DNA from: Minisyncoccota bacterium
GTDB taxonomy: Bacteria > Patescibacteriota > Minisyncoccia > JAHIHE01 > JAGLIN01
NCBI GenBank assembly: GCA_041661265.1
Contig: JBAZUT010000003.1
Coordinates: 143,191-207,190 of the forward strand
Length of the DNA stretch: 64,000 nucleotides
Direction: 5' to 3'
Shown: positions 1-64,000 of the stretch, in pieces
Position numbering within the stretch: position 1 is the first letter of the stretch
How the letters are laid out: every line of letters starts with the position of its first letter
The notes under the pieces: generated by a model
Database searches by the model: none
The model's input: the letters and a program-made list of their open reading frames with translations, nothing else
What the model was told of the DNA's origin: nothing
Translations under genes and position numbers: made by a program

Positions 1-141
1 TCCGTAAATTTGTTCTTTACTCCGATCGAATTCGTTATAACCATCCTAAGTTTTTCGACAATAGTCGGATTCATGACCGGACTCTATCCCGCAAGACGCG
101 CCTCAAGGCTCAATCCACTGGACGCATTACGATATAAATAA
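1..141 (+). CDS. C-terminal fragment of an FtsX/MacB-like ABC transporter permease; the start lies outside the window
   Basis: Frame 1 translates to ...FTPIEFVITILSFSTIVGFMTGLYPARRASRLNPLDALRYK* and stops at 139-141. This matches the conserved FtsX-family C-terminus (PA.RAs.l.P..aLR). Confidence 0.45.
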   Translation, partial: SVNLFFTPIEFVITILSFSTIVGFMTGLYPARRASRLNPLDALRYK

Positions 142-165
142 ATTATCGTTATAAAACAAAAACAA

Positions 166-567
166 ATGAAAAATTCACCAAAAGTAGCGTTAATCGAAGA
201 TGACATCGATCTCTTGGAAATGTTCAAGTTGAAATTAAAGCTGGAAGGCTTTAACACCGTAACGGCAGAGGACGGCGTTGCGGCCATCAAACTCATCCAA
301 GATGAGATACCGGATGTTATCCTGCTCGACATGCTGCTTCCACTGAAAGACGGATTTGAGGTCCTAAGAACAATCAAGGGATCCGGCGACCGAAAGATCA
401 GATCGATACCCATCATCGTAATAACAAACTTATCAAGCGACGAAGATATCTATGAGGCAAAAAAACTGGGAGCGTCGGAATATCTAGTAAAAGTGGACAT
501 AACTCCCGCTGACGTCATATCGAAAATAACAGATATGCTATACAAAAAAAGTAATAAAAAACGATAG
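166..567 (+). CDS. Stand-alone response regulator receiver (CheY-like REC) protein
   Basis: 133 aa. The motifs KVALIEDD, the DVILLDMLLP phospho-acceptor Asp region and a conserved downstream Lys are present. No output domain follows. Confidence 0.8.
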   Translation: MKNSPKVALIEDDIDLLEMFKLKLKLEGFNTVTAEDGVAAIKLIQDEIPDVILLDMLLPLKDGFEVLRTIKGSGDRKIRSIPIIVITNLSSDEDIYEAKKLGASEYLVKVDITPADVISKITDMLYKKSNKKR

Positions 568-613
568 TACATAAATTATCTGAACATTTAATTTATTATA
601 ATAAAACAAAAAT

Positions 614-1249
614 ATGAAAAAATTTAAAAAAGAAGCGTATATCGAGCAATACGAAAAAAACTTGGCGATCTTCGGGCTGTTCGTCTTCATCGTATTTGGT
701 GTGATCTTCATGACCTTTCTCTTGCCAAGCATATACAATATCAAGAACAACCCGAATACAGCGCCTGATAACAACGCATCCGTATCGACATATAATACGA
801 AGCAGAACCTGAACAGCTATAAGTCCGGTTTAGCATCCGCTAAAAACACAAACTACTCTGAGGCTTTGAGCTTCTTCGAAAGCGCCGTTGAAAAAGAGCC
901 GAATAACATAGAATATCTCACGGAGCTTGCGATGACGCATTATCGCTTAAAAAATTATGATAAGTCAACGGAGATCTACAACAGAATAATAAGCCTTGAA
1001 AAAAATAATGTTTTTGCGTATAATAGTATTGGGAACAATTATTGGATCAAAAAGGATTTCACAAACGCGGAAACATCTTTCAGAAAAGCAATACAGATAG
1101 ATCCATATTCGATCCCAAGTTACAGCAATCTTGCGTTAATGCTGGACGAGCTTGGAAGAAAACAGGAAGCGATAAATGTCTTGAGCCAGGGGCTGGCGGC
1201 CAATGAGAACAACTCAGAACTGAAAATATTACTCAGGATCCTGCAATAA
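614..1249 (+). CDS. TPR-repeat protein with an N-terminal transmembrane anchor
   Basis: A hydrophobic helix LAIFGLFVFIVFGVIFMTFLL is followed by repeated TPR-like units of the form A...Y..A..L. Confidence 0.65.
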   Translation: MKKFKKEAYIEQYEKNLAIFGLFVFIVFGVIFMTFLLPSIYNIKNNPNTAPDNNASVSTYNTKQNLNSYKSGLASAKNTNYSEALSFFESAVEKEPNNIEYLTELAMTHYRLKNYDKSTEIYNRIISLEKNNVFAYNSIGNNYWIKKDFTNAETSFRKAIQIDPYSIPSYSNLALMLDELGRKQEAINVLSQGLAANENNSELKILLRILQ

Positions 1250-1393
1250 CGAATGCAGGCGATTCGCGTGATTAGCGGATAGTCAGAAATACAGCATTCG
1301 TTTCACATGAACGGCCGGCTTGGTCTATAATATTCAATGTTTAAAATTCAAACCAAGAAATAATCACTTTTTTCCGTAATTATCAATACAAAA

Positions 1394-3199
1394 ATGACAA
1401 TTCAAAAAAAACAAATAAAGGCGGATATGCTTTTCGAGATGTCGTGGGAAGTATGCAATAAAGTTGGAGGCATCTTTACGGTTTTGAGCTCCAAGGCGAG
1501 GCACATGAAAGAATACTATGATGATAATTACTTCTTGGTCGGTCCATATATCGCAGAATCTACAAGATCATCCTTCAAGGAAGAGTCTGTACCCGAAATA
1601 TACAAAGACAGCTACAACCAATTAAAGGAAAAGGGGATCATCATCCACTTCGGAACTTGGCTTGTAGAAAGCGAACCTCAAGTTATTCTGGTTGACTACA
1701 GAAACTACTGGTCTGCAGTAAATGAGATCAAAAAAGATATATGGGACAACTACGGTCTTGATTCCTTGAATAGTCCTTATGACTTCAATGAACCGGTCCT
1801 ATGGAGCTGGGCTGTGGGAATATTAATGGAGAACATCATGAAGGTCCATTCGAAAAAGACCATTGTTTTGCATGCTCATGAATGGCTTTCGGGCGGAGCG
1901 ATCCTATATTTGAAGAAGAACAAGATAAACGTTGCAACTGTCTTTACGACGCATGCGACAACTCTTGGCAGGACCATAGCCGGGCACGGAGGCGATCTTT
2001 ATTCGATTCTCGATAAAATAAACCCGAGAGATGAGTCATATAAATATGGCGTGAACGCCAAACACGACCTTGAAAAAATAACCGCGCACGCTGCGGATGT
2101 GTTTTCGACAGTAAGCCAGATCACCGCGCTGGAATCGAAGTATATATTGGAGAAAGATGCCGACGTGCTGCTTCCAAACGGCCTTGATATGTCGAAATTC
2201 CATAGTTTTGAAGAACTGACATTGAAACATAATGCCTATAGAACAAAGCTCAGAGAGTTTGTCTTATATTATTTCTACCCATATTACAATATAGATCTGA
2301 AAAACAGCTTGTTCTTCTTTACGGCCAGCAGATACGAATTTCACAATAAAGGCCTGGACATATTCATCGAATCGCTGGGAAGGCTGAACGATAAACTGAA
2401 AAAGGACAAGAGTAAAAAAACCGTCATTACATTCTTCTGGATACCGGCGTCCATAAACAGCATCCGGCAAGACCTCATCGAAGCAAGAGAATCTTTCCAG
2501 GATCTGAAAGATCTACTCGAGGAAAATCAGGAAGAGATCAAAGAAAATCTGTTATATACGCTATCTTCACAGAAAGAGATCAATGAAAAAAATATTATAG
2601 GCAGCGATTCATCCCTGGAACTTAAAAGGAAGATAATGCAGCTTAGATCAAAAAGCGGGAGAGCGCCAGTGTCAACTCACGAATTGATCGACCCGGATAA
2701 CGATCCGATAATGAAAGCGTTCAAGCAGGCAGGCCTTCTTAACAGCGAAGAAGACAGGGTCAAGGTTATTTTTTATCCCATCTATTTGAGCGGTGCGGAC
2801 GGACTTAGCGATCTGGACTACTATCAGAGCATTCAAGCCTGCCATCTTGGAGTATTCCCTTCTTATTATGAACCCTGGGGCTACACCCCGCTCGAGACCG
2901 CGGCGCTCGGCGTCGGTTCCCTGACAAGCAACTTATCCGGATTTGGACGGTACTTTTATGAAAAATTACACGACATTGAATTGCCGGGCATATATATTCT
3001 TGATATAGAAAAAACCAAAAGGGAGGAAATGATGAATACATTCGTCGATATCCTGTATAACTACACCAATCTGGACAAAAGAGGCAGGATCGACAACAAG
3101 ATCCAGGCAAGAAAGGTAGCCTTTATGGCAGATTGGAAGATATTTGCGGAAAATTATATCGACGCCCACAATATGGCGGTTTCAAAAATCAATAAATAA
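1394..3199 (+). CDS. Glycogen synthase of the GT3 (eukaryote/archaeal) type
   Basis: The N-terminus LFEMSWEVCNKVGGIFTVLSSKA...YFLVGPY matches the GT3 glycogen synthase signature (LFExxWEVxNKVGGIYTV). A 601-aa length is typical of prokaryotic GT3 enzymes. Confidence 0.75.
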   Translation: MTIQKKQIKADMLFEMSWEVCNKVGGIFTVLSSKARHMKEYYDDNYFLVGPYIAESTRSSFKEESVPEIYKDSYNQLKEKGIIIHFGTWLVESEPQVILVDYRNYWSAVNEIKKDIWDNYGLDSLNSPYDFNEPVLWSWAVGILMENIMKVHSKKTIVLHAHEWLSGGAILYLKKNKINVATVFTTHATTLGRTIAGHGGDLYSILDKINPRDESYKYGVNAKHDLEKITAHAADVFSTVSQITALESKYILEKDADVLLPNGLDMSKFHSFEELTLKHNAYRTKLREFVLYYFYPYYNIDLKNSLFFFTASRYEFHNKGLDIFIESLGRLNDKLKKDKSKKTVITFFWIPASINSIRQDLIEARESFQDLKDLLEENQEEIKENLLYTLSSQKEINEKNIIGSDSSLELKRKIMQLRSKSGRAPVSTHELIDPDNDPIMKAFKQAGLLNSEEDRVKVIFYPIYLSGADGLSDLDYYQSIQACHLGVFPSYYEPWGYTPLETAALGVGSLTSNLSGFGRYFYEKLHDIELPGIYILDIEKTKREEMMNTFVDILYNYTNLDKRGRIDNKIQARKVAFMADWKIFAENYIDAHNMAVSKINK

Positions 3200-3213
3200 C
3201 TCACGCACAAAAC

Positions 3214-4155
3214 ATGATCGAGCTTCGAAAGGACTATATACTTGACAGATGGAGCTATATTGCGCTTGATCGGGAAAACAGGCTGAAGCAATTTAAGGAA
3301 AGCGGAGACAGCAAGACGGAGGGCGTTTGCTTCTTTTGCCCGGGAAATGAAAACATGACTCCTCCCGAAATTGGCCGGATCGGTACAGCGGATTCGTGGA
3401 AAATAAGATGGTTTCCAAATAAATTTCCAATTACCGAGAGCAGCGTCCAAAGCAATATCGATTTTGGCAAAAAGTTTTTTACAAAAGGAAACGCATTCGG
3501 ATATCATGAGGTGATCGCGGAGACTGCTGACCACAAAAGACAGCTTTGGGATCTTGATGAATCGGAATTATGCGAACTATTAAAAGTATATGGGTCAAGG
3601 ATCCGTGAATTATCGAAAAAAGATGGAGTTAAATATGTCCAGCTGTTTAAAAATAGCGGAAGCGAAGCGGGAACTTCCATTATACATTCGCATACGCAGA
3701 TAGTAACAACAAGCATGATCCCGGAGTCCGTAGTTGAAAAAATAGCAGCCACAAAAAGATTTGAGTCATGTCCATACTGTGAAATCATAGAGATCGAAAA
3801 GAACAGTGAAAGATTCATATATGAAAACGATGATTTTATTGTTTTTGCGCCATTTGCACCGAGATTCAACTATGAAACATGCATATTTCCGAAGAAACAC
3901 TGCAAGGGAATATCCGATCTGCAAGAAAAAGAATATGCAAATTTGGCTTCCGCATTCAAAAAAATCCTATCAAAACTTGCATTACTGAATGCACCATATA
4001 ATTTCTGCCTGCATCATTCTACGGAAAGCGCAGATCTGCATTTTCACTTTGAAATAATGCCGAGACTGAATAAGTGGGCGGGTTTTGAACTGGCTACTGA
4101 TTCATATGTAATTACAGTGTCACCGGAAAATGCAGCTAAGTTTTTTAAAGAATAA
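3214..4155 (+). CDS. galT: Galactose-1-phosphate uridylyltransferase family (GalT-like HIT nucleotidyltransferase)
   Basis: The zinc-site Cys motif CFFCPGNE and the HSHTQI motif, which corresponds to the GalT H-x-H-x-Q active site, are present. Overall architecture resembles E. coli GalT. Confidence 0.65.
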   Translation: MIELRKDYILDRWSYIALDRENRLKQFKESGDSKTEGVCFFCPGNENMTPPEIGRIGTADSWKIRWFPNKFPITESSVQSNIDFGKKFFTKGNAFGYHEVIAETADHKRQLWDLDESELCELLKVYGSRIRELSKKDGVKYVQLFKNSGSEAGTSIIHSHTQIVTTSMIPESVVEKIAATKRFESCPYCEIIEIEKNSERFIYENDDFIVFAPFAPRFNYETCIFPKKHCKGISDLQEKEYANLASAFKKILSKLALLNAPYNFCLHHSTESADLHFHFEIMPRLNKWAGFELATDSYVITVSPENAAKFFKE

Positions 4156-4159
4156 TCGC

Positions 4160-5179
4160 ATGATGAAAAAACCGCTTATATCATTATCCGACATACCCGA
4201 TGCGATCATGGGGCTTTGTCTTATATTCGGAATCGGCTCGGTTTTCGGATTGCTCGTCTTTGCGTCATTCGAGATCGAGAGGACTAAGGTTTTGGAGGCA
4301 AGAGAATCGACATCTCTCGAAGGTGAATACTTCGGGAATAAATTCATACTGGTTAAAACTCCATATAAAAATTCAACGATAAGCAATCCCGCTTATGTTT
4401 CAGGAATGGCCAATGTCTATGAGGCTAACGTCAGAATAAGGATCAAGGAAGAGGGCAATGTGCTCGCAGACACCTTTCTGACCGCCGAGGGAACAGCGGA
4501 TGATCTGTATGACTATAATGGCGATATCATGTTCTCGTTTCCCGAAAAGCCCAATGGCTCGATAGAGATATTTGAAGAAAATCCGAAAAACGGAAAGGAC
4601 ACCTATAAAGTCATTATTCCGGTAGTGTTCGAGGATCACTCTGAACTGATCAAATGGAATGTTTTCAGCGACAGCGCAAATGGATATAGCTTTGAGCATT
4701 CATCCGAACTGACGGTAATTACAAACTCCGAAAAAGAAACGGTAATCTCACACAAAACACCATACAGACACGCTAATTTGTGCATTAATGAAAAGAATAG
4801 GGACATAAACCTAGATGATATTACTGATTTTTATATGTCGATCGGTTATATGAATGATAATGCCCTGAATTCGATCCGCGCAAGTGAAGACATTGCGGAT
4901 CTGAAAGACGAAGGTTTGGAAGCTACCGAATTTGGAGGAAAAAAAGCATATTACATCGACAACACTGAAAGCGGATGCGGAACTACTGATTATTTCATGG
5001 AGCTTTCCAAAGACGAAACGATTATCATCAAAAGGCAAACAGTTCCGGAATTTTCAAAAAACATCGGATCATATTCATCGCTGAAAAATTCTATCATACC
5101 CGCGAACGACATGATATCGCCCTCAAAAAATGATTATATATTCGATCATATCGTATCGTCCATTCGAAGTATTAATTAA
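4160..5179 (+). CDS. Hypothetical membrane-anchored or secreted protein
   Basis: The ORF shows an N-terminal TM/signal helix (IMGLCLIFGIGSVFGLLVFASF) and no recognisable family. The start was moved to the ATGATG at 4160, just after the galT stop, instead of the overlapping 4130. Confidence 0.4.
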   Translation: MMKKPLISLSDIPDAIMGLCLIFGIGSVFGLLVFASFEIERTKVLEARESTSLEGEYFGNKFILVKTPYKNSTISNPAYVSGMANVYEANVRIRIKEEGNVLADTFLTAEGTADDLYDYNGDIMFSFPEKPNGSIEIFEENPKNGKDTYKVIIPVVFEDHSELIKWNVFSDSANGYSFEHSSELTVITNSEKETVISHKTPYRHANLCINEKNRDINLDDITDFYMSIGYMNDNALNSIRASEDIADLKDEGLEATEFGGKKAYYIDNTESGCGTTDYFMELSKDETIIIKRQTVPEFSKNIGSYSSLKNSIIPANDMISPSKNDYIFDHIVSSIRSIN

Positions 5180-5197
5180 TTTTATACAAACAAATAC

Positions 5198-7030
5198 ATG
5201 CAAATAACGCATGAATACAAAAATACAAAAATAGTCAAAAACACCGATGAAAGCACGGGCCTGATCCTTGGAAATGACATGGGTAATTATTATTATATAG
5301 CCAACCAGGATGAAACAAGATATCAGGGGTTTTTTTATTCCGATTGCAAGAATGTCAGAAATGAATTTATGGTGTATAAGATCATCGATTCGATTAATAT
5401 GATCGATTCCGGGAAATTAACCGAGATCAGAAATGGTTTTTTTGAAGTAAGCCGGAAATATGAGAATGGCATCAGTGAAAAATATTTTTTGCCTAATGGC
5501 CATAATGCACTTTGCATCAAGACAAGCAGAACAAGCAAAGCCGAAATAGTGCTTGATATCAGACATCCCTATGATTCCAGGCTAATGGGAAGATTTTATG
5601 AGATTGAAATCAAAAACGATTGCGCTCTCATAAAATTTACGAAACGCAGGGACCAGAACGAAGACGGACTTGCAGATAAAAAGGAATATTCGCTATATCT
5701 TGCCATTAAAACCGACAAAGAAGAATACAAGAGCATAGGCCAATTCTTTTCAAAATACTATCAAAAAGATCACAAACGCAATTCAACTCCTTGGGACAGG
5801 TTTGTTTACAAAGCCGTTGAAATTGAATTCAGGGAAGCGGTTTTGGCAGTCGGAAGAACCCAGAAGGAAGCCATGGACGAGGTTTTGAGAGTTTACAAGA
5901 ATTTCGACAAATTATATGAAAAACAAGCCGACACTGTGCACAAGAAATTAAAGTTTCCGAAGATAAGCGATGAAGAGATAAAGATGGCATATTTGTGCGC
6001 GCAAAACTCCATTTACACAATGCTTGTTGAGGCTAATATGAAAAAGGGAGCATATGCGGGCCTTCCCTGGTTTTTCCAATTTTGGACCCGAGATGAAGCA
6101 ATATCGCTCTTGGAGATCCATAAATTGAAAGAAGATCTTTCACTTGAGATCATAAACAAGCACATCAGGTCGATCACCGGCGACGGGCAATTGCCAAAAC
6201 AAAGATTCTATGGAGCATCGGAAAATGTGCTGAAAAGCGCAGATTCGCTGGGCTGGCTGATGGATCGAATAAAAAAATTAAATGATGCCAAAAAACTTCC
6301 CGAATACCTTAAACTGGAGATCATAGACACGATCGAGAAGGTCATACCCGACCTGATGCAAAAAAGAACGATCGATGATCTTGCCATCAATTATAACAAC
6401 GAAACCTGGATGGACAGTATCGAAAGATCCGGTCAAAGAATTGAGATACAGGCAGGAAGGCTGAAAATATACAAGACCCTATACGAACTGACTCGGAATG
6501 ATCAATATGAAATACTTGAAAGCGAGTTAAGAAAAAAAGTCCTGAGCAAGTTTTATGAAAATGGCATCCTCCTGGATAGCCCTTCCGATAAAACGGCGAG
6601 GCCGAATGCGTTCATAGCGGCCTATTTATATCCCGAACTGCTGTCAAATGAACAATGGGAAACATGCTTTGATAAACTTCTTGAAAGGTTATATCTTCCG
6701 TGGGGAGGCATCTCCACCGTTGATATAAAAAGCGACATGTTCATCGCCCACGACACGGGAGAGAATAGTTTAAGTTATCACAATGGCAACAGCTGGTATT
6801 GGATAAACAACCTTGTTGCGTTAGTTCTGTATAGGATCAATGCCCATAAATATTCCGAATATATAAACTCGATCATGGAAGCTAACACGAAAGATATCCT
6901 CTATGAAGGCATAGCCGGACATCACAGTGAAGTAAGCAGTGCCGAAAAAAAGACATGCTCCGGATGCAATGCGCAATTATGGAGCAGTGCCATGTATCTC
7001 GAGGTTTTTGACGAAATGCTGAACAGCTGA
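5198..7030 (+). CDS. Glycogen debranching enzyme family (amylo-alpha-1,6-glucosidase, GDE_C domain)
   Basis: The motif GLPWFFQFWTRDEAISLLEI matches the GDE_C signature (PWF..WGRDT.ISL). The C-terminal HNGNSWYW region fits an (alpha/alpha)6 barrel. It is adjacent to the glycogen synthase. Confidence 0.65.
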   Translation: MQITHEYKNTKIVKNTDESTGLILGNDMGNYYYIANQDETRYQGFFYSDCKNVRNEFMVYKIIDSINMIDSGKLTEIRNGFFEVSRKYENGISEKYFLPNGHNALCIKTSRTSKAEIVLDIRHPYDSRLMGRFYEIEIKNDCALIKFTKRRDQNEDGLADKKEYSLYLAIKTDKEEYKSIGQFFSKYYQKDHKRNSTPWDRFVYKAVEIEFREAVLAVGRTQKEAMDEVLRVYKNFDKLYEKQADTVHKKLKFPKISDEEIKMAYLCAQNSIYTMLVEANMKKGAYAGLPWFFQFWTRDEAISLLEIHKLKEDLSLEIINKHIRSITGDGQLPKQRFYGASENVLKSADSLGWLMDRIKKLNDAKKLPEYLKLEIIDTIEKVIPDLMQKRTIDDLAINYNNETWMDSIERSGQRIEIQAGRLKIYKTLYELTRNDQYEILESELRKKVLSKFYENGILLDSPSDKTARPNAFIAAYLYPELLSNEQWETCFDKLLERLYLPWGGISTVDIKSDMFIAHDTGENSLSYHNGNSWYWINNLVALVLYRINAHKYSEYINSIMEANTKDILYEGIAGHHSEVSSAEKKTCSGCNAQLWSSAMYLEVFDEMLNS

Positions 7031-7073
7031 TCATGATATGTTGTTTTTGATATTTTATTTTTAACTTTTTGTT

Positions 7074-8261
7074 ATGGTGATGGCGATGAAAAAAAAGCAT
7101 TATTACAAGGCACTAACCGGCGGACAAGCGGTTGCAGTGGCGATGAAGCAGATAAATCCCGACGTGGTTGCGGCATATCCTATCACTCCGCAAACACCTA
7201 TTATCGAAACATTCGCTCAGTTTGTTGCTGATGGAAAAGTGGACACCGAACTCATAGACGTCGAATCCGAACATAGCGCAATGAGCGCCGTTGTCGGCGC
7301 ATCCGCAGCCGGGACAAGGGCCATGACGGCAACTTCTTCCCAGGGACTTGCACTGATGGCTGAAATCGTTTACATTGCTTCCGGATCAAGACTTCCTATC
7401 GTGATGGCTGTTGCAAATCGGGCGCTTTCGGCTCCGATCAATATTCATTGCGATCACACAGATTCCATGTTCCTGCGAGATGCATCATGGATACAGCTAT
7501 ACAGCGAAAATGCCCAGGAGGCATATGACAACACGCTGATCGCAGTCAGACTTTCGGAACATGATGACGTTCAACTGCCGGTTATGGTCATGCAAGACGG
7601 TTTTATTACTTCTCATAGCGTTCAGAATGTCCTTATATTGGATGACGCCAAGGCAAAAAAATTCATCGGACCGTTCAATTCCCATTCGCCCCTGCTTGAT
7701 ATGAAAAAACCCGTTACCATCGGCCCGCTTGACCTGTTTGACTACTTTTTCGAGCACAAATACCAGCAAGCGGAGGCAATGGAAAAAAGCAAAAAAGTAT
7801 TGAAGCAGATAGACAGCGAATATTACAAAATGACAGGAAGAAAGTATGAATTTATAGAAAAATATAAGACGAATGACGCAGACTATATCATAGTCGTATT
7901 GAGTTCAACCGCAGGAACCGCAAAGGTTGTCGTCGACAATCTCCGAAAGGCAAAAAAGAAAGTCGGACTCATCAAGATAAGGTGCATGAGGCCTTTCCCG
8001 AATAACGAGATCGCCAAAGCGCTCTCGGGCGCCAAGGAAGTTGCCGTATTGGACAGGTCTATATCATTTGGAAACTACAGTCCTGTGTTCACAGAGATCA
8101 GATCTTCACTTTACGAAGTTAAGCGCAAACCAAAGCTTTATAACTACATATACGGCCTTGGAGGCAGAAACATAGGACTAAATGATATCGAGAATGTATA
8201 TAATGATTTGATGAAACACAGAAATAATGATAAAATAAAATACATAGGCTTAAGAAAATAA
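7074..8261 (+). CDS. porA: Pyruvate/2-oxoacid:ferredoxin oxidoreductase alpha subunit (PorA)
   Basis: The segment AAYPITPQTPIIE...VESEHSAMSAVVGASAAGTRAMTATSSQGLALM...RLPIVMAVANRALSAPINI is near-colinear with archaeal PorA (about 395 aa). No porB, porD or porG gene is adjacent. Confidence 0.75.
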   Translation: MVMAMKKKHYYKALTGGQAVAVAMKQINPDVVAAYPITPQTPIIETFAQFVADGKVDTELIDVESEHSAMSAVVGASAAGTRAMTATSSQGLALMAEIVYIASGSRLPIVMAVANRALSAPINIHCDHTDSMFLRDASWIQLYSENAQEAYDNTLIAVRLSEHDDVQLPVMVMQDGFITSHSVQNVLILDDAKAKKFIGPFNSHSPLLDMKKPVTIGPLDLFDYFFEHKYQQAEAMEKSKKVLKQIDSEYYKMTGRKYEFIEKYKTNDADYIIVVLSSTAGTAKVVVDNLRKAKKKVGLIKIRCMRPFPNNEIAKALSGAKEVAVLDRSISFGNYSPVFTEIRSSLYEVKRKPKLYNYIYGLGGRNIGLNDIENVYNDLMKHRNNDKIKYIGLRK

Positions 8262-8269
8262 CGAAAACG

Positions 8270-9232
8270 ATGTATAAAAGCATAAACGATCTGGTAATAG
8301 ATACAAAATCGCTGCAGATACAGGGAGCATCAAGTGTGGCAAAAATTGTCATTGACATCCTTTCAGGCAATAAAGACAATCTGTTGAAAAAATCCAAGAC
8401 TAAAGATGAATTCATCGAAAGCATCAAAGATGTGGCATCAAGGCTGGCATTGGCCGAACCGACGCAAACAATGGCTCAAAATATCCTCGGATCTCTTATT
8501 GTTGAACTTCAGGACGACAAGATCGTAAGTCTCGAAACCTGTGTTTCAGCTTTTGACAAAACACTCAGTGATATTGAGAAAAAGATCATCGAGAACGAAA
8601 AAAGATTCATCGAAAACGGAGTTGCGCTTATAAAAAGTCTCTCCAAAAAAAGCCGCACCGCGAACATTCTGACACACTGCCATTCATCGGGCGTCAGGAA
8701 TGTGCTTAAGGCTGCCAATGACGCCGAAGTTCCCTTTAAGGTCTTCAATACCGAGACGAGGCCGGTTTTCCTCGGCAGAGCGACTGCAAAAAAAATGGTT
8801 GACGAAAATATGGATGTCACAATGATAATCGATAGCGCAGCGCCTTTCGTTATAAGCGGAAAAGCCGGAGATAAATTCAAAACCGATGCAGTTCTCCTGG
8901 GTTGCGACACCATGACGATAAACGGCGACGCAGTGAATAAGATAGGAAGTTATGGCATTTCTCTTTCGGCGTATTTTAATAAAGTTCCTCTGTATATCGT
9001 CACAAGCTTGCTTAAGGCGCGAAAGGGTGTTTATAATATACTGGACATTCCGATGGAGATCAGGCCGTGCAGCGAAGTATGGGATGATGCACCCGCCGGA
9101 CTCAATATAATAAATTTAGGGTTCGATGTCATACCCAGTGAATTTATTACCGGCTACATTACGGAATTCGGCATAATAAAGCCCGGTGACATAAAGAACA
9201 CCATTTCAAGAAATTATCCGAGACTATTGTAA
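8270..9232 (+). CDS. eIF-2B alpha/beta/delta-like family protein (ribose-1,5-bisphosphate isomerase or MtnA-like)
   Basis: 320 aa. The motif GCDTMTINGDAVNKIGSYGISLSAYFNKVPLYIV matches the IF-2B family core (GAD.i..nG.v.NKiGT...A..A..vPfyV). Confidence 0.65.
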   Translation: MYKSINDLVIDTKSLQIQGASSVAKIVIDILSGNKDNLLKKSKTKDEFIESIKDVASRLALAEPTQTMAQNILGSLIVELQDDKIVSLETCVSAFDKTLSDIEKKIIENEKRFIENGVALIKSLSKKSRTANILTHCHSSGVRNVLKAANDAEVPFKVFNTETRPVFLGRATAKKMVDENMDVTMIIDSAAPFVISGKAGDKFKTDAVLLGCDTMTINGDAVNKIGSYGISLSAYFNKVPLYIVTSLLKARKGVYNILDIPMEIRPCSEVWDDAPAGLNIINLGFDVIPSEFITGYITEFGIIKPGDIKNTISRNYPRLL

Positions 9233-9257
9233 ATACCGATTAAGACATTATCTCAAT

Positions 9258-9279
9258 AGTCCTTTTCGGGACTATTTTT
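9258..9279 (+). terminator. Rho-independent terminator candidate downstream of the eIF-2B-like gene
   Basis: Hairpin AGTCC-TTTTCG-GGACT followed by ATTTTTA. Confidence 0.45.
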
Positions 9280-9297
9280 AGAACTATAAAAAGACCT

Positions 9298-9981
9298 ATG
9301 CGAAACAACATTTTCATATTGTCGCTCGGAGGATCATTGATAGTGCCCGGTGAGGTAGATCATGAGTTCCTAAAGGCATTTGTCGCGCTGATCCGCAAAA
9401 AAACGCAAACGGGAAATAGGTTTATTATTGTCTGCGGAGGAGGGGGAGTCAACAAGCTCTATAACCAGGCAGCAACCAAAACAAGAGCAATGACCAACGA
9501 CGAACTGGATTGGATCGGTATTTATGCGACCCGATACAACGCGGAATTCATCAGAATTCTTTTTTCGGACCTGGCCTATGGAAAAGTTGCCGCCAACCCT
9601 CACAAAAAATTCAAAACAAAAAAACCGGTGATCATCGGCGCGGGATATATGCCCGGATGGTCAAGCGATTATGATGCAGTATATCTGGCCAAAACATACG
9701 GCGCAAAAACAGTCGTAAACCTATCCAACATAGATTATGCATATGACAAAGACCCGAAAACATTCCCTGATGCGAAAATAATCGAAAACATAAGCTGGAC
9801 CGATTTCAGAAAAATCGTGGGAAATGAGTGGAAACCGAGAATGAACACGCCCTTCGACCCGATCGCAAGCAAAGAAGCGCAAAAGTTAAAACTTAAAGTG
9901 ATCGTGATGAACGGAAAGAATATCTCAAATCTCGAAAATCTAATTGACGGAAAAGATTTCAAAGGCACTATTGTCTCATAA
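9298..9981 (+). CDS. pyrH: Amino-acid-kinase family protein, archaeal-type UMP kinase (PyrH-like)
   Basis: 227 aa. The motifs ILSLGGSLIVPG and IIVCGGGG, plus a C-terminal layout similar to archaeal UMP kinases, support the call. Confidence 0.55.
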   Translation: MRNNIFILSLGGSLIVPGEVDHEFLKAFVALIRKKTQTGNRFIIVCGGGGVNKLYNQAATKTRAMTNDELDWIGIYATRYNAEFIRILFSDLAYGKVAANPHKKFKTKKPVIIGAGYMPGWSSDYDAVYLAKTYGAKTVVNLSNIDYAYDKDPKTFPDAKIIENISWTDFRKIVGNEWKPRMNTPFDPIASKEAQKLKLKVIVMNGKNISNLENLIDGKDFKGTIVS

Positions 9982-10055
9982 TTGTTGGTTTTTGCCCTGC
10001 ATTGAACTATTCTGAACATATAATATAACGCGCATCCTAGTAAAAATTATCGCAT

Positions 10056-10706
10056 ATGGAACTGTTGTCGCTGGATCTGAACAATAAAGAAAAATATGAT
10101 GACCTTATAAGCAAAGCCGCCTTCTCTTTGAAAAGCGGCAAGGTTTTAGTGTACCCGACAGATACGCTATATGGACTCGGGGCAAACGCCTTTGACGCAA
10201 AAGCGATATTGAATATTTTCAAGATCAAGAGACAAGACCGGAGCAAGCCGATATCAATTATCGCAAGAGATATACCGATGGCAAAAAAAATAGCCTGCAT
10301 AGATTCAAGGGTTGAAAAAATACTGAAGAACATCTGGCCGGGACCGATCACAATAATCCTAAGAAAGAAAGATATAATTCCTCATATACTGACGGCGAAC
10401 GGCGAAACAATAGGAGTGAGAATACCTGCTTTCAAATTCGTAAACGACCTTATGAGCTCGATAGATTTTCCGATCACAGCCACAAGCGCCAACATATCAG
10501 GCGAGAAAAACCTTCTTGCTCCCAAAGATATCTTAAGCAAGTTCTTTCAAGGCGAAAATTGTCCCGATGTTTTTATTGATGCCGGAAAAATTAGAAATCC
10601 GGAGCCTTCAACGATAATTGACCTGACGACTCAAACGCCCAAAATAGTCAGAATAGGCGTTGTCGGTAAAGAAAAAATGCTAGATATTTTTAAGAAATTC
10701 ATTTAG
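10056..10706 (+). CDS. tsaC: L-threonylcarbamoyladenylate synthase (TsaC/YrdC/Sua5 family)
   Basis: The YrdC signature VLVYPTDTLYGLGANAF and ITATSANISGE is present in a 216-aa ORF. Confidence 0.75.
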   Translation: MELLSLDLNNKEKYDDLISKAAFSLKSGKVLVYPTDTLYGLGANAFDAKAILNIFKIKRQDRSKPISIIARDIPMAKKIACIDSRVEKILKNIWPGPITIILRKKDIIPHILTANGETIGVRIPAFKFVNDLMSSIDFPITATSANISGEKNLLAPKDILSKFFQGENCPDVFIDAGKIRNPEPSTIIDLTTQTPKIVRIGVVGKEKMLDIFKKFI

Positions 10707-11902
10707 TGAATATGTCCAATATTTTCGTAGATCACTTTTTAATGCACAGACTGAAACGGGAGATATCGGAGCTATATGCGACTATCACCATCAAGGACTT
10801 TGCATTTTCAATGATGGCGCTTTATGAACCGATTTTCCTGTTCAAACAATTTAATTCGATCTCTGTCGTTTTTTTGTTTTACACGATAGTCTATGGAATG
10901 TATTTTATCTTTCTCCCTCTGGGAAGCAAACTGGCGGCAAGATATGGTTTTGAGCACTGCATGTTTTACAGCATACCATTCGCGATATTTTATTTTTTGA
11001 CATTATCCCAAGTTCCCGGACATAAAGAATTGATCATTCTATCCATATTTCTCGTTACTGCATATAAGATCCTTTTCTGGCCCGCCTATCACGCTGATTT
11101 TGCGCATTATAGCACTTCAGGCTACAGGGGAAGGGCGCTTAGCATGCTATCGTTCGTTTCCACCTTTTCGACGATAATCGGACCAATAATCGGCGGATAT
11201 ATCCTTTCAAGATTCGGATTCGAAGTCCTTTATCTCACAGTATCGATCATAAGCCTTGCGTCAATTATCCCGCTGTTTACTACGAAAGAACAATTTCAAC
11301 CTCACATATTTTCATACAGAAAAGCCCTTGAGCGGATCTTCACTCCCCATGATCACTATAAAAGAAAAGACTTTTGGGCTTATTTCGGCTTTGGAGAAGA
11401 GATCATAGGAGCGGTCGCTTGGCCGATATTCATATTCCTGATAATTGAAAAGTATTACCTTATGGGTATTATCATAGGCATTTCAACTATTGCCCTTTCG
11501 TTTATATCGCTTTACGTCGGAAAACTTTCCGACACACTCGATGTGGGCGGCAGAAAAAAACTGCTCTATTCAGGCGAAGCTCTGAGGTTCATATCTTGGT
11601 TCCTGAGGCCGTTTGCGGCGAATTGGCTCGGTGTCCTGCTCATTGACGTTTTATCTTCAGGTTCGAAGATCGGAATAAATTATCCACTGATGACCTCTGC
11701 CTACAATAAAGGAGACGACCATAAGGGATTTTTGAAATATATGACTTTTTTTGAAATGTCATTGGCAATGGGCAAGATGCTGATCTCATTTTTTGCTTTA
11801 ATTATTACACTCCTATTCGCGGGCTACGACATGTGGCTTAGCCTTTTCTCATTAGCGGGATTCTGGTCCTTATTATTCATTTGTAAATATAAAAAAGCAT
11901 GA
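10706..11902 (+). CDS. Polytopic membrane protein, possibly an MFS-like transporter
   Basis: About 10-12 predicted hydrophobic helices in 398 aa. No sharp family motif was found. Confidence 0.4.
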   Translation: MNMSNIFVDHFLMHRLKREISELYATITIKDFAFSMMALYEPIFLFKQFNSISVVFLFYTIVYGMYFIFLPLGSKLAARYGFEHCMFYSIPFAIFYFLTLSQVPGHKELIILSIFLVTAYKILFWPAYHADFAHYSTSGYRGRALSMLSFVSTFSTIIGPIIGGYILSRFGFEVLYLTVSIISLASIIPLFTTKEQFQPHIFSYRKALERIFTPHDHYKRKDFWAYFGFGEEIIGAVAWPIFIFLIIEKYYLMGIIIGISTIALSFISLYVGKLSDTLDVGGRKKLLYSGEALRFISWFLRPFAANWLGVLLIDVLSSGSKIGINYPLMTSAYNKGDDHKGFLKYMTFFEMSLAMGKMLISFFALIITLLFAGYDMWLSLFSLAGFWSLLFICKYKKA

Positions 11903-12705
11903 CGGACATTCTTCAGTCAATCTTTCTCGGAATCGTGCAGGGGGCTTCGGAATTTCTTCCGATATCAAGTTCCGCTCATCTGATCCTGATACCGAAAATA
12001 TTCAATTGGCAAGACCAAGGCTTGGCTTTTGACGTAGCCTTGCATCTGGGTACGCTGTTTGCAGTTTTGACATATTTTTTCAACGACTGGAAACAGGTGA
12101 TCGCTTCATCGCCGCTATTCAAGATCAATAAATCCCCGAGACTGTTTGATTCCCTGAGATCTGATCCGCTTTTTATTATCATCATTTCAACCATACCCGG
12201 TGCATTATCCGGGATCCTGCTGGAAAAGAATGCAGAATCTGTTTTCAGAAATCCGATCCTGATCGCAGGCACCCTGTTCCTTGGAGGTTTGATATTATTC
12301 TATGCCGATCGAACCGGCAAAAAGAATTCGAACAGCATAACGCTCAAAAAAGGATTAGTGATCGGATGCGCTCAGGCTTTTGCGATCATACCGGGAATAT
12401 CCAGAAGCGGAGTCACCATAGCAGCCGCGCTTATCATGGGATTCGACAGAGTTTCCGCAGCACGATTTTCATTCCTGCTTTCAACACCGATCATCCTGGG
12501 AGCCGGAATAAAAGAACTTCCCGTGCTGATGGAGCGGGGGATCGATGCCGGACTTATTTCAGGGATCGTATTTGCATCACTGAGCGGATATCTTGCCATA
12601 AAATACATGATCAGTTATCTTGCAACGCGGAATTACGACCTATTTGTCGCATACAGGATCATTCTGGCAATATTTATCTTTATTTCATTCATGAACACAC
12701 AATGA
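11899..12705 (+). CDS. uppP: Undecaprenyl-diphosphatase (UppP/BacA)
   Basis: The BacA motifs EFLPISSSAHLIL and GISRSGVTIAAAL are present, with an 8-TM profile. Confidence 0.85.
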   Translation: MTDILQSIFLGIVQGASEFLPISSSAHLILIPKIFNWQDQGLAFDVALHLGTLFAVLTYFFNDWKQVIASSPLFKINKSPRLFDSLRSDPLFIIIISTIPGALSGILLEKNAESVFRNPILIAGTLFLGGLILFYADRTGKKNSNSITLKKGLVIGCAQAFAIIPGISRSGVTIAAALIMGFDRVSAARFSFLLSTPIILGAGIKELPVLMERGIDAGLISGIVFASLSGYLAIKYMISYLATRNYDLFVAYRIILAIFIFISFMNTQ

Positions 12706-12962
12706 ACAAAACCTACATTAACAAGATCGGATGGTTTGCATCATTAATGGCGGTCTTGATGTTTTCATCATACATAGACCAGATACGCCTGAATTTATCC
12801 GGGAATAAAGGTTCGATCATCCTTCCCATTGCCACAACGGTCAATTGCATATCCTGGTCAGCCTATGCAATGCTCAAGGAAAAGAAAGATTGGCCGCTTT
12901 TTGTCTGCAATGCGATAGGAATTGTTTTTGGCGTCATCACTGCCATCACTGCTCTTGTCTAA
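12702..12962 (+). CDS. SemiSWEET (MtN3/PQ-loop) small sugar transporter
   Basis: 86 aa, three TM helices, and a PQ-loop-like pattern KIGWFASLMAVLMFSSYIDQI...ISWSAYAMLKEKKDWPL. The start ATG overlaps the uppP stop (ATGA). This CDS is the in-frame 3' part of the ORF-track entry 12366..12962. Confidence 0.5.
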   Translation: MNKTYINKIGWFASLMAVLMFSSYIDQIRLNLSGNKGSIILPIATTVNCISWSAYAMLKEKKDWPLFVCNAIGIVFGVITAITALV

Positions 12963-13040
12963 GCGATAAAAAAACAGCTCAATCTTCATAATTGATGCCG
13001 TTTTTTTATTCTAAATCCCTTACTATTCGCTTAGCCTTCA

Positions 13041-13436
13041 TCATATTCCTATCTCAAGTTCATCGCGATCCTCCTTGATGCAGGATTTTTTGATCAATTC
13101 GGCAACCAGATGCACTTCTTTATCCGTCTTGAGCCCCAACTCCTGCGGCTTCATCACAAATATTTCGCTTGAAACTGCGCTGTCAAGATCGCTTGAGCCA
13201 AGATGAACTCCTTTTGCTTTTTCAACCTGCACCCGATCTGCAAAATCTCTTATTTTATTGATCACCCTCGACACATTGTCTTCGCCCATCAAATGTTCTA
13301 TATTATGCCTGATGTCGTCGAAATCAATCCTTATCTGATCGCTTCCATTGTCAATCACTATTTCTTTCTCACTAAGAAACTCCATCTCACCTCCACTTGA
13401 TGGATCCGCAAACTCCATGCTGTCTTTGAACTCCAT
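13041..13436 (-). CDS. Hypothetical acidic protein
   Basis: 131-aa ORF with coding-like composition and no recognisable motif. Confidence 0.3.
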   Translation of the reverse strand: MEFKDSMEFADPSSGGEMEFLSEKEIVIDNGSDQIRIDFDDIRHNIEHLMGEDNVSRVINKIRDFADRVQVEKAKGVHLGSSDLDSAVSSEIFVMKPQELGLKTDKEVHLVAELIKKSCIKEDRDELEIGI

Positions 13437-13531
13437 ATATTTGCAACTTATTGATTATTTTGTCTGTGTGCTAAATCCGATGAAATAATAGCATTTTTCT
13501 TCCCAATAATCAAATAAAAAAAGAGTTTATA

Positions 13532-14029
13532 TTATGAATTTATAAACTCCCAGAATATTTTTCTTGCGCGTTCTATGGTCAGATCGGTCATTTTAACACG
13601 TTCTATCTGATCTTTGTTGCGCTTGCCTTTATTATATTCCTCGATCTGTTTATCGTACAAGGGATATTCAGTTTCGCATGTTCTGCCAGTTATCTGATAA
13701 ATCTTATTTTTAAAAATCATCCCCTCCAGCCCATGTTCATCAATCGGCAAAAATAATATAATCGAATCAAGACATACGATCTTCGGTTTTCTGTTGAATG
13801 AACCGAAAATAAACATCTCATCTTCACCGATCTCGTCCGATATTTTTTTTATTTCTGCAGCCGAAAGATCGCCATGACCCAAGAACTCAGCACTCTTCCT
13901 GGCTCTTGATATCAAGCACCAGGACGTATCGTTCATACCATTTTTATTCTGTCCCATTCTCAGACCGAATTTTGTCTTTTTTCTAAAGTGTTTCACAATG
14001 AACTCCAAGCTCAAGATATTCACCTCCAA
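13532..14029 (-). CDS. Hypothetical protein
   Basis: 165-aa ORF preceded by a GGAGGTG Shine-Dalgarno sequence. The true start may be an internal TTG. No family was recognised. Confidence 0.35.
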   Translation of the reverse strand: MEVNILSLEFIVKHFRKKTKFGLRMGQNKNGMNDTSWCLISRARKSAEFLGHGDLSAAEIKKISDEIGEDEMFIFGSFNRKPKIVCLDSIILFLPIDEHGLEGMIFKNKIYQITGRTCETEYPLYDKQIEEYNKGKRNKDQIERVKMTDLTIERARKIFWEFINS

Positions 14030-14129
14030 GGATAAATTTGATAACTAAAACCATTATCAAACAGAGTATCATAGCATATACAGCTTACTATGTCAACCCT
14101 TAGCTCATTCTATGATGAAGTAATTATAA

Positions 14130-14245
14130 AATAATGACCCCAGCTCCGCTACCAGCTTGACTTTACATAACTGGTCCTGTACGGCCAGCGTCGCCGAAGG
14201 CTGACGGCGAGGCGAGTAGGCAAGTACTGGCACCATAATAAAAAG
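14130..14245 (-). ncRNA. GC-rich structured intergenic island; candidate ncRNA or 5' leader element
   Basis: About 115 nt of GC-rich sequence in an AT-rich spacer. It contains the hairpin CGTCGCCGAAGGCTGACG and shares the 16-nt motif TTTATTATGGTGCCAG, read on the minus strand, with the island at 58877-59035. Confidence 0.25.
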
Positions 14246-14256
14246 GGATATCATAT

Positions 14257-14748
14257 TTATTTTCCGATAGTCCCTTCAATAATTACCTTTGCCTCCGCTA
14301 ATGTTATGAACTTTATATTTATCGATGTTTTTTTTGAAAGAATCGGGAATCGTGCCGACTTTGCCTTAAAGTCATCAAATTCTTTCCCTTCTTTCCTTGA
14401 AACAATAAGCACTTCGTTCCTTTTTAGCAGATATGCCAATCTATTGATCTCGGAAGTATCTTCCGTGTGATCTGTGCCAAGGTAGATCCTAATCAGCTCT
14501 TTTTCATTCAAGTCTGTTGCGATCTTTTCGATATCTTCTTCCAGAAGGTCCAAACAGCCCTCTCTTTCTCCTTTTTCATTATATAAAATAGCATTTTCTA
14601 TCACACAGCCTTTTGTTCTGATCATTCCATAGGTCAAACCAAATCTTAACTTCTGGCCCAGATCGAATTTCTTTATTCCAAAGTTTTCCAGAGTTTTTTC
14701 ACCTACGACATTGAACAAATAATTCATTATTTTTTTTCCGATTGTCAC
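14257..14748 (-). CDS. Hypothetical protein
   Basis: 163-aa ORF with no recognisable motif. Confidence 0.35.
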   Translation of the reverse strand: MTIGKKIMNYLFNVVGEKTLENFGIKKFDLGQKLRFGLTYGMIRTKGCVIENAILYNEKGEREGCLDLLEEDIEKIATDLNEKELIRIYLGTDHTEDTSEINRLAYLLKRNEVLIVSRKEGKEFDDFKAKSARFPILSKKTSINIKFITLAEAKVIIEGTIGK

Positions 14749-14933
14749 GATAATCGCTCCTGTTGATCATTGAAAACATTATCAACTAAAGAGTATATCA
14801 TTTAGCTTGCAATATGTCAATATATATAGGGGGCATACCAGCCGAATGGAACAGGCTGCCTAATAGTATTTGCAAGAAAGCTAAGCTTATTGACAAATAC
14901 AGAAAAATGTGATAGTTTCCATGCAGGAGGAAA

Positions 14934-15314
14934 ATGACCGACCAAGATAGAATTAATAATATTGAAGAACTGAAAAAAAATATTCTTGCCGATAAGAATA
15001 TCGATCCCGACAAGCAAAAAGACGCATTACGCGGTCTGGAAAGAACTCATACGGCGCTTTCAAGAACTGACGAATACTACGTAACTCAAAGAAAAATAAA
15101 AAAGATTGAAAGTAAAATGACAACAATATTTTCACTGCTTTTCCTGATAACTTTCTTTGTTTCTGCATGGGGTATTCCGAATGTCATCGCCCGTTCATCC
15201 GACCCGATTTTCTATATAGCAATGATTGCGCTTGTGCTATGGATGACCAGTTCGTCAATTGCGCCAATAATATATAAAATGCAGCAAAAATTATACAAAC
15301 CGAAAAGTGCCTGA
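14934..15314 (+). CDS. Small membrane protein (N-terminal soluble helix plus two C-terminal TM helices)
   Basis: 126 aa. The hydrophobic segments are TTIFSLLFLITFFVSAWGI and IFYIAMIALVLWMTSSSIAPII. Confidence 0.4.
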   Translation: MTDQDRINNIEELKKNILADKNIDPDKQKDALRGLERTHTALSRTDEYYVTQRKIKKIESKMTTIFSLLFLITFFVSAWGIPNVIARSSDPIFYIAMIALVLWMTSSSIAPIIYKMQQKLYKPKSA

Positions 15315-15389
15315 AAGCACTTTTTTTCTAGCCTTAGAATGGTTGACATTTAGCAATAAATATGCTATATTTTTCCACAGAGGTGTTTT

Positions 15390-15788
15390 ATGGCAAAGAC
15401 CAAATTAGAGCTATGTCGCGATCTTGATAGTGTGATAAAAGAAATCGATAAAGGCATAGAAGGACTTCCTGAGGAAACGGGCAGGATAATAAGAAAACGT
15501 CTGGTGGAATCCGTGTATGAAACCGATAAACCTGACGCATATTATCCGACAAGAAATAGAATTATAAACGTGATAATGTATGTACTCACGCTCGTTCTGG
15601 TAATTGAAACGATAGTTATTTATGCTTTGCGTGAATCGCATATGCTGAACGCAGATCATATTGTTTACATATTCGGAGCAACATTTATTTTATTATTTTT
15701 TGTGCCAAACAGTGACAAACTCACAGAAAAAATACTAAGGTCGGATAACTTGACCTTAAGAAAAATATTCATACCGCAAAAAAACTGA
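15390..15788 (+). CDS. Small membrane protein with a topology similar to the preceding gene (possible distant paralog)
   Basis: 132 aa with two C-terminal TM helices. Confidence 0.4.
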   Translation: MAKTKLELCRDLDSVIKEIDKGIEGLPEETGRIIRKRLVESVYETDKPDAYYPTRNRIINVIMYVLTLVLVIETIVIYALRESHMLNADHIVYIFGATFILLFFVPNSDKLTEKILRSDNLTLRKIFIPQKN

Positions 15789-15826
15789 GCCAAAAAAAGC
15801 TCATTTTTTATTATCCGCCAAATTTG

Positions 15827-15910
<84 letters not shown>

Positions 15911-16130
15911 ATGGATAATTCAAAATTTAAATATCAAAATGAAAAGTTATACTTTATTTAAAGGGGAGTTCGATCTGTTTTATCAATATTTTTGATTTTA
16001 ATACTTGCATTTTGCACTTTATGTGGTCCCTTGACATTTTCAAATCATTCTGCCATTCTAAATTTACAATAATTAGCCGGAAATGAAGTCTCAAATGGGT
16101 AACAATATAAGAATATATTAATCTGGCAAT

Positions 16131-16159
16131 TTGTCAATTCATGATATTTATAATATAAT
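16131..16159 (+). promoter_or_regulatory. Sigma70-like promoter upstream of parA that probably yields a leaderless or near-leaderless mRNA
   Basis: TTGTCA, a 17-bp spacer and TATAAT. The -10 element ends 6 nt before the parA ATG. Confidence 0.35.
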
Positions 16160-16165
16160 AAAAAT

Positions 16166-16927
16166 ATGAATATTATATCATTAGTTAACCAAAAAGGAGG
16201 AGTAGGGAAGTCTACGACCACGATGAATTTGGGAGCTTATTTGGTTTTGCATGGAAAAAAAGTCCTGCTCATAGACATGGATTCTCAGGCAAACCTCACC
16301 ACCGGACTGGGCTTCCGTCCGGAAAATCTTGAGAAAAACGTTTATCAGGCCATATCCGGAAAGATAAGACTTGAGGATGCGGTTGTTACAACCTCGCTTC
16401 TTAACCTTGATCTCATTCCCGCGACACCGGACCTTGCCGCAGCAACCATAGAGCTGGTTGAGACTGTTGACAGGGAATATGTTTTTTATAATGCTGTGAA
16501 AGTTATCAGCAGCAAGTATGACTTCGTGCTGATCGATTGCCCTCCCAGTCTCGGGCTTTTGACGGTGAACAGCCTCACGGCTTCGGACAAGATCATAATT
16601 CCGATACAATGCGAATATTATGCACTTGAGGGATTGAAACAGCTGTTGGAATCCATCAATCTCATCAAAGATAATCTCAAAGATAATATACAGATATTGG
16701 GCGCGGTGCTCACCATGTTCGATAAGCGAAACCAGCTGTCGCATCAGGTTGTCAAAGAGGTCAGAAGACATTTTCCCGGACATGTTTTTGATGCGATCAT
16801 ACCTCGAAATGTAGCATTAGCTGAAGCGCCAAGCTTCGGGAAAACGATCCTTCAATACGCCCCCGATAGTTCAGGAGCCAAGGCATACAATTATCTTGCC
16901 AAAGAGGTGATCATTAGAACAACATAA
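16166..16927 (+). CDS. parA: Chromosome partitioning ATPase ParA/Soj
   Basis: The deviant Walker A motif NQKGGVGKSTT is present; the length is 253 aa. Confidence 0.85.
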   Translation: MNIISLVNQKGGVGKSTTTMNLGAYLVLHGKKVLLIDMDSQANLTTGLGFRPENLEKNVYQAISGKIRLEDAVVTTSLLNLDLIPATPDLAAATIELVETVDREYVFYNAVKVISSKYDFVLIDCPPSLGLLTVNSLTASDKIIIPIQCEYYALEGLKQLLESINLIKDNLKDNIQILGAVLTMFDKRNQLSHQVVKEVRRHFPGHVFDAIIPRNVALAEAPSFGKTILQYAPDSSGAKAYNYLAKEVIIRTT

Positions 16928-16938
16928 ACAAAATAAAC

Positions 16939-17817
16939 ATGATGAAAAAAAGCAGCTTGGGAACGGGACTTTCATCTCTGATCCCCAGCAAGATAAACAA
17001 AAATGAAACAGGAAGCGATTCGTCGAAGCATTCTCACGGCCAGGACGAAGTTCTCAAAATACCCATCGAGAATATCGTGCCAAATCCGAATCAGCCCAGA
17101 TATTATTTTGACGAAAACAATCTTAAGGACCTTTCTGAATCCATCAAAGAACATGGCGTGATCCAGCCTATAATCGTAACGAAGATCTCAGATAATAAAT
17201 TCGAGCTTATCGCCGGCGAACGAAGACTCCAAGCGTCCAAATTGTCAGGTCTCAGAGAGATCCCGGCGATCGTAAGAGTGGCCACGAATCAGCAGAAACT
17301 CGAACTTGCTCTTGTCGAAAACATCCAAAGACACGACCTCAATGCCATAGAAGAGGCAAAAGCATATCGCAAGCTTCAGAACGAATTCAATTTGAGTCAG
17401 GATGATGTCGCAAAAAAAACCGGCAAGAACAGATCGACTATTGCGAATATAATCAGACTTCTCGAACTTCCGATCGAGATTCAAAGAGGAATAATTGAAA
17501 GAAAAATCACATCGGGCCATGCTCGGGCCATTTTGGGACTTGATAATCCCGAAAAACAAAGAGCTCTCTATGCCTTAATATTGAAAAACGACCTTACCGT
17601 CAGAGAAGCCGAGAACAAAGTCAGAGAAGTATCAGTTCATGCGCATAAAAGGAAAATCACAGAGAACAAAGATCCGAGGATTCAGGATATCGAGGATAAG
17701 GCCCAGCAGAAACTGGGAACAAAGGTCAAGATCAACAAAAGCGGCCCCACAGGCAGAATATTCATAGATTTTTTTTCAGACGAAGAATTCGACAAAATAG
17801 TGGGATTTATCAGCTGA
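16939..17817 (+). CDS. parB: Chromosome partitioning protein ParB/Spo0J
   Basis: The ParB box IVPNPNQPRYYFDENNLKDLSESIKEHGVIQPIIV and the GERRLQAS motif are present, with an HTH region. Confidence 0.85.
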   Translation: MMKKSSLGTGLSSLIPSKINKNETGSDSSKHSHGQDEVLKIPIENIVPNPNQPRYYFDENNLKDLSESIKEHGVIQPIIVTKISDNKFELIAGERRLQASKLSGLREIPAIVRVATNQQKLELALVENIQRHDLNAIEEAKAYRKLQNEFNLSQDDVAKKTGKNRSTIANIIRLLELPIEIQRGIIERKITSGHARAILGLDNPEKQRALYALILKNDLTVREAENKVREVSVHAHKRKITENKDPRIQDIEDKAQQKLGTKVKINKSGPTGRIFIDFFSDEEFDKIVGFIS

Positions 17818-17900
17818 TATTTTCAAAATCAATTGGCTGAGGAAGTTTAGCTTTATCTGAGTAGGCTTTTTTATTTGACAAAACATATCATAATTTGAGT

Positions 17901-17971
17901 CGGGGTGTAGTATAATGGTAGTACGCGAGCATGGGGTGTTTGTAGCCCGAGTTCGATTCTCGGCACCCCGA
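17901..17971 (+). tRNA. tRNA-Pro (anticodon GGG), provisional
   Basis: CGGGGTG acceptor stem, a short D-arm, an anticodon stem with G-U pairs, loop ATGGGGT (G37), and T-arm CCGAG-TTCGATT-CTCGG. It is 71 nt with no encoded CCA. The anticodon assignment depends on the stem choice. Confidence 0.6.
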
Positions 17972-18008
17972 CTTAGACCATGAGATCTATTTTGGAACTG
18001 GAAAAAAA

Positions 18009-19052
18009 GTGACGATCAAGCATGCAACACATATTCCGCCGAATAACAATGCTCATATGGACCTGCAGATACTATACGAGTTAATTAAAAACGAACCTTC
18101 CTTCAGATTAAAGCAGATCAAAAGAGCTCTGTTTTTTGATGTGATCGAAGATTGGGACCAGGCAACAACGCTGCCAAAGAGCCTCAGGGACGATCTCAAG
18201 GATAAATTTCCAATCTCGATCAAAGCAGAATGCCATGTTTCAAAAGATAATTCAACAACAAAAGCGCTTATCACGCTGGACGACGGAGAAAAGGTCGAAT
18301 CCGTGCTGATGAAGCATGGGGACGGAAGAAACACGGTCTGCCTCTCCTGCGAAGTCGGATGCCCGCTCGGATGCGAATTTTGCGCAACGGGAAAGATGGG
18401 CTTCAAGCGCAATCTTACATATTCCGAGATCATTATGCAGCTCTTATTTTTTGAGCGCCTATTGAAAAAAGAAAAGGGGAGAGTTACAAATGCCGTATTC
18501 ATGGGAATGGGAGAACCTTTTTTGAATTATGATAACGTCATGGAGTCCATACGGACCATGAACAGCGAAGAATGCTTCAACATCGGAGCTCGCCATATCT
18601 CGATCTCCACGGCCGGTTTGACGGACGGGATCGAAAAACTTTCAAAAGAAAAATTACAGGTCAATCTTGCCATTTCATTTCACGCTCCAAATGACGAACT
18701 TAGAAGCCGGCTTATGCCCATAAACAAAAAATATCCGATCGGCGATATCATGGCGGCCGTCAGAAAATATGCGAATGCCACCAAACGGAAAGTCATGTTC
18801 GAATATGTCATGATCAGCGGCGTGAATGACGGCGAAAAAGAAGCGCGGGAACTTTCCAAACTGATGAGACACCGCCTATTCCTCGTCAACCTGATCTCCT
18901 ATAATCCGACCGGCCTATTCAGTCCCTCCGAGGGAGAAGCGATAAAGGTATTCAAAGATATACTTCTGAAAAATGCCGTGAGCGTGACTCAAAGATATAA
19001 ATTCGGCGTCGGAATAGATGCGGCCTGCGGACAACTTGCTTGTAAGAAATAA
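18009..19052 (+). CDS. rlmN: 23S rRNA/tRNA adenine-C2 methyltransferase RlmN (radical SAM)
   Basis: The radical SAM CEVGCPLGCEFCATG motif and conserved MGMGEP are present. The listed start is a GTG; an alternative ATG lies at 18057. Confidence 0.8.
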   Translation: MTIKHATHIPPNNNAHMDLQILYELIKNEPSFRLKQIKRALFFDVIEDWDQATTLPKSLRDDLKDKFPISIKAECHVSKDNSTTKALITLDDGEKVESVLMKHGDGRNTVCLSCEVGCPLGCEFCATGKMGFKRNLTYSEIIMQLLFFERLLKKEKGRVTNAVFMGMGEPFLNYDNVMESIRTMNSEECFNIGARHISISTAGLTDGIEKLSKEKLQVNLAISFHAPNDELRSRLMPINKKYPIGDIMAAVRKYANATKRKVMFEYVMISGVNDGEKEARELSKLMRHRLFLVNLISYNPTGLFSPSEGEAIKVFKDILLKNAVSVTQRYKFGVGIDAACGQLACKK

Positions 19053-19188
19053 ATTAATATGACCGTTTTTTGGCTATAATCACGCATTATTATGACTATT
19101 GACAAACTAATTAAATATGATATCATTAGCTTAATAAATTTTTCCCAGCCTTATATGCGGGGATTTTTAAATGGAATAATAAAACAAA

Positions 19189-19650
19189 ATGGCTAAACAA
19201 TTCATTACGAAAGAAGGATTAGATAATTTAAAGGAAGAATTGAACTATTTGAAAACAACAAAAAGACAAGAAATTGCCAAAAGGATACAAGATGCGAAGG
19301 AGCTCGGAGATCTGAGCGAAAACGCCGAATACTCGGAGGCGAAGGAACAGCAGGCGCTGAACGAGGCAAAAGTATCCGAGATCGAAGAAACTATCAAAAG
19401 CGCAAATGTCATCGACGACAGGCATGCGAAATCAAATGTCGTGCACATCGGATCAACGATAAATGTCAAATGCGGAAAATCCGACCGTACGTTCACAATA
19501 GTCGGTTCAAACGAAGCAAATCCCCTCGAAGGGAAGATATCAAATGAATCGCCGCTGGCAAAGTCTTTTTTGGGACACAAGGCCGGCGACAAGATCACGG
19601 TTGAAACGCCCAAAGGAAAAGTTGTTTACTCGATAATCAGTGTTTCCTAG
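19189..19650 (+). CDS. greA: Transcription elongation factor GreA
   Basis: N-terminal coiled-coil LSENAEYSEAKEQQ and a C-terminal FKBP-like domain; 153 aa. Confidence 0.85.
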   Translation: MAKQFITKEGLDNLKEELNYLKTTKRQEIAKRIQDAKELGDLSENAEYSEAKEQQALNEAKVSEIEETIKSANVIDDRHAKSNVVHIGSTINVKCGKSDRTFTIVGSNEANPLEGKISNESPLAKSFLGHKAGDKITVETPKGKVVYSIISVS

Positions 19651-19667
19651 AAGAGTCCATCTGATAC

Positions 19668-19698
19668 AAAACAGCAGGTTATATAGGCCTGTTTTTTT
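19668..19698 (+). terminator. Rho-independent terminator candidate after greA
   Basis: AAAACAG...CTGTTTT stem followed by TTTTG. Confidence 0.45.
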
Positions 19699-19785
19699 GT
19701 ATCCGGCAACATCATAACATCCATAGGTCAGATTTTTTGACTTTTTTGATCTTGCGGTTATAATTACCAAAAAGGAGGTTGTGAA

Positions 19786-20142
19786 ATGTTATTTGAAGCA
19801 TTAAGGATCGTCGGAGTCATTATCAGGAACATAATCAGCACAAACGATCCATGGCTCTTCTATTTAGGAGTTTTTGCGATCAGTTTCATCATCATGTTGA
19901 TATATATGGCGATCATAGACCTGGCCGAATGGCTTCTTGAAAGCAAGGCATGGTTTTGGATCAGCCTGCTGGGGAAAGGAATAACTCCGGAATATCCCGT
20001 GAAATTTGATAAGATCAGGAACAGGGGATGCTATCCCATAGAAGCAAGCAGCGGTCCTTATCGCACTTCGCTCGTAAAAATAGTCCTGAAAATGGAACTT
20101 GGACACACCACGTCCTATGTCAATGTTTATGCCACGCCTTGA
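19786..20142 (+). CDS. Hypothetical small membrane protein
   Basis: 118 aa with the TM helix YLGVFAISFIIMLIYMAII. Confidence 0.35.
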   Translation: MLFEALRIVGVIIRNIISTNDPWLFYLGVFAISFIIMLIYMAIIDLAEWLLESKAWFWISLLGKGITPEYPVKFDKIRNRGCYPIEASSGPYRTSLVKIVLKMELGHTTSYVNVYATP

Positions 20143-20259
20143 AAACACAAGGCTTATTTTTTTGACTAAATGAGACTAAAATAGTATATTTATTAATAGA
20201 ATATAAGAAAAAAAACGGCATCATTTATGCCGTTAATGTCAAGTTGTTAAATCACAAAA

Positions 20260-22347
20260 ATGATAAATGAAATTAGAGAAGCGCGCATAAATAAGCTAAA
20301 AAACTTGATCGATTTAAAGATCGATCCTTATCCGGCAAGGTCCAAGAGAACGCATGTCATTGCGAACGTTCTCAGAGATTTTGATAATATTCTGAACTCG
20401 AATGAAACGATATATCTTTGCGGAAGAACGAGAACCGTACGAGAGCATGGCGGACTTACATTCATGGACCTCGAGGACGAGAGCGGAAAGATACAGCTTT
20501 TTTTCAAAAAAGACGAGATTGGGGAGGAAAAATACGGATCCATAAACAATCTTGACATCGGAGATTTCATTGAAGCTCATGGCAATGTGTTTACGACAAA
20601 AAAGGGAGAGAAGACGCTCAATGTCCTGGGCTACAAGATCCTCACGAAATCGTTGATGCCGCTTCCGGAAAAATGGCATGGCCTTTCGGACGAGGAAACA
20701 AGATACAGAAAACGATATCTCGACCTGGTCATGAACAAAGATGTAAAACGGCTTTTCGGAACAAGAACGAAATTCGTGAATAATGTCAGGGAATTCTTGA
20801 ACAACAACGGCTATACTGAAGTTGAAACTCCAGTTCTTGAAAGCATTCCGGGCGGAGCGGATGCAGAGCCATTCATTACGCATCATAATAAGCTTGATAT
20901 AAAATTATACCTCAGGATCTCGCTTGAATTGCATCTGAAAAGGCTTATTGTCGGAGGATTTGAAAAGATCTATGAACTTGGAAGGGTTTTCAGGAACGAA
21001 GGGATGAGCACCCAGCATCTGCAGGAATTCACCATGCTTGAATTTTATTGGGCCTATGCGGACTATGAGGATCTGATGAAATTCGTCGAAGAATTCTATG
21101 TCACAGTCATAAAGAAAACATTCGGAACTCTTGAGATCAAATATCAGGGAAAGATCCTGAATTTCAACGCACCGTGGCCAAGATTCGATTACAGACAGAT
21201 CATAATCAAAGAATCAGGCATCGATATCGACAAATATCCGACCAAGGAAGACATGCGGAAGATTTCCCTCGAGAAGGGGATAAAAGTAGATCCGAAAGCG
21301 GGCAGGGGCCGGCTTATTGATCAATTATACAAAAGGCTCGTCAGACCGAAACTTTTCCAGCCATGTTTTCTCATAAACCATCCGCTTGATATTTCACCTC
21401 TGGCGAAGAAAAAAGATGAGGATAAGGACAAGGTCCAGAGATTCCAGGTACTGATCGCCGGCGCTGAGGTCGGCAATGGTTTTTCCGAGCTTAATGATCC
21501 GATAGACCAGAAGGAACGCTTCGAGGCGCAGGCAAGACTCCGCGAAGAGGGCGATGCCGAAGCTCAGATGATGGACGAAGATTTCGTCGAGGCCCTTGAA
21601 TATGGGATGCCGCCAACCGCAGGATTCGGCGTGGGTATCGACAGATTCCTTGCAATACTCATGGACCAGAAAAGCATAAGAGATGTTGTTTTCTTTCCAA
21701 TGATGAGACCGGAACAGAAAGTCGAAAGTGGGAAGTCGAAAGTGGAAAGTAATGTCTCGAACATAAATTTGGGCATTGATTCAACAAAAGCAAAAGACAT
21801 AGTTGATAAATACATAACGGATAAAAATACTAAGCTGCATTCGATCGAAAGCAAGGTGATTATGGAAGGAGTGGCGGAACATCTAAAGCAAGACAAAGAG
21901 AAGTGGGGGATAATCGGGCTTTTGCACGATATAGACTGGGATCAGACGAAAAACAATACGGCTGAACATTGCATAAAATCTTCGGAGATCCTAAGGGCTG
22001 AAGGCGCAAGTGATTTTCTTATCAGTACCATTGAGTCTCATGGATATGGTTGCGTAAAGAATCCAAAATTTAACGGAAAATCCAGATCCACTGACCTTGA
22101 ACATCTTTTGGCTGCGTCGGAAACGCTAACCGGACTGATAGTGGCATCAGCCATCATGCAGCCCGACAAAAAACTTGCAAGCGTAAAGTTAAGCTCTCTC
22201 AAAAAGAAATTTAAAAGCAAGAGTTTCGCCGCGAATTGCAACAGGGAGATCATAAAGGAATGCGAACTCGCCGGAATAAAACTGGATGAATTCCTGGAGA
22301 TTGGATTGGAGGCGCTTCAGGGGATAGGCGGGGAATTGGGAATGTAG
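20260..22347 (+). CDS. lysS: Lysyl-tRNA synthetase (class II) fused to a C-terminal HD-domain phosphohydrolase-like module of about 190 aa
   Basis: The N-terminal anticodon-binding OB fold (GDFIEAHGNVFTTKKGE) and class II motifs (FRNEG, GVGIDR) end near DVVFFPMMRPE. A linker and then H...(25 aa)...GLLHDIDW follow, which is the HD superfamily metal-binding signature. Confidence 0.85.
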   Translation: MINEIREARINKLKNLIDLKIDPYPARSKRTHVIANVLRDFDNILNSNETIYLCGRTRTVREHGGLTFMDLEDESGKIQLFFKKDEIGEEKYGSINNLDIGDFIEAHGNVFTTKKGEKTLNVLGYKILTKSLMPLPEKWHGLSDEETRYRKRYLDLVMNKDVKRLFGTRTKFVNNVREFLNNNGYTEVETPVLESIPGGADAEPFITHHNKLDIKLYLRISLELHLKRLIVGGFEKIYELGRVFRNEGMSTQHLQEFTMLEFYWAYADYEDLMKFVEEFYVTVIKKTFGTLEIKYQGKILNFNAPWPRFDYRQIIIKESGIDIDKYPTKEDMRKISLEKGIKVDPKAGRGRLIDQLYKRLVRPKLFQPCFLINHPLDISPLAKKKDEDKDKVQRFQVLIAGAEVGNGFSELNDPIDQKERFEAQARLREEGDAEAQMMDEDFVEALEYGMPPTAGFGVGIDRFLAILMDQKSIRDVVFFPMMRPEQKVESGKSKVESNVSNINLGIDSTKAKDIVDKYITDKNTKLHSIESKVIMEGVAEHLKQDKEKWGIIGLLHDIDWDQTKNNTAEHCIKSSEILRAEGASDFLISTIESHGYGCVKNPKFNGKSRSTDLEHLLAASETLTGLIVASAIMQPDKKLASVKLSSLKKKFKSKSFAANCNREIIKECELAGIKLDEFLEIGLEALQGIGGELGM

Positions 22348-22371
22348 GGTCTAAATTATAAATATAAAATT

Positions 22372-23679
22372 ATGCTCGACATAAAATTCATCAGAGAAAA
22401 TAAAGATAAAATAGAAAAGGCCGCAACCAGCAAGCATATCAAAATTGATATTGATGCGCTCCTTGCAGTTGATGATGAAAAAAGAAAACTTCAGAAAAAT
22501 ATTGACGATCTTAATACTCAGAGGAACAAGCTTGCGAAGGATGCAAAAACGGGCAAACCTTCTCAGGAACAGATCGAAAAAGGAAGGAAACTTAAAGAAG
22601 AAGCCTTCAAGAATGAAACTGAACTGAAAGAAGTGGACAAGAAATTCCTTGAATTGATGGTAAAGGTTCCAACGATCCCGTCAGAGGACACTCCAACCGG
22701 AAAAGATGACAGTGAAAATGTGGTGGTCCACAAATGGAAAGGGCCTACGAATTTTGACTTCAAGCCGAAAAGCTATCTTGAGCTTGCGTCCGACCTGGAC
22801 CTGCTGGACCTCGAACGTGGAACAAAGGTCGCGGGATATAGAGGATATTACGTAAAGAACGAAGCGGTCCTTCTGCAGATGGGAATGATGATGTTTGCGC
22901 TTACGAAACTTATCGGGAAAGGATTTACTCCGATGATACCTCCGACGCTCATAAAAGAGTTCGCGCTTTTTGGAAGCGGCTATTTCGGAGGAAAGGAATA
23001 TAATCCCGACAGGGACGAGATCTATAAAATTGCAAACGATGAAAAACTTTCGGACGGCACCGTAAAAAAAGAGAATAAATTCCTGGTAGGAACGGCGGAG
23101 CCATCGCTTCTTGCATATTATGCGGACGAGATCCTGGAGGAAAAAGATCTTCCCATCAAGATCTGTGGATTCTCGCAGTGCTATAGGAGCGAGATCGGAA
23201 GCTATGGAAAAGATACGAAAGGCATATATCGCGTACATGAATTTATGAAAGTGGAGCAGATCTGCATCACGAAAGCGGATGCAAAAGAATCCGACAAGTT
23301 GCAGGAAGAGATGATCGGCATCTCAAAAGAACTTCATGAAGATCTCGGTCTTCCATATCGGCAGCTTCAGATCTGCACCGGAGATATGAGCGCAGGGAAA
23401 TACAGACAATACGACCTCGAAGCATGGATGCCTTCGAGAAATGGATACGGGGAAACAGGATCATGCTCAAGTTTTCTGGACTGGCAATCACGCCGGCTCA
23501 ATGTGAAATATAAAAATAAAGACGGTAAGAAAAAATACGTTTATATGCTGAATAACACTGCGCTTCCAAGCGTCAGGCCGATGATCGCGATCATGGAAAA
23601 CTACCAGCAAAAGGACGGCAGCATAGTCGTTCCGGAAGTTCTCAGGAAATTTGTCGGAAAGGACATAATAAAAAAATAA
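22372..23679 (+). CDS. serS: Seryl-tRNA synthetase
   Basis: N-terminal coiled-coil arm and class II catalytic core (FRSEIGSYGKDTKGIYRVHEF, LNNTALP) in a 435-aa ORF. Confidence 0.9.
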   Translation: MLDIKFIRENKDKIEKAATSKHIKIDIDALLAVDDEKRKLQKNIDDLNTQRNKLAKDAKTGKPSQEQIEKGRKLKEEAFKNETELKEVDKKFLELMVKVPTIPSEDTPTGKDDSENVVVHKWKGPTNFDFKPKSYLELASDLDLLDLERGTKVAGYRGYYVKNEAVLLQMGMMMFALTKLIGKGFTPMIPPTLIKEFALFGSGYFGGKEYNPDRDEIYKIANDEKLSDGTVKKENKFLVGTAEPSLLAYYADEILEEKDLPIKICGFSQCYRSEIGSYGKDTKGIYRVHEFMKVEQICITKADAKESDKLQEEMIGISKELHEDLGLPYRQLQICTGDMSAGKYRQYDLEAWMPSRNGYGETGSCSSFLDWQSRRLNVKYKNKDGKKKYVYMLNNTALPSVRPMIAIMENYQQKDGSIVVPEVLRKFVGKDIIKK

Positions 23680-23700
23680 AGCATGACAATTTATGCTTTA
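23677..23700. terminator. Hairpin between the convergent serS and a minus-strand gene (weak bidirectional terminator candidate)
   Basis: AAAGCAT-GACAATTT-ATGCTTT. Confidence 0.3.
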
Positions 23701-24039
23701 TGATATTTCAGCTGCTTCCCTGGAAACAACTTTGTTGTTATATATTTTGAAATATTGCTCATATTTGTAGTGAATGTATAACGCTGTACCCAAATTAACA
23801 TACAAAATATACTCGACAACCCTGCTTCCCAGCCACACATTTTCATAGAAAAAATAATGGTAATTAAGAAGATATACCGCCATTACTGCGTAAGTGGAAA
23901 GATGGAAAAGATACAACGCGTGAGCTTTCCATTTTTGAGAATTTACGGTCCTAAGAAACCACCAGGCGAAAGATGCGCCGAATGTAGATAGTACGAATAT
24001 TCCTGCCCATAGAAGCAATATTATCAACGACCAATCCAT
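23698..24039 (-). CDS. Hypothetical membrane protein
   Basis: 113 aa, aromatic-rich, with 3 TM helices. Confidence 0.4.
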   Translation of the reverse strand: MDWSLIILLLWAGIFVLSTFGASFAWWFLRTVNSQKWKAHALYLFHLSTYAVMAVYLLNYHYFFYENVWLGSRVVEYILYVNLGTALYIHYKYEQYFKIYNNKVVSREAAEIS

Positions 24040-24080
24040 TTTTGTAACCTCCTTTTCTAATATCTAGATTATATTAACAA

Positions 24081-25028
24081 ATGACTGCAAATGTCAACAA
24101 AATCTCGGAAAGAGACGTGCGAATAAACGATTTGAATGTTCACTACAGAACAGCCGGCAACGGAGAACTTGCTGTAATTTTTCTTCATGGATGGGGGATC
24201 GATTCCGAAAGATATACTGAAACCGCAGAATACATGCTTCGCGAAGCCGAAAGCTGCGGCCTCAAGGCTAAAATCATCATTCCCGACCTTCCCGGATTCG
24301 GTAAAAGCGATGAGCCGAGATCGGACTGGAATTTGGATGATTATGTCGAATTCACGGATAAATTCATTGAAACCGCAACCCGAGGAAGAGGTTTTGAACT
24401 TATTAAGAATATAATGAAAAATATTAACTTAAAGAGCCTTGCTTCTGGAGGTCTGACCTCCAGTAAGGAGGTCAGACCTCCAGTGAAAATAATTCTGCTC
24501 GGACACTCGTTCGGCGGAAGAATTGCGATCAAATATGCGGTGAAATATCCGGAGAAGATCGAAAAACTGATATTGACAGGGGCGGCAGGGATCAAACATC
24601 CCCTGAAAGTTAAGCAGAAGGTATTGTCTGTCATGGCGAAAATTGGGAAAAAGATCTTTTCCGTGGCGACACAAACTAAGCTTCCAGTTGGAAGATTAGC
24701 TTCAGCAAGTAAGGATTTATTATACAGGATCGCAAGAGAGAAAGACTATAACTCTGCCAGCCCAAGAATGAAGGAGATCATGAAAAACGTCATCGAGGAA
24801 GATATCGGGCCAATACTGAATCACATAAAAACACCGACTCTTCTTTTGTGGGGAAGAGATGACCACTCAACGCCGCTTTCGGATGGCAACACGATGCACG
24901 AAAGCATTCGGGGTTCTATAATGACGGTTATTGATAATGCGAATCACAGCCTGCCATATCAAAAACCGGAAGATTTTGCAAAAATAGCCATCAGCGCCAT
25001 AAAAAACGAAGCGCAACGCGCTTCTTAA
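24081..25028 (+). CDS. Alpha/beta-fold hydrolase
   Basis: HGWG oxyanion motif, GHSFGG nucleophile elbow, and C-terminal Asp/His. Confidence 0.7.
   Translation: MTANVNKISERDVRINDLNVHYRTAGNGELAVIFLHGWGIDSERYTETAEYMLREAESCGLKAKIIIPDLPGFGKSDEPRSDWNLDDYVEFTDKFIETATRGRGFELIKNIMKNINLKSLASGGLTSSKEVRPPVKIILLGHSFGGRIAIKYAVKYPEKIEKLILTGAAGIKHPLKVKQKVLSVMAKIGKKIFSVATQTKLPVGRLASASKDLLYRIAREKDYNSASPRMKEIMKNVIEEDIGPILNHIKTPTLLLWGRDDHSTPLSDGNTMHESIRGSIMTVIDNANHSLPYQKPEDFAKIAISAIKNEAQRAS
24445..24485. repeat. Palindromic tandem 18-mer inside the hydrolase CDS
   Basis: GGAGGTCTGACCTCCAGT AA GGAGGTCAGACCTCCAGT. Each unit is itself a near-perfect palindrome. It encodes the loop SGGLTSSKEVRPPV. Confidence 0.6.
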
Positions 25029-25176
25029 AAGACTTCGGATAGTATCAAACATGTCATAATCAATCCGACGCCTATGGATATCCCGCCGAATCCCGTTCCG
25101 AAATAAATTATTGTTTTTTCAATTATTTCATTCGTGTTTCTCGCCTCTAAATAAAATTTAATCGGATTTACCTCTA

Positions 25177-26733
25177 ATGTCAAATTTAGTATTCATATTG
25201 ATAATATTATTTGCTTTCAAGATATTCCGCGACATCTTATTTTATCTATGGCTCTGGCAGATAAAAGAATATCGGACGGACAGGATGCTCGCACACCTGA
25301 AAAACGATCACGAAATGAATAAGAACGGAATTATGTATTTGATCGCGTTTATCCTGATGTTATTGCCACAGATTTTCCAAGAAGACTTCCGCGCTCTGCT
25401 GCCGGTCATCATATTATTCTTTGTATTTACAGACTTTTATATCATTAAAGAGATCCGGGACCACGCCTTCAAGCGCCCGGTGCCGACCCTTAAAATCGCG
25501 ACGATCGCGATCGGAACCGTTCTTCTCATAATCATGCTGACATATCCATTCATAGGGAGTGGCATGATCAATGAAGCCGAGATACCTCTTGTCATCTATA
25601 TTCTTTTGCCGTCCATAATTTCTCTGGCCGTATTGCTGATAAATCCATTTTTCGATCTTCAGAAAAAACGTATATTGATACATGCGGCTGCAAAAATGCG
25701 TTCATTGAAAAAAGTGCGGACCATTGGAATAACCGGAAGCTATGGCAAGACCAGTACGAAAGAATTTTTATATTCGATATTAAGCGATAAATACAAGACC
25801 GTTAAAACCGAAGGAAATAATAACACAAACATCGGAGTCGCCTATACGGTTCTGAACAAGGTCGATGACGATTTGGATTTTTTTGTCTGTGAGATGGGCG
25901 CCTATAAGATCGGCGAGATAAAAGAAATCTGCGGGATAGCACGGCCCGAGATCGGCATACTGACCGGAATAAACGAACAGCACGTGGAACTGTTCGGTTC
26001 GTTGGAAAATACGATAAAAGCGAAATTTGAACTCATCGAGTCGCTTCCGGAAAACGGGCTGGCCGTGATTAATGAAAAATTAAAATATCAAAATGATAAA
26101 TTACATTTTAAGGTTAAAAAATCAACATACTTTAGCTTGGCTACAGTAAATAGCATCAGAGTCCATCGCGATTATTCGGAATTTGAATACAAGGGAAAAA
26201 TATTCAGATTGAATCTGCCAGGAAAGCATTATATAGAAAATCTTATGTCTGCTATAATTGTTTCGGAATACCTTGGAATGAATGTTGATGAAATCAGTGA
26301 TTCTATTTCAAGAATAAAGCCAACCGAATATCTGATGAAAAAACTGGAAGGAACTAACGGATCGATTTTCATTGATGACAGCTATAGCGCTAATCCAGAC
26401 GGCGTTTTGGCAGCTCTTGACTATTTATGTGAAGCTTTTCCGGATCACAAAAAAGTCATCGTGTTTCCAGGATTTATCGAATTAGGAGATGAGTCTGACG
26501 ATGCCTACTGTAAATTATTCAAACGAATTTGCGAGGTCTGCCAAACAGCCTATCTCTTAAATAGCCGGATGCGGAATGCGGAATGCGGACATTCTAAAAC
26601 GAAATTCATCTTTGAAAAAGATTTTACGAAGACTGCAGACATGCTAAGAAACATCCTGGATAAAAACACAGTAGTACTATTCGAAAGCAGAGGCGCAGGA
26701 GCAGTGATGCGAAAATTTAAAAACTTAAAATAA
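25177..26733 (+). CDS. murF: UDP-MurNAc-tripeptide:D-Ala-D-Ala ligase (MurF-type Mur ligase) with an N-terminal polytopic membrane domain of about 160 aa
   Basis: Mur ligase P-loop IGITGSYGKTSTKEF plus central and C-terminal domains. The first 160 residues contain 4-5 hydrophobic helices in place of the usual soluble N-domain. Confidence 0.7.
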   Translation: MSNLVFILIILFAFKIFRDILFYLWLWQIKEYRTDRMLAHLKNDHEMNKNGIMYLIAFILMLLPQIFQEDFRALLPVIILFFVFTDFYIIKEIRDHAFKRPVPTLKIATIAIGTVLLIIMLTYPFIGSGMINEAEIPLVIYILLPSIISLAVLLINPFFDLQKKRILIHAAAKMRSLKKVRTIGITGSYGKTSTKEFLYSILSDKYKTVKTEGNNNTNIGVAYTVLNKVDDDLDFFVCEMGAYKIGEIKEICGIARPEIGILTGINEQHVELFGSLENTIKAKFELIESLPENGLAVINEKLKYQNDKLHFKVKKSTYFSLATVNSIRVHRDYSEFEYKGKIFRLNLPGKHYIENLMSAIIVSEYLGMNVDEISDSISRIKPTEYLMKKLEGTNGSIFIDDSYSANPDGVLAALDYLCEAFPDHKKVIVFPGFIELGDESDDAYCKLFKRICEVCQTAYLLNSRMRNAECGHSKTKFIFEKDFTKTADMLRNILDKNTVVLFESRGAGAVMRKFKNLK

Positions 26734-26812
26734 AAAAAGGGATTGTTACAGTTATAATTTTCAATTCTCAATTTACAATTTTAGTTAAATCGTAAACAAT
26801 AACTGGCTAGCC

Positions 26813-28069
26813 ATGTTCAAACGTTTCCAACCTATAGCTGCGGCCCTTGCGCCGAATTATACATTCCGGGATGTTTTGATCGCCATGAAATACGTCTATT
26901 TGCCATGGAAATGGGGATCGTTGAAAAGAGGCAACAACCAAGACAAGCTCGAGCTCGCTTTCAAGGAATTTATGGACGCCAGATATGCGATCAGTTTTGA
27001 CAGCGCAAGATCCGGTTTTTTTGCGATCCTGAAATGTCTCGGAATAGGAGAAAATGACGAGGTGCTTCTGCAGGCATTCACGACAGTTGCGTTGCCGAAT
27101 GCTATAATGTGGTGCAAGGCAACACCGATCTTCGTCGATATTGATGAAAAAACATTCAACATGGATCCGGGTCTTATTGAAAAACATATCACAAGCAAGA
27201 CAAAAGCAATCGTTGTCCAGCACACCTTTGGAAATCCCTCAGATATGGACAGGATCCTGAGCATCGCGAGAAAACACAATCTGCTGATCATTGAAGATTG
27301 CGCTCATTCACTGGGCGCGGAATACAGAGGGAAAAAAACCGGCACATTCGGAAATGCAGCCTTCTTCAGTTTCGGAAGAGATAAAGTGATCTCGGCCGTA
27401 TCCGGCGGAATTGTCATCACCGCAGATTGGAATTTGGGCAGATCGATAACGGATTTCAGAAATAAGCTCCCATACCCATCCGATAAGCATATTTTCAGGC
27501 AATTGCTTCATCCTATGATCACAACGAAATCACTGAAATTATATAATTTCTTCGGAATCGGAAAGTTTATGATGTATGCCATGGCAAAATCCGGCATTCT
27601 GACCAAGGCCTATGATATCAATGAGAAGAAAAACATCATGCCACACGGGTTTCCGGCGAAAATGCCCAATGCTCTTTGCGAGATCGCTCTTCATCAGCTC
27701 AAGCTCGCCGATGAGTTCAACGATCACCGCGCCAAGATCGCCAGCCTATATACTCATAGGCTAAAAGACGAGGGAGAACTTTCACTTCCCGAAACGACGC
27801 ACGGTGCAAAAAATATTTTTCTCTGGTATACGATCCTGACTGAAAACAAAAAACAAACTATTGCCAATGCAAAGCTGTCAAACATATTTCTGGGCGACTG
27901 GTTTCCGGCACCTGTCGGACCCATCGAAGTGGATCTCGAGAGATCCGGATACCGACCCGGAAGCTGTCCCATAGCCGAAAAAGTTAGCTCAAAATGCGTC
28001 AATCTTCCGACGAATAAGAACACGAGCAAAGACGACGCGATCAAGGTCATCAATTCATTAATTCAATAG
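26813..28069 (+). CDS. DegT/DnrJ/EryC1/StrS-family PLP-dependent sugar aminotransferase
   Basis: Fold-type I layout with SFGRDKVIS as the PLP-lysine motif; 418 aa. Confidence 0.7.
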   Translation: MFKRFQPIAAALAPNYTFRDVLIAMKYVYLPWKWGSLKRGNNQDKLELAFKEFMDARYAISFDSARSGFFAILKCLGIGENDEVLLQAFTTVALPNAIMWCKATPIFVDIDEKTFNMDPGLIEKHITSKTKAIVVQHTFGNPSDMDRILSIARKHNLLIIEDCAHSLGAEYRGKKTGTFGNAAFFSFGRDKVISAVSGGIVITADWNLGRSITDFRNKLPYPSDKHIFRQLLHPMITTKSLKLYNFFGIGKFMMYAMAKSGILTKAYDINEKKNIMPHGFPAKMPNALCEIALHQLKLADEFNDHRAKIASLYTHRLKDEGELSLPETTHGAKNIFLWYTILTENKKQTIANAKLSNIFLGDWFPAPVGPIEVDLERSGYRPGSCPIAEKVSSKCVNLPTNKNTSKDDAIKVINSLIQ

Positions 28070-28075
28070 CCAATC

Positions 28076-29104
28076 ATGGAAATAAGAGAAATATCAAACA
28101 AGGAAGAATGGGAAAAATTCATCCTAAACGAAAGTCCCGATACATTCCTGCAAAGCTGGAACTGGGGAGAAATAAACAGGAACACAGGCGATAGGATATG
28201 GAGATTTGGGATCTATGAAGACAATATTCTGCGATCGGCTTTTCTGGTCATCAGAATAAATGCAAAAAGAGGATCCTTCTTGTTCATCCCGCACGGACCG
28301 ATCGAAAATAATTTAAAAATGAAAATTAAAAATGAAAAATTGTGGAACACTTTTTTTGAATATTTGAAACAATTAGGAAAGCGAGAAAGGGTTGATTTTA
28401 TACGAATAAGTCCGATCCTTGAAAATAATGAACAGAATCTCGAGATATTCAAATCCGCCGGGTTCAAAGATGCGCCAATCCACATGATGCATCCGGAGAT
28501 GACCTGGCTTTTGGATATATCTAAAAACGAGGATGAGATCATGAAGGGCATGCGCAAGACGCATCGCAACCTCATAAGAAGAGCTGAAAAAGAAGGCGTA
28601 AAAATAATTCAAGGAACCGATGAAAAATATCTGAAAGCATTCTATGATATACACATGGAAACCGTAAGACGCCATAAATTCGTTCCATTCTCCTTCGACT
28701 ATATACAAAAAGAAGTGGATCTTTTCAAAAAAGACGGACAGGTGTCCATATTTTCGGCGGTTTATAATGAGGAAATTATCTCATCGGCTATAATCGTTTT
28801 TTATGGAAATGAAGCATTCTATCACCATGGCGCTTCTTCCTCGAAATATTATAAGGTTCCTGCGTCATACCTCGTACTCTGGAATGCGATCAAAGAGGCA
28901 AAGGGCAGGGGGTGTACGATATTTAATTTTTATGGCATCGTCGAGAACAAACCCAAGCATCCATGGACAGGGCTTTCGAATTTCAAACAAGGTTTCGGGG
29001 GATATAAAAAAGAATTGGTCCATTGCCAGGACTTTGTTCTGAGAAAAAAATATATCATCAACTATTTCGTTGAACACATGAGAAAGTTGAAACGCGGATA
29101 TTGA
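28076..29104 (+). CDS. FemAB/FemX-family peptidoglycan interpeptide-bridge aminoacyltransferase
   Basis: SWNWGEIN near the N-terminus, FIPHGPI, and a C-terminal YYHHGASS...FNFYGI. The order matches FemX of Weissella viridescens. Confidence 0.65.
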   Translation: MEIREISNKEEWEKFILNESPDTFLQSWNWGEINRNTGDRIWRFGIYEDNILRSAFLVIRINAKRGSFLFIPHGPIENNLKMKIKNEKLWNTFFEYLKQLGKRERVDFIRISPILENNEQNLEIFKSAGFKDAPIHMMHPEMTWLLDISKNEDEIMKGMRKTHRNLIRRAEKEGVKIIQGTDEKYLKAFYDIHMETVRRHKFVPFSFDYIQKEVDLFKKDGQVSIFSAVYNEEIISSAIIVFYGNEAFYHHGASSSKYYKVPASYLVLWNAIKEAKGRGCTIFNFYGIVENKPKHPWTGLSNFKQGFGGYKKELVHCQDFVLRKKYIINYFVEHMRKLKRGY

Positions 29105-29108
29105 TTAT

Positions 29109-30113
29109 TTGAGCTTTAATTTGCCTACTACAATGTTCATATTCAGAAAAAAAAGACGGCCTTCCGGACGGTTCAAAACACCGATCTATCTTAAGAACCG
29201 CAATTTTCACTATTTCAGCAAAAAAAGAAGCACCATCAATTACAAGATGGTATCTGTGTTATTTCTACTTCTCCTTTTTTCCTATTTCTTTTTCTTTTCG
29301 GGATTCTTCAAGATCAAGAACATTGTTATTGAAAATAACGTCAATCTGAAAAAAGGCGATCTGATAAGATCAACCGAGGAAAGCATTTCAATAAAATTGA
29401 TCGGTGTCATCCCCTCGGATAATTTTTTTATTGCAGATGAAAACTCCATAAGATCTTTCCTTGTCGACAGATATCCCATGCTTGAAAAAGTGGAAATAAA
29501 AAAAAGTTCATACAACTCGCTGACCATTGATGTCAAGGAAAAGGGATCGAGGATCATTTGGTGCAGACCGGAAAACTGTTTTTATCTGGACGGGAATTCT
29601 GTCGCGCTTGCGAACGCTAAAGAAGAATTGAAACTGAAAGACAAACCGATCAAGATATTCGAACAAAAAGAGATCGAAGAGGAGATAGGAGATGAACAAC
29701 CGGATAAAGCCGCAAATGCCCCCGAAAAAGCAACCATATCGACTACAGACCCTTCCGCGGAAAACAAACCCGATGAGGCAAAAAGAGAACCTGAAACTGC
29801 AGTTGAAACTCCCATAAACATCGGTGATCGCGTTGCAGATGCCAAGTTCGTCCAATTCCTGGATGATCTCGACAGGTTGATCGCAAAAAAAACCAGCCTG
29901 CAGATCAAATATTACAAAACAAAAGGAGTGGAAACGAGAGAAATTATAGCATACACCGACAAAAATACCCGCTTATATTTCGACTCTTCGGCGAGCCCGG
30001 ACCTGCAAACTGATTATCTGACGTCTTTTTTGAACGAAAGCGTCGATAAAGACAAGATTAGCGCGCTAAAATACATCTATCTCAAATCGGATAATAAAAT
30101 ATTCTACAAATAG
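29109..30113 (+). CDS. FtsQ/DivIB-like cell division protein (TM anchor plus POTRA-like domain) with a low-complexity acidic insert
   Basis: N-terminal TM helix VSVLFLLLLFSYFFFF, then FKIKNIVIENNVNL...LTIDVKEKGSRIIW, which follows the POTRA pattern. Confidence 0.45.
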   Translation: MSFNLPTTMFIFRKKRRPSGRFKTPIYLKNRNFHYFSKKRSTINYKMVSVLFLLLLFSYFFFFSGFFKIKNIVIENNVNLKKGDLIRSTEESISIKLIGVIPSDNFFIADENSIRSFLVDRYPMLEKVEIKKSSYNSLTIDVKEKGSRIIWCRPENCFYLDGNSVALANAKEELKLKDKPIKIFEQKEIEEEIGDEQPDKAANAPEKATISTTDPSAENKPDEAKREPETAVETPINIGDRVADAKFVQFLDDLDRLIAKKTSLQIKYYKTKGVETREIIAYTDKNTRLYFDSSASPDLQTDYLTSFLNESVDKDKISALKYIYLKSDNKIFYK

Positions 30114-30249
30114 CGCGCCAAAGGCTTGTTCCGCGGACATCCAAAGTTAAACTTTCCGATGCCGCACTCCGTTTTGCCGAGACTTGACAGAACTACTTGT
30201 TCATTGATCCGAAAAGATGCAACGCAGGCATTTCAGAAATATGATAAAA

Positions 30250-30278
30250 TTGTTATTTATTGAAATAAATGTTATAAT
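30250..30278 (+). promoter_or_regulatory. Sigma70-like promoter candidate at the head of the 30.3-42 kb plus-strand gene block
   Basis: TTGTTA, a 17-bp spacer and TATAAT, 30 nt upstream of the ATG at 30309. Confidence 0.3.
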
Positions 30279-30308
30279 TAAGCATATATTTTATATATAA
30301 GATCTTCT

Positions 30309-31013
30309 ATGAACGATGATAATATTAAAAAACGGCCAAGCGATTCTTCCGAAGTTACGGATGAGGCAGAAGAAAGTGAACAAAAAAACAGCAGTTCGGA
30401 TGATGCATATTTCAAAGACATTGAAGAATTGGAGAAGGCGAGAAAAGAACGCGAGGACAGAAAGAAAGAAGAACTGGAAAGATTGCGTAAGGAACGTTCC
30501 ATAAAAGGAAAGGAAGATGATGAAAAAGGCACTGAGGGGAAAGAATCATCGAAGGATGGCGCAATAAAAATCGGAGGACAGTCGGTATCAAGGGTCAAAA
30601 AAGAATTTTCAACGGAGAAAAAACTGTTCAGACATAATAAAATGTTCGGTTTCAGCGGTTCCGGAGCCGTAAAAATAGATAGGGCACTAAAGAAAGCCCA
30701 TATCAATACTGACAAAAGAAGGGATCTCATAGATGCTTTGGCAGCATACAATCCGAGCAAGACACTTCTCAAGAAGAGAGATTTCGTGTTGTTTGCGAGA
30801 AAATTCAAGAGTAAAAATTTTTCCGGGTCGCGATTCAAGCAGGCATCAAAGACCCTTGACATCAAAGGCATGAGAAAGGAATTTTCAAAAAGAGACCTGA
30901 ACAAGTTCAGAATGGCCGTAACCGGAGAATCCGATGCGCACAGATACCAGACAAAGACCGAATTCACTAAGGCCGGAAAACCGGACAGAAACGCGCCTAC
31001 AACAAAAAAATGA
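30309..31013 (+). CDS. Lysine/glutamate-rich hypothetical protein
   Basis: 234 aa, highly charged (KEREDRKKEELERLRKER...) with a basic C-terminus. The overlapping minus ORF 30278..31048 is the Ser/Phe/Leu-rich mirror artefact. Confidence 0.45.
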   Translation: MNDDNIKKRPSDSSEVTDEAEESEQKNSSSDDAYFKDIEELEKARKEREDRKKEELERLRKERSIKGKEDDEKGTEGKESSKDGAIKIGGQSVSRVKKEFSTEKKLFRHNKMFGFSGSGAVKIDRALKKAHINTDKRRDLIDALAAYNPSKTLLKKRDFVLFARKFKSKNFSGSRFKQASKTLDIKGMRKEFSKRDLNKFRMAVTGESDAHRYQTKTEFTKAGKPDRNAPTTKK

Positions 31014-31049
31014 TTATTTTTTAAAAGAAATATTGAAACTTCCTCCATA

Positions 31050-31078
31050 TTGACTAAGTTGGGATATTGTGGTATAAT
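31050..31078 (+). promoter_or_regulatory. Near-consensus extended -10 sigma70 promoter for the giant gene
   Basis: TTGACT, a 17-bp spacer and TGgTATAAT. The TATAAT lies inside the ORF-track N-terminus (MWYN...), which argues that the true start is the ATG at 31112. Confidence 0.5.
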
Positions 31079-31111
31079 GAAAAGTCAATATTTACCCCTA
31101 AATTCAAATCT

Positions 31112-34100
31112 ATGGAATTTCGAGGAAATGAAGACCCTAAGAGTTCAGCTGAACAGCTAAAACGTTTTGAAACTGAAAAAGAAAAATTAGAAACCATATA
31201 TGATTATTTGATCAATGGCAAAGACAAAGAGGGAAACGAAATAACCACCAGGGAGGGCAAGAACAGGGCAAAACAAGATAAAAAAGAAATAAAAAGAAAC
31301 ATTACGGAGCTGACAAATAAAATTAATGTTATATCTGCAACTTTGGGCAAGCATCAGGAAGAAAGCTCAACTGATAAAAAAGAAATTGAAGAGCAGGGCG
31401 ACGACAAAGAAACTGGCGCAGAATATTTCGGAAGCAGCATGGAAGATATCAGCTTGGTTGCAAGCACGATATTGGGTGAAACAGATAAAACTGTTGAGAA
31501 ATTGGACTCCAGAGGATCACAAAATATTCAGAAACTGGAAAATGCCAAAGCAACTCAAAAAGAATTGGGTGAAGCGAAAAAGAATGAAGATCAAATCAGC
31601 AGCGAGAGTAAATCTGAAGCTGAAAAACTCAAGAGTAAGCTTTTAGAGCTGACATTTCCGGAAATGGTCGCGGTTGACGGTTTGGACAATCAACAACTGG
31701 AAAACAAATTAAATGAAGTTGAAAATTTTCTTAAAATAAACAAGATCGATGTTGCATTTGAAGAAGATCAGGAGATAAAGTCTGATGTTGAGAAGAAACT
31801 TTCAAAAGCAATGATTGCGATCGGCGCATACAGAAGGGATCTGCTTCAGAAAAAACTGGGTATCGGTGGGATTGGCGACGACACGAAAATGCCGCCGAGT
31901 GAAAAACTTGAAATTCCAAAGCATATCGACTTGGATTTGAAAAATAACGATAATCTTGAAGCACTAAAGCCAATCCTTGAAGAAGGCAACCACCATGAAA
32001 TTGTAGCGGAAATAATGAAAATTGCCGGACTTAAACCGGAAGAATTGCAAAATTTTGATTACCGGATCGAATCAAACAAGGATAAATCGACAGCAGAGAT
32101 AGTATTCAGCAAAAAAGATTCAATGGATAAAGAATTTACGATTGCAATTGACCTGAGCGGCGGAAAAATTGAAAAAATAACTGACGAAGACCGATTGCGC
32201 ATGTTCAATGAATTGACAGATCTCTTTGCCGAAAGAGGAGACCTGATCAAGCAAAGGAGTAACGCCAAAGACAAAGAAGAGATCCGGAGAATCGATGCGG
32301 ATCTTTCTGCGGTTAACTCCAAGCTTGATTCTTTATATAAAAAAATAGACAGGCCGGAAACAATAAGCGCGTTTGATGATTCCGAAAAAGATAAAATAAA
32401 AAAGATCGGAGAAATTCTAAGATCGGCAAGGGTTACCGACAGTTTTGACTATATGTCAGGAACAGGGTCTGCTGATCTCGTTGAAGATACCATCAGAAAA
32501 CGCGGAGGATTCAAACGTCCCGACGATCCCAAAAAAGAACAGCAAGCACCCCAAGAGAATATCAAAATCGGACAAACATATGAGTGCATTAATCCTTATT
32601 TTGATTTTTATAAAAAAGGTGATTATATCAGAATTGCGGAACGACAGAATAATCAGATCAGCCTGATTGAAGTTGACAGTGACGGCAAACAACTGAGCAG
32701 GTCAATCATTTCAGATAATGATTCAGAAATTGATGAATTTTTAAAATGTTTTAAGGAAATCGATCTTGAGCCTAACTCGAGCGTTAATAATAATGAAAAA
32801 ACTATGGAACAAATACCCATCGAACCTATTTCGGGCGCCGAATCTAACGATGATAACTTATCCATCGAACGTTTTGATTTTGAAAATATCAGCGATAAAG
32901 AAGATTTATCAAATCGCCTGTTTGAATTTGGAAAAAAACTCGAAGAAAGCAATCTGCGGACAGAACGCGAGATTTCAACAGATCTTTTGTTGTTTCTACA
33001 AAACAAAAGCTTGGGCCACTTGGAATCTGCAAAAATGCAAATCGACAAGTGCACAAACGAAAATGCAAAAAATAAACTGCAGGAACTCATTGTGAAATGC
33101 GAGGAGATCGTGAAAAATGAACCAAAACCGAAAGAAGACAATAAAGCGGAAAAAACAGAAACTGAAAAATTTGAAGATATAAGAAAGAAATGGAAATGGT
33201 ATGAAAGTGTAATAGATGGATGTGAAAATCACCCAGATTGGAATATTAAAAGAATAATAGAAAATCTTGAATATTTTACTTCTCATCCATTTTTTAAAGA
33301 AGATTTATTGGAATATGGGCTTGACCAGAATGAAAATAATCGTAAAACGGCAGAAAATATTAGAAATGAAGAATTGAATAAATCAATTAAGATGTTTGAG
33401 AAGTGGATAAGTGTTGAAGATGATTTTATGAAAAAAAGCGAAGAAATAAAAAAGACATATAACGAATCTTCTGGCAATAGAAAAAAGGAAGATATAATCA
33501 AATCCTTAAAAGAGAGTTTGGAAAATTTAGACAGCTCTGTTTTGGATGGCACCGAATTGGAAGATAATGACGAGAATAAAAAAACAGGTCTTGCAATTCA
33601 GTCAAATATTTTTAGAAAACTTTTAGAAGAGCTGGAAGGCAAAAAAGAAGAAATTGCAAAAGCGGAGCCAATAAAAGAAGGGGAAGAACAAAAGCAAAGC
33701 AAAGAACAGGAGAATGGAAGTCTTTTAGGCATAAAAATCAAGACAGCCGAGGATGTCGGAAAAATGACCAATGATGAGTTTATGAGCGCGGGAGGCGAAG
33801 CATTTGCAAAATACGAAGAGCTCGAATCCGGCAAAGATTTTGAAACACTGAAGACCACTGATGAGTTTTTGGTGTTTGCCGGATATCTGAATATTCTAAC
33901 CTCTGAACACGACAAGCGGACGAGGGAAGGAAGGATCGAAGTCAAGAAGCATAGGATCGCTTCCAACGAAGAAATTAACGCGCTTGATATGAAGAGCCTG
34001 CAGGAAGAACTGTCCAGAACTGAAATTTATCTGAATTACATAAAGACAAACAAAAGCCAGGAAGACTGGTTCAGTTCGGAGTTCAGTGACTATGGGCTAT

Positions 34101-36793
34101 ATCAGCAAAAACTTGAAAATAGGATAAACGAAATAAACGAAAATCCCAGCGCGAGACCTGCCGAAACTCCAAAGGAAACAACAAACGAAACAGCAGAGAT
34201 CGAAACAATGAGCGATGAAGATATCAAGAAAGAAACCGATACTGATGCTCTTCAGGAAAAGATCGACGAAACCATCGACTACCTGAAAAATACTGAAAAC
34301 ATATCCGAAGAAGACCATTCGAGGCTTTCCGTGTATATAGATAATCTGCAGATCAGGAAAAGCGAATTGGAAAAGATATTGATCAGCAAGGGATACAAAA
34401 AAATAAACGCGGGAATTAAGGATCTGAATAAAAACATGATACAGATCGAACGGACATCCGAAACACAAGAGATTGAAAACATCAAAAATGCAAAAACCGT
34501 AAAAGAGCTGAGCGATGGAATCAGGAATATCGAAGCCAAGGGCTTTGACGGAAAGGATATCGCCAACATCAAGAAACTGAAAGATGTCATGGAGAACATA
34601 TTCTCTCAAATTGCAGATGAGAAAGGCGGAAAGCTCAAGAATGACGTAAACTCGCCGGACTTCAGGAATATAGTAACCGATTCCGCCAAAGACGCTACGG
34701 CAAAATCGTATATCGTGGCGTTATTTGCAGCGATCGAAAATATCAGATCAGAACGCAGAATTGAATTAAACGTCGGAGATAAAATAAGAATGAAAGAAAA
34801 AGACGGACAGGTCCGCGATGGATGGATCGTGACAAAGATCGACGGCAAAAATGCCGAAGTTCAAAACGATAAAAACGGAGAGATTCTTGAAACGACCCTT
34901 GGCGAATTGGCCGGCTGGCAGGACGATAAGCTTATGGAAGAAGCAAAGAGAATAAAGGATAAAGAAGAAGAGATCAAGCTGAGAGAATATGAACTGCAGT
35001 TAAACGGCGGCGAAACAGAAAAGGACGAGAAACTGAATAAGCTGAAAAGCGAGCTGAAAGAATTAAAGGGAGTTAAGACCGGGAAAGATGAGAAAAAGGA
35101 AGGGCCTCAAACCTATGGGGAAATCGTTGAAAACATGAAAAAAATGGGAGAATTCCTTGAAAAAAGAAAAGTTGAACTTTCAAAGATCAATAGCGACGAA
35201 CAAATACAGAAGATCAAGGACAAGGTCAGCAGAGGCGAGAAATTGAGCGAAAAAGAAACCTCACAATACAAATCGATGTTCATGGCAAAAGACGAGGTTA
35301 CGATCTCCGAGATCGGCATATCTGCGATACAGAACGCAGACCTGTACAAGATCGACCTCCCATCCCTATCGCATGAGGAAGCAATGAAAGTTCTGGATCG
35401 GCGCATAAAAGCCAGTAAAGTGGATCTTTTTCTTCATGAGAAATTGAGAAGCTCCATTCGTTCCTGCAACGAAAAAATATCCCAGATGGATGAGGGAAGA
35501 CGTGGGGTATATGGCGCAATCGCAGACGGCATTTTGCGCGCCGCAAAACATATCCCGATCATAAAGAATTATACTTATCCGAATCTCGAAGCAAAAACAG
35601 AGCAGGAAAAGAAAAGAGAAGAAGGCATCAAAGAGGGAGCGACCGTGAGCATAAAAGAGAAAAAAGGTATAAGTGAAAAATGGAAGATCGTGAAAATCGA
35701 AGGTAATAAGGTTATCGTCGAAAAAGAGAACAGGGCCATGAAAGAATTCAAAGAAAAAGATCTGATGAAATGGAACAGCATAACCGAAAAAGGTAAATTC
35801 AAAAAAGGCGACAAGATTAGGGTCATGGTTGACGGCAAGATCGGAACTGATTGGGTCATCGAGAATGTCGAAGACAATAAGATCTTGGCTGCAAACGATA
35901 AAGCCAAAACGGAAAAAACGGTCAAAAAAGAAGATATCGTCAGCATTCAGGAAAAAGCCGCGGACAAGGAAAGCTTTAAGGATCTCCTGAGGGAACTGAA
36001 TGAGTTAAAAAGCAAGGATCTGGATATGACAAATATCAAAGATATGGCAAGTTTTGACAAGACATCAAAAGCATTGAAAACCAAATTCAATGAGATGTCG
36101 CAAAAAACGTCCTATTTTGAGGGTTTGGAAGATAAAGCGAAGAATGACATTGTGAATGTATTCAATATAGACCTTAATTGGTACAATGAATGCGTCAGAA
36201 AGAAAAAGACTGAAGAGAAAATGAAAGATAGGGAGCAGGACAAAAAAGGATTCAACGACAAAGTAGAGCAGCACAAAAATCTTATAAAAAGACTGCCGGA
36301 TGAACTGAAGGATTTCAAGGAAAGCCTTGAAAAGTTCATTGAATTTGCGAGCCAAACATATCATGAAACAAAATATTCAGACGAACCTGCCGACAATGAT
36401 AATGAGAAAGAAGAAAAGACTCTGCTGAAAAAGATGTTCACAGGAAAAGAGATCAGGGCGATCAAGGACAGTGAAGATGCTGATGAATTGATCGAGGCTG
36501 TTGAAAAATTTAAAACGGAGCTTAAACCTCAAATAAAGGATCATAAGGCCATAGAATCATGCTATTTGGTTTTGGACGATCTTGCCAACGACTCCAAGAG
36601 GAACAAAAATATAAGAAAATATACAAGAGATAAAATAAGGGACGAGATAGAAAAAATCGAAGATGACAATGCAAAGAAATACCTTAGAGCGGTTTTGGAG
36701 AAAATCGACGGACTGATCACGTCAAAAAAAGCTGCTGTTGGAGACAAGCCCAAGAAAACATCGAAAAACAAATCCAAAACGCGGAAAAAATAG
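31112..36793 (+). CDS. Giant (about 1,893 aa) charged coiled-coil protein with four KOW/SH3-like small beta modules
   Basis: Continuous ORF rich in K/E/D heptad-like segments. Four related modules of roughly 45 aa sit near 32570 (GDYIRIAERQNNQISLIEV), 34773 (GDKIRMKEKDGQVRDGWIVTKI), 35636 and 35815 (GDKIRVMVDGKIGTDWVIENV). Confidence 0.6.
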   Translation: MEFRGNEDPKSSAEQLKRFETEKEKLETIYDYLINGKDKEGNEITTREGKNRAKQDKKEIKRNITELTNKINVISATLGKHQEESSTDKKEIEEQGDDKETGAEYFGSSMEDISLVASTILGETDKTVEKLDSRGSQNIQKLENAKATQKELGEAKKNEDQISSESKSEAEKLKSKLLELTFPEMVAVDGLDNQQLENKLNEVENFLKINKIDVAFEEDQEIKSDVEKKLSKAMIAIGAYRRDLLQKKLGIGGIGDDTKMPPSEKLEIPKHIDLDLKNNDNLEALKPILEEGNHHEIVAEIMKIAGLKPEELQNFDYRIESNKDKSTAEIVFSKKDSMDKEFTIAIDLSGGKIEKITDEDRLRMFNELTDLFAERGDLIKQRSNAKDKEEIRRIDADLSAVNSKLDSLYKKIDRPETISAFDDSEKDKIKKIGEILRSARVTDSFDYMSGTGSADLVEDTIRKRGGFKRPDDPKKEQQAPQENIKIGQTYECINPYFDFYKKGDYIRIAERQNNQISLIEVDSDGKQLSRSIISDNDSEIDEFLKCFKEIDLEPNSSVNNNEKTMEQIPIEPISGAESNDDNLSIERFDFENISDKEDLSNRLFEFGKKLEESNLRTEREISTDLLLFLQNKSLGHLESAKMQIDKCTNENAKNKLQELIVKCEEIVKNEPKPKEDNKAEKTETEKFEDIRKKWKWYESVIDGCENHPDWNIKRIIENLEYFTSHPFFKEDLLEYGLDQNENNRKTAENIRNEELNKSIKMFEKWISVEDDFMKKSEEIKKTYNESSGNRKKEDIIKSLKESLENLDSSVLDGTELEDNDENKKTGLAIQSNIFRKLLEELEGKKEEIAKAEPIKEGEEQKQSKEQENGSLLGIKIKTAEDVGKMTNDEFMSAGGEAFAKYEELESGKDFETLKTTDEFLVFAGYLNILTSEHDKRTREGRIEVKKHRIASNEEINALDMKSLQEELSRTEIYLNYIKTNKSQEDWFSSEFSDYGLYQQKLENRINEINENPSARPAETPKETTNETAEIETMSDEDIKKETDTDALQEKIDETIDYLKNTENISEEDHSRLSVYIDNLQIRKSELEKILISKGYKKINAGIKDLNKNMIQIERTSETQEIENIKNAKTVKELSDGIRNIEAKGFDGKDIANIKKLKDVMENIFSQIADEKGGKLKNDVNSPDFRNIVTDSAKDATAKSYIVALFAAIENIRSERRIELNVGDKIRMKEKDGQVRDGWIVTKIDGKNAEVQNDKNGEILETTLGELAGWQDDKLMEEAKRIKDKEEEIKLREYELQLNGGETEKDEKLNKLKSELKELKGVKTGKDEKKEGPQTYGEIVENMKKMGEFLEKRKVELSKINSDEQIQKIKDKVSRGEKLSEKETSQYKSMFMAKDEVTISEIGISAIQNADLYKIDLPSLSHEEAMKVLDRRIKASKVDLFLHEKLRSSIRSCNEKISQMDEGRRGVYGAIADGILRAAKHIPIIKNYTYPNLEAKTEQEKKREEGIKEGATVSIKEKKGISEKWKIVKIEGNKVIVEKENRAMKEFKEKDLMKWNSITEKGKFKKGDKIRVMVDGKIGTDWVIENVEDNKILAANDKAKTEKTVKKEDIVSIQEKAADKESFKDLLRELNELKSKDLDMTNIKDMASFDKTSKALKTKFNEMSQKTSYFEGLEDKAKNDIVNVFNIDLNWYNECVRKKKTEEKMKDREQDKKGFNDKVEQHKNLIKRLPDELKDFKESLEKFIEFASQTYHETKYSDEPADNDNEKEEKTLLKKMFTGKEIRAIKDSEDADELIEAVEKFKTELKPQIKDHKAIESCYLVLDDLANDSKRNKNIRKYTRDKIRDEIEKIEDDNAKKYLRAVLEKIDGLITSKKAAVGDKPKKTSKNKSKTRKK

Positions 36794-36820
36794 CCACCAA
36801 ATAATCAATTAACTAAAATT

Positions 36821-37141
36821 ATGAAACTTATAGACGATAAAATGATCGAGGATATAATAGACTCCCTGGGCCTTCGGTTTCTTTCAGTCGAAAAAAGAAA
36901 TGAGATCTTGACTATGACGCTTGAACTTATCAGCAAGAGGGCCAGCATCAGAATAATTGAAAGCTTAAACGACGTCGAAGTCGGAGAGTTCAGCAACATC
37001 CCCAAAAATGAATTTGAAAAAATAGAAGATTTCCTCATTTTAAAGAATCCGAATGCAAAGACCATATTTGAAGAAGAACTTGCAAAGACCAAGAACGATA
37101 TTTTGAGTTCAAAGATTAACTTAAGCAACAATGAACAATAG
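36821..37141 (+). CDS. Hypothetical small protein
   Basis: 106-aa ORF lying between co-oriented genes. No motif was found. Confidence 0.35.
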   Translation: MKLIDDKMIEDIIDSLGLRFLSVEKRNEILTMTLELISKRASIRIIESLNDVEVGEFSNIPKNEFEKIEDFLILKNPNAKTIFEEELAKTKNDILSSKINLSNNEQ

Positions 37142-37313
37142 CGAAAAAATAAAAAAGATCAAAGAGATCTATGGCGCATTTCACGCCAAAATGAGAGATA
37201 TAATAAAACGGCAGTCCGATCTTATCGAGAAAATAGGCAGGCATTCGGATAACAAGAAGATCGAACAGGTCCGGAATAAGATCAGGAATTTATAATTTAT
37301 CATTGTAAAATAT

Positions 37314-38954
37314 ATGGCAAAACCAGAGGATACTCTTGATGAAACGAATATTAATAAGAAGGAGGCGAAAGAGATCGGCGTCGAAAACGAATCAGGCGGG
37401 GAGGTTTTAGCTGTTGAGACCGAAAAAACGAGGGAAGAAACCGACATGGTTACAAGCGGCGAGAGCATGACCGAAAACAGAATTGCCGCCCTGGAAGCGG
37501 AAAGCGATCCAAAAGCAAGTGAATTTCGCGGCGAAGCGGAAACCATCCAAAATGATCGCAGATCCGCGGAATCAACTCGCGACATGGACTTAGATAGACT
37601 TGAAGAAACAAATGAAACCGGGCAGGAAGCTGAATCGATGGATGAAGCAACGATAAAAAAATTATTGACCACCCTTGATTCCGCAAAACTGGATGCCCCG
37701 GAAAAGAAGAGAGTGCTTGATAAATTGATCGCGTCATACGAGAAATTGTACGGCAGCGCGAATGAGGATGAAAGAACCGCGATATTCAAAGAAAATCCTA
37801 CTCTCCGGGAAATTGTCGGATTGATCAATAAGATAGATAACGACATAAAACAAGCAGGTCCGGGAAACGAGCATGACAATGAGCCTGACACGGAAGATGT
37901 GACCGATGAAACAAATGAGAGCCCTGAATCAGGAGCTGATCCGATCAAAGAAAAGATCAAAAACAATGAGATGCTTTCGGTCGAGGAAGAAAAGATCTTG
38001 TTTGATAAATGCGAGAAGATCATTTTAAAGCAAAGGAACGGAGAGGATATAAGCGAGGAAGAGGTCGCCATGGTCATGATGTACCAAGAAGCTGTCGGAA
38101 AGGGCCTTACAGCCAAAGGCGCGGAAGTAAATGAGTCGGTAGATAAAGACGTGGAAGAAATAAATGCATTCAATGAAAAAAGCAAGGAAGAGAAAGACAA
38201 GGATATCAACGAGAGGCTGGAAAAGATCAAAAGCTCGGGAATAGAACTTAGTGATAAAGCTGAAGATGCTGAGGAACATATCAAGGAACTGGAAAAACAG
38301 CTCAAAGACAGATATGACGAATTTACAAAGATGGAAGAAGATATAGAAAAGATCAGAAATACCGAAGGCGTTGACCAGGAGGGTGCGAGAACATTAAAAA
38401 ACACCATTTCTTCACTGAAAAATATATATACGGACAAGCTGCACATAGAATATTATGAATATTGGATCAAATACCTCAAGGGAGGAGTGGAATCCCTGCA
38501 TGACTCCCATGCAAAACATAATATTTCCATGAATCAGCTGGAGACGCTTGGCGGGGACCTTGAAAGCGACCTTGCAAGCATAGAAAAAGGCGAATCGGAA
38601 GTACTTGCGAAATGGGCACAGTTTATAAAAGATCATCCAAAAACTGGACTTGCGCTTATTACCGCCGCCTTAGCCGCCGGAATCTTACTATCTCCATATC
38701 TTGTAAAATTTCTCGGCGCGCCGGAAATTGCAAAGCTTGGCACGGGAGCATTGGCTCCGCTGATGAAGCCGACTATAGCGTTGGGCGCAAAAGCAGTCGG
38801 AAGTCTGGCGTCGATATCAGGTTCCGTGGGTCTCGCAGGCATATTTCTTTTGCTGACGAACAGCGAAAAGATCGATGATGCCATGGAATCGATCTGGGGG
38901 AAGAAGATCCCCAATTGGGCCTCCTGGGGCCTAAAGAAGAAAGGCCAGAAGTAA
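37314..38954 (+). CDS. Acidic coiled-coil protein with a C-terminal multi-helix membrane anchor
   Basis: 546 aa. A D/E-rich body is followed by a hydrophobic C-terminus LALITAALAAGILL...GSVGLAGIFLLL. Confidence 0.5.
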   Translation: MAKPEDTLDETNINKKEAKEIGVENESGGEVLAVETEKTREETDMVTSGESMTENRIAALEAESDPKASEFRGEAETIQNDRRSAESTRDMDLDRLEETNETGQEAESMDEATIKKLLTTLDSAKLDAPEKKRVLDKLIASYEKLYGSANEDERTAIFKENPTLREIVGLINKIDNDIKQAGPGNEHDNEPDTEDVTDETNESPESGADPIKEKIKNNEMLSVEEEKILFDKCEKIILKQRNGEDISEEEVAMVMMYQEAVGKGLTAKGAEVNESVDKDVEEINAFNEKSKEEKDKDINERLEKIKSSGIELSDKAEDAEEHIKELEKQLKDRYDEFTKMEEDIEKIRNTEGVDQEGARTLKNTISSLKNIYTDKLHIEYYEYWIKYLKGGVESLHDSHAKHNISMNQLETLGGDLESDLASIEKGESEVLAKWAQFIKDHPKTGLALITAALAAGILLSPYLVKFLGAPEIAKLGTGALAPLMKPTIALGAKAVGSLASISGSVGLAGIFLLLTNSEKIDDAMESIWGKKIPNWASWGLKKKGQK

Positions 38955-38997
38955 TTTTGACCCCATATTTTAGTTTTGATATACGTAACATAATCCC

Positions 38998-39429
38998 ATG
39001 ACCGAAACAAATCACGAAATGAGCATCAAATCAGAGATCGAGCTTTTGGAAAAGCAATTGCAGGAAAAAAAACAGGCTCTTGAAAAAGGTCCTGCCGGAA
39101 AAAAGGAAGCTGAAATATCGAAAGAAAACGTGAACGAGGCTGAATTGTCAAACGTTCAGACCGCTACGCAAGCGCAGACAAAACCCGCGCTTACGAGCGA
39201 CGAGGACAAAACTGCCGAGATCAGCACGGACATAAGCAAAATAAAGGACCTTGATGTTTCGCGTCAGGTCAAGATCCTAACGACGTTGGCTTTTGAAAAA
39301 GGGATCCAATATAGCATAAAAGTCGCGCGCGGACTGAACAGCCCGTATCTTCTTGATGAACTTCATGATAAACTGGTGGGAGAACTTCACGACGAACTCG
39401 TAAAAAAAGGAAAATTGAAAGAAATATGA
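38998..39429 (+). CDS. Hypothetical coiled-coil protein
   Basis: 143-aa ORF co-oriented with its neighbours. Confidence 0.4.
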   Translation: MTETNHEMSIKSEIELLEKQLQEKKQALEKGPAGKKEAEISKENVNEAELSNVQTATQAQTKPALTSDEDKTAEISTDISKIKDLDVSRQVKILTTLAFEKGIQYSIKVARGLNSPYLLDELHDKLVGELHDELVKKGKLKEI

Positions 39430-39462
39430 TCTTCGATTAACATCTTAGCCTAATCATAATCT

Positions 39463-41928
39463 ATGGAAATCGATTTTATTGATCTGGTCATTACAGTCGG
39501 CATTTTTGATTTTGCCGTGTTGTTTTTTGTTTTTTTTATTTTTTGTTTTTTTGTCTACTTTATCTCAAACTTGAAAAGCTCGGGACAGCTTTCGCGCTCG
39601 CTGAATATGACCGTTCTCCGGATCGCTGTGCCGAAAAACAACCAAAAAGAACAGAAAGAAACAGGCGAAGCGGAAAAGGAAAGTATTTCCATAATGGAAC
39701 ATCTTTTCGCAAGCTTGAGCAATATCAGGGAAGAGTCTATGAAGAAGCTGATCTATGGCCCATTTTATCTTTCTTTCGAGATATCTACGCCGATAGACAG
39801 CAATGAAATTTTTTTCTATGTTTCATGCCCGAAAAAGTTCCAGTCGATAATCGAAAAACAGATACATAGCTTTTATTCAGACGCGGAGATCAAAAAGATC
39901 GACGACTACAATTCATTCGTTCCCAACGGAAAAAGCGCAGGATGCTATTTGAAACTCAAAAAAACCACCGCATTCCCTCTGAAAACATACAGAAGACTCG
40001 AAGCCGATCCGATCTCAAGCATAACCAATGCGCTCAGCAAGATCCCTGTCGGAAAAGGCGCAGCCATACAGATCATAATCAAACCGACAGATAATCTCTG
40101 GCACCAGGAAAGCACTGAGCTCATCAAAGAAATGCAAAAGGGCAGAGGATTCGGCGGAAAAAAACAATCTTCGACCGTAAAAGCGATCGGCGAATTTGCA
40201 AAGATCGCTGCCGGAACAGACTCAAAGAAGGATGAAAAGAAAAAGCAGGAAGAACTTCAGATAAAACTTACATCTTCTCAGGAAGAAACGATGAAAGCCG
40301 TTTCCGAGAAAGCGACTAAGGTCGGATTTATGACCAATATACGGATAGTCACATCAGCTCCTACGCTTGAAGAAGCAAAAATGACGCTGAACGAGATTGA
40401 GAATTCATTCACTCAATTCGGTTCACCGGACCTCAACTCATTCGAGATCAGCGAGCTTGTGGGGGGAAGTCTCAATCAGGCAATATATAATTTTATATTC
40501 AGAAATTTCGACAAGTCGCGGAAGATCATCCTCAACACGGAAGAGCTTGCCAGCATATATCATTTCCCGATCATGTCGACACAGACCCCTCAGGTCAATT
40601 GGCTGAAATCAAAACAGGCGCCGGCGCCGAACAATATCGTCGAAAAGGGATTGATATTGGGGCACAATACATACAGAGGGATCGACACGATCATAAAGAT
40701 CGGACGCGAAGACAGAAGAAGGCACATGTACGTCATCGGACAGACCGGAACCGGAAAGTCGGCTTTCCTCGGCGAACTCATTAAGCAGGATATAAAAAAT
40801 GGCGACGGCATATGTCTTATAGACCCGCATGGCGATCTTGTTGAAGAGGCACTGGGTTCGGTTCCAAAAGACAGAGCTGAGGACGTCGTGCTTTTCGATC
40901 CGTCAAACATGCAGAAGCCGATGGGGTTGAACCTTCTTGAATATGATCCGAATTATCCCGAGCAAAAGACGTTTGTCATCAATGAAATGATCAAGATCTT
41001 CGATAAATTATATGATCTGAAATCCACAGGCGGACCGATGTTCGAGCAATATATGAGAAATGCGATGCTTCTTATCATGGAAGATCCCGCCTCAGGATCC
41101 ACGCTGATCGAAATCTCAAAAGTTCTTGCGGATGCGGAGTTCAGAAAATATAAATTATCGAAATGCAAGAATTATGTCGTCAAGAATTTCTGGCAAAAAG
41201 AAGCTGAAAAGGCCGGCGGGGAAGCGGCTCTTGCGAATATGGTACCCTACATCACAAGCAAGCTGACACAATTCATATCCAACGACACAATGCGACCGAT
41301 CATCGGCCAGCAGAAAAGCTCCATAAATTTCAGAGAAATAATGGATAATCGCAAGATCCTTCTTGTGAACCTTTCAAAGGGAAGGATCGGAGAAATGAAC
41401 GCATATCTTTTGGGACTTGTTATTGTCGGAAAAATACTGGTTTCATCGCTCAGCAGAACCGACATGCCGCAGGAAGAAAGAAAAGATTTCTATCTATATA
41501 TCGACGAGTTCCAGAATTTCACAACCGACAGCATTTCAACCATACTTTCTGAAGCGAGAAAATATCGATTGTGCCTCAACATAGCGCATCAATTCCTCGG
41601 CCAGCTTCCCGAAGAGATCCAAAAGTCCGTATTCGGAAACGTCGGAAGCATAATCTCTTTCAGGATCGGCCCCGAGGACGCCGAATTTATGACAAAACAA
41701 TTCATGCCCGTATTTGATGAACAGGACCTTATCAACATCGACAACTACAACGCCTACGTAAAACTTATGATATCGGGAACCATAAGCAGGGGATTTAATA
41801 TGGCCACATTCCCGCCGCTCAAGACAAATCTCGAGATCGCAAGCGCAATTAAAGAGCTTTCTTCACTTAAATATGGCCGTGATAGAGAAGTTATCGAACG
41901 CGAGATAATACAAAGAACGCTGATCTAG
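39463..41928 (+). CDS. VirD4/TrwB/TraG-family type IV coupling-protein-like P-loop ATPase with an N-terminal TM anchor
   Basis: N-terminal TM helix (VITVGIFDFAVLFFVFFIFCFFVYF). The Walker A block MYVIGQTGTGKSAFLGELIKQDIKNGDGICLIDPHGDLVEE is colinear with the TrwB block ATGTGKSVLLRELAYTGLLRGDRMVIVDPNGD. The Walker B is YLYIDEFQNF (TrwB has FIDELASL). Total length is 821 aa. Confidence 0.65.
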   Translation: MEIDFIDLVITVGIFDFAVLFFVFFIFCFFVYFISNLKSSGQLSRSLNMTVLRIAVPKNNQKEQKETGEAEKESISIMEHLFASLSNIREESMKKLIYGPFYLSFEISTPIDSNEIFFYVSCPKKFQSIIEKQIHSFYSDAEIKKIDDYNSFVPNGKSAGCYLKLKKTTAFPLKTYRRLEADPISSITNALSKIPVGKGAAIQIIIKPTDNLWHQESTELIKEMQKGRGFGGKKQSSTVKAIGEFAKIAAGTDSKKDEKKKQEELQIKLTSSQEETMKAVSEKATKVGFMTNIRIVTSAPTLEEAKMTLNEIENSFTQFGSPDLNSFEISELVGGSLNQAIYNFIFRNFDKSRKIILNTEELASIYHFPIMSTQTPQVNWLKSKQAPAPNNIVEKGLILGHNTYRGIDTIIKIGREDRRRHMYVIGQTGTGKSAFLGELIKQDIKNGDGICLIDPHGDLVEEALGSVPKDRAEDVVLFDPSNMQKPMGLNLLEYDPNYPEQKTFVINEMIKIFDKLYDLKSTGGPMFEQYMRNAMLLIMEDPASGSTLIEISKVLADAEFRKYKLSKCKNYVVKNFWQKEAEKAGGEAALANMVPYITSKLTQFISNDTMRPIIGQQKSSINFREIMDNRKILLVNLSKGRIGEMNAYLLGLVIVGKILVSSLSRTDMPQEERKDFYLYIDEFQNFTTDSISTILSEARKYRLCLNIAHQFLGQLPEEIQKSVFGNVGSIISFRIGPEDAEFMTKQFMPVFDEQDLINIDNYNAYVKLMISGTISRGFNMATFPPLKTNLEIASAIKELSSLKYGRDREVIEREIIQRTLI

Positions 41929-41929
41929 A

Positions 41930-42098
41930 CTAAGAGCCTGTCTGAAAAGTTCATATTTGGCCAAAAACTCATAATTTCGGCTGCAAATCATTCAAAACTC
42001 GTCAGCTTAACATCAGTTAAACCTCCTCATTTTTTATAATTTTCGCTCGAAATCCTGAGTTTTATTGCTCAAAAGAAACTTCTCAGACAGGCTCTAAG
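41930..42098. repeat. Inverted-repeat-flanked element of about 170 bp (MITE-like or long stem)
   Basis: CTAAGAGCCTGTCTGAAAAGTT at 41930-41951 and AACTTCTCAGACAGGCTCTAAG at 42077-42098 form a 20/22 inverted repeat around an AT-rich spacer of about 125 bp. Confidence 0.4.
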
Positions 42099-42180
42099 AT
42101 TTCACTATCACACCCAATAAGCCGTTTTAAAGGCCGGGTATTGCCAATTTGGCTGGAATTGATATAATGTTCTAGTATCT

Positions 42181-42253
42181 GCGGGTGTCGTATAACGGCT
42201 TATTATGCTAGCCTTCCAAGCTGGAGACGTGGGTTCGACTCCCATCACCCGCT
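42181..42253 (+). tRNA. tRNA-Gly (anticodon TCC)
   Basis: GCGGGTG acceptor stem, anticodon stem CTAGC/GCTGG with loop CTTCCAA, T-arm GTGGG-TTCGACT-CCCAT, and discriminator U. Confidence 0.75.
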
Positions 42254-42285
42254 CATCGATAATGAAAAATGCAGCATAAAAAAAC

Positions 42286-44268
42286 TTGATGATATTAAAA
42301 CAAAATATTTACGCGGTCAAGAAAAAAACAAAACAACTAAAATCGTTTTATGCGTTTATGTTGTTTTTTTGTGCCTTTTTCATTTATTCACCTTTTATAT
42401 TTTCCGGATACGCAAAAGCTGACACGCTTAATGACAAAGTTAATTTCCTCGTCGATTCTTCATATGACTCGAATAACCGGTCGAATATCGATACGACACT
42501 GAGAAAGATCAGCAATTACGCTTTTTTTTATGTCGAAAACGAATATTACGATTCCCTTGGATATGCCGAACAGGTTAAATTCGATTCCGACCTTGAAAAT
42601 CTTGCTTCCAGTTTTGATAACACGATATATCCCAGAATGCGCAATATCTTCGGGGATGAATGGAGTCCCGGAATTGACAACATGGAACACATCACAATAC
42701 TTTTCACAAAAACAAAAGAGAATGTCGGCGGTTATTTCAATCCCAACGACGAGTATCCGAAATCAAATGTCGTCGATGACAAAAGCAATGAGAGAGAAAT
42801 GCTCTATCTGAACGCAATTTTTGCAGGCAATGACAGGATAGAAAGTTTTATAGCCCATGAATTTCAGCACATGATAACGTGGTATCATAAAACTAAACTT
42901 AGAAATATCAATGACGACATCTGGCTGAACGAATCCAGATCGGAATATGCATCGACCGCGATAGGATATGATGACGACTATCAGAAAAGCAATCTTCGCG
43001 CCAGAGTCGAGAATTTCATGCAAAATCAGACTGACTCGCTTACGGAATGGCAGAACAAGATCCAGGATTATTCTTCCGTAAATCTCTTTTCTCAATACCT
43101 CGCCGATCATTTCGGAGGCGACACCTTCAGGACTATGATAGGCAATGATACTGCCGGCATCGAAAGCATAAATAAGGCGCTCAGCGAAAATGGCTTCACG
43201 AGCAGTGTTTTTTCCGATATTTTTTCGAATTGGAGCGTGGCCAATTATCTGAACAACAGATATTATCTTGACGGAAAATATGGATACATTAATCCAAATC
43301 TTACATATGACAATTTCCATCTGGCACCGACAAAGACCTATTTTATCGGCAACGACGATATTCCCGTCAGCATATCAGCTTCCATTAAAGACTGGAGTTC
43401 GAGATATTTTGAAATAAAACCGGCCAATAACCTGACGGGCTTGAATATCGAGATAAGCTTTAACGGCGATAATTCGGGTAAATTTGCTGTTCCATATGCG
43501 CTCATGTCCGGAGATGCGGTTGTTTCCGTGAGTAAAGCTATTCTTGACAGGAATCAGGATAATAAAATACTGGTCAAAAACTTCGGAACAGATATCACTT
43601 CCGTCATATTGATGCCGAATAGCCAGAAAAAAACAGAGGGATTCGGGAGCGAGATAGAATCATATTCATTTTCCATTTCCGTTAAGACGATCATCGGAGA
43701 ACTATACCCCGACGGCACAATTCTAAAATCATACAAAAATCCTGAAGTATATCTGATCGAGGACGGAAAGAAGAGGTGGATCACGAGCGCTGCGGCTTTT
43801 ATTTCAAACGGATACAGCTGGAATAACATAACCTATATAAATTCTAACGAACTCGACTTTTTTGAAAGAGGAGAAAATATTTATGCAAAAGACCTGAAAC
43901 CCGACGGCACTCTCATTAAGGGCAGCGGACCGGAGGTTTATATTGTTGAAAACGGAATGAAAAGATGGATAACGACAGCCGGAGTTTTCGTGTCGAGGGG
44001 CTATAAATGGGAAAACATCATAACTGTGTCGGAAAACGAACTCGGTTCATATACAGAAGGTCAGGATATATCTTTCCAGAATCTGAAACCCGACGGCACT
44101 CTCATTAAGGGCAGCGGACCGGAGGTTTATATTGTTGAAAACGGAATGAAAAGATGGATAACGACAGCCGGAGTTTTCGTGTCGAGGGGCTATAAATGGG
44201 AAGAGATCGTCGTGATCCCGGACATAGACTTGAACTCTTATGCGGACGGATTGGATATAGACAGATGA
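42286..44268 (+). CDS. Secreted protein with an HExxH (zincin-like) motif and three C-terminal repeats of about 63 aa
   Basis: Signal/TM helix LKSFYAFMLFFCAFFIYSPFIF. An AHEFQHM motif is present. The three C-terminal repeats (YPDGTILK...VYLIEDGKKRWITS...GYSWNNI) are related to those of the downstream hydrolase. Confidence 0.55.
   Translation: MMILKQNIYAVKKKTKQLKSFYAFMLFFCAFFIYSPFIFSGYAKADTLNDKVNFLVDSSYDSNNRSNIDTTLRKISNYAFFYVENEYYDSLGYAEQVKFDSDLENLASSFDNTIYPRMRNIFGDEWSPGIDNMEHITILFTKTKENVGGYFNPNDEYPKSNVVDDKSNEREMLYLNAIFAGNDRIESFIAHEFQHMITWYHKTKLRNINDDIWLNESRSEYASTAIGYDDDYQKSNLRARVENFMQNQTDSLTEWQNKIQDYSSVNLFSQYLADHFGGDTFRTMIGNDTAGIESINKALSENGFTSSVFSDIFSNWSVANYLNNRYYLDGKYGYINPNLTYDNFHLAPTKTYFIGNDDIPVSISASIKDWSSRYFEIKPANNLTGLNIEISFNGDNSGKFAVPYALMSGDAVVSVSKAILDRNQDNKILVKNFGTDITSVILMPNSQKKTEGFGSEIESYSFSISVKTIIGELYPDGTILKSYKNPEVYLIEDGKKRWITSAAAFISNGYSWNNITYINSNELDFFERGENIYAKDLKPDGTLIKGSGPEVYIVENGMKRWITTAGVFVSRGYKWENIITVSENELGSYTEGQDISFQNLKPDGTLIKGSGPEVYIVENGMKRWITTAGVFVSRGYKWEEIVVIPDIDLNSYADGLDIDR
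43894..44202 (+). repeat. Two 120-nt stretches identical at the nucleotide level (period 189 nt) within the CDS, indicating a recent tandem duplication
   Basis: CTGAAACCCGACGGCACTCTCATTAAGGGCAGCGGACCGGAGGTTTATATTG...GGCTATAAATGGGAA occurs at 43894-44013 and again at 44083-44202. Confidence 0.8.
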
Positions 44269-44354
44269 TCACAAAAGCGGCTTGTTTCTGATGAGCTGTT
44301 TTTTTTATCGATAGCGCCAAACGGAACAATATGCTATAATGTGGTCATAGAAAT

Positions 44355-47300
44355 ATGATTATTACAAAATTAAATTCAAAGAAATTACCCTATTCTGCTA
44401 TTTTATTCCTAGCAGTATTTTTTGCCTTGTTCGAAAACATCGCATATGCATCGAATTCTATCGCGCCTGAAATAATACCCCGATCCGTCTGGGGAGGAAG
44501 CAAAACGACCCCGGATTGGCCAGTTGAATACGGCAATGCGGAAAAATTCGTAATTCACCACACCGCCAGCTCCACTCTCACTCCCGATGCGGACGGAAGC
44601 GGTAAATACACCGACATGGTGGAAAGCATATTCGATTATCACAGCGAAAAAAAAACCTGGTATGACGATGATGGGGAGTATGTCGGATTCGGAGATATAG
44701 GATACAACTACATCATAGATCCGAATGGGAATATTTATGAAGGCCGAGCCGGCGGGAACGGGAGCACCGGCGGACACGTGAAAGGATTCAATGTCGGCAG
44801 CATCGGCATTTCCGTTCTCGGAAGGTATCAAGGATATCTCAATTCCAAGAACGAGAACGTACCATCCCACCCCGTCACGGATTCGATCCTGGATTCTCTG
44901 AAAAATCTGATCGGCTGGCTTGCTTCTGCGAATAACATAGACCTGAACGCTACGACGGAATTCCATGGAAAAAATATAGACGGGATCGTCGGACACAGGG
45001 ACCTTTCGGCAACGATATGCCCGGGAAATGACCTTTATTCAAAACTCAGCGAGATACAGAATTCTGCCGTCATCAAAAAGACGGAATTCGACAAATACGC
45101 CTATCAGATTCCGGGCGACCGGTCGATATACGTCATCGACGAAGGCTATAAGCTGAAATTTAACTCGTTAGGGGAGCTTCCAAGCGGACACAGGAACAAA
45201 AATGTCATAGCCGCTTCCGAAGCTCAATTGGACCTTTTCAGATATAAGGATTCAACGATATATCCCGATGGATCGCTATTGCAGGAATTCGGTTCTAATG
45301 CGGTTTATTATATCGACAAACAGGAGAAAAGACATCTGAATATGAAAGGCGAAGAGTTTTCAAAAATGGGATTCGATAATTCCAAGATCATATACGTTTT
45401 TAAAAGCGATCTGAATATTTACAAAGAGGGGAAAAACATCAAATACGGACCGGACGGAAAATTGGTCAAAGACGCAAGTTCGAAAGTATACCTTATTCAG
45501 AGCGGAAAGAAAAGAGGATTCACCTCGGCAAAGCTTTTCGAGTTCCTCGGATATAGATGGAAGAATATCGAACTAGATGAAAACATCGGTCTTTATCTTG
45601 ATGGAGGCGATATGCTGTATCCGGACAAATCCCTGGTCAAAACCGCCGCCAGTCCCAATGTCTATTTCATTGAAAATAAGCAGAAAAGAAAAATAACCTC
45701 GGATACCCTGTTCAATAAGCTGGGATACAAGACAAAAAATGTGATCACGATCGAAGATGTCGAACTCTCCCATTTTCCGAGCGCAAAAAATATGACATAC
45801 CCCGACGGCACGCTCCTACAGCAAGAGAACAGGCCTTCGGTTTATCTCGTCGCAAATGGCAGTGTCAGGATATTTCCTTCAGCTGAATTATTCCTGAAAC
45901 TCGGATATAAATGGAAGAACGTGACCGCGATCAAGGCAGATGAGTTCAAGAATTATTCCTATGCAGGAAGGGTCCTGCAACCAAATGGGACATTGATCAG
46001 ACCATTGGACGGATCGGACATTTATCTTGTCGACAATGGCACAAAGAGAAAGATATCTTCGGCTTTAATGTTCGAAAAGCTCGGATACAAATGGAACAGC
46101 GTACTCCCGCTTCCACCGGACCAGATCAATGAATATCCTTCCGGAGAGAATTTAAAGTATCCGGATGGAACATTGATCAAAAAGGAAGGATCCGGGATCA
46201 TTTACAGAATCGACGGCGGGAAGATCAGGGAATTCACATCCCAAACGCTTTTCGAAAAGACCGGAAGCAAGTGGACGGATGTCGTGACTCTTCCGGCCAA
46301 TGAATTTGCAGCGTATGCATATGGCGGGATCGTAATGTATCCGAATAAGACTTTGCTCCGGGAAAAGGGAAAGGATGCCATCTATGTCATAAAAGATCAA
46401 AAAGCTTTGGGCATTAAAAGCCTGGCTGAATTCAATAAAGCCGGATATAAATGGAAGGATGTGATTGATCTGCCGAAAGAAGAAATAACCCTGATGATTG
46501 ATCCGGGCAAGGCGTTCCAGAGGGATGCAACACCGCAATACATTCCGGCCAAATCTCCGGCTAAAAGCGCGGATGCATTGACCAGCCAGGAAAAAACCGA
46601 GCCTCCCGCGTCGAACACTTCCGCCAACAAACCGGTTAATCCCGACATAAAGATAGCAATATACTCGATCACGGAAGGAAGTGTAAGGATGACGGCCAAC
46701 GGACCGTATAAAGTGGATCATATGAACGGAGACGGTACTATCCAGAAAACGGAAAAAAGATCCGCGAACGAGCAGACCGAAATAGCATATTTCAATTCCG
46801 CGTCCTATGTAAAATTCACCCCATCAAGCAAAGATACAGTGCTTGAGGTCGTGTCGTATAACGATCCATCCTGGAACAATGCCGTGAATGATAACAGATT
46901 CAGAGGTAATATTATAATCAAATACTCGGATATTTCCGATAAGCTATGGATCGTAAATGAGCTTCCTCTGGAAGATTACGTTAATGGAATAGCCGAAACT
47001 ACGAGCGAAAGCCATAACGAATATCTCAAGGCGTTCAGTATAATTGCAAGAACTTATGCAATGTATTATATTGAAAGGGGAGGCAAGCACATCGGAGAAC
47101 CTTTCCACCTGAAGAACAGCAGAAATGGAAATGGCAATGATCAGTCATATAAGGGATATAATTTCGAGATAAGAGCCGATAAGATAGTTTTGGCAAGCAG
47201 AGAAACTGCGGGAAAAATAATAACCTTTAACGGAAAACCGATTGTAGCGGCGTATTCATCGGATTCGGGCGGCGTTACAAAAAGCGCCTGTGATGTTCTG

Positions 47301-47510
47301 AGCAAAACTTATTGCAACAGCGACTTTTCCTATCTTTCCGGCGGCGCCAATGATCCAGATGGAACCGTTCACGACCGGAACAAGATGGCATCGAGTCATG
47401 GAGCCGGTATGAGTGCGGTGGGAGCCCTCAAGATGGCAGAAAACGGCACCTCCTTGCAGAACATGATCGCGCACTATTACCCTGGAGTTGAAATTATTAA
47501 ATATTATTGA
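44355..47510 (+). CDS. Secreted multidomain peptidoglycan hydrolase: PGRP/Amidase_2, about ten 60-aa repeats, and a SpoIID/LytB domain
   Basis: Signal peptide, then the Amidase_2 core (FVIHHTAS...GYNYIIDPNGNIYEGRAGG...ATICPGN). About ten tandem repeats follow (YPDG[ST]L[IL]..VY[LY]IxNGxKRxIxSxxxFxxLGYKWxNV). The C-terminal SpoIID signature is LEDYVNGIAE...ARTYAMYY...YSSDSGGVT. Confidence 0.75.
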   Translation: MIITKLNSKKLPYSAILFLAVFFALFENIAYASNSIAPEIIPRSVWGGSKTTPDWPVEYGNAEKFVIHHTASSTLTPDADGSGKYTDMVESIFDYHSEKKTWYDDDGEYVGFGDIGYNYIIDPNGNIYEGRAGGNGSTGGHVKGFNVGSIGISVLGRYQGYLNSKNENVPSHPVTDSILDSLKNLIGWLASANNIDLNATTEFHGKNIDGIVGHRDLSATICPGNDLYSKLSEIQNSAVIKKTEFDKYAYQIPGDRSIYVIDEGYKLKFNSLGELPSGHRNKNVIAASEAQLDLFRYKDSTIYPDGSLLQEFGSNAVYYIDKQEKRHLNMKGEEFSKMGFDNSKIIYVFKSDLNIYKEGKNIKYGPDGKLVKDASSKVYLIQSGKKRGFTSAKLFEFLGYRWKNIELDENIGLYLDGGDMLYPDKSLVKTAASPNVYFIENKQKRKITSDTLFNKLGYKTKNVITIEDVELSHFPSAKNMTYPDGTLLQQENRPSVYLVANGSVRIFPSAELFLKLGYKWKNVTAIKADEFKNYSYAGRVLQPNGTLIRPLDGSDIYLVDNGTKRKISSALMFEKLGYKWNSVLPLPPDQINEYPSGENLKYPDGTLIKKEGSGIIYRIDGGKIREFTSQTLFEKTGSKWTDVVTLPANEFAAYAYGGIVMYPNKTLLREKGKDAIYVIKDQKALGIKSLAEFNKAGYKWKDVIDLPKEEITLMIDPGKAFQRDATPQYIPAKSPAKSADALTSQEKTEPPASNTSANKPVNPDIKIAIYSITEGSVRMTANGPYKVDHMNGDGTIQKTEKRSANEQTEIAYFNSASYVKFTPSSKDTVLEVVSYNDPSWNNAVNDNRFRGNIIIKYSDISDKLWIVNELPLEDYVNGIAETTSESHNEYLKAFSIIARTYAMYYIERGGKHIGEPFHLKNSRNGNGNDQSYKGYNFEIRADKIVLASRETAGKIITFNGKPIVAAYSSDSGGVTKSACDVLSKTYCNSDFSYLSGGANDPDGTVHDRNKMASSHGAGMSAVGALKMAENGTSLQNMIAHYYPGVEIIKYY

Positions 47511-47517
47511 TAGTTCA

Positions 47518-47859
47518 ATGGAGCTGAACAAAAAAATATATTTTTCACTGATCGTATTTGCGATCAGTATTGCACAAGAGACCAATGCCACTCTGTCGAC
47601 ATTCGATTTTACTTCTCCAATTGAAAAAACTGACGTCAAAATCATATTGACTGACTTTCTTAAATGGCTGCTTACCGTGGTAGGATCATTCGCTTTTTTA
47701 GCGCTGATCATAGCAGGTATTTCATATATGACATCGATGGGCAATGTTGAAAAGGCTAAAAAGGCGAAAAAATCCGTGCTGTGGATAATCGGCGGACTAG
47801 TATTAATCCTGCTGTCATACTCCATTCTCGTAGTACTGGACAGTATTTTTACCGGTTAA
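47518..47859 (+). CDS. VirB2/TrbC-like pilin-type small protein, paralog 1
   Basis: Signal peptide, then two hydrophobic helices separated by a basic loop: FLKWLLTVVGSFAFLALIIAGISYMTSMGNVEKAKKAKKSVLWIIGGLVLILLSYSILVVL. The start was moved to the ATG at 47518 because 47488 overlaps the upstream gene. Confidence 0.5.
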   Translation: MELNKKIYFSLIVFAISIAQETNATLSTFDFTSPIEKTDVKIILTDFLKWLLTVVGSFAFLALIIAGISYMTSMGNVEKAKKAKKSVLWIIGGLVLILLSYSILVVLDSIFTG

Positions 47860-47877
47860 AAGCAAAATAAATTTAAT

Positions 47878-48216
47878 ATGAGATCAATTACGCATAGGAT
47901 CATATTCGTACTTTTGGTTTTTAGCATCATCGGCGCAGACAATGCACATTGCTTAACCACAACCTATAAACTTCCTCCGACAACATCAACAACGGATTTT
48001 CAGATGTTGCTGGTTAATTTATTACACTGGATGCTTTCCGTGATCGGTCCGATCGCATTGATAATGCTTATCATAGCAGGGATGATGCATATAACATCAG
48101 CAGGAGATCCTCAGAAGGCGGCTTCAGCAAAAAAAGTCTATATGGCCATGGCAGGCCTGATCATTGCGTTATTATCCTATTCAATGCTCGTATTATTAAA
48201 TAATATGTTTACATAA
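47878..48216 (+). CDS. VirB2/TrbC-like pilin-type small protein, paralog 2
   Basis: Same architecture as paralog 1: LLHWMLSVIGPIALIMLIIAGMMHITSAGDPQKAASAKK...LLSYSMLVLL. Confidence 0.5.
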   Translation: MRSITHRIIFVLLVFSIIGADNAHCLTTTYKLPPTTSTTDFQMLLVNLLHWMLSVIGPIALIMLIIAGMMHITSAGDPQKAASAKKVYMAMAGLIIALLSYSMLVLLNNMFT

Positions 48217-48224
48217 TATAAATT

Positions 48225-48584
48225 ATGACAAAAACAAATAACATTATGATTTCTTTAATTTGTCGCATTCTTCCGACGCTTTCAATATTCGCGCTTGTAA
48301 ATACCGCTAATGCAGCAACAACGACCTATAAAGTGACAAACCCGATAGCCACAAGCGATTTTGCAAAAATAGTGGCTAATTTTTTGAAATGGTTTCTTTC
48401 CGTAGCCGGAGCCATTGCGATGATAATGCTTATAGTAGCAGGCATCATGTATATGGGTTCAGCAGGAAATCCTCAGAAGGCGGCTTCAGCGAAAAAAATG
48501 GTGATGATAACACTAGGCGGACTGATATTATCGCTTTTATCATATTCGATCCTGGTAATACTTGATAATATTTTTACAAAATAA
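48225..48584 (+). CDS. VirB2/TrbC-like pilin-type small protein, paralog 3
   Basis: FLKWFLSVAGAIAMIMLIVAGIMYMGSAGNPQKAASAKK...LLSYSILVIL. The 31-nt stretch CAGGAAATCCTCAGAAGGCGGCTTCAGCGAA is shared almost exactly with paralog 2. Confidence 0.5.
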   Translation: MTKTNNIMISLICRILPTLSIFALVNTANAATTTYKVTNPIATSDFAKIVANFLKWFLSVAGAIAMIMLIVAGIMYMGSAGNPQKAASAKKMVMITLGGLILSLLSYSILVILDNIFTK

Positions 48585-48587
48585 CAT

Positions 48588-48953
48588 ATGACAACGATTG
48601 AAAGAAAGGGCGTAAAACTAATTTCCTTCTCCATATATTATTATGCATTTCTGATGGTCTTTCTCATTCAAAAGAAAGCTGAGGCTGCGTCGACGATCAC
48701 GGCAGTCACAAGAAAAATAAAAGTCAGCGACTTTGTGCATCTTATTGAAAACGTTTTTAAGTGGTCGCTCTCCGTTGCGGGAGGAATAGCGCTCATCATG
48801 CTCATAATCGGAGGCATCACATACATGACATCAACCGGAAATGAGCAGAAAGCCATGCAGGCAAAGAAAACATTTTATTGGGCGCTGGGCGGACTCATGC
48901 TACTGATCCTTGCGTATGGAATAGGTTTCGTCATATACGGAATATTCTTTTAA
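48588..48953 (+). CDS. VirB2/TrbC-like pilin-type small protein, paralog 4 (most divergent)
   Basis: FKWSLSVAGGIALIMLIIGGITYMTSTGNEQKAMQAKK...LAYGIGFVIYGIFF. Confidence 0.45.
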   Translation: MTTIERKGVKLISFSIYYYAFLMVFLIQKKAEAASTITAVTRKIKVSDFVHLIENVFKWSLSVAGGIALIMLIIGGITYMTSTGNEQKAMQAKKTFYWALGGLMLLILAYGIGFVIYGIFF

Positions 48954-48973
48954 CGACCTAACGGCTTACTGAA

Positions 48974-49876
48974 ATGCAAAAAAAAGTTTACATTGTTGTC
49001 TTGAACTGGAATGGCCTTAGCGATGCAAGAGAATGTATCTTATCCCTTCAAAAGAATAACTATGCAAATTACGAAATAGTCGTTGTTGATAATGGTTCGA
49101 CTGATAATTCAGCGGCTATTTTAAAAAGGGCATTTCCATATATAACGATCATAGAGAATGGAATAAATTACGGTTTTGCGGGAGGAAACAATATAGGGAT
49201 CGAATATTCGCTAAGACAGGGGGCTGACTATATCCTGCTTCTGAACAATGACACCGCGGTCGAAAGCGCTTTCTTGTCGAAATTAGTGGAAGCGGGGGAT
49301 TCAGACGAAGCGATCGGCCTGGTGGAATCGAAGATATGCTATTACGACGAACCGAAAAAGATCTGGTTTGCCGGAGGAAAGATCGACTGGCTCAAAACAA
49401 AAGGGACTCATATGGGGATCAATGAATTGGACAACGGCCAATATGACAATATCCGCGAGGTTGATTATCTCACCGGGTGCTGTCTTCTCATAAAAAGATC
49501 CGTTTTTGAAAAGATCGGTAAACTCTCGGAAGACTATTTTTTATACTATGAGGACACGGATTTCTGCCTCCGGGCAAGGAACGCCGGATTCAAATGCATT
49601 TATGTTCCGAGTTCAAAGATCTACCATAAAGTTTCAAGATCGACCAAGCCCGGCTCGCCAAGCTATATCTATTACCACACCCGGAACGGATTATATCTTG
49701 CAAAAAAAAACGGCGGCACATTGAACAAGATATTATTGTATCCATTCTGCATATATCTTTTCGTAAAGCAAATATTAAAAATAGCCATTTTCCCCGCGAA
49801 AAGAAACTGGGCATTGGCGGTTCTGAGGGGCGAGAGAGATTTCCTTCTCGGAAAAACAGGTAAATCAGCTCTGTAG
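48974..49876 (+). CDS. Family 2 glycosyltransferase
   Basis: YIVVLNWNG...YEIVVVDNGSTDNS and a DxD-like LLNNDT motif. Confidence 0.75.
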   Translation: MQKKVYIVVLNWNGLSDARECILSLQKNNYANYEIVVVDNGSTDNSAAILKRAFPYITIIENGINYGFAGGNNIGIEYSLRQGADYILLLNNDTAVESAFLSKLVEAGDSDEAIGLVESKICYYDEPKKIWFAGGKIDWLKTKGTHMGINELDNGQYDNIREVDYLTGCCLLIKRSVFEKIGKLSEDYFLYYEDTDFCLRARNAGFKCIYVPSSKIYHKVSRSTKPGSPSYIYYHTRNGLYLAKKNGGTLNKILLYPFCIYLFVKQILKIAIFPAKRNWALAVLRGERDFLLGKTGKSAL

Positions 49877-49935
49877 TCTGAATGCAAAAAAAGACGGCTA
49901 AGAGTCCGGCTTTTTTAATTCTGTCTTATTTCCCG

Positions 49936-50730
49936 CTAAGAGACCAGAAACCTTCCGACAAGATAACCGACGCCAAAAGGCCCTTCGTAACTCAGCTTTT
50001 GAAATTTACTTTCGGAATTGGCAAGCGCGCCCAGAGCTATGATGATCGATCTCAGTCCGCATTCTCCCGCCTCTTCGATCAGGTTCGAATCGATTCTCAA
50101 AATTTCATCCGCTTTGCCGGCTTCCAAAAGTTCAACGATAATGCTGTCGAATTTTTTCCCTGCCGGAGAATATCCCGCCGGCGCATCAGGCGTCAGGCGA
50201 TGCGAAAGATCTCCGCTTGCAACCAAACCCACTTTGCGGTCCGTATTCTGAATAGCTTCATATATCGCTTTTCCGAATTCAAGATGCTTCCCGTAATCAA
50301 GCTCGGAAAATGCGACCGGAACGATCTTCATATCAGAAACATGCTTTGTGAGAAAATAAAGCGGGACCATGCTTCCATGGTCCAAGACGATCTCCCTTGC
50401 CAGTATCTCGGCCGGCACTCCTTTTGCATCAGATATATTTTTAATGCTCATAGCAAGATCGGTATCATTCGCAAATTTCATCGAAATATCATCTGCTCCA
50501 AAATCCAAAAAATCTCCTTCCAGTGTTTCTTGCCCGATTATCGTCATAAAATCCGTCTGATATGGGCCGTGCGGAGATATGACAACGATCGTTTCAAGCC
50601 CGAGATCGCGGACTTCTCTGGCCAGTGTTTTCATGGCCTGCACGGTGGCACTCACCAGCGAAAGATTCTCCCTTCCGATCGATGGGATGATGATGGGCGG
50701 ATGGGGACATATTGCGGCAAATTTCAACAT
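49936..50730 (-). CDS. Memo/LigB-fold protein (candidate AmmeMemoRadiSam system protein B)
   Basis: 264 aa with AAICPHPPIIIP and VVISPHGPYQ His-containing motifs typical of the class III extradiol-dioxygenase/Memo fold. It sits directly downstream of the radical SAM partner. Confidence 0.5.
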   Translation of the reverse strand: MLKFAAICPHPPIIIPSIGRENLSLVSATVQAMKTLAREVRDLGLETIVVISPHGPYQTDFMTIIGQETLEGDFLDFGADDISMKFANDTDLAMSIKNISDAKGVPAEILAREIVLDHGSMVPLYFLTKHVSDMKIVPVAFSELDYGKHLEFGKAIYEAIQNTDRKVGLVASGDLSHRLTPDAPAGYSPAGKKFDSIIVELLEAGKADEILRIDSNLIEEAGECGLRSIIIALGALANSESKFQKLSYEGPFGVGYLVGRFLVS

Positions 50731-50751
50731 AAGCTTTTATTAATGATAAAT

Positions 50752-51801
50752 CTACAGAATAAAGTTTAATTTTTCTTGGCAATTCGGGCACTTTCCGTCT
50801 TTATCGAATCTTTCGATATAATATCCCACCCTCTTGACGCAAAGTTCTGAACATTTGGGACAATAGGTGTTCTCGGTCGTGCCCCCGGGAACGTTTCCCA
50901 AATAGACATATTTCAAACCTGCGTCTTTTCCGATCTTGTATGCTTTTTGAACGGTCTTCAGCGGAGTGTCGGGAAGGTTCTGCAGTTTCCACGATATTTC
51001 CCCTGAGAACGCGCTTAGGTGCCATGGCGTATCGCTTCCAAGCTCATTGAAGATGAATTCGGCTATATTTCCAAGCATTGCACTGTCGTCGGACAGAGTG
51101 GGGATGACCAAAGTGGTGATCTCGACCCACACCCCGAGTTTCTTCATCTTCCTGCAATTATCAAGAATAGGACCAACGCCGGCTCCGCAGCTTTTCTTAT
51201 AGAATTCATCATCGAATGATTTTATATCGACATTTGCGGCATCAAGAAATGGCACGATCAAGTTCAGGGTTTCATCGCTCATATATCCGTTCGTCACCCA
51301 AGTGTTCTTTATACCTTTCTTTTTCGCGATCTTCATCGTATCAAGCGCATATTCAAGAAAGATCGTCGGTTCCGTATATGTATAGGAAATGCTCGGGCAT
51401 TTTGATTTGATCGCCTCCGCAACAATTTCCTCCGGAAGAATATCCTGTCCGACATCAAGCATGCTCTTGTCTTTTTTCACAAGCTGCGATATCTGCCAAT
51501 TCTGGCAATTATCGCAGCGGAGATTGCAGCCAACCGTGGCGACTGACAGCGAGTGAGAACCTGAAAGAAAATGAAAATACGGTTTTTTCTCGATAGGATC
51601 AACGCTTAGCGAGATCACTTTTCCGTAATTAAGCGCAAAAAGCACGCCCTCGATATTCTTTCTCACTCCGCAGATCCCGAACGCGGCAGGCATGACGAGG
51701 CACCTATGCGCGCAGGTGTTGCATCGAACCTTTTTATTTTCAAGTTTTTCGTATAGATATGATTCTTTCATAAACACGGATATTTTATTCAACAAATACA
51801 C
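50752..51801 (-). CDS. PflA-like radical SAM enzyme (AmmeMemoRadiSam system radical SAM protein type)
   Basis: N-terminal Cys cluster CNTCAHRC...FGICGV, canonical CNLRCDNCQNW (CxxxCxxC), and a C-terminal CPKC...CPNC cluster. Confidence 0.6.
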   Translation of the reverse strand: MYLLNKISVFMKESYLYEKLENKKVRCNTCAHRCLVMPAAFGICGVRKNIEGVLFALNYGKVISLSVDPIEKKPYFHFLSGSHSLSVATVGCNLRCDNCQNWQISQLVKKDKSMLDVGQDILPEEIVAEAIKSKCPSISYTYTEPTIFLEYALDTMKIAKKKGIKNTWVTNGYMSDETLNLIVPFLDAANVDIKSFDDEFYKKSCGAGVGPILDNCRKMKKLGVWVEITTLVIPTLSDDSAMLGNIAEFIFNELGSDTPWHLSAFSGEISWKLQNLPDTPLKTVQKAYKIGKDAGLKYVYLGNVPGGTTENTYCPKCSELCVKRVGYYIERFDKDGKCPNCQEKLNFIL

Positions 51802-51905
51802 ACTCGATCAAGATCGTCCATATATTCACATATTAACACCTTTCTTTTTTTAATAGCAAATGATTAATGCACAAAAAAATAAGCCCTTTGAGCTTATAGT
51901 CAATG

Positions 51906-52154
51906 CTATTTATTTTTTAACCGTTCCTCCTTCTCCTGGAGCGCTTTTTCGACATCTTTAATCAGCTTTGTAAATTTTTCTTCTTTGGCGTTATTTTCGT
52001 TGATTATCGATATCACGAACCTTGCGATCGCATAATGATCCACCGTTATTCCTGTCTTTCTTGTAAGTTCCTTGTGCAAGATATCATCGATCTTGTCCGC
52101 GATCTCAAGCACATCGATCTCTACTTCATTTTCTCCTATCAGTGCTTTAAACAT
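51906..52154 (-). CDS. Hypothetical small protein
   Basis: 82-aa ORF with charged helices. Confidence 0.3.
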   Translation of the reverse strand: MFKALIGENEVEIDVLEIADKIDDILHKELTRKTGITVDHYAIARFVISIINENNAKEEKFTKLIKDVEKALQEKEERLKNK

Positions 52155-52234
52155 ATTTCCTCCATACCTCGATTATATGTATTAATGGCAAAAAGTCAAT
52201 TGTCATGATGCATTTTGTCTGATATAATACCAGC

Positions 52235-52783
52235 ATGGAAAAAAGGATTTTTATCGCGATAAACCTGCCCGAAGAGATAATAAGCGGGCTAAAGGCCAAT
52301 GAAAAACGTTGGAAAGGTTTGCATATCAAGTGGACAAACGCCGCAAATATGCACATCACCCTTCAATTCCTGGGAAATGTGAACCGCAAGGATTTTGATG
52401 CCATAATGCTTGCGGTGGGAAAAGCGGTTCCGCAGATAGGACAATTCCATATTACGCTTGACAGGATCGTTCTGGGTCCCAATTCCGGCGAACCAACCAT
52501 GTTCTGGGCAACGCTTCTCATCGACAGCAATTTGCTGAAACTGAAAAGAACGCTGGACGAGAGCCTGAAATCCTACGGATATATGCCGGAAGATCGCAAA
52601 TTCAAACCTCACATTACCCTTGCAAGAGCAAGAGGCAATCAGCTCAAAGGCAGGAAAACCAACATCCAACTGAAGGGAATGAGGTTCAAAGTTGAAAGCA
52701 TTGAGATCATGCAAAGCCAGCTTCATCCGGGAGGTTCAAAATATAAGATCGCACGGAGCTTTAAGTTGGCGAATAATCCATAG
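52235..52783 (+). CDS. thpR: RNA 2',3'-cyclic phosphodiesterase (2H family, ThpR/LigT)
   Basis: Two H-x-T-x motifs (HITLQFLG and HITLARA) with correct spacing; 182 aa. Confidence 0.7.
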   Translation: MEKRIFIAINLPEEIISGLKANEKRWKGLHIKWTNAANMHITLQFLGNVNRKDFDAIMLAVGKAVPQIGQFHITLDRIVLGPNSGEPTMFWATLLIDSNLLKLKRTLDESLKSYGYMPEDRKFKPHITLARARGNQLKGRKTNIQLKGMRFKVESIEIMQSQLHPGGSKYKIARSFKLANNP

Positions 52784-52785
52784 AT

Positions 52786-53574
52786 ATGAACGCGCTATGC
52801 ATGAGAAATATATTGGGCGTTAAAATAAGCAGCATTACTTCCAAAGAAGTTCTTGATGATATCAAGATTTTTTTATTATCCGAAAACCAGCACCATATCA
52901 TCACTCTGAACCCGGAAATGATAGTGGAAGCGCAAAGCAATGACAGTTTCAAAAGTATTATCAATGAAGCAGACCTCTGTGTTGCAGATGGAACCGGCAT
53001 TTTATTGGCAGACAGATTGCTTAACGGAACCACTCTGCCGGAAAGAATAAGAGGCGTGGATCTCATGCTGGCAATTTGCACGCCGGATGTCATCAACAAT
53101 AAAAGAATATATCTTCTTGGAGCGGGGCAGGGGATAGCGAAAAGAACTGCGGAAGTTCTGAAAAAAAAATATCCGCATTTGAATATTGTCGGGGCGGAAG
53201 AAGGAATAGACATTAGAAGTCCAAAGTCCAAAGTCCAAAGTCCAAAAAAATACACGGAACAAAATGCAGAGCTGGTCGAACGGATCGTCAGAGCAAAGCC
53301 AGATATATTATTCGTCGCTTTCGGAGCTCCAAAACAGGAAATATGGATCCATGAGAACATAAAAAAGATCCCAAGCATCAGGCTTGCGATCGGCATCGGA
53401 GGTTCATTTGATTTCATTTCAGGAAGGATATATCGCGCTCCCCGCATTATGCAAAAATTAGGCATGGAATGGCTGTGGAGGCTGGTCCAAGAGCCGAAGA
53501 GATGCAAAAGGATCTATAACGCAACGATAAAATTCGGCTGGATGGTCCTGGAAAAAAAAATAAAAAGCACATAA
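52786..53574 (+). CDS. tagA: WecB/TagA/CpsF-family (GT26) glycosyltransferase
   Basis: ILGVKISSIT...HIITLNPEMIVEA...DLCVADGTGI and a C-terminal GGSFDF...GMEWLWRL. Confidence 0.7.
   Translation: MNALCMRNILGVKISSITSKEVLDDIKIFLLSENQHHIITLNPEMIVEAQSNDSFKSIINEADLCVADGTGILLADRLLNGTTLPERIRGVDLMLAICTPDVINNKRIYLLGAGQGIAKRTAEVLKKKYPHLNIVGAEEGIDIRSPKSKVQSPKKYTEQNAELVERIVRAKPDILFVAFGAPKQEIWIHENIKKIPSIRLAIGIGGSFDFISGRIYRAPRIMQKLGMEWLWRLVQEPKRCKRIYNATIKFGWMVLEKKIKST
53218..53245 (+). repeat. Heptanucleotide tandem repeat (AGTCCAA)x4 inside the tagA-like CDS, followed by an A5 run
   Basis: Read directly from the sequence; it encodes SPKSKVQSPKK. A 9-A homopolymer also occurs at 53161-53169 in the same gene. 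Confidence 0.8.
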
Positions 53575-53609
53575 GTCCGCATGCGCTATGTTTTCTTTCA
53601 TGATACGAT

Positions 53610-54422
53610 CTAGCGCAGCTTTTCATCGATATCTTTTCCGCAATGCGGGCAAATCTTATGCGTTTCGGAATTTTTTTGAACTTGTTCGATAAAACCGGAC
53701 GCGAATATGCCCGCCGGCAACGCGAACATCCCTATCCCGAAAAGAGCCACTATGGCGCCGAAAAATTTGCCGAGCGGAGTAATGGGATAAACATCGCCAT
53801 AACCTATTGTGGCAAGCGTGACGATGCCCCACCACATTGCAGCCGGAATACTTGAGAATTTTTCAGGTTGCGCCTCATGCTCTATGAAGTACATCAGGCT
53901 TGAAGAGATTACTAACGCTATAAAAATCAAAAAGGCCGAAAGAAACAATTCTTCCTTTTTTTCCCTGATTATTTCCTTAAACATTTTGAAAACGGCTGAA
54001 TATCGGCCCAATTTGGCGATCCTGAAAAGTCTTAACAGGCGCAAAACTTTGATTGTTCGAAGGTCCAGAGTTAGAAAAATAGGCAGATAGAACGGCAATA
54101 CCGACAAAAGGTCCGCGACGGCCATCGGCGTCATCGCATATCTCAGCCTGTTTTTAACGTGCTCATTGAAATCCGCTCTGAGATCGCATGTCCAAAGACG
54201 CAGAACATATTCCAGTGTGAAAATAATGATGGAGAATATTTCAAATATATTAAACAATTCCGCGTATTGAAAATGAAAAGGTTCCACCGTTTCAAGGGCT
54301 ACTGCGATTATATTCAAAAAGATCAGCACGGTCATAAAAAATGTGACGGCGCGGCCGTTCGGTCCCGATGCTTCCGTTCCCTCCAATATTTCAAATATTA
54401 TTTTCTGCGTTTCTTTATACAT
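53610..54422 (-). CDS. Voltage-gated K+ channel (6TM Kv-like) with a C-terminal CxxC zinc-ribbon tail
   Basis: S4 helix VLRLLRLFRIAKLGR with Arg every third residue, pore and selectivity filter TLATIGYGDVYP, and C-terminal CPHCGKD. Confidence 0.75.
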   Translation of the reverse strand: MYKETQKIIFEILEGTEASGPNGRAVTFFMTVLIFLNIIAVALETVEPFHFQYAELFNIFEIFSIIIFTLEYVLRLWTCDLRADFNEHVKNRLRYAMTPMAVADLLSVLPFYLPIFLTLDLRTIKVLRLLRLFRIAKLGRYSAVFKMFKEIIREKKEELFLSAFLIFIALVISSSLMYFIEHEAQPEKFSSIPAAMWWGIVTLATIGYGDVYPITPLGKFFGAIVALFGIGMFALPAGIFASGFIEQVQKNSETHKICPHCGKDIDEKLR

Positions 54423-54511
54423 AGTTTTAATTAATTCTTTATATATAACAATAGTTTGGCCGCATGCCGATTTATTTTAAATGCCTGGACAGAACGATCA
54501 TCACCGCCGCC

Positions 54512-54844
54512 TCATTTCTTCGCCTGGATAAACTCTATCGGGGCGCCGTCTTCTTCTATAAATGCGACGATGTTTCCCTCTGAGGGACTGTTCGGCTGAA
54601 TGATCACTTTCTTTCCCTTGATCGCCTCATGGATATCATCAACTTCAAAGGCGATATGCGGAACCATCTTTACGATCTCGGGCAATGGACAGTCCTTTTC
54701 ATATCTCATCCACTCGATCCCATATTCGCTTTTTTCAAAGCCGCAGTGATATAGCTTATAATCCTTCATGTAAACCTCGCCGCTTATCGGCTTATCCGTC
54801 GGTATACCGATGTGGTGATATTTAAGTTTTATTTTTTTGTTCAT
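54512..54844 (-). CDS. VOC (glyoxalase/bleomycin-resistance) family protein
   Basis: 110 aa with HHIGIPT and HIAFEVDD metal-binding-type motifs. Confidence 0.5.
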   Translation of the reverse strand: MNKKIKLKYHHIGIPTDKPISGEVYMKDYKLYHCGFEKSEYGIEWMRYEKDCPLPEIVKMVPHIAFEVDDIHEAIKGKKVIIQPNSPSEGNIVAFIEEDGAPIEFIQAKK

Positions 54845-54890
54845 ATCGTTTTTTTATTATATAAATACGGTCTCGCCCGATGCGCGGAAA

Positions 54891-55469
54891 TTATTTTTCA
54901 ACCCTGAACATTTTGCCATGTCCCGGAATTACATAGTCGGCCAGTTCCAGAATTTTCTTCCGGGAAACGACAAGTTTTTGGATATTCATGTGTTCCGGGT
55001 CGCTATCCGGCCTATTGATATCAATTTCCTGTTTTTCTCCATCCATCCACCAGAAGACATCTCCCGCAACGGCATAAACCCCTTTTTCCGTTCTTACGAT
55101 CAGGGAACAATGCTCTTCCATATGGCCCGGCGTGCGGACCACCTCAAGATCGGTTCCCGGAACAATTCCATTGTGCTTTATGATCGCGTCCTTTTGATAA
55201 ACATAAAGCTCATCGACGATCTTTGCCCCGGAAAATATCCCCGCAAGAAGCGAATGGTCGACGTGTCCATGGGTCAAAAACACAAAGTCTATGTCCGTAA
55301 TTTCCAATTTCTCCCGCTTTAATGCGTTCAACAGTTTTTCCCTGTCAAAGCCGGGATCCGCGACGATGTTTTTTCCGTTTGATCTTATGAGAACGACCGA
55401 AGAATTCGCATTCCATCCGTCAGCCGTCTGTTTTGCATAACCTTCGATCAATATCTTTATTTCAGACAT
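54891..55469 (-). CDS. MBL-fold metallo-hydrolase
   Basis: FLTHGHVDHS (HxHxDH) and downstream His/Asp. Confidence 0.7.
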   Translation of the reverse strand: MSEIKILIEGYAKQTADGWNANSSVVLIRSNGKNIVADPGFDREKLLNALKREKLEITDIDFVFLTHGHVDHSLLAGIFSGAKIVDELYVYQKDAIIKHNGIVPGTDLEVVRTPGHMEEHCSLIVRTEKGVYAVAGDVFWWMDGEKQEIDINRPDSDPEHMNIQKLVVSRKKILELADYVIPGHGKMFRVEK

Positions 55470-55511
55470 GGTATTGAATTATTGTGATATGTTGATTAAG
55501 CATTTTCCAAC

Positions 55512-56405
55512 TTAAGTGAACAGTTTTTTTGTGACTATGAAAGAACCTATCTGTTTTTTGACGATCACCGATTCTATCTGAAAGGGGACGACGCAACCGC
55601 ACCTCGCGCAGTCCGCTTTGCCGCCGATCACACAGGGAAGTTTTCTGTTTCCCATGGGATCCAGGCAAATGACCGCTTTCGGCAAAATGCAATTTGAGGT
55701 GATCCCTGTTGAATTCTTTGACTTCATAAGTTCGAGGATAGGCTTGCTGTTCAATATAAAATTTCCATATTTCTTTTTCAGAACCAGGAGCCTGCCGATG
55801 ATCGCATCCCTCTCGCCCCAGTCCAGCCAAAGATCTTCTTCTATGCCCTTGATCGGCGTATAGAAATCGAAATTTATCCCCTGAATTTTCGCATGCTTCC
55901 ATTCTTCCAGCAGCGACTCGATGCAATTTTGGTTTTTCTTATTCAATACGCATGCGATATTCACATGGATGTCATCCCGGTCTGCGTTCCGTTTGAGCTT
56001 GTCATACGTGTTAACGCCTCTGATCTGCTCATAATATTCTTTCGTGCCGTCAACGGATATATTGAATACGCAGTTATTCCATTTCGGGAGTTCGATCGAA
56101 CCGTTCGTAACCACCATATTGAATGGAAATATTTTGATCCCTTGTTCGACGATCTCCTGCCTCAGCAGCGGTTCTCCGCCCACCCACGACGCATGAATGA
56201 TCGACGGGTTTTTCTTTTTGACTTGCAGAACCCTGCCCAAAAGCTCTTCTCCGGCCAGTTCTTTATCATGGTCCTGCTGAAAAAAATAGCAATGCTTGCA
56301 TCTCAAATTGCATTTATTGGTCACGTCGATCGATATCGCCACAGGAAATTGCGCGCCGGATATCACGTTCTTAATAAAATAGTATCCAAGTTTAGCGTAG
56401 CTCAT
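55512..56405 (-). CDS. Radical SAM protein with a C-terminal SPASM/twitch-like Cys cluster
   Basis: NKCNLRCKHCYF (CxxxCxxC) and a C-terminal C...C...CARCGC cluster. Confidence 0.65.
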   Translation of the reverse strand: MSYAKLGYYFIKNVISGAQFPVAISIDVTNKCNLRCKHCYFFQQDHDKELAGEELLGRVLQVKKKNPSIIHASWVGGEPLLRQEIVEQGIKIFPFNMVVTNGSIELPKWNNCVFNISVDGTKEYYEQIRGVNTYDKLKRNADRDDIHVNIACVLNKKNQNCIESLLEEWKHAKIQGINFDFYTPIKGIEEDLWLDWGERDAIIGRLLVLKKKYGNFILNSKPILELMKSKNSTGITSNCILPKAVICLDPMGNRKLPCVIGGKADCARCGCVVPFQIESVIVKKQIGSFIVTKKLFT

Positions 56406-56683
56406 AAATATTGTGCGGAGTAAAAAGACGGCATTATTTAAAACTTGTCTGATCTAATTTATATCATATCACGGATTTTCTTAAAATCGCAAATTATGCC
56501 GATATTTGATATGATATCGACATAAAGCGCTTTAATTTGGCAGGGAAGGGGAGTTGAGAATATCGCTATCGCCATAAGTTATAGAACACAACAAACACTT
56601 TGCTTCTTTTGCCATCCGGATGTTTTTTGACAAGCCTCGACCTCTTTCTGTATCATGTATATATTGCATTAATAATAAAAAAT

Positions 56684-58237
56684 ATGAATAAAAAAATAAG
56701 GACCAGATTCGCACCAAGCCCGACGGGATATCTGCATATCGGAAGCCTCAGAACCGCTTTTTATAACTATCTTTTCGCAAAACATAATGATGGAGTTTTT
56801 ATCCTCCGGATCGAGGATACGGACAGATCCAGATATGTCGAAGGATCGATAGAAAATCTCATCAAAATACTCAATAATATGGGGCTGAGCTATGAAGAGG
56901 GGGTAACGCTGGACAAGGACGGAAAACTCGCTCATAAGGGCAATTTTGGACCGTATATGCAGTCCCAAAGGCTGGATATTTATAGAAAATACGTAGATGA
57001 ACTGGTAAAAAATGACCACGCATATTATTGCTTCTGCAGTCAAGAGCGTCTCGAACAAATGAGAAAGGATCAGCAAGCAAATAAAATGGCTCCCATGTAT
57101 GACGGGAAATGCAAAAAATTGAGCAAAGACGAGATCAATGCGCTCATCGCAAAAAAAACGCCATATGTCATAAGGATGAAAGTTCCAAGGGAAGGCGTTA
57201 CCGAATTTGAGGATATTATATACGGAAAAATATCGGTTCAGAACAATACTATAGACGATCAGGTGCTCTTGAAATCGGACGGATTTCCGACTTACCACAT
57301 GGCGAACATCGTTGATGATCATCTTATGGAAATCACGCATGTTTTGAGGGCTGAGGAATGGCTTCCGTCAACTCCTAAGCACATTCTGTTATATAAAGCT
57401 ATGGGATGGACACCTCCGATTTTCATACACCTTCCGCTTCTGCTAAATCCAACTGGAGGCAAATTGAGCAAACGCCAGGGAGATGTCTCAGTTGAAAACT
57501 ATCTTGAAAAAGGTTATCTCAAAGAGGCTCTTTTGAACTTCGTTCTTCTTCTGGGATGGAACCCGAAAACAGATGAGGAAGTTTTTTCTCCAGATGAGAT
57601 CATAAAAAGATTCGACGTTTCCGGAATAAACCACACTGGAGCCGTTTTTGATGTGAAAAAACTGGATTGGCTGAATGGGGTCTATATACGCAAGACAGAG
57701 CTGGGTGAATTAACCAAGCTTTGCATTCCATATTTGGTCAAGGCGAATTACATCGACGAAATTAAAAATGAAAAGATAAAAGATCAAAATGATAATTCAA
57801 AATTCAAAATTATAGATACAAACGAGGTAATTGATCTTGATCATTTGAAAAAGATCGTTGCGCTTGAACAGGAAAGGATGAAAATGCTTTCCGAAATAGG
57901 GGAGCTTGTGAAATTTATGTTCCGGGACAAGCTTGAGTATGAAAAAGGACTTCTCGCATGGAAAAAAATGACTCTTGAAAATGCAAAAATCAATCTCGGG
58001 ATCGCCCTTGAGGAATTGGCGAAACTGGACGAATCAGAATTCAGCAGGGAAAATATCGAAAAAAAACTGAGAAGCGCCATGGAAGAGAAAAATATCAAAG
58101 CAGGGGAGATCCTCTGGCCCCTTCGCGCCTCGCTTACGGGACTCCAGGCTTCCCCCGGTCCTTTTGAAGTTGCAGAGGCTCTTGGGAGGAGTAAAACACT
58201 GAAGAGAATAAGCGAAGCCATGGAGAAAATTGGCTAA
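56684..58237 (+). CDS. gltX: Glutamyl-tRNA synthetase
   Basis: RFAPSPTGYLHIGSLRTAFYN (HIGH motif) and KLSKR (KMSKS motif). The start is set at the ATG at 56684, in frame with the ORF-track 56600 start. Confidence 0.9.
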   Translation: MNKKIRTRFAPSPTGYLHIGSLRTAFYNYLFAKHNDGVFILRIEDTDRSRYVEGSIENLIKILNNMGLSYEEGVTLDKDGKLAHKGNFGPYMQSQRLDIYRKYVDELVKNDHAYYCFCSQERLEQMRKDQQANKMAPMYDGKCKKLSKDEINALIAKKTPYVIRMKVPREGVTEFEDIIYGKISVQNNTIDDQVLLKSDGFPTYHMANIVDDHLMEITHVLRAEEWLPSTPKHILLYKAMGWTPPIFIHLPLLLNPTGGKLSKRQGDVSVENYLEKGYLKEALLNFVLLLGWNPKTDEEVFSPDEIIKRFDVSGINHTGAVFDVKKLDWLNGVYIRKTELGELTKLCIPYLVKANYIDEIKNEKIKDQNDNSKFKIIDTNEVIDLDHLKKIVALEQERMKMLSEIGELVKFMFRDKLEYEKGLLAWKKMTLENAKINLGIALEELAKLDESEFSRENIEKKLRSAMEEKNIKAGEILWPLRASLTGLQASPGPFEVAEALGRSKTLKRISEAMEKIG

Positions 58238-58288
58238 TCGATCTTCATAATCATTCCAGGGAGCGATCTTCGAATGAGCTGCAATATC

Positions 58289-58308
58289 AATAAAAAAACT
58301 TCAGAATT
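58289..58308 (-). terminator. Rho-independent terminator of the minus-strand gene 58332..58844; it may also serve gltX
   Basis: CTTCAGA-ATTATT-TCTGAAG. On the minus strand the hairpin is followed by TTTTTTTA. Confidence 0.5.
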
Positions 58309-58331
58309 ATTTCTGAAGCATGTAGCATTAT

Positions 58332-58844
58332 TTAATCTCCCGTTTTTCTTTTGATCACATTTATGAGCGCCGGATATTTGCCTGTCGTTTCATTGACATA
58401 TTTCTTAGCATCTCGGACGCTGCCAAATTCTTTTATTATAGCGCCTCCTTCGGGATGAAATCCCAGATAAACGATTACGAGATGCCGATATACCTCGTCT
58501 TCCTGGTCCAAGTTTGTGAAAGACAGGATATCTCCATATTGCATGACAACTTCATTATTAAGCTGAAGCTCGAATTGTACAGACAAATAAAATTCGACGT
58601 TAACGTTTATAGAATTATTTGCAGAATTGTTTATGCGGGAATAATATACGTGATATTCCCTGGCATCTGCCCTATAAAATTCTACTTTCTTTTTTTCAAC
58701 TTGCTTCTGCGCGACATCTGCGCAAGATTGTTCGTTCTGAACTGCGGAAATCCCGATCAATACGCCAGCCGCGAGAGCCAGTACGATCAGCAATAACACA
58801 ATTAGATTTCTCATAACCACATCTCCTCGCCGTCTTAATTTCAT
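58332..58844 (-). CDS. Hypothetical secreted or membrane-anchored protein
   Basis: N-terminal signal/TM helix NLIVLLLIVLALAAGVLIGIS. Confidence 0.4.
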   Translation of the reverse strand: MKLRRRGDVVMRNLIVLLLIVLALAAGVLIGISAVQNEQSCADVAQKQVEKKKVEFYRADAREYHVYYSRINNSANNSINVNVEFYLSVQFELQLNNEVVMQYGDILSFTNLDQEDEVYRHLVIVYLGFHPEGGAIIKEFGSVRDAKKYVNETTGKYPALINVIKRKTGD

Positions 58845-58876
58845 TTTGATGGCATCAAGAACGACAATATACTCTA

Positions 58877-59035
58877 CCCTATATCTTTATTATGGTGCCA
58901 GAAAACCCCGTGGCTTTCCACGGGGATGAATGGCTTATGAAAGATAGTCTCGGCGGAGCCGAAACTGATCATAAAAAACCCACCCAGATACTCCGTTGCT
59001 TGCAGCGGAGTTGGGTTCATTTTTGTAAATATTCG
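58877..59035 (+). ncRNA. GC-rich structured intergenic island; candidate sRNA or leader
   Basis: The 16-nt motif TTTATTATGGTGCCAG is followed by a perfect 8-bp hairpin CCCCGTGG-CTTT-CCACGGGG and then a second hairpin AACCCA..CTCCG-loop-CGGAG.TGGGTT followed by CATTTTTG, which is terminator-like. Confidence 0.3.
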
Positions 59036-59105
59036 AACGGGTCCATTAGATAGACATCGGGATATGTGTTATAATTAAAGCAATTCCATATATCATGAAT
59101 TAAAA

Positions 59106-60431
59106 ATGCTGAAAATAAACAAGAAGGTAACAATAGCCGTTTGTATGTTTTTAATAACGTCTTTTATTGTGACGCCTTTTTATGCCATAGAAGCGGATGT
59201 TGTCGATGAGATAGAAAGCCAGATCAAGGAAAAAAGCGATCAGATAAAAAACCTGGAAAATCAAGCTGCGGAATATAAGGATGTCATAAAAGACCTTCAA
59301 ATGAAACAACAAAGCTTGGATAATGAGATCGAGCTTTTAGATGCGCAGATCGCACAGCTCAATATCGAGATCCAAACGACGCAATCTCAGATCGATCAGG
59401 CCAATCTTGAGATCAATAATCTGCTCATAAGGATCCAGATCAAAGAGGAGGAGATCGGAAAGGAAAAAGAGATACTGCGAAGCCTTCTTCGAAAAATAAA
59501 CGAGTACGACGGAGAGTCTGCTTTCGAGATCCTTCTGAAAACCGAACAATTCTCTGATTTCATAAATCAATCTAATTACGTAGATAAGGTCGGGGAAAAG
59601 ATAAAAAGCACGCTGGACTCGCTGAAACTGATCAAAGGAGAGCTCGAGCAGGAAAAAGCAAATCTGGAAAGCAAGAAAAAAACGCTTGAAGATCTTAATA
59701 AGAAATTAACCGGACAAAAAGATGCCGCCAATTTGCAAAAACAATCGAAAGAAGATCTGCTGACTGACACCAAGGGAAAAGAAAATAAGTATCAAGATCT
59801 CCTGTTCAATGTAAAAAATCAAAAAAATTCGATCTTGGGCGACATCAATAAGCTGAAACGGGAGATGGAGACCGAGATCGCAAGGATCGCAGCGCTTGCT
59901 GAAAGACCCTCGGAAAATCTTGCATCTACGAGCTGGTATTTCACTCAGAACAACCCGAATTGGAAAGACAATACGATAGGATTTTCGGATTCCACCATAG
60001 ATGATTATGGGTGCGCTATTGCGGCAGTCGCGATGGTCTTCAAGTACTATGGCATTGACATAGATCCGGGAAGGCTCGCCAAACAGCCCATATTCTATTA
60101 CGACCTCATCGTCTGGCCGAAGCAATGGAGATATCTGGATCTGGTGAAAAATTCGGGCCACAAATCGGGCGGCCTGAACGAGGATGACTGGAATGTGGTG
60201 GACCGGGAGATCGCAAGCGGCCATCCGGTGATCGTTTTCATCAAAGCGCGGGGAAATGCCGGACATTATGTCGTGATCCACAGTAAAGACAGCAAGGGTT
60301 ATGTAGTACACGACCCCATGACCTGGAACAATCAATCCGGAGCGAATATCTATCTCTCAACCACAAGAAAATATCTGGAATCCATTTATAAGGGGAAAAC
60401 CGTAATAGATCAATACATCATTTATCATTGA
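59106..60431 (+). CDS. Signal-anchored coiled-coil protein with a C-terminal C39-like (Peptidase_C39_2/BtrH-like) cysteine peptidase domain
   Basis: N-terminal TM helix and long heptad coiled coils. The C-terminus has DDYGCAIAAVAMVFKYYGI (Cys nucleophile context) and GHYVVIHS...VHDP (His/Asp). Confidence 0.5.
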   Translation: MLKINKKVTIAVCMFLITSFIVTPFYAIEADVVDEIESQIKEKSDQIKNLENQAAEYKDVIKDLQMKQQSLDNEIELLDAQIAQLNIEIQTTQSQIDQANLEINNLLIRIQIKEEEIGKEKEILRSLLRKINEYDGESAFEILLKTEQFSDFINQSNYVDKVGEKIKSTLDSLKLIKGELEQEKANLESKKKTLEDLNKKLTGQKDAANLQKQSKEDLLTDTKGKENKYQDLLFNVKNQKNSILGDINKLKREMETEIARIAALAERPSENLASTSWYFTQNNPNWKDNTIGFSDSTIDDYGCAIAAVAMVFKYYGIDIDPGRLAKQPIFYYDLIVWPKQWRYLDLVKNSGHKSGGLNEDDWNVVDREIASGHPVIVFIKARGNAGHYVVIHSKDSKGYVVHDPMTWNNQSGANIYLSTTRKYLESIYKGKTVIDQYIIYH

Positions 60432-60440
60432 TCTTAATCT

Positions 60441-60959
60441 ATGGAACTCATACAAGAAATCTGCGATAAGGATATCGGGGAAAAGGGCAATGTGAATGAT
60501 GTCCGCTACAAGATCCGCAGGGCTGTTAGAGCTGTCATATTCAACGATCGAAACGAGATCACGATTCTGAATGTCACAAAAAATAATTACCACAAACTTC
60601 CGGGCGGAGGCATTGAAAAAGATGAGACCGTATTGAATGCTCTCAATCGCGAAATACTTGAAGAGACGGGATGCGAAGCAAAAATAACAGGAGATGTCGG
60701 CGTCATTCTTGAATGCAGAAATAAATTCGAACTGATGCAAATTTCATATTGCTACGCGGCAAAACTTGTGAAAAAATTAAATGATCCGTCATTTACCGAT
60801 AAAGAGGTGCACGAAGGATTCAAGCTGGAATGGATGAAGGTCGATGAGGCGCTGCGGACATTTAAAAGCGACAAACCGATGACATATGAAGGCAGATTTG
60901 TTCAGAAAAGAGATATTGCGTTATTGTCTTCAGTGAACAACGATCGGCCCGCCGCATAA
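60441..60959 (+). CDS. NUDIX hydrolase
   Basis: Nudix box GGGIEKDETVLNALNREILEETG. Confidence 0.75.
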   Translation: MELIQEICDKDIGEKGNVNDVRYKIRRAVRAVIFNDRNEITILNVTKNNYHKLPGGGIEKDETVLNALNREILEETGCEAKITGDVGVILECRNKFELMQISYCYAAKLVKKLNDPSFTDKEVHEGFKLEWMKVDEALRTFKSDKPMTYEGRFVQKRDIALLSSVNNDRPAA

Positions 60960-61481
60960 AATAATATTTTTAAAAAAGAAAAGGGGACAGTTGTCCTTTT
61001 TTTAATACATATGTCGCACGCGATCTTCCGGCGCTGCATGTTTTTCCTTGTAAAAAATACGGCATAAATGGGGATGAACCGACTAAGTTTTAACGGCAAT
61101 TACGATGATATCATAAACAATCGTTTCGCAAGCCATGAATTCTGCGTAATGAAAAAAACCAAAAATTAACGGCCGAAATATTTCTTAAATAAAATAATTA
61201 TAAATTTTACATAGCAGACAATGGCTATATTATATATCAAAAAATATTATAACATTTGAACATCATGCATATATATAATATGGGTTATATCGATCTGAGC
61301 AAATCAATTAAAATCGCTTTGTTTATATACAAAGCAAAAAACACTCTTTCAACGTCGCAAAAGCTACCTTGTGCGACACTGCACAAATCATTTTTAAAAG
61401 CGCTTTCGCGCCTGAAACTTAGCCTTATTCTCGTATTCATCTTTCAATATTCATCTTGGTACTTTCATTATACTCCCTCTC

Positions 61482-61667
61482 CTAACACTTGTCAAGAGGG
61501 GCTGTGCATAACTGCTTACGGCAAGAATATTTTTCTTTGTCACGATTATAAATCTCGAAGACAGTCGGTCTTTTTATCCCGAATATCTTGGCCAGTTCAC
61601 CATAAGAACATCCTTTGTTTCTCATTTCTACCAGCCTTTTGTTTCTTTTAGTTTGTGGTTTTGACAT
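61482..61667 (-). CDS. Small HTH DNA-binding protein (sigma70 region 4 / LuxR-like helix-turn-helix)
   Basis: 61 aa. The segment RNKGCSYGELAKIFGIKRPTVFEIY looks like a helix-turn-helix. It lies adjacent to the integrase. Confidence 0.4.
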   Translation of the reverse strand: MSKPQTKRNKRLVEMRNKGCSYGELAKIFGIKRPTVFEIYNRDKEKYSCRKQLCTAPLDKC

Positions 61668-61726
61668 ATTATTATTGTTAATGTTCTTATCTATATGTTA
61701 GGTGATATTTTCGCAATTGTCAACAC

Positions 61727-62617
61727 CTACACATATTTGCGCGCCGTCTTTTCCATCTCTTTATCGTTAAACTGCAGATAATCGAGCGCGGCGCGCGGGT
61801 TATTCCTCGAATGTCCCAAGATTCTCATAATCTCTACTATGTTACCCCCTAAATCTAAAATGTGGTGAGCTTTTGAGTGCCTGAGGCTATGTGGGCTTAC
61901 TTTCTTCTTTAAGTTTGCACTAGAGGCCATTTCTTTGATCCAGCGCTGAACGGATCGTGTGGTGAGCCTTATTCCCCGGCCTTTTATTCCGGCCATGAAT
62001 AAATGTTCTCTTTGGTTCATGCATAGTCTGATTCCGAGATACTGCATTAAATGCCTATGCGTTTCAGGAGACCAGAATATCCACCTCATGCGATTGCCCT
62101 TTTTGGTTCTTATGAACGCCTTAGGTTCGTTCTCTATGTCGGCGATGTTAAGATCGCATAACTCTGAAACTCTGATCCCCGTTTCCCATAATAGCCTCAA
62201 GATGATCCGTTTTTCGAGTGTGAAAAATTCTGACCTCGTGACTGTGTTTTCCATTTTCTGGTATTCTTCAAAAGTGATGTGACAATGAGGCCGAGGCATA
62301 AACTTTGGCGCGCGGATAATGAACGGATCAATGCATTTTATCCCCTGTCTCCTGTAAAAATCAAAGAAGTTTTTAATTACTATGGTTGCATATGCGACGT
62401 TCGCAATGGCGTATTTGTTTTTCATCATCTGCTGAAATTTAATTATATCCGTTATGCCAATTTCAGATATTATCTTTTTCACAAGTCCATTAAATCTTTC
62501 CAAATGTACGCGATACGTTACTGAGGCTTTGGCTGTGTAAGACCCTTTCCATGACAGATAATCTTCAATTTCTTTCTGTATCATACAAAATGCCACCCCT
62601 TCTATGCCCGCCGTCAA
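61727..62617 (-). CDS. Tyrosine recombinase / phage-type integrase
   Basis: SAM-like N-domain and a C-terminal catalytic domain with R...HSLRHS...LGHS...Y arrangement; 296 aa. Confidence 0.75.
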   Translation of the reverse strand: MTAGIEGVAFCMIQKEIEDYLSWKGSYTAKASVTYRVHLERFNGLVKKIISEIGITDIIKFQQMMKNKYAIANVAYATIVIKNFFDFYRRQGIKCIDPFIIRAPKFMPRPHCHITFEEYQKMENTVTRSEFFTLEKRIILRLLWETGIRVSELCDLNIADIENEPKAFIRTKKGNRMRWIFWSPETHRHLMQYLGIRLCMNQREHLFMAGIKGRGIRLTTRSVQRWIKEMASSANLKKKVSPHSLRHSKAHHILDLGGNIVEIMRILGHSRNNPRAALDYLQFNDKEMEKTARKYV

Positions 62618-62866
62618 GCGAGCATTTCCAGAGTGGCGATAAGATTATACCACGATTCACGTGTAGTTGGAAACGCCTATTTGACGGCAGTCCTTCCGGA
62701 CCCGACCTTTCGGTCATAGGCTGTTAAATAATTAGTTGTGTGTTCTTAAAAATATTCTTAGAGATTATTTGTTACTTTGCACCGTATCAGATTTAAATAT
62801 ATCTGTCAACAGCAATGTCCACAGGCACGAAAAAACAGACGGGTGAAGTCTGTCTTTTCTGAGATA

Positions 62867-63061
62867 TTATCTTCCTCCATTAATTACAGATCCTACGTCA
62901 TAGCCGTATTTTTTAAGGATCTCAGTCCCAACATAAATTGCGCATCCGACAAGGATTGATGCTGCGCCTTTGATGAAGTCTGTCTGGATCATTCCGACTC
63001 CGACTGTGACAAAGACGGTCGCTGCGGTTGAAAGAATCCCACTTGCTGTTGTCTGTTCCAT
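62867..63061 (-). CDS. Small two-TM membrane protein (holin-like?)
   Basis: 64 aa with two hydrophobic helices, a GxxxG-like spacing and a charged C-terminus. Confidence 0.3.
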   Translation of the reverse strand: MEQTTASGILSTAATVFVTVGVGMIQTDFIKGAASILVGCAIYVGTEILKKYGYDVGSVINGGR

Positions 63062-63256
63062 TTTTTTAAATTAAATGATTAATTGAATGATACTTATATC
63101 AGCTTTAATCTTTCCGTTGCTTATAGAGCCTCCTATTGCTTCATTTGTTGGCTTATTTAAGCCTTTTTATGATATTGCGCCTTATCCGTGAAATAATACT
63201 TTTGGGCACGATGATGTGTCTCATTTGTCTCAAAAGTTTTATTACTTCGTTTGCGG

Positions 63257-63868
63257 TCATAAATTCAGAAAGTTTTTCCATTGAAGCGCAGTTGCTCCTC
63301 TGATAATTAAGTAACCTGTCGGATCGCAAAGCACCGGATCACCGAACTTTTTATAGTGGCCGGTAATTTCGGCCAGCGCTTGCTCGTTCGCGATTGAGAA
63401 CCCGATTCTCGTTTCTTCGTCTACAAGGTACTGATTTTTTTCTTTGTCGATTTTTAGTTTGAGCATGGTTTTATTGTTAGGATTAATTTGATCTATTAAT
63501 GTCCAAAGCGAAAACATATTTGATAAATATTCTTCCCCGAAATATCCGAAGCCCTTTTCTCCCCAACCTGTACCCCACGAATTAATGAACTTTATATACT
63601 TCTTGCCGTTGATGAATTTAGCCCCTACAAGATACACCGCATGACCCCATTCGATATTTACTGGAGGCTTGACAAAGGCTGTTTGCCAGCCGGCGTTATC
63701 TCCGTTAAATCCGGAAACGCACCCGTTGTTGTCTCGAATGACTTGAGCGATAGAATCAATAGAAAAAGGTATGACTGAAGCGTAACTTTTGGCTTTATAG
63801 ATCAAAGCCTCACTATCCCCTGCCATGAATTCTCTCATATACGCCTCTGTGGGGGGTTTTCCGTCCAT
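63257..63868 (-). CDS. Papain-family (C1-like) cysteine peptidase
   Basis: NNGCVSGF (Cys nucleophile), GHAVYLVG (His) and NSWGTGWGEKGFGYF, which matches the NSWGxxWGxxGY papain hallmark. Confidence 0.55.
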   Translation of the reverse strand: MDGKPPTEAYMREFMAGDSEALIYKAKSYASVIPFSIDSIAQVIRDNNGCVSGFNGDNAGWQTAFVKPPVNIEWGHAVYLVGAKFINGKKYIKFINSWGTGWGEKGFGYFGEEYLSNMFSLWTLIDQINPNNKTMLKLKIDKEKNQYLVDEETRIGFSIANEQALAEITGHYKKFGDPVLCDPTGYLIIRGATALQWKNFLNL

Positions 63869-64000
63869 ATACGACGGTACATCAAGTTCGGTATTTACGC
63901 CCAGCGCGGTTAATAATTTGCCTCCTAGTCTTATTTCCGCCCCTCCATTCGGGCTGAATATTCTTTGATAAATATCTTTGGCGGATAGATCAGTGAAATT

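Follow-up and report, generated by a model that had tools for sequence, protein, structure and literature searches.

The gene analysed here lies on the forward strand of a 64,000-nt stretch of DNA (the window) and is a single uninterrupted ORF of 695 codons plus a stop codon (20260..22347, + strand, as for all features below). It is preceded by the greA ORF (19189..19650) and followed after 24 nt on the same strand by the ORF of serS, encoding seryl-tRNA synthetase (22372..23679). GreA is also encoded upstream of lysS at the related loci L005, L007, L008 and L009, the downstream serS order is repeated in L004 and L006, and a MutT-like NUDIX gene is located directly upstream in L001-L003. Scanning the window with Rfam and for tRNAs returned three ordinary tRNAs only, with no tRNA-Lys nearby. 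Neither homologues of RNase R and SmpB nor a nadD linkage were found within the window, and the promoter/terminator scan detected nothing at the domain junction of the gene.

The encoded protein comprises a class II lysyl-tRNA synthetase (LysRS; residues 1-485, 20260..21714; Pfam, NCBIfam and AF2), a linker (residues 486-505, QKVESGKSKVESNVSNINLG, 21715..21774; fusion alignment, AF2 and TRF), and an all alpha-helical HD/HDIG phosphohydrolase module of 190 aa (residues 506-695, 21775..22344). The single ORF and the Pfam and NCBIfam matches confirm the architecture proposed by an earlier note on this DNA, a LysRS fused to a C-terminal HD module. In the synthetase part, Pfam identifies the OB anticodon-binding domain at residues 53-128 (tRNA_anti-codon, PF01336; 20416-20643) and the catalytic core at residues 144-482 (tRNA-synt_2, PF00152, 290 bits; 20689-21705). 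Two NCBIfam models match end to end, lysS PRK00484 at residues 4-485 (637.6 bits, cut-off 468) and TIGR00499 at residues 3-485 (574 bits, cut-off 427.6), and the AF2 model of this part is well folded (pLDDT about 90-98). Judged from these domains, it is a complete class II LysRS with OB domain and catalytic core, presumably the housekeeping enzyme and the sole one in the cell. The motif DVVFFPMMRPE, with which the earlier note had closed the core at about residue 500, is indeed present, at positions 475-485, and the core ends at residue 485.

The HD module matches Pfam HD (PF01966, residues 527-599, 24.8-27.1 bits, cut-off 22) and NCBIfam HDIG (TIGR00277, residues 521-594, 34.5-37.2 bits, cut-off 27.6). 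Modelled alone by AF2 it reaches a pLDDT of 95.1 and a pTM of 0.91, as compared with a pTM of 0.68 for the full-length fusion, in which linker residues 487-498 have pLDDT <50. A docked HD-LysRS interface was sought in the full-length model, which gave no confident arrangement and a disordered linker. According to these models, the HD module folds independently and is tethered by a disordered stretch of about 20 residues.

A public protein, MFA6096679.1 (P0121), is 100% identical to the fusion and bears the database name "lysine--tRNA ligase" only. The search for the same fusion in related genomes, suggested by the earlier note, identified about 40 full-length, full-coverage fusions of 47-89% identity from independent assemblies, and 15 more fusion clusters were found within the best 150 representatives of the HD family. 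The linker is low in complexity, and both its length and its sequence vary between fusions in the alignment.

Alignment of 49 fusions revealed a nearly invariant six-residue dinuclear metal motif, H527, H556-D557, H570, H594 and E/D621. The first metal-ligand histidine, H527 (21838..21840), is present in 49/49 fusions, pairs with the first His of YqeK, and is followed by 25 residues and then GLLHDIDW (553-560), exactly as the earlier note had read this signature. The HD doublet is part of a family-specific HDxD[WFY] motif (H556-D557-I558-D559, 21925..21936), in which the His is conserved in 48/49 fusions and D557 and D559 in all 49. Candidate second-metal ligands are H570 (21967..21969; 45 His and 4 Gln of 49) and H594 (22039..22041; 49/49), whereas the last ligand position, E621 (22120..22122), is always acidic (35 Glu and 14 Asp). 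The full set of HD metal ligands, which had been named beforehand as a test of the domain assignment, is therefore present and conserved in 45-49 of the 49 fusions, and the six positions are essentially invariant in standalone HD proteins too. The extended H...HD...H...H...D pattern reportedly marks dinuclear HD sites (PMC8177086), and by its residues the module is apparently an active metal-dependent phosphohydrolase with a dinuclear site. Further downstream, the conserved basic segment K637-K638...K649, K652, K654...R662 (22168..22245; K637 and K649 in 48/49, K652 in 46/49 and R662 in 49/49 aligned fusions) is a candidate phosphate or nucleic-acid binding surface.

Among the known systems nearest to the module is YqeK (COG1713, TIGR00488), an HD-domain enzyme of Gram-positive bacteria that hydrolyses Ap4A symmetrically to 2 ADP. 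YqeK is a small all-helical protein of ~190 aa like the HD module, shares with it the six-residue dinuclear pattern and the identical 29-residue spacing from the first His to the HD doublet, and has as its substrate Ap4A, a LysRS product. However, the window's HD domain does not match TIGR00488 even at E<=1 (cut-off 70.15 bits), a Bacillota member of the HD family reaches 27.4 bits over the N-terminal 40 residues only, and the alignment of the module with YqeK is confined to the first 40-60 residues. The catalytic Lys of YqeK lies three residues past HD (K62 in S. pyogenes, PMC11857287), where the module has Trp/Phe/Tyr (W560 of HDIDW in the window; W, F, Y, M or T across the family). The module further differs in an invariant Asp at HD+2, in a last ligand that is often Glu, and in having no linkage to nadD. 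The fold similarity of the model to YqeK is a weak Foldseek match (TMq 0.44-0.48), no better than that to PgpH or to the GlyRS-beta HD domain. The 'YqeK type' label of the earlier note was accordingly dropped, and orthology to YqeK was rejected by the missing TIGR00488 match, catalytic Lys and nadD linkage. The sole nucleotidyltransferase neighbour, a CTP_transf_like gene in L005, was considered as nadD and rejected as RfaE-domain-II/TagD-like. In a profile search of the PDB, YqeK chains were the best but marginal matches (E 0.014-0.04, H...HD segment only), followed by a spurious caspase-4, and a single-sequence PDB search with the HD domain gave chance ribosomal-protein matches only.

The best family-level scores after the generic HDIG model were obtained for other members of the HDIG subgroup. 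The HD family scores 42 bits against the RNase Y HD domain over the whole domain, above the 27 bits against YqeK, and the HD tail of aTrm56, an archaeal tRNA methyltransferase (PRK12703), is likewise closer to the family than YqeK is. These scores are far below the family cut-offs, and the module differs from this subgroup in having neither KH nor transmembrane domains and from PgpH and RNase Y in lacking the HDIGK lysine (HDIDW). Among the Foldseek matches of the HD model, the highest TM-score belongs to the HD domain of the c-di-AMP phosphodiesterase PgpH (TMq 0.56), the small alarmone hydrolase RelH is also present, and the best match is the HD domain of GlyRS-beta (PDB 7eiv, 7yse); no fold match reaches E<=1e-3 and no solved structure is close. 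To our knowledge, the GlyRS-beta domain is the only previously described HD-fold domain within an aminoacyl-tRNA synthetase (aaRS). Both domains form part of a synthetase, whereas that of LysRS is C-terminal, flexibly tethered, intact in all ligands and also found as a free protein, and that of GlyRS-beta is internal with the doublet replaced by Ser-Lys in E. coli. In bacterial GlyRS-beta the domain makes contact with the tRNA acceptor arm and no longer has the doublet (PMC8464048).

The HD module is a member of a large and uncharacterised family whose standalone proteins have ~190 aa. It is 60-67% identical to standalone HD proteins of 195 aa, and the family contains 4,754 clusters at 50% identity, with members in Bacillota and Thermotogota; in many phyla a free enzyme-sized HD gene occurs without any aaRS. 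LysRS and HD are fused in L007, L009, L012, L013 and L020, while a standalone HD gene adjoins lysS in L005 (2-nt gap), L018 (ATGA overlap) and L040 (TAAGATG), and the two genes are adjacent also in L011, L014, L051 and L086. In Patescibacteria and DPANN archaea the position of the HD gene downstream of lysS is thus conserved, and no aaRS other than LysRS recurs as a neighbour of the family. The LysRS tree intermixes proteins with and without a fused HD module, requiring at least 12 changes by the Fitch count, and the two genes have repeatedly been joined or split. In the Bacillota, the standalone HD gene is syntenic with rnr/smpB and not with lysS or nadD, being located directly upstream of rnr and/or smpB in 15 loci.

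Additional domains accompany the HD module in several relatives. Ham1/ITPase (P0370) and PAS-GGDEF (P0266) are each the fusion partner of a family member, a HAD phosphatase-like domain stands beside HD in a LysRS fusion (P0288), and other relatives insert B3/4 or DUF2000 between LysRS and HD. The B3/4 module has matches in the editing domain of PheRS-beta and the deacylase CtdA; the DUF2000 module has no match among PDB sequences, and we suspect for it a PTH2-like fold. As a rule, extra domains on aaRSs point to additional functions, among them editing, signalling and lipid modification. The fusion resembles LysX (MprF-LysRS) and the aaRSs that carry a cis-editing or accessory domain in adding an extra enzymatic module to an aaRS core, which in LysX is also LysRS, and its relatives carry B3/4 (of the PheRS-beta/CtdA-type deacylase fold), DUF2000 or HAD at the same place. 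In contrast to the cis-editing aaRSs, HD is a phosphohydrolase fold and not a known aminoacyl-ester hydrolase, and LysX differs in its N-terminal membrane lipid-lysylation domain. The LysRS-B3/4 fusions of the relatives point to post-transfer editing by a domain of LysRS itself; we know of no LysRS with such a domain. In the literature searched, the LysRS-HD fusion is described nowhere, in agreement with the earlier note, whose author knew of none; only GlyRS-beta and unrelated papers surfaced, nothing on COG2316 or DUF2000 was found, and the papers on CtdA/B3-4 deacylases do not mention LysRS fusions.

The fusion of the two genes in some lineages and their separation in others provide a 'Rosetta-stone' link: an essential synthetase has repeatedly acquired an HD phosphohydrolase that is apparently active and comes from a large uncharacterised family, and this link gives the orphan family its first concrete, easily testable functional hypothesis. 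The repeated fusions imply that the HD enzyme acts on something that LysRS makes or handles. Ap4A and Ap3A classically come from LysRS, and since this enzyme is also the only aaRS linked to the family, an Ap4A-type substrate appears the most likely one. The role of LysRS as an Ap4A producer is established knowledge (PMC10148737). We tentatively propose, with somewhat less than even confidence, that the HD module hydrolyses adenylylated by-products made by LysRS, namely Ap4A-type dinucleoside polyphosphates and possibly other dinucleotides. The gene product would then be bifunctional, a LysRS with a tethered HDIG-type phosphohydrolase that is analogous to YqeK without belonging to its family, limiting alarmone output at the site of synthesis and recycling adenine nucleotides there. 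The earlier note had already put forward such a coupling of Ap4A synthesis and degradation, which is plausible. A nucleotide-type substrate would be favoured by YqeK as the best PDB profile matches, and also by the Ham1/ITPase fusion, the HAD neighbour domain and the upstream MutT-like NUDIX gene. The exclusion from the YqeK family, the closeness to RNase Y and aTrm56 and the rnr/smpB synteny count against Ap4A, and the AF2 model, with no defined interface, would count against substrate channelling. Bacillota and Thermotogota are reported to have YqeK already (PMC10148737), and the presence of the HD family in the same phyla, a comparison at the phylum level, argues against a simple equivalence of the two.

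An extended version of this proposal is possible but doubtful. LysRS-HD may be a self-limiting Ap4A (NpnN) synthetase-hydrolase, the HD family a new widespread class of Ap4A/dinucleotide hydrolases distinct from YqeK, ApaH, Nudix and HIT, and the LysRS C-terminus of CPR and DPANN a docking site for a clean-up set composed of HD, B3/4 deacylase, DUF2000 and HAD. Such modular clean-up enzymes might compensate for the reduced genomes of the CPR/DPANN episymbionts. LysRS-HD would be the Ap4A counterpart of bifunctional Rel/SpoT, which likewise combines alarmone-type synthesis and an HD hydrolase in one polypeptide. It differs from Rel/SpoT in being an essential aaRS for which Ap4A synthesis is only a side reaction, in its reversed domain order with HD at the C-terminus, and in showing no sequence relationship past the HD superfamily. 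Should Ap4A prove to be the substrate, no earlier enzyme would be known to combine synthesis and destruction of this debated alarmone, and the Ap4A hydrolases would gain a fourth or fifth class.

The main alternative, itself rather unlikely, makes the HD module an RNA or tRNA 3'-end phosphoesterase, which would, for example, cut RNA or free the ends of tRNA(Lys) and other RNAs from a 2',3'-cyclic phosphate or a 3'-phosphate. Such ends could then be used by LysRS in CPR and DPANN, and in Bacillota by RNase R and SmpB-tmRNA. The earlier note had likewise named a tRNA activity as its alternative. The 15 Bacillota loci would fit this role, although their synteny is limited to a single phylum and may reflect inherited gene order. 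The aminoacyl-tRNA-editing-type B3/4 and DUF2000 modules between LysRS and HD, the RNase Y and aTrm56-HD scores and the conserved Lys/Arg-rich segment point in the same direction. So does the top Foldseek match to the tRNA-acceptor-binding domain of GlyRS-beta, but the fold matches are all weak, and that domain has lost the doublet (PMC8464048) whereas the LysRS HD keeps every ligand. Moreover, no kinase or ligase partner was found in the loci examined, and this alternative does not account for why LysRS alone among aaRSs would need 3'-end healing. With an RNA end as substrate, tRNA repair would be built into the synthetase; either substrate would inform how ultra-small CPR/DPANN cells handle translation by-products.

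It is improbable that the module links the charging of lysyl-tRNA to the stress state by degrading or sensing a second messenger, whether c-di-AMP/pApA, the type handled by PgpH, or (p)ppGpp/(p)ppApp, the type handled by small alarmone hydrolases. The TM-score to PgpH, the presence of RelH among the matches, the PAS-GGDEF fusion and a dinuclear ligand set like that of PgpH and HD-GYP are consistent with this role, but the structure matches are weak and the HDIGK lysine is absent. We also know of no link between LysRS and any of these messengers. In addition, a separate RelA/SpoT-HD-like gene adjoins the L005 locus, where the messenger role thus seems already filled. Even less probable is a module that has no catalytic role and only binds tRNA or mediates dimerisation, comparable to the degenerate GlyRS-beta HD domain, which is the top Foldseek match and combines acceptor-arm contact with the absence of the doublet (PMC8464048); the essentially invariant ligand positions in 49 fusions and standalone proteins, as well as the existence in many phyla of a free gene of enzyme size independent of any aaRS, argue against it.

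That the fusion arose in one sequence by assembly error, frameshift or stop-codon loss, a possibility raised in the earlier note, is effectively refuted by its recurrence across many independent assemblies, including dozens of more distant fusions, even though the loss of one copy of a 14-nt tandem repeat found by TRF in the linker DNA (21717-21750) would restore the lysS stop codon and the separate genes of L005, 2 nt apart, lie in different frames. The identical protein occurs in four sources, one of them an independent re-assembly collection, and the 695-aa architecture is repeated in proteins of 77-89% identity from other samples. The linker DNA of L006 is equal in length to that of the window and diverged in sequence.

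The gene lysS-HD (20260..22347, + strand) encodes a complete lysyl-tRNA synthetase (LysRS) with a conserved, tethered HD module that has an intact dinuclear ligand set, and two episymbiotic lineages show genetic coupling of lysS with the HD gene. It is a single unbroken ORF of 695 codons, in which Pfam models identify an OB anticodon-binding domain (residues 53-128), the class II D/K/N catalytic core (residues 144-482) and an HD domain (residues 527-599; 24.8 bits for the full protein and 27.1 bits for the isolated C-terminus, gathering score 22). The NCBIfam lysS models match end to end (PRK00484, 637.6 bits, cut-off 468; TIGR00499, 574 bits), and the HDIG domain model TIGR00277 covers residues 521-594 (34.5-37.2 bits vs cut-off 27.6). 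The motifs named in the earlier note are present, namely DVVFFPMMRPE at residues 475-485, and H527 followed after 25 residues by GLLHDIDW at 553-560, but the synthetase stops at residue 485 and not at about 500 as proposed there. Base composition does not break over the LysRS/HD junction, where our scan found no promoter- or terminator-like site.

The suspected fusion is genuine and recurs in related genomes. The whole-protein search returned an identical 695-aa protein (P0121, NCBI MFA6096679.1, titled 'MAG: lysine--tRNA ligase [Candidatus Paceibacterota bacterium]', from a contig of 208 kb; present in NCBI, JGI, ENA and Logan) and ~40 more full-coverage proteins of 682-735 aa and 47-89% identity from independent assemblies. 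In the locus of an 89%-identical relative (L006), the order small ORF, lysS-HD, serS is that of the window, and the linker DNA aligns to the window's without gaps despite heavy divergence, having equal length and other A-rich repeats. The window's inter-domain linker contains a 14-nt tandem repeat (21717-21750; GAAAGTCGAAAGTG, 2.4 copies, 7-nt sub-period) that is translated in two frames as KVESG and KSKVE. Loss of one repeat unit would restore the lysS stop codon, but the relatives' linkers differ in sequence yet keep the same frame and length, so the in-frame junction is older than the repeat; an artefact can be dismissed. Linker evolution seems to proceed by slippage that leaves the frame intact.

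Public records label the fusion protein merely lysine--tRNA ligase, and full-text literature searches found no described LysRS-HD, LysRS-B3/4 or LysRS-DUF2000 fusion, in line with the earlier note, whose author knew of no LysRS-HD fusion. Synthetases with appended domains and the HD fold inside GlyRS-beta are already known; new here would be a LysRS bearing an intact, predicted catalytic HD domain of an orphan family.

The complete set of HD metal ligands, on which the earlier HD assignment depended, is near-invariant over 49 full-length fusions: H527, D557, D559 and H594 are found in 49/49, H556 in 48/49 and H570 in 45/49 (Gln in four), and position 621 is acidic in all (35 Glu, 14 Asp). The module thus shows the extended H...HD...H...H...D pattern, which a superfamily review names as the hallmark of dinuclear sites (PMC8177086). 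Conservation extends to a basic segment with K637, K638, K649, K652, K654 and R662. AlphaFold2 predicts the module alone as all-helical (pLDDT 95.1, pTM 0.91) and both halves of the full-length protein as well folded (mean pLDDT 91.4). The low full-length pTM (0.68) and residues 487-498, with pLDDT below 50, suggest a flexibly tethered unit without a confidently predicted interface.

By sequence, the module is placed within the HD/HDIG superfamily and outside the YqeK family, with no close solved relative. The single HD domain matched no PDB sequence, and the family profile matched only two YqeK Ap4A hydrolases (E 0.014 and 0.042), over the H...HD segment only. A Foldseek search of the HD model against PDB gave nothing at E<=1e-3; its ranking is headed by the HD domain of the GlyRS beta subunit (7eiv_C, with E 9e-3 and TMq 0.47), followed by PgpH (TMq 0.56), the uncharacterised 2pq7, YqeK structures (TMq 0.44-0.48) and RelH. 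Among NCBIfam models, family members are nearest to the generic HDIG model, the HD domain of RNase Y (42 bits over the whole domain for a Bacillota member, L029) and the aTrm56 HD tail (PRK12703). The NCBIfam YqeK model scores 27.4 bits for a family member (cut-off 70.15) and does not match the window's HD domain. At HD+3, where YqeK has its catalytic Lys (K62; PMC11857287) and the HDIGK motif its K, the window's module has Trp; HD+2 is an invariant Asp, and the family motif is HDxD[WFY]. The YqeK type suggested previously is not supported. At E<=1e-3, an exhaustive profile search collected 4,754 clusters (50% identity), mainly of standalone proteins with 180-200 aa; the stricter limit of E<=1e-30 gave 387.

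With the C-terminal 210 residues as a query we obtained 917 protein matches, of which the best 120 are, with few exceptions, standalone HD proteins, 182-251 aa long (mostly ~195) and 58-68% identical, from Patescibacteria (Moranbacteria and others). Scanning species-representative genomes with the module alignment gave 594 relatives; among the best 80 loci, which were inspected, only those of Patescibacteria type and of DPANN have lysS fused to the HD gene or immediately before it in the same orientation, and lysS was never near the HD gene outside these groups. Fusions were found by the genome scan (L012, L013, L020) and by protein look-ups (L007, L009), and lysS adjoins the HD gene in L011, L014, L018 (ATGA start/stop overlap), L040 (TAAGATG), L051 and L086. 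Locus L005 has the order greA, small ORF, lysS (499 aa), 2-nt gap, HD (195 aa) and, further on, serS, and in L001-L003 three genes, for PAP2, an unknown protein and a MutT-like NUDIX protein, lie between lysS and HD. In a neighbour-joining tree built from LysRS cores, fusions and unfused proteins intermix inside the window's clade (at least 69% identity; e.g. P0130/P0157, P0128/P0140, P0136/P0198). Fitch parsimony requires at least 12 state changes, a count that takes in three DUF2000 fusions along with two proteins truncated by their contigs, on a tree whose score-ranked sampling favoured fusions; several fusion or fission events can safely be accepted qualitatively. This textbook 'Rosetta-stone' pattern speaks for a functional connection of LysRS with the HD enzyme.

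HD-family members of unusual length revealed, besides many LysRS-HD proteins, LysRS-B3/4-HD (P0227, 951 aa, on two contigs, L009 4001-6856 and L010 813-3668; also P0374), LysRS-B3/4 with HD as the next, separate gene (L040 3786-5993), LysRS-DUF2000-HD (P0242), LysRS-DUF2000 (P0165, P0169, P0174; 635 aa), LysRS-HAD-HD (P0288, 918 aa), HD-Ham1/ITPase (P0370), AMMECR1-HD (P0295) and PAS-GGDEF-HD (P0266). The DUF2000 module, suspected to have a peptidyl-tRNA-hydrolase-2-like fold, matched no PDB sequence. The B3/4 module gives matches to the editing domain of PheRS-beta and to CtdA, a freestanding canavanyl-tRNA deacylase (9f7e, E 5.6e-4; PMC10018355, PMC12449066), and LysRS-B3/4 would be a LysRS carrying a cis post-transfer-editing-type domain. 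Both DUF2000 architectures and LysRS-HAD-HD occur in Patescibacteria, and the LysRS C-terminus appears to be a hotspot where accessory hydrolase modules are added. Outside CPR (Patescibacteria) and DPANN, the genes upstream of the HD gene are heterogeneous. In 15 Bacillota loci from several orders (L029, L032, L038, L039, L041, L042, L043, L046, L047, L050, L052, L055, L058, L064, L069) the HD gene immediately precedes those for RNase R and/or SmpB (by Pfam tally and tblastn), and is thus tied to trans-translation and RNA-decay genes across these orders.

The HD enzyme may act on something made or handled by LysRS. We tentatively favor control of a nucleotide by-product of the Ap4A type: LysRS is a classic producer of Ap4A and Ap3A (PMC10148737) and alone among aaRSs is linked to the HD gene, the closest PDB sequences are Ap4A hydrolases, and Ham1, HAD and NUDIX, its partners in fusions or loci, all serve in nucleotide house-cleaning. 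This proposal is weakened by the failed YqeK membership and by the presence of the family in Bacillota and Thermotogota, which have YqeK already (phylum-level comparison); speculatively, a dinucleotide-type substrate could reconcile it with the RNase R context, as RNase R releases short oligonucleotides. An RNA or tRNA 3'-end phosphoesterase, a possible but doubtful alternative, fits the rnr/smpB synteny, the co-fused tRNA-editing-type domains, the similarities to RNase Y and aTrm56, the fold match to GlyRS-beta and the basic patch, but leaves the LysRS specificity without explanation, and no repair partners are seen in the loci. A second-messenger phosphodiesterase or sensor is unlikely, and a non-catalytic, structural role like that in GlyRS-beta is very improbable, since the GlyRS-beta domain has lost its HD doublet (PMC8464048) whereas the LysRS-fused domain keeps every ligand. 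The LysRS-HD case is recurrent, clean and directly testable, and the link to LysRS is the first functional lead for a large orphan HD family.

DPANN MAGs labelled Woesearchaeota, Nanoarchaeota or 'uncultured archaeon' (L014 4397-6597, L018 131-2265, L040 3786-6582) also encode a class II LysRS of bacterial type with the HD gene after it, which suggests CPR-DPANN transfer of the lysS-HD pair or binning errors. A fused LysRS-HD with an HD domain 61% identical to the window's (L012 4432-6585) is on a contig titled 'uncultured Gammaproteobacteria bacterium', probably a mislabelled or contaminated bin. The RNA genes detected in the window are limited to three ordinary tRNAs, Leu-CAA (15826-15910, -), Pro-GGG (17901-17972, +) and Gly-TCC (42181-42254, +), with no tRNA-Lys near lysS. 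Between greA and lysS, a small ORF (19786-20142) is conserved only over its C-terminal 76 residues, which share 64% identity with a 75-aa gene in this position in L006, so its true start is probably internal, near 19906-19912; it is not similar to the 71-aa ORF found there in L005. Locus L005 (4322-7609) has three different HD-type genes inside 3.5 kb of one Patescibacteria locus, encoding the lysS-linked HD protein, a RelA/SpoT-hydrolase-like protein of 180 aa and a YedJ/PRK10119-like phosphohydrolase of 220 aa, and there the start of an RfaE/TagD-like nucleotidyltransferase gene overlaps the HD stop.

Follow-up and report, generated by a model that had tools for sequence, protein, structure and literature searches.

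A VirD4/TrwB-lineage ATPase operon, two exported wall enzymes and a pilin array side by side on a Patescibacteria chromosome

VirD4-like homologues are widespread in Patescibacteria, with 5,713 recorded in 2,918 of 3,035 genomes, only 148 of them near virB4 (PMC12102498). VirB4 is found in fewer genomes than the VirD4-like proteins (2,417 vs 2,918) and is usually encoded near dnaA; 441 VirB2 arrays of 2–11 genes are known, relaxases are rare, and these bacteria rely on imported nucleotides (PMC12102498). In S. epibionticum the pilin array and the T4SS are essential (PMC10633639). Orphan VirD4-like genes and VirB2 arrays have already been described for Patescibacteria between 2023 and 2025 (PMC12102498, PMC10633639), which weakens a claim of novelty for the locus presented here. 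The conserved accessory operon of its ATPase, and the end-to-end alignment of that ATPase with VirB4, a pilus-assembly ATPase (Foldseek), appear to be undescribed so far.

The block lies on a chromosome piece from a tiny-celled Paceibacteria-class Patescibacterium (CPR), within a window (the whole stretch of DNA analysed) of 64,000 nucleotides. An ORF check of the window recovered every gene of the original prediction at its expected coordinates on the + strand, and the run of same-direction genes from 30.3 to 49 kb stands as described. The type IV secretion-related parts are also real (the coupling-type ATPase, the Amidase_2 and SpoIID hydrolase, and the T4SS_pilin paralogues); they are of kinds already described for Patescibacteria and not one complete new machine. 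The proposal of a single 19-kb apparatus fared worse: conservation as a group extends only to the ATPase and the genes upstream of it, a tRNA-Gly with a promoter-like site stands between the units, and relatives of the pilins occur at 43 of 44 other loci with no T4SS-type ATPase or hydrolase nearby. The region from 30 to 49 kb is probably a set of three separable neighbouring units, head to tail on one strand, and not one complete secretion machine. Within the units, genes overlap or are separated by 3–86 nt; the gap between the ATPase gene and the tRNA is 252 nt.

The first unit (30.3–41.9 kb) and its upstream context contain the following features:
29109..30113, +, FtsQ-like POTRA protein (Pfam POTRA_1, 2.2e-5), upstream context outside the system
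30250..30278, +, promoter-like site before g1 (10/12 consensus matches, TG extension), predicted from sequence only
30309..31013, +, g1, 234 aa, lysine/glutamate-rich by composition (K 18 %, E 10 %)
31050..31078, +, strong promoter-like site opening the g2–g6 unit (consensus scan, 11/12 matches, TG extension)
31067..36793, +, g2, giant protein rich in K and E, with 1,908 aa if started at TTG and 1,893 aa if started at ATG
32555-32710, +, marginal fourth KOW-like module of g2 (residues 497–548)
34754-34924, 35618-35782 and 35789-35956, +, three KOW/SH3-like beta modules of g2, from pairwise similarity (residues 1230–1286, 1518–1572 and 1575–1630)
36821..37141, +, g3, 106 aa, acidic and cytoplasmic, placed in the DUF5663 family from its homologues' domain
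37131..37295, +, g3b, conserved 54-aa ORF, missing from the original prediction
37314..38954, +, g4, 546-aa protein, acidic by composition (E 15 %)
38998..39429, +, g5, 143 aa (N-terminal helix, disordered linker, C-terminal four-helix domain)
39463..41928, +, g6, 821-aa membrane-anchored ATPase (hydrophobic residues 1–40, TM helix)
39604-40602, +, DUF8128 N-terminal domain of g6
40645-41925, +, coupling-protein-type P-loop domain of g6, containing a helical insertion

This unit would be an operon with the VirD4/TrwB-lineage ATPase as its last gene. The genes 5' of it would encode a giant, fast-evolving and highly charged protein, an acidic membrane-hairpin protein, the 54-aa ORF, and two conserved cytoplasmic helical proteins (the DUF5663 protein and g5).

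Judged by its sequence, g6 is a member of the VirD4/TrwB coupling-protein lineage, with HerA and FtsK more distant from it than the coupling proteins are. Its Walker A motif (GQTGTGKS) is at residue 426 (nt 40738) and its Walker B DE at residues 681–682. A profile search against PDB chains matched TrwB (1.4e-7), DotL (7e-4) and HerA (6e-3); neither FtsK nor VirB4 chains were among the matches, and Pfam gave no FtsK_SpoIIIE match. Among NCBIfam models, VirD4-like CD1115 (5e-11) and also TraD were matched, while the weak matches to CedD (8e-6) and CedB (3e-4) are far under their cut-offs. The family is large (5,848 clusters at 50 % identity, E<=1e-30). Full-length homologues on Bacillus plasmids are 22–25 % identical over residues ~94–814, covering both domains. 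There the homologue lies directly 5' of a 'replication-relaxation' protein, with TcpC, TcpE and an AAA_10 VirB4-like ATPase later in the gene run, and occupies the coupling-protein position of these conjugation modules. The original assignment to a coupling ATPase with an N-terminal TM anchor is upheld. Of the outcomes named beforehand as refuting the original proposal, none appeared where a test was possible.

The comparison set consists of 80 related Paceibacteria-class loci, 61 of which extend 5 kb or more beyond the ATPase on its upstream side. Only the series of large variable charged protein, DUF5663 protein, ~145-aa protein and ATPase is co-conserved across the 80. Homologues of g5, whose C-terminal four-helix domain is conserved, occur in 61 of the 80 loci, making it the most conserved partner of the ATPase; g3 (cluster c3, 47 of 80) is also a conserved partner. 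Of the 61 loci, 47 have a g5-family gene, 39 a g3-family gene and 50 a large upstream same-strand protein (>=600 aa), against downstream hydrolases in three and downstream pilins in one. An FtsQ-like homologue precedes the ATPase operon in 35 of the 61. PF18908 (DUF5663) is precomputed for the g3 homologue in L081 and matched weakly in that of L054 (E=0.0015, under the gathering score); a Pfam search with g3 itself gave no DUF5663 match. ORFs similar to g3b (54–65 aa, cluster c36) occupy the equivalent position in L013, L006 and L005. As had been proposed, g4 has membrane segments near its C-terminus, a pair of Gly/Ala-rich hydrophobic helices (residues 444–469 and 494–516). Its cluster (c18) is limited to close relatives, and the Moranbacteria-type c2 family has one to three such segments in 37 of 50 members, with a mid-protein pair in L054. 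The partners differ between classes, and none of those in the operon has a recognisable function.

The two charged proteins at the start of the unit are less conserved. Homologues of g1 (cluster c32) occur only in close relatives, the L081 copy being a 228-aa gene; the protein has no TM segment or signal peptide and no match in Pfam or NCBIfam. Translation of g2 more likely begins at the ATG at 31112, because the promoter-like site overlaps the TTG at 31067, and the resulting product has the 1,893 aa originally given. No TM segment, signal peptide or family match was found for g2 (Pfam, NCBIfam and further family searches), nor any detectable similarity to the c2 family or to the 700–1,300-aa proteins that relatives encode at the equivalent position; the protein is fast-evolving. 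Four KOW/SH3-like modules had been proposed for it. Three of these stand above background (mutual similarity z 4.8–7.4 vs other g2 windows), and residues 1499–1631 match the SPT5 KOW region (E=3e-4), but the fourth is marginal. KOW folds frequently bind nucleic acids. Across the loci, the large proteins showed neither a positively charged C-terminal secretion tail nor a secretion signal.

The second unit consists of a tRNA gene and two genes for wall enzymes:
42141..42168, +, strong promoter-like site before the tRNA-Gly and downstream unit (11/12 matches, TG extension)
42181..42254, +, tRNA-Gly(UCC) (ARAGORN, Rfam)
42286..44268, +, g7, 660-aa secreted or membrane-anchored HExxH protein (N-terminal hydrophobic segment 20–43)
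43702-44259, +, three C-terminal ~60-aa repeats of g7
44355..47510, +, g8, 1,051-aa secreted peptidoglycan hydrolase (Pfam Amidase_2 2e-17, SpoIID 6e-12)
44538-45029, +, PGRP-type Amidase_2 domain of g8
45258-46475, +, about seven copies of the ~60-aa repeat in g8, common to g7
46938-47339, +, SpoIID domain of g8

The same tRNA-Gly lies directly 3' of the ATPase in the eight close relatives checked (L001, L002, L003, L006, L013, L047, L081 and L088), and beyond it their gene content varies. In these relatives the tRNA is the conserved end of the ATPase unit. After it, with its own promoter-like site, would come two exported wall enzymes sharing the repeat, the first of them metalloprotease-like. 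The tRNA and the repeat-bearing HExxH protein were found in the predicted order: g7 carries an HEFQH motif at residue 191 (nt 42856), and its repeats match phrog_9616, with no sequence match in Pfam, NCBIfam or PDB. Both predicted domains of g8 were recovered in NCBIfam (SpoIID_LytB, 4e-30) and in PDB chains (SpoIID 2.7e-16, PGRP 4e-12) as well as in Pfam. Hydrolases and pilins past the tRNA are confined to the closest relatives, and the placement of the ATPase unit beside the other two seems on balance to be local synteny in one small clade and not a conserved machine.

The third unit would consist of four tandem pilin paralogues of VirB2 type, with an overlap between the first and the end of the hydrolase gene:
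47488-47859, +, first VirB2/T4SS-type pilin (PF18895, as for the next three)
47878-48216, +, second pilin paralogue
48225-48584, +, third pilin paralogue
48588-48953, +, fourth pilin paralogue

As predicted, all four are VirB2/TrbC-like, with PF18895 (T4SS_pilin) scores of 33.0, 30.9, 30.6 and 40.4 bits against a gathering score of 26.6. The TrbC/VirB2 Pfam model falls just under its gathering score, and the NCBIfam Mbov_0395 pilin-like model gives 37.6 and 33.2 bits against a cut-off of 40. Each has a signal peptide and two hydrophobic helices, and the paralogues are 38–48 % identical to the first. There are 123 pilin ORFs across the 44 metagenomic pilin loci, only one of which, the close relative L088, also has the ATPase and hydrolases. 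In the flanks of the other 43 (<=10 kb, as the contig allowed) there is no T4SS-type ATPase or hydrolase and no Walker-A protein besides FtsH; the neighbours are housekeeping genes. The pilins are thus more plausibly independent of the ATPase. A functional link may exist in this clade, because the array starts 5.5 kb from the ATPase and overlaps the hydrolase gene (47488 vs 47510).

From homology and gene order, g6 would be a membrane translocase with its own adaptors. It would be hexameric at the membrane, a model transferred from TrwB and VirD4, and would recruit and push a macromolecular substrate at the expense of ATP, with the small conserved proteins acting as adaptors on the DUF8128 domain. 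The cargo is more likely to be protein than DNA, because no relaxase is present. Tentatively, the large charged proteins of the same operon may be this cargo or a scaffold; the argument is one of position, because g2 has no detectable homology to the large proteins found there in other loci. As originally reported, the window has no Pfam match to the VirB4 or VirB6 families; nor do the ~10 kb fetched to the left, and the contig ends ~1 kb out to the right. The ATPase would either dock onto a VirB4/VirB6 channel encoded elsewhere or act alone. The pilins would be inserted through Sec and, after processing, assembled into polymers by a VirB4-type machine encoded outside the window. Local opening of the wall would fall to the hydrolase, its amidase removing stem peptides before SpoIID cleaves the denuded glycan, a sequence of steps established in Bacillus for SpoIIP and SpoIID.

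An alternative is that the whole 19 kb forms one non-canonical T4SS-like surface apparatus, in which the ATPase supplies power, g8 is VirB1-like, the pilins make a filament and the giants are structural parts or cargo. The single strand, the tight packing, the pilin–hydrolase gene overlap and the Foldseek alignment of g6 with VirB4 are consistent with this, as is the order ATPase–tRNA–HExxH–hydrolase–pilins, which recurs in L013, L081 and L088. However, the three loci come from close relatives (ATPase identity >=71 % for L013 and L081) whose synteny extends into the housekeeping flanks, so the shared order carries little weight. In the wider class, pilins or hydrolases never adjoin the ATPase operon, and the ATPase is missing from 43 of 44 pilin loci. 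With the block also split by a tRNA gene and promoter-like site, and VirB6-, VirB3- and VirB8-like proteins undetected in it (Pfam, NCBIfam), a single apparatus is unlikely.

Two further alternatives concern the ATPase operon itself. It could be likened to a type VII system, where a membrane FtsK/HerA-class ATPase works with small helical partners and large polymorphic substrates, and be an exapted, VirB4-independent system for export or anchoring of its hypervariable giant neighbours. Membrane-hairpin proteins in the operon (g4, or the middle of c2) and the wider distribution of VirD4-like proteins than of VirB4 (2,918 vs 2,417 genomes) fit this idea. So does SEML1_0142 of S. epibionticum, a DUF8128 paralogue identified by synteny with L131, which has two small upstream genes and appears to be essential. 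Yet a crude tree places g6 nearer the group of the non-essential SEML1_0293, the operon has no channel-forming polytopic protein, the partners vary from class to class and the large proteins carry no detected secretion signal, leaving this reading distinctly improbable. A DNA-handling device is very improbable. It would serve either DNA uptake, on the model of the archaeal Ced system with its VirB2-like pilus and HerA/VirB4-like ATPase, or the translocation of chromosome or plasmid DNA at division. DNA pumping is the coupling-protein role, and the FtsQ-like gene upstream, the dependence on imported nucleotides (PMC12102498), the KOW-like modules of g2 and the weak Ced matches all point that way. 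Those Ced scores are nevertheless far under cut-off, FtsK matches are absent from Pfam and PDB, and neither a relaxase nor a DNA-processing gene lies in the block. The FtsQ-like gene of Moranbacteria-type loci is separated from the operon by two glycosyltransferase genes on the opposite strand, and S. epibionticum already has a canonical essential FtsK and a ComEC competence route.

Past the pilin array lies one more gene:
48974..49876, +, family-2 glycosyltransferase (Pfam Glycos_transf_2, 2.5e-22)

It starts 20 nt past the last pilin gene and is probably the final gene of the same-strand run; L081 has a glycosyltransferase at the equivalent position.

The ORF map shows an unbroken run of plus-strand genes from 30.3 to 49.9 kb, in which every gene listed in the original prediction was found at its claimed position and size. 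The first six genes (g1-g6, unit A) include those for a giant charged protein (g2), a DUF5663-type protein (g3), an acidic protein with a membrane hairpin (g4), a 143-aa protein (g5) and an 821-aa ATPase (g6). A tRNA-Gly(UCC) gene at 42181-42254, confirmed by both ARAGORN and Rfam, precedes unit B, which encodes a 660-aa HExxH protein (g7) and a 1,051-aa hydrolase (g8). Unit C is an array of four pilin paralogues (47488-48953). Two long antisense ORFs, at 30278-31048 and 37181-38446, lie opposite coding sequence rich in lysine and glutamate, and relatives lend them no support. A 54-aa ORF at 37131-37295 (+), between g3 and g4, overlaps the end of g3 by 11 nt and resembles ORFs of 54-65 aa at the matching position in three related metagenomic loci (L013, L006 and L005); the operon probably includes it as a genuine small gene. 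At the other end of the run, 49882-50769 (+) holds a 295-aa arginine-rich ORF with no family match, opposite an ORF at 49936-50730 (-). In the related locus L081 this position is taken by an opposite-strand gene for a Memo/LigB-like protein of 262 aa. The 295-aa ORF looks spurious, and the same-strand run would therefore end at 49876.

Both flanks of the block are ordinary chromosome. Upstream are ParA/ParB, GreA, lysyl- and seryl-tRNA synthetases, a Mur ligase, DegT, FemAB and an FtsQ-like POTRA protein, and downstream are glycosyltransferases, radical SAM enzymes, LigT and glutamyl-tRNA synthetase; GC content is uniform throughout the block. The lysyl-tRNA synthetase (20260-22347, +) bears a C-terminal HD phosphohydrolase domain at residues 527-599. 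Further downstream, the region 59106-63868 may represent a small integrated element: a tyrosine integrase (61727-62617, -) is placed there amid a C39-type peptidase whose N-terminal region is coiled-coil-like, a NUDIX protein and a C1 peptidase of the papain family. No relaxase, VirB4 or VirB6 was found in the window, which agrees with the earlier claim for VirB4 and VirB6, or in the ~10 kb to its left and ~1 kb to its right, nor were the TrsD and VirB3 of the Patescibacteria type IV secretion system (T4SS) found in the window or these flanks. The left flank carries only nucleotide metabolism genes and an ABC transporter; to the right the contig ends after ~1 kb, a stretch with no T4SS gene. 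As VirB4, TrsD, VirB3 and VirB6 are all missing from the window and its flanks, the locus is at most a satellite of the Patescibacteria T4SS, whose VirB4 clade is related to MPF-FATA.

The original prediction read these 19 kb as a single apparatus. Its type IV secretion-related assignments, namely the coupling-type ATPase, the wall hydrolase and the pilins, are sound; the single-apparatus reading is weakened by comparison with relatives. Eighty related loci, all from Paceibacteria-class MAGs (Moranbacteria included), were fetched around ATPase homologues 50-80 % identical to g6 over the best aligned segment, and their ORFs were clustered. Many of the Moranbacteria-type MAG records are titled 'uncultured Bdellovibrionales', 'Micavibrio' or 'Bathyarchaeia' (L008, L016, L021-L023, L066, L009 and others), which look like taxonomic mislabels in third-party assemblies. 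Of these loci, 61 extend 5 kb or more upstream of the ATPase; among the 61, only three have HExxH or hydrolase genes downstream of it and only one has pilins there. The partners of unit A recur in Paceibacteria-class loci, and the full gene order is found only in the close relatives L013, L081 and L088; conservation beyond close relatives is seen for the first part of the block alone. The housekeeping flanks were checked in L081 and are syntenic with those of the window.

The tRNA-Gly(UCC) gene directly follows the ATPase in all eight close relatives checked (L001, L002, L003, L006, L013, L047, L081 and L088), and the genes beyond it differ among the eight. It is absent after the ATPase in both of the Moranbacteria-type loci checked. 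A fixed tRNA-Gly followed by changing genes is the pattern of a variable region beside a tRNA gene. Strong promoter-like sites are predicted just ahead of g2 and just ahead of the tRNA-Gly. A metagenome scan for the pilins identified 44 loci (123 pilin ORFs), and only L088, a close relative, has the ATPase or the hydrolases nearby. The other arrays adjoin solute-binding proteins, a nucleotidyltransferase, DUF2079, GyrA, signal peptidase, HisRS, FtsH or PBP. Within the fetched flanks of these other pilin loci (up to 10 kb, contig permitting), FtsH is the sole Walker-A protein of at least 560 aa. Based on the loci of relatives, the tRNA and promoter-like boundary, and the scan from the pilin side, the block consists of three adjacent units and no single conserved machine. 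This cautions against equating same-strand neighbourhoods with single machines in genomes as compact as these.

Within unit A, the g5 family is present in 61 of the 80 loci and the g3 (DUF5663) family in 47. A charged protein of 700-1,500 aa belonging to c2, a family found upstream of the ATPase in Moranbacteria-type loci, is present in 49. Where at least 5 kb of upstream sequence is available, 50 of 61 loci have a protein of 600 aa or more (c2 or unclustered) upstream of the ATPase on the same strand, and 35 have an FtsQ-like gene beyond that. Judged from these gene neighbourhoods, the ATPase is one with fixed partners: a DUF5663 protein, a predicted helical protein of ~145 aa, and a large, fast-evolving charged protein. 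The claim that most of these proteins match no characterised family stood for g1, g2, g4 and g5, which have no match in Pfam, NCBIfam, PADLOC or PHROGs. For g3, family searches of the window proteins gave nothing above the curated cut-off; a Pfam histone-chaperone domain was sub-threshold and was treated as noise. Residues 1499-1631 of g2 resemble the SPT5 KOW region (E=3e-4), and three modules of g2 are mutually similar. A search for homology of g2 to the large upstream proteins of relatives found none: HMMs of full-length c2 and of the C-terminal 130 aa of c2 both missed g2, as did pairwise BLAST. The idea that the giant proteins are coupling-protein substrates with positively charged C-terminal tails was also discarded. 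The tail of g2 is lysine-rich, but across 35 proteins at the equivalent position the net charge of the last 30 residues averages only +2.1, and fewer of them than of background proteins reach +5.

The sequence of g6 resembles those of coupling proteins. Its Pfam matches are DUF87, TrwB_AAD_bind (26.3 bits, above the Pfam cut-off of 20.5) and TraG-D_C. Its NCBIfam matches are the VirD4-like CD1115 family over residues 398-741 (5e-11; 42 bits, far under the equivalog cut-off of 250) and TraD families, besides weak ones to CedD/CedB and HerA. Searched against PDB sequences, a profile of 42 homologues recovered TrwB (1.4e-7), DotL (7e-4) and HerA (6e-3), with no FtsK chain and no VirB4 chain (for VirB4, none at E<=10). 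In Pfam and NCBIfam, g6 has no match to CagE_TrbE_VirB, AAA_10 or TraC at E<=0.01. The absence of a match to FtsK_SpoIIIE, and HerA matches weaker than those to coupling proteins, favour, at sequence level, the coupling-protein reading of the ATPase over FtsK or HerA. The Walker A (GQTGTGKS) and Walker B (DE) motifs are invariant in the family alignment. The N-terminal anchor comprises hydrophobic residues 1-40, and the N-terminal ~350 residues of homologues carry a precomputed Pfam DUF8128 match. A role in defence was considered and rejected: PADLOC mad8 (1.2e-15) and HerA match the P-loop domain only, and there is no defence partner, with no PADLOC match for any other gene in the block.

The AF2 model of g6 (pLDDT 75, with 85-90 in the N-domain) has three parts: a long N-terminal helix (residues 14-47), an alpha/beta N-domain, and a P-loop domain carrying a helical insertion. 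Between the Walker motifs, residues ~501-614 of the model are all-helical and may correspond to the all-alpha domain of TrwB. In fold comparison the best value, 15.0, was obtained with TrwK/VirB4.

Other fold matches of the g6 model, with comparison values
DotL: 10.0
Cag-beta: 9.6
EccE3: 9.4, over 158 residues, probably the N-domain
VirB4 C-domain: 9.2
TrwB: 9.0
HerA: 8.8

Foldseek aligns g6 with VirB4 from end to end, yet the TM-scores are low (0.25). Like VirB4 (TrwK of R388; PDB 7o42 and 8rtd), g6 is about 800 aa long and has the two-domain architecture of an N-terminal alpha/beta domain and a C-terminal RecA-like ATPase. Unlike VirB4, it has no sequence match to any VirB4 family or chain and no VirB3, VirB6 or TrsD neighbours. 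From the sequence and fold matches together, the P-loop domain of g6 is coupling-protein-like by sequence, and VirB4 gives the best fold matches and the end-to-end alignment.

The g6 family is very large, with 22,520 clusters at 50 % identity at E<=1e-3 and 5,848 at E<=1e-30. Full-length relatives, including the N-domain, occur on Bacillus plasmids at 22-25 % identity, covering 82-88 % of g6 with E-values down to 2e-35. These genes are directly upstream of a 'replication-relaxation' protein, in a gene run shared with TcpC, TcpE and an AAA_10 VirB4-like ATPase, a context that puts their predicted products in the coupling-protein position of a conjugation module of the Gram-positive type. Such Tcp/ICEBs1-type ATPases (e.g. 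NZ_OX419568.1 and NZ_CP012476.1) share with g6 the homology of both N-domain and P-loop, the size class, and the DUF87 and TrwB_AAD_bind matches. However, they are plasmid-borne and adjoin a relaxase-like gene, TcpC, TcpE and the VirB4-like ATPase, whereas g6 is a stable chromosomal gene without these neighbours. Large Bacillus phages likewise encode relatives (phrog_5156, E=4.5e-87). In the myophages G (gp156), SPO1 (gp27.4), SP8, SP-10 and others these are full-length and remote homologues, with 20-24 % identity at 80-92 % coverage. Domain fusions were examined as a functional hint and gave none: the tails of DUF8128 ATPases of 1,200-2,000 aa are just low-complexity sequence, rich in P/A or S/Q, and contain no Pfam domain. 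These C-terminal tails range from ~600 aa to ~1,200 aa in two distant members (P0164 and P0179, respectively), and both end in the short conserved motif GEVY[VI]DExGNV.

Much of bacterial diversity falls within the Patescibacteria, of which many studied members are attached to other cells. A survey of 3,035 Patescibacteria genomes (Quinonero-Coronel et al. 2025, PMC12102498) reports that 2,417 of them have a VirB4 belonging to a separate clade akin to monoderm conjugation systems. The virB4 gene is usually near dnaA, with TrsD, VirB3, VirB6 and VirB2-like pilins (a pilin gene is near virB4 in 1,135 of 1,948 assemblies); 441 VirB2 arrays of 2-11 genes were catalogued, and relaxases are very rare. 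The same survey gives 5,713 VirD4-like homologues in 2,918 genomes, only 148 of them near virB4; nearly every genome has such ATPases unlinked to the secretion cluster, and the authors leave exaptation of the coupling protein possible. The g6 gene is of this orphan kind, which is chromosomal, near-universal in the phylum, far from virB4 and with no relaxase nearby. The survey only counts these orphan genes; the DUF8128 N-domain, the alignment to VirB4 over both domains, and the operon with DUF5663, g5 and large proteins in Paceibacteria-class genomes are described here and are not stated in the sections of it consulted. Neither DUF5663 nor DUF8128 is mentioned in the literature searched. The parts of the locus add to kinds already on record from 2023-2025, which weakens the novelty first claimed for it. 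The conserved accessory operon and the end-to-end resemblance of the modelled ATPase to VirB4 appear modestly new. The window provides a clean example of the orphan ATPase, by which the 'orphan T4CP' becomes a defined operon that is open to testing.

In the one genetically tractable species, 'Ca. Southlakia epibionticum', T4SS genes and their pilin array are essential for epibiotic growth and hence for the attached lifestyle (Wang et al. 2023, PMC10633639). Its gene table includes SEML1_0142, an essential 1,019-aa 'TraM recognition' ATPase preceded by two small genes, and SEML1_0293, a non-essential 921-aa T4CP-like gene. The table also shows a canonical, essential FtsK, and g6 was accordingly rejected as an FtsK analogue. 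By synteny these two genes correspond to DUF8128 proteins in loci L131 and L133, respectively. L131 has the order YifB, two small genes, ATPase (3776-6769) and GyrB; in L133 a sigma factor precedes the ATPase, and two DUF8128 paralogues (1783-4560 and 9067-10560) occur within 10 kb. Patescibacteria apparently have at least two such paralogues, and the small partners vary from class to class. A neighbour-joining tree relating g6 to SEML1_0142 and SEML1_0293 was poorly resolved, leaning to the non-essential group, and no claim of orthology to either is made.

For unit A we infer, by analogy with TrwB/VirD4, that the ATPase would form a membrane hexamer that recruits and pushes a substrate. Because no relaxase is present, this substrate would more likely be protein than DNA. 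Plausible roles are that of adaptors on the DUF8128 domain for the small conserved cytoplasmic proteins, and that of cargo or scaffold for the large charged ones. The ATPase may either serve a VirB4 channel encoded elsewhere or work alone. It has also been considered that the operon of large hypervariable charged protein, DUF5663 protein, g5 and DUF8128 ATPase is a self-contained, VirB4-independent machine derived from a Gram-positive coupling protein, which exports the giants or anchors them on the cell surface for host contact, or assembles stand-alone VirB2-type pilin arrays. On this reading the operon would be a system in its own right, found throughout the phylum, and no leftover T4SS part; we regard this as unlikely.

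All four pilin paralogues pass the PF18895 gathering score of 26.6 (30.6-40.4 bits), and sequences and alignment show the VirB2 layout of a signal peptide followed by two hydrophobic helices with a short charged loop between them. They are 38-48 % identical to the first paralogue, the organism is a monoderm, and the NCBI entry identical to one of them is annotated as a hypothetical protein. In being tandem, sequence-divergent VirB2-type genes of this PF18895 layout, they resemble the 'Ca. S. epibionticum' array and the 441 catalogued arrays. However, the 'Ca. S. epibionticum' array lies inside a VirB4/VirB6 cluster, whereas the pilins here and at 43 related loci have unrelated genes as neighbours, and the flanks fetched for those 43 contain no T4SS ATPase. 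The array here also differs in directly following an amidase and SpoIID hydrolase. The pilins would most likely need a VirB4 machine encoded outside the window.

That hydrolase, g8, combines a PGRP-type Amidase_2 with SpoIID, and Pfam, NCBIfam and PDB searches found in it no SLT or CHAP domain of the VirB1, TrsG or CD419 kind. The hydrolase domains first proposed for g8 stood, and g8 is no homologue of VirB1, whose enzyme family the original prediction already called different. SpoIID acts on glycan stripped of peptides by an amidase, and processive degradation of peptidoglycan by g8 is therefore possible in principle. The SpoIID/SpoIIP pair of Bacillus similarly joins an amidase and a SpoIID lytic transglycosylase acting in sequence. 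The amidase of g8 is of the PGRP/T7-lysozyme type instead of SpoIIP, both activities are in one secreted protein with seven wall-binding-type repeats, and there is no sporulation context. This repeat, of ~60 aa, is common to g8 (about seven copies) and g7 (three copies); g7 further bears the HEFQH motif at residue 191 and, N-terminally, a hydrophobic segment. Export signals are predicted on g7, g8 and the pilins. The tight linkage of g8 to the pilin genes in this clade would fit a wall-opening role, VirB1-like by analogy only. In two further loci, L089 and L114, the pilin HMM also matches within giant ORFs (1,866 and 2,435 aa, respectively) downstream of a group of signal peptidase, HisRS and small genes. 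These may be either pilin-domain fusions or arrays merged by a wrong genetic code.

What the first reader, a model, noticed from the sequence alone, without database searches (positions are those of the whole stretch)
31050..36793. Giant 1,893-aa coiled-coil protein with four KOW/SH3-like modules and a mis-set start
A single ORF of about 5.7 kb encodes a K/E/D-rich, largely coiled-coil protein with no enzymatic motifs. Embedded in it are four small beta-strand modules of the pattern GDxIRVxxxDGxxxxGWVIxxVxxxK, which resemble KOW/SH3-like domains. A near-consensus promoter (TTGACT, 17 bp, TGgTATAAT) overlaps the first 12 nt of the ORF-track ORF, which argues that the true start is the ATG at 31112. 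Giant filamentous proteins are a feature of CPR cell surfaces and host-interaction loci.
Basis: partly seen in the sequence, partly recalled or inferred. Interest (0 to 1): 0.6.

Follow-up and report, generated by a model that had tools for sequence, protein, structure and literature searches.

The report
Fast-evolving giant helical protein with SH3-like barrels
This is a real but almost orphan 1,893-residue soluble protein of a Paceibacterota (CPR) bacterium: mostly short alpha-helices, not one long coiled coil, with three small SH3/KOW-like barrels, and it is the first gene of an operon that ends in a membrane-anchored VirD4-like ATPase, so its role is probably tied to that ATPase and remains unknown.

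Summary
**What holds up**
- The ORF, its K/E/D-rich composition, the ATG start at 31112 and the near-consensus promoter are all confirmed. The public annotation already uses that ATG.
- Three of the four modules (M2, M3, M4) are conserved in orthologues. They are modelled as four- or five-stranded SH3-like barrels whose best matches are the Spt5 KOW2-KOW3 pair and Tudor/Agenet domains.

**What does not**
- M1 shares only its first strand motif with the others, and it is an insertion/deletion cassette.
- "Largely coiled-coil" is not supported. There are 54 helices with a median of 13 residues, and only 10-29% of residues lie in heptad-like windows.
- "Cell-surface filament" is not supported. 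There is no signal peptide, membrane segment or anchor.

**What it is**
- The protein has seven relatives among 1.84 billion representative proteins.
- It is under purifying selection (dN/dS about 0.1), yet it is the fastest-diverging gene in its neighbourhood and is mosaic.
- It sits in a conserved slot: large variable protein, then DUF5663, then small proteins, then an orphan VirD4-like ATPase. In other Paceibacteria, unrelated large proteins fill this slot.

**Best guess (low confidence)**
It is a cytoplasmic scaffold or adaptor for that ATPase, or possibly its substrate.

The parts
31050..31078 (+). Sigma-70-type promoter: TTGACT, 17-nt spacer, extended -10 TGgTATAAT. The expected transcription start is near 31085, giving a 5' UTR of about 27 nt.
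   Evidence: It matches 11 of 12 positions and has the TG element. Sites of this class are enriched: 15 observed against 1.9 expected. An equivalent promoter lies at the same distance upstream of the orthologue in L083.
31112..36793 (+). Coding sequence of the 1,893-aa protein (identical to P0001, NCBI WC788_03625, annotated 'hypothetical protein').
   Evidence: dN/dS is 0.04-0.13 over aa 934-1893 against the 83%-identical relative. There are seven relatives among 1.84e9 representative proteins.
32618..32791 (+). M1, a putative barrel module (aa ~503-560) whose fold was not tested. It is an insertion/deletion cassette.
   Evidence: It carries the motif KKGDYIRI. It is missing from the 83% relative L087. 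An equivalent module sits at the N-terminus of P0003, P0004 and P0007. It matches the M2-M4 profile over only 17 columns.
33011..33901 (+). Mosaic segment (aa ~634-930) that has been exchanged relative to the closest relative.
   Evidence: Here dS is 1.3-1.5 and amino-acid identity 42-56%. The rest of the gene shows dS 0.4-0.65 and identity 85-96%.
34763..34927 (+). M2, an SH3-like beta-barrel module (aa ~1218-1272).
   Evidence: It is conserved in P0002-P0004. Strands fall at model residues 531-569. It lies in the window with the lowest dN/dS, 0.04.
35630..35779 (+). M3, an SH3/KOW-like barrel (aa ~1507-1556), the first of a tandem pair.
   Evidence: AlphaFold2 gives pLDDT 73-80 with four strands and a short helix. 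It aligns to Spt5 KOW2.
35801..35950 (+). M4, an SH3/KOW-like barrel (aa ~1564-1613), the second of the tandem pair.
35978..36721 (+). C-terminal all-helical domain (aa ~1623-1870). It is the most confidently modelled part and is conserved across the family. In P0004 and P0006 an extra insert sits within it.
   Evidence: pLDDT is 80-90. Conserved motifs include LPDExKDFK, YHETKYSDE and NAKKYLxAVL. It has no PDB fold match.
36713..36790 (+). Lysine-rich C-terminal tail (KKAAVGDKPKKTSKNKSKTRKK).
   Evidence: Read from the sequence. Similar tails occur in P0002-P0005 but not in P0006 or P0007.
36821..37141 (+). Downstream partner gene of 106 aa, a DUF5663-type small acidic helical protein, starting 27 nt after the stop codon.
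   Evidence: Its orthologue in L083 is 72% identical and scores 27.1 bits on PF18908. A DUF5663-like ORF follows the large ORF in all three families. This copy itself does not reach the Pfam threshold.
37131..37295 (+). 54-aa gene that overlaps the end of the DUF5663 gene.
   Evidence: It is 81% identical in L083.
37314..38954 (+). 546-aa protein with two C-terminal hydrophobic segments. It is the second fastest-diverging gene in the operon.
38998..39429 (+). 143-aa protein found next to the ATPase in most related loci.
   Evidence: It has a match in 68 of the 80 related loci. It is 85% identical in L083.
39463..41928 (+). 821-aa VirD4/TraD-like (HerA/FtsK superfamily) ATPase with N-terminal membrane segments. 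It is the last gene of the putative operon.
   Evidence: Pfam gives DUF87, TrwB_AAD_bind and TraG-D_C. NCBIfam gives weak VirD4-like and TraD matches. Hydrophobic segments start at residues 1 and 20. It is 50-90% identical across Paceibacteria.

Best explanation
The gene is real. It is transcribed from its own near-consensus promoter and is under purifying selection. It encodes a lineage-restricted, soluble, multi-domain protein.

The protein consists of many short-to-medium alpha-helices arranged in a chain. Three SH3-like (KOW/Tudor-type) beta-barrels are inserted in it, plus a fourth putative one. It ends in a confidently modelled helical domain and a lysine-rich tail.

It is the first gene of a six-gene, same-strand, tightly spaced unit: giant protein, DUF5663, 54 aa, 546 aa with membrane segments, 143 aa, then a membrane-anchored VirD4-like ATPase.

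The most likely role (inferred, not shown) is a cytoplasmic scaffold or adaptor for that orphan coupling-protein-type ATPase. The barrels and the basic tail would bind a ligand, either nucleic acid or a partner protein. The helical body would space or present that ligand to the ATPase at the membrane.

Fast, mosaic evolution and turnover of unrelated large proteins in this slot suggest the bound partner is itself variable, or that only loose physical properties are constrained.
For: Shown:
- The gene is real and constrained. dN/dS is 0.04-0.13 over 960 codons, and orthologues sit in the same synteny.
- The protein is soluble: no hydrophobic segment reaches membrane-segment level.
- The barrels match SH3-like folds, with Spt5 KOW2-KOW3 the top hit by both sequence and structure.
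- The six genes run on one strand, with gaps of at most 43 nt (one pair overlaps) and no + strand terminator-like site.
- Of 62 related loci, 52 have a DUF5663-like ORF within 4 kb upstream of the ATPase. In 47 of them an ORF of 730-1,598 aa lies directly before it.
- The ATPase has VirD4-like domains and N-terminal membrane segments.

From the literature:
- Patescibacteria carry 5,713 VirD4-like coupling-protein homologues. [quoted passage not shown]

Inferred:
- The functional link follows from operon structure and conserved neighbourhood.
- Ligand binding follows from what KOW, Tudor and SH3-like barrels generally do.
Against: - There is no direct evidence of any interaction.
- The large proteins in the same slot in other genomes are not detectably homologous (hhalign E = 0.15 and 0.36). 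The 'slot' may therefore hold functionally unrelated genes.
- No fold match exists for about 90% of the protein.
- Model confidence is moderate (mean pLDDT 65-67, pTM 0.28-0.41).
- One relative, P0006, lies downstream of a DUF5663 gene in a different context.
- The upstream genes (FtsQ, FemAB, a Mur ligase) equally suggest a cell-envelope or division role.
Confidence: 0.35

Rival explanations
1. It is a translocated substrate or effector. The VirD4-like ATPase would recognise the protein, perhaps through its lysine-rich C-terminus. The small acidic DUF5663 protein would act as a chaperone. A type IV secretion system encoded elsewhere in the genome would then export it into or onto a host cell.
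For: - It lacks a signal peptide and is encoded with a coupling-protein-type ATPase.
- It has a positively charged C-terminal tail, conserved in five family members. From general knowledge, VirB/D4 substrates carry positively charged C-terminal signals.
- A small acidic partner gene lies directly downstream.
- It is the fastest-diverging gene in its neighbourhood: 42% and 24% identity against 57-90% for the flanking genes.
- It shows a mosaic segment and a cassette insertion/deletion.
- Unrelated families, and tandem pairs or triplets of large ORFs, occupy the slot in other genomes.
Against: - The window contains no VirB4 or channel genes.
- In the one Patescibacterium with genome-wide gene-essentiality data, the coupling protein was not essential for epibiotic growth, although other T4SS genes were (PMC12102498).
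- dN/dS of about 0.1 shows constraint, not positive selection.
- Lysine runs are expected by chance in a protein that is 14.5% lysine.
- The tail is absent from P0006, P0007 and family B.
Confidence: 0.2
2. It is a cell-division or cell-envelope scaffold. It would be a cytoskeleton-like helical protein working with FtsQ. The FtsK/HerA-superfamily ATPase and the downstream amidase/SpoIID hydrolase would take part in septation or chromosome clearance.
For: - The gene order is Mur ligase, DegT, FemAB, FtsQ (POTRA), a 234-aa gene, the giant protein..., the ATPase, tRNA-Gly, a 660-aa gene, then Amidase_2+SpoIID.
- FtsQ lies within 10 kb upstream in 24 of the 80 related loci.
- About 10-29% of residues fall in heptad-like windows.
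Against: - The window has no FtsA or FtsZ.
- The helices are short, so the protein is not rod-like.
- Core division proteins are rarely replaced by unrelated families between genomes whose flanking ATPase is 75% identical.
- The ATPase matches the VirD4/TraD and HerA models. No FtsK_SpoIIIE match was reported.
Confidence: 0.15
3. This is the first reader's view: a giant filamentous coiled-coil protein on the CPR cell surface, used for host interaction.
For: - The protein is large and K/E-rich.
- It evolves rapidly.
Against: - It has no signal peptide, membrane segment or anchor.
- Heptad coverage is low and the helices are short.
- No adhesin-type domain or repeat was detected.
Confidence: 0.05
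4. It is a NusG/Spt5-like factor that uses true KOW domains to bind RNA polymerase or the ribosome.
For: The best sequence and structure matches are to Spt5 KOW2-KOW3.
Against: - There is no NGN domain.
- The Pfam KOW model gives no hit, even at a permissive threshold, for the whole protein or for ten individual modules.
- The whole-family profile finds no Spt5 or NusG protein among solved structures. Only a uL24 match appears, and it is not significant (E = 0.93).
- The operon context is unrelated to transcription or translation.
Confidence: 0.05

Closest known systems
Spt5 (DSIF) KOW2-KOW3 tandem
   Same: - Both have two adjacent SH3-like barrels about 55 residues apart.
- Identity is 26-27% over about 120 aligned columns.
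- It is the best hit by phmmer (E = 5e-5) and by Foldseek (E = 9e-5).
   Different: - This protein has no NGN domain.
- It does not match Pfam KOW.
- It is bacterial, and the barrels sit inside a 1,893-aa helical protein.
- The relative orientation of the two barrels is not reproduced (rmsd about 10 A, query TM-score 0.35).
Tudor / Agenet / integrase C-terminal SH3-like barrels
   Same: The single-barrel fold agrees with the SMN Tudor domain (target TM-score 0.75, rmsd 1.4 A over 52 residues) and with TDRD3, SETDB1 and the Rous sarcoma virus integrase C-terminal domain. Tandem Agenet and 53BP1 domains also match.
   Different: - Sequence identity is only 12-24%.
- Only one aromatic residue, a Trp, is conserved. 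There is therefore no aromatic cage for methyl-lysine or methyl-arginine.
Large variable proteins in the same slot in other Paceibacteria (family B: L003, L004, L008, L015; family C: 55 ORFs, mostly from MAGs labelled Moranbacteria)
   Same: - They occupy the same position, directly before a DUF5663 gene and upstream of the conserved VirD4-like ATPase.
- They are large (730-1,598 aa).
- Family B is also K/E/D-rich (32-40%) and has no hydrophobic segments.
   Different: - No homology is detectable (blastp and phmmer give nothing; hhalign E = 0.15 and 0.36).
- Family C often has internal hydrophobic segments, and one member has HEAT repeats.
Long bacterial coiled-coil cytoskeletal proteins (for example Scy and FilP; comparison from general knowledge)
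   Same: They are large, charged and mostly helical, and lack enzymatic domains.
   Different: - Heptad coverage is 10-29%, against 89-100% in the tropomyosin control.
- The longest predicted helix is 45 residues.

Membership tests
KOW domain (Pfam PF00467; NusG/Spt5/uL24 type) | Match to the family HMM at or near the gathering score | tested here: not met
   PF00467 is not reported for the whole protein at E <= 1. It is not reported for any of ten individual modules at E <= 10.
KOW domain (Pfam PF00467; NusG/Spt5/uL24 type) | Five-stranded SH3-like barrel with significant similarity to a solved KOW domain | tested here: met
   - phmmer aligns M3+M4 to Spt5 KOW2-KOW3 (E = 5e-5).
- Foldseek ranks Spt5 first (E = 9e-5).
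- The model has only moderate confidence (pLDDT 73-80 in the barrels).
- The module profile alone gives only E = 0.05.
KOW domain (Pfam PF00467; NusG/Spt5/uL24 type) | Occurs with an NGN domain or in a ribosomal protein | tested here: not met
   There is no NGN or ribosomal domain.
Tudor/Agenet 'royal family' readers | Aromatic cage of 3-4 conserved aromatic residues | tested here: not met
   Only one Trp is invariant across the ten aligned modules.
Long coiled-coil (filamentous) proteins | Heptad periodicity over most of the length | tested here: not met
   10-29% of residues are covered, against 89-100% in tropomyosin and 2-8% in shuffles. The score is home-made; COILS or Marcoil was not available.
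Long coiled-coil (filamentous) proteins | Uninterrupted helices of about 100 residues or more | tested here: not met
   The longest helix is 45 residues and the median is 13, across 54 helices in aa 694-1893. The N-terminal 693 aa were not modelled.
Secreted or surface giant proteins of CPR bacteria | Signal peptide, membrane anchor or cell-wall anchor | tested here: not met
   The N-terminus is MEFRGNEDPKSS. The highest 19-residue hydropathy value is 0.99, against 1.6 or more for membrane segments in the neighbouring proteins.
Type IV secretion substrate | Positively charged C-terminal signal and dependence on a coupling protein | tested here: inconclusive
   A lysine-rich tail is present and shared by five relatives, and a coupling-protein-like ATPase lies in the same operon. 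The tail is not specific in a lysine-rich protein, and translocation cannot be tested here.
VirD4/TraD-type coupling protein (the neighbouring ATPase at 39463-41928) | N-terminal membrane segments plus a TrwB/TraG-type P-loop ATPase domain | tested here: met
   - DUF87 scores 40.1 bits against a cutoff of 23.2.
- TrwB_AAD_bind scores 26.3 against 20.5.
- TraG-D_C scores 20.2 against 22.
- Hydrophobic segments start at residues 1 and 20.
- NCBIfam equivalog cutoffs are not reached (42 bits against 250), so this is a divergent member.
DUF5663 (PF18908; the neighbouring gene at 36821-37141) | Match to the family HMM | tested here: inconclusive
   The window copy is not reported at E <= 0.5. Its orthologue in L083 is 72% identical and scores 27.1 bits against a cutoff of 23.7. 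The positional equivalents in six other loci also pass.

The most novel reading that the evidence does not exclude
The unit 'large hypervariable protein + DUF5663 + 143-aa protein + orphan VirD4-like ATPase' may be a dedicated delivery module that is widespread in Paceibacteria. The first gene would be an exchangeable cargo, either an effector or a nucleic-acid-binding pilot protein that uses the SH3/KOW-like barrels and the basic tail. The cargo would be handed by small adaptor proteins to the coupling ATPase and exported to host cells. Conflict with hosts would explain the mosaic evolution and the replacement of whole families in this slot.
Probability: 0.15. Interest if true: 0.75.

Novelty: new variant of a known kind. 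Interest (0 to 1): 0.4.

Why it matters
- Patescibacteria carry thousands of VirD4-like ATPases that are not next to any secretion channel, and their role is open (PMC12102498).
- This locus shows such an ATPase in a conserved operon whose first gene is a large, rapidly replaced protein. That gives concrete partner candidates to test.
- The protein also shows that 'giant K/E-rich ORF' in CPR genomes should not be read automatically as coiled-coil surface filament.
- It adds a bacterial example of tandem SH3/KOW-like barrels outside transcription and translation factors.
- By itself, without a demonstrated function, it remains a hypothetical protein with a very narrow distribution.

Tried and rejected
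**Homologue and fold searches**
- Word-indexed homologue searches returned at most the protein itself. I tried the full protein, aa 1200-1640 and the family alignment. In my reading the K/E-rich words swamped candidate selection. Only the exhaustive HMMER search found relatives.
- Scans of JGI metagenome contigs with the C-terminal alignment, and of viral contigs with aa 1200-1893, found nothing. The full family alignment was too divergent to use.
- I could not link family A to the slot families B and C. blastp and phmmer gave nothing. hhalign gave E = 0.15 and 0.36. There was only a weak shared motif, MSxEELxxEIxxxxxYLxxI.
- The family profile against solved structures gave nothing significant. 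Foldseek on the 1,200-residue model matched only the barrels.

**Ideas tested and rejected**
- I tested whether the 480-aa N-terminal extension is a fusion of the extra upstream gene seen in relatives (L085 383 aa, L004 344 aa). There is no similarity.
- I guessed that the HTHP-containing insert in P0004 and P0006 is a JAB/MPN peptidase. Pfam and PDB sequence searches do not support this.
- Prophage or defence-island origin is rejected. The giant protein has no PHROGs or PADLOC hit, and the flanking genes are housekeeping.
- A Shine-Dalgarno argument for the start codon cannot be used. None of the 27 starts checked in the window has a Shine-Dalgarno sequence.


Full report
**1. The observation**

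The open frame ends at 36793. Its first start codon is TTG at 31067, and the ATG at 31112 gives 1,893 aa. Composition is K 14.5%, E 13.5%, D 8.2% and I 8.6%. No 19-residue window exceeds a hydropathy of 0.99, so there is no signal peptide or membrane segment. Pfam, NCBIfam, PHROGs and PADLOC give nothing above noise.

The promoter TTGACT-17-TGgTATAAT at 31050-31078 is the best site in an 8-kb scan. Sites matching at least 11 of 12 positions occur 15 times in the window, against 1.9 +/- 1.4 in Markov-1 simulations, and most of them lie just upstream of genes. Promoters of this type are therefore really used in this genome. The TTG at 31067 lies inside the promoter spacer.

The 43%-identical orthologue has TTGACA-17-TGcTAAAAT ending 34 nt before its ATG, against 33 nt here. 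None of the 27 starts checked in the window has a Shine-Dalgarno sequence, so its absence here says nothing. The identical public protein (P0001, NCBI WC788_03625, Candidatus Paceibacterota MAG) is already annotated from this ATG. The start-codon argument is correct but adds nothing to the public record.

**2. Is it a real gene?**

An exhaustive HMMER search of 1.84 billion representative proteins, using aa 694-1893 as query, found only seven relatives. Four of them were placed on contigs with the same synteny:
- P0003: Mur ligase, DegT, FemAB, FtsQ, a 232-aa gene, the homologue, DUF5663, 53 aa, 835 aa, 143 aa, ATPase.
- P0007: downstream of FtsQ.
- P0004 and P0002: followed by the small genes.

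Against the 83%-identical relative, dN/dS is 0.04-0.13 across aa 934-1893. The gene is coding and constrained.

It is also the fastest-diverging gene of its neighbourhood. It shows 42% identity over the C-terminal 940 aa and 24% further upstream. The flanking genes show 57-90%.

The gene is mosaic in three ways:
- Between aa 634 and 930, dS jumps to 1.3-1.5, against 0.4-0.65 elsewhere. This indicates a recombined segment.
- M1 is present here but absent from the 83% relative.
- This protein has an N-terminal extension of about 480 aa compared with P0003, P0004 and P0007, which begin with an M1-like module.

**3. Architecture**

AlphaFold2 was run on aa 694-1893 with the eight-row family alignment (mean pLDDT 64.7, pTM 0.28). 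It gives 66% helix and 7% strand. There are 54 helices with a median of 13 residues and a longest of 45.

A heptad-register score covers 89-100% of a tropomyosin control. It covers only 10-29% of this protein, against 2-8% in shuffles. The protein is helical with some amphipathic or coiled segments, but it is not a long coiled-coil rod.

M2, M3 and M4 are conserved in orthologues. Each folds as four or five strands followed by a short helix. The last ~250 residues before the tail form the best-modelled helical domain (pLDDT 80-90). It has no PDB match.

**4. The modules**

- phmmer of the protein against PDB sequences returns one hit, Spt5. M3+M4 align to the adjacent KOW2 and KOW3 domains, as I identify them from the known human SPT5 sequence (E = 3e-4 for the full protein, 5e-5 for aa 1197-1663, bias 0).
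- Foldseek with the M3-M4 model ranks Spt5 chains first (E = 9e-5, 26-27% identity). Tandem Agenet, 53BP1 and FXR tandem Tudor domains, and the KIN SH3-like tandem follow.
- In the large model the barrels match the SMN and TDRD3 Tudor domains (target TM-score 0.71-0.75) and the SH3-like C-terminal domain of Rous sarcoma virus integrase.
- Pfam KOW is never hit. Individual modules give only sub-threshold matches to SH3-like families: Myosin_N in 4 of 10, plus SH3_1, Agenet and the RimP SH3 domain.
- Only one Trp and one Gly are invariant across the ten aligned modules, so there is no aromatic cage.

The conclusion is that these are SH3-like barrels, closest to KOW, but not demonstrable members of the KOW family. 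M1 shares only the KKGDxIxI strand with the others, and its fold was not tested.

**5. Context**

From the promoter at 31050, six genes follow on one strand. Gaps are at most 43 nt (one pair overlaps), and no + strand terminator-like site was found. The genes are the giant protein, a 106-aa DUF5663-type protein, a 54-aa protein, a 546-aa protein with two C-terminal hydrophobic segments, a 143-aa protein, and an 821-aa ATPase.

The ATPase has N-terminal membrane segments and the DUF87, TrwB_AAD_bind and TraG-D_C domains. A tRNA-Gly with its own promoter separates it from the next genes, a 660-aa protein and an Amidase_2+SpoIID protein.

The ATPase is 50-77% identical in the 80 related genomes retrieved. 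Of the 62 loci with enough upstream sequence, 52 have a DUF5663-like ORF within 4 kb upstream. In 47 of these, an ORF of 730-1,598 aa lies directly before it.

These large ORFs fall into one group of 55, one group of four and twelve singletons. The group of 55 (family C) comes mostly from MAGs labelled Moranbacteria. The group of four (family B) comes from the closest relatives. Neither group is detectably related to this protein's own small family A. Some genomes carry two or three large ORFs in tandem in this position.

A published survey found 5,713 VirD4-like coupling proteins in Patescibacteria. Only 148 are near virB4, and the authors raise possible exaptation for other functions (PMC12102498). 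The window contains no virB4, ftsA or ftsZ.

**6. Interpretation**

Three things are shown:
- The gene is real and constrained, yet fast-evolving and mosaic.
- The product is soluble and mostly helical, with three SH3-like barrels.
- It leads a conserved operon that ends in an orphan VirD4-like ATPase.

Its function is only inferred. My ranking is:
- About 0.35: a cytoplasmic scaffold or adaptor for the ATPase.
- About 0.2: a translocated substrate. The basic tail, the small acidic partner gene, and the hypervariability and turnover of the slot support this. The missing channel genes and dN/dS of about 0.1 argue against it.
- About 0.15: a division or envelope scaffold, suggested by FtsQ and the cell-wall genes nearby.
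- 0.05 each: a surface filament, or an Spt5/NusG-like factor.

**7. Novelty**

The protein is an uncharacterised, near-orphan family built partly from a known fold. The conserved 'variable large protein - DUF5663 - VirD4-like ATPase' arrangement is the more interesting result. I found no paper that mentions DUF5663 or DUF8128.

Noticed in passing
Window 36821-41928, and loci L003-L082: A conserved arrangement recurs across Paceibacteria: a large variable ORF, a DUF5663 gene, a g143-like gene, then an orphan VirD4-like ATPase. It was found in 47-52 of 62 loci. The large ORFs form at least three mutually unrelated families, sometimes in tandem pairs or triplets. No paper in the library mentions DUF5663 or DUF8128.
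   Followed up: partly
P0004 (L084:173-5926) and P0006 (L086:2303-4570): Two relatives carry an extra insert of about 200 aa with an HTHP motif, placed before the conserved C-terminal helices. It looked JAB/MPN-like by eye, but Pfam and PDB sequence searches gave nothing.
   Followed up: partly
L087:2-610: In the 83%-identical relative the gene is split by a frameshift near aa 620 of the window protein. This is either an assembly error or a pseudogene.
   Followed up: no
Window 39463-41928: The VirD4-like ATPase matches PHROG family phrog_5156 (function unknown) over its whole length, E = 4.5e-87. Either phages of these bacteria encode it, or CPR contigs were filed as viral.
   Followed up: no
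Window 42141-42254: tRNA-Gly(TCC) lies at 42181-42254, behind a near-consensus promoter whose -35 hexamer starts at 42141. It sits between the ATPase and the next gene and marks the end of the operon.
   Followed up: yes
Window 42286-47510: The 660-aa protein and the 1,051-aa Amidase_2+SpoIID protein share a repeated segment (aa 473-658 and aa 422-601). Each has one N-terminal hydrophobic segment.
   Followed up: no
Whole window: None of the 27 starts checked in the window has a Shine-Dalgarno sequence. Near-consensus sigma-70 promoters are about eight times more frequent than expected.
   Followed up: partly
Window 20260-22347: A class II lysyl-tRNA synthetase carries a C-terminal HD phosphohydrolase domain at aa 527-599 (24.8 bits). 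I am not aware of this fusion being described.
   Followed up: no
Window 29109-30113: The FtsQ-like (POTRA) gene has two candidate starts. The longest ORF begins at TTG 29109 (334 aa). Public gene calls use a 288-aa form starting at 29247.
   Followed up: no
Window 59106-62617: A protein with a Peptidase_C39-like domain lies at 59106-60431. A tyrosine recombinase (Phage_integrase) lies at 61727-62617 on the minus strand, near the end of the window. This may be the edge of a mobile element.
   Followed up: no
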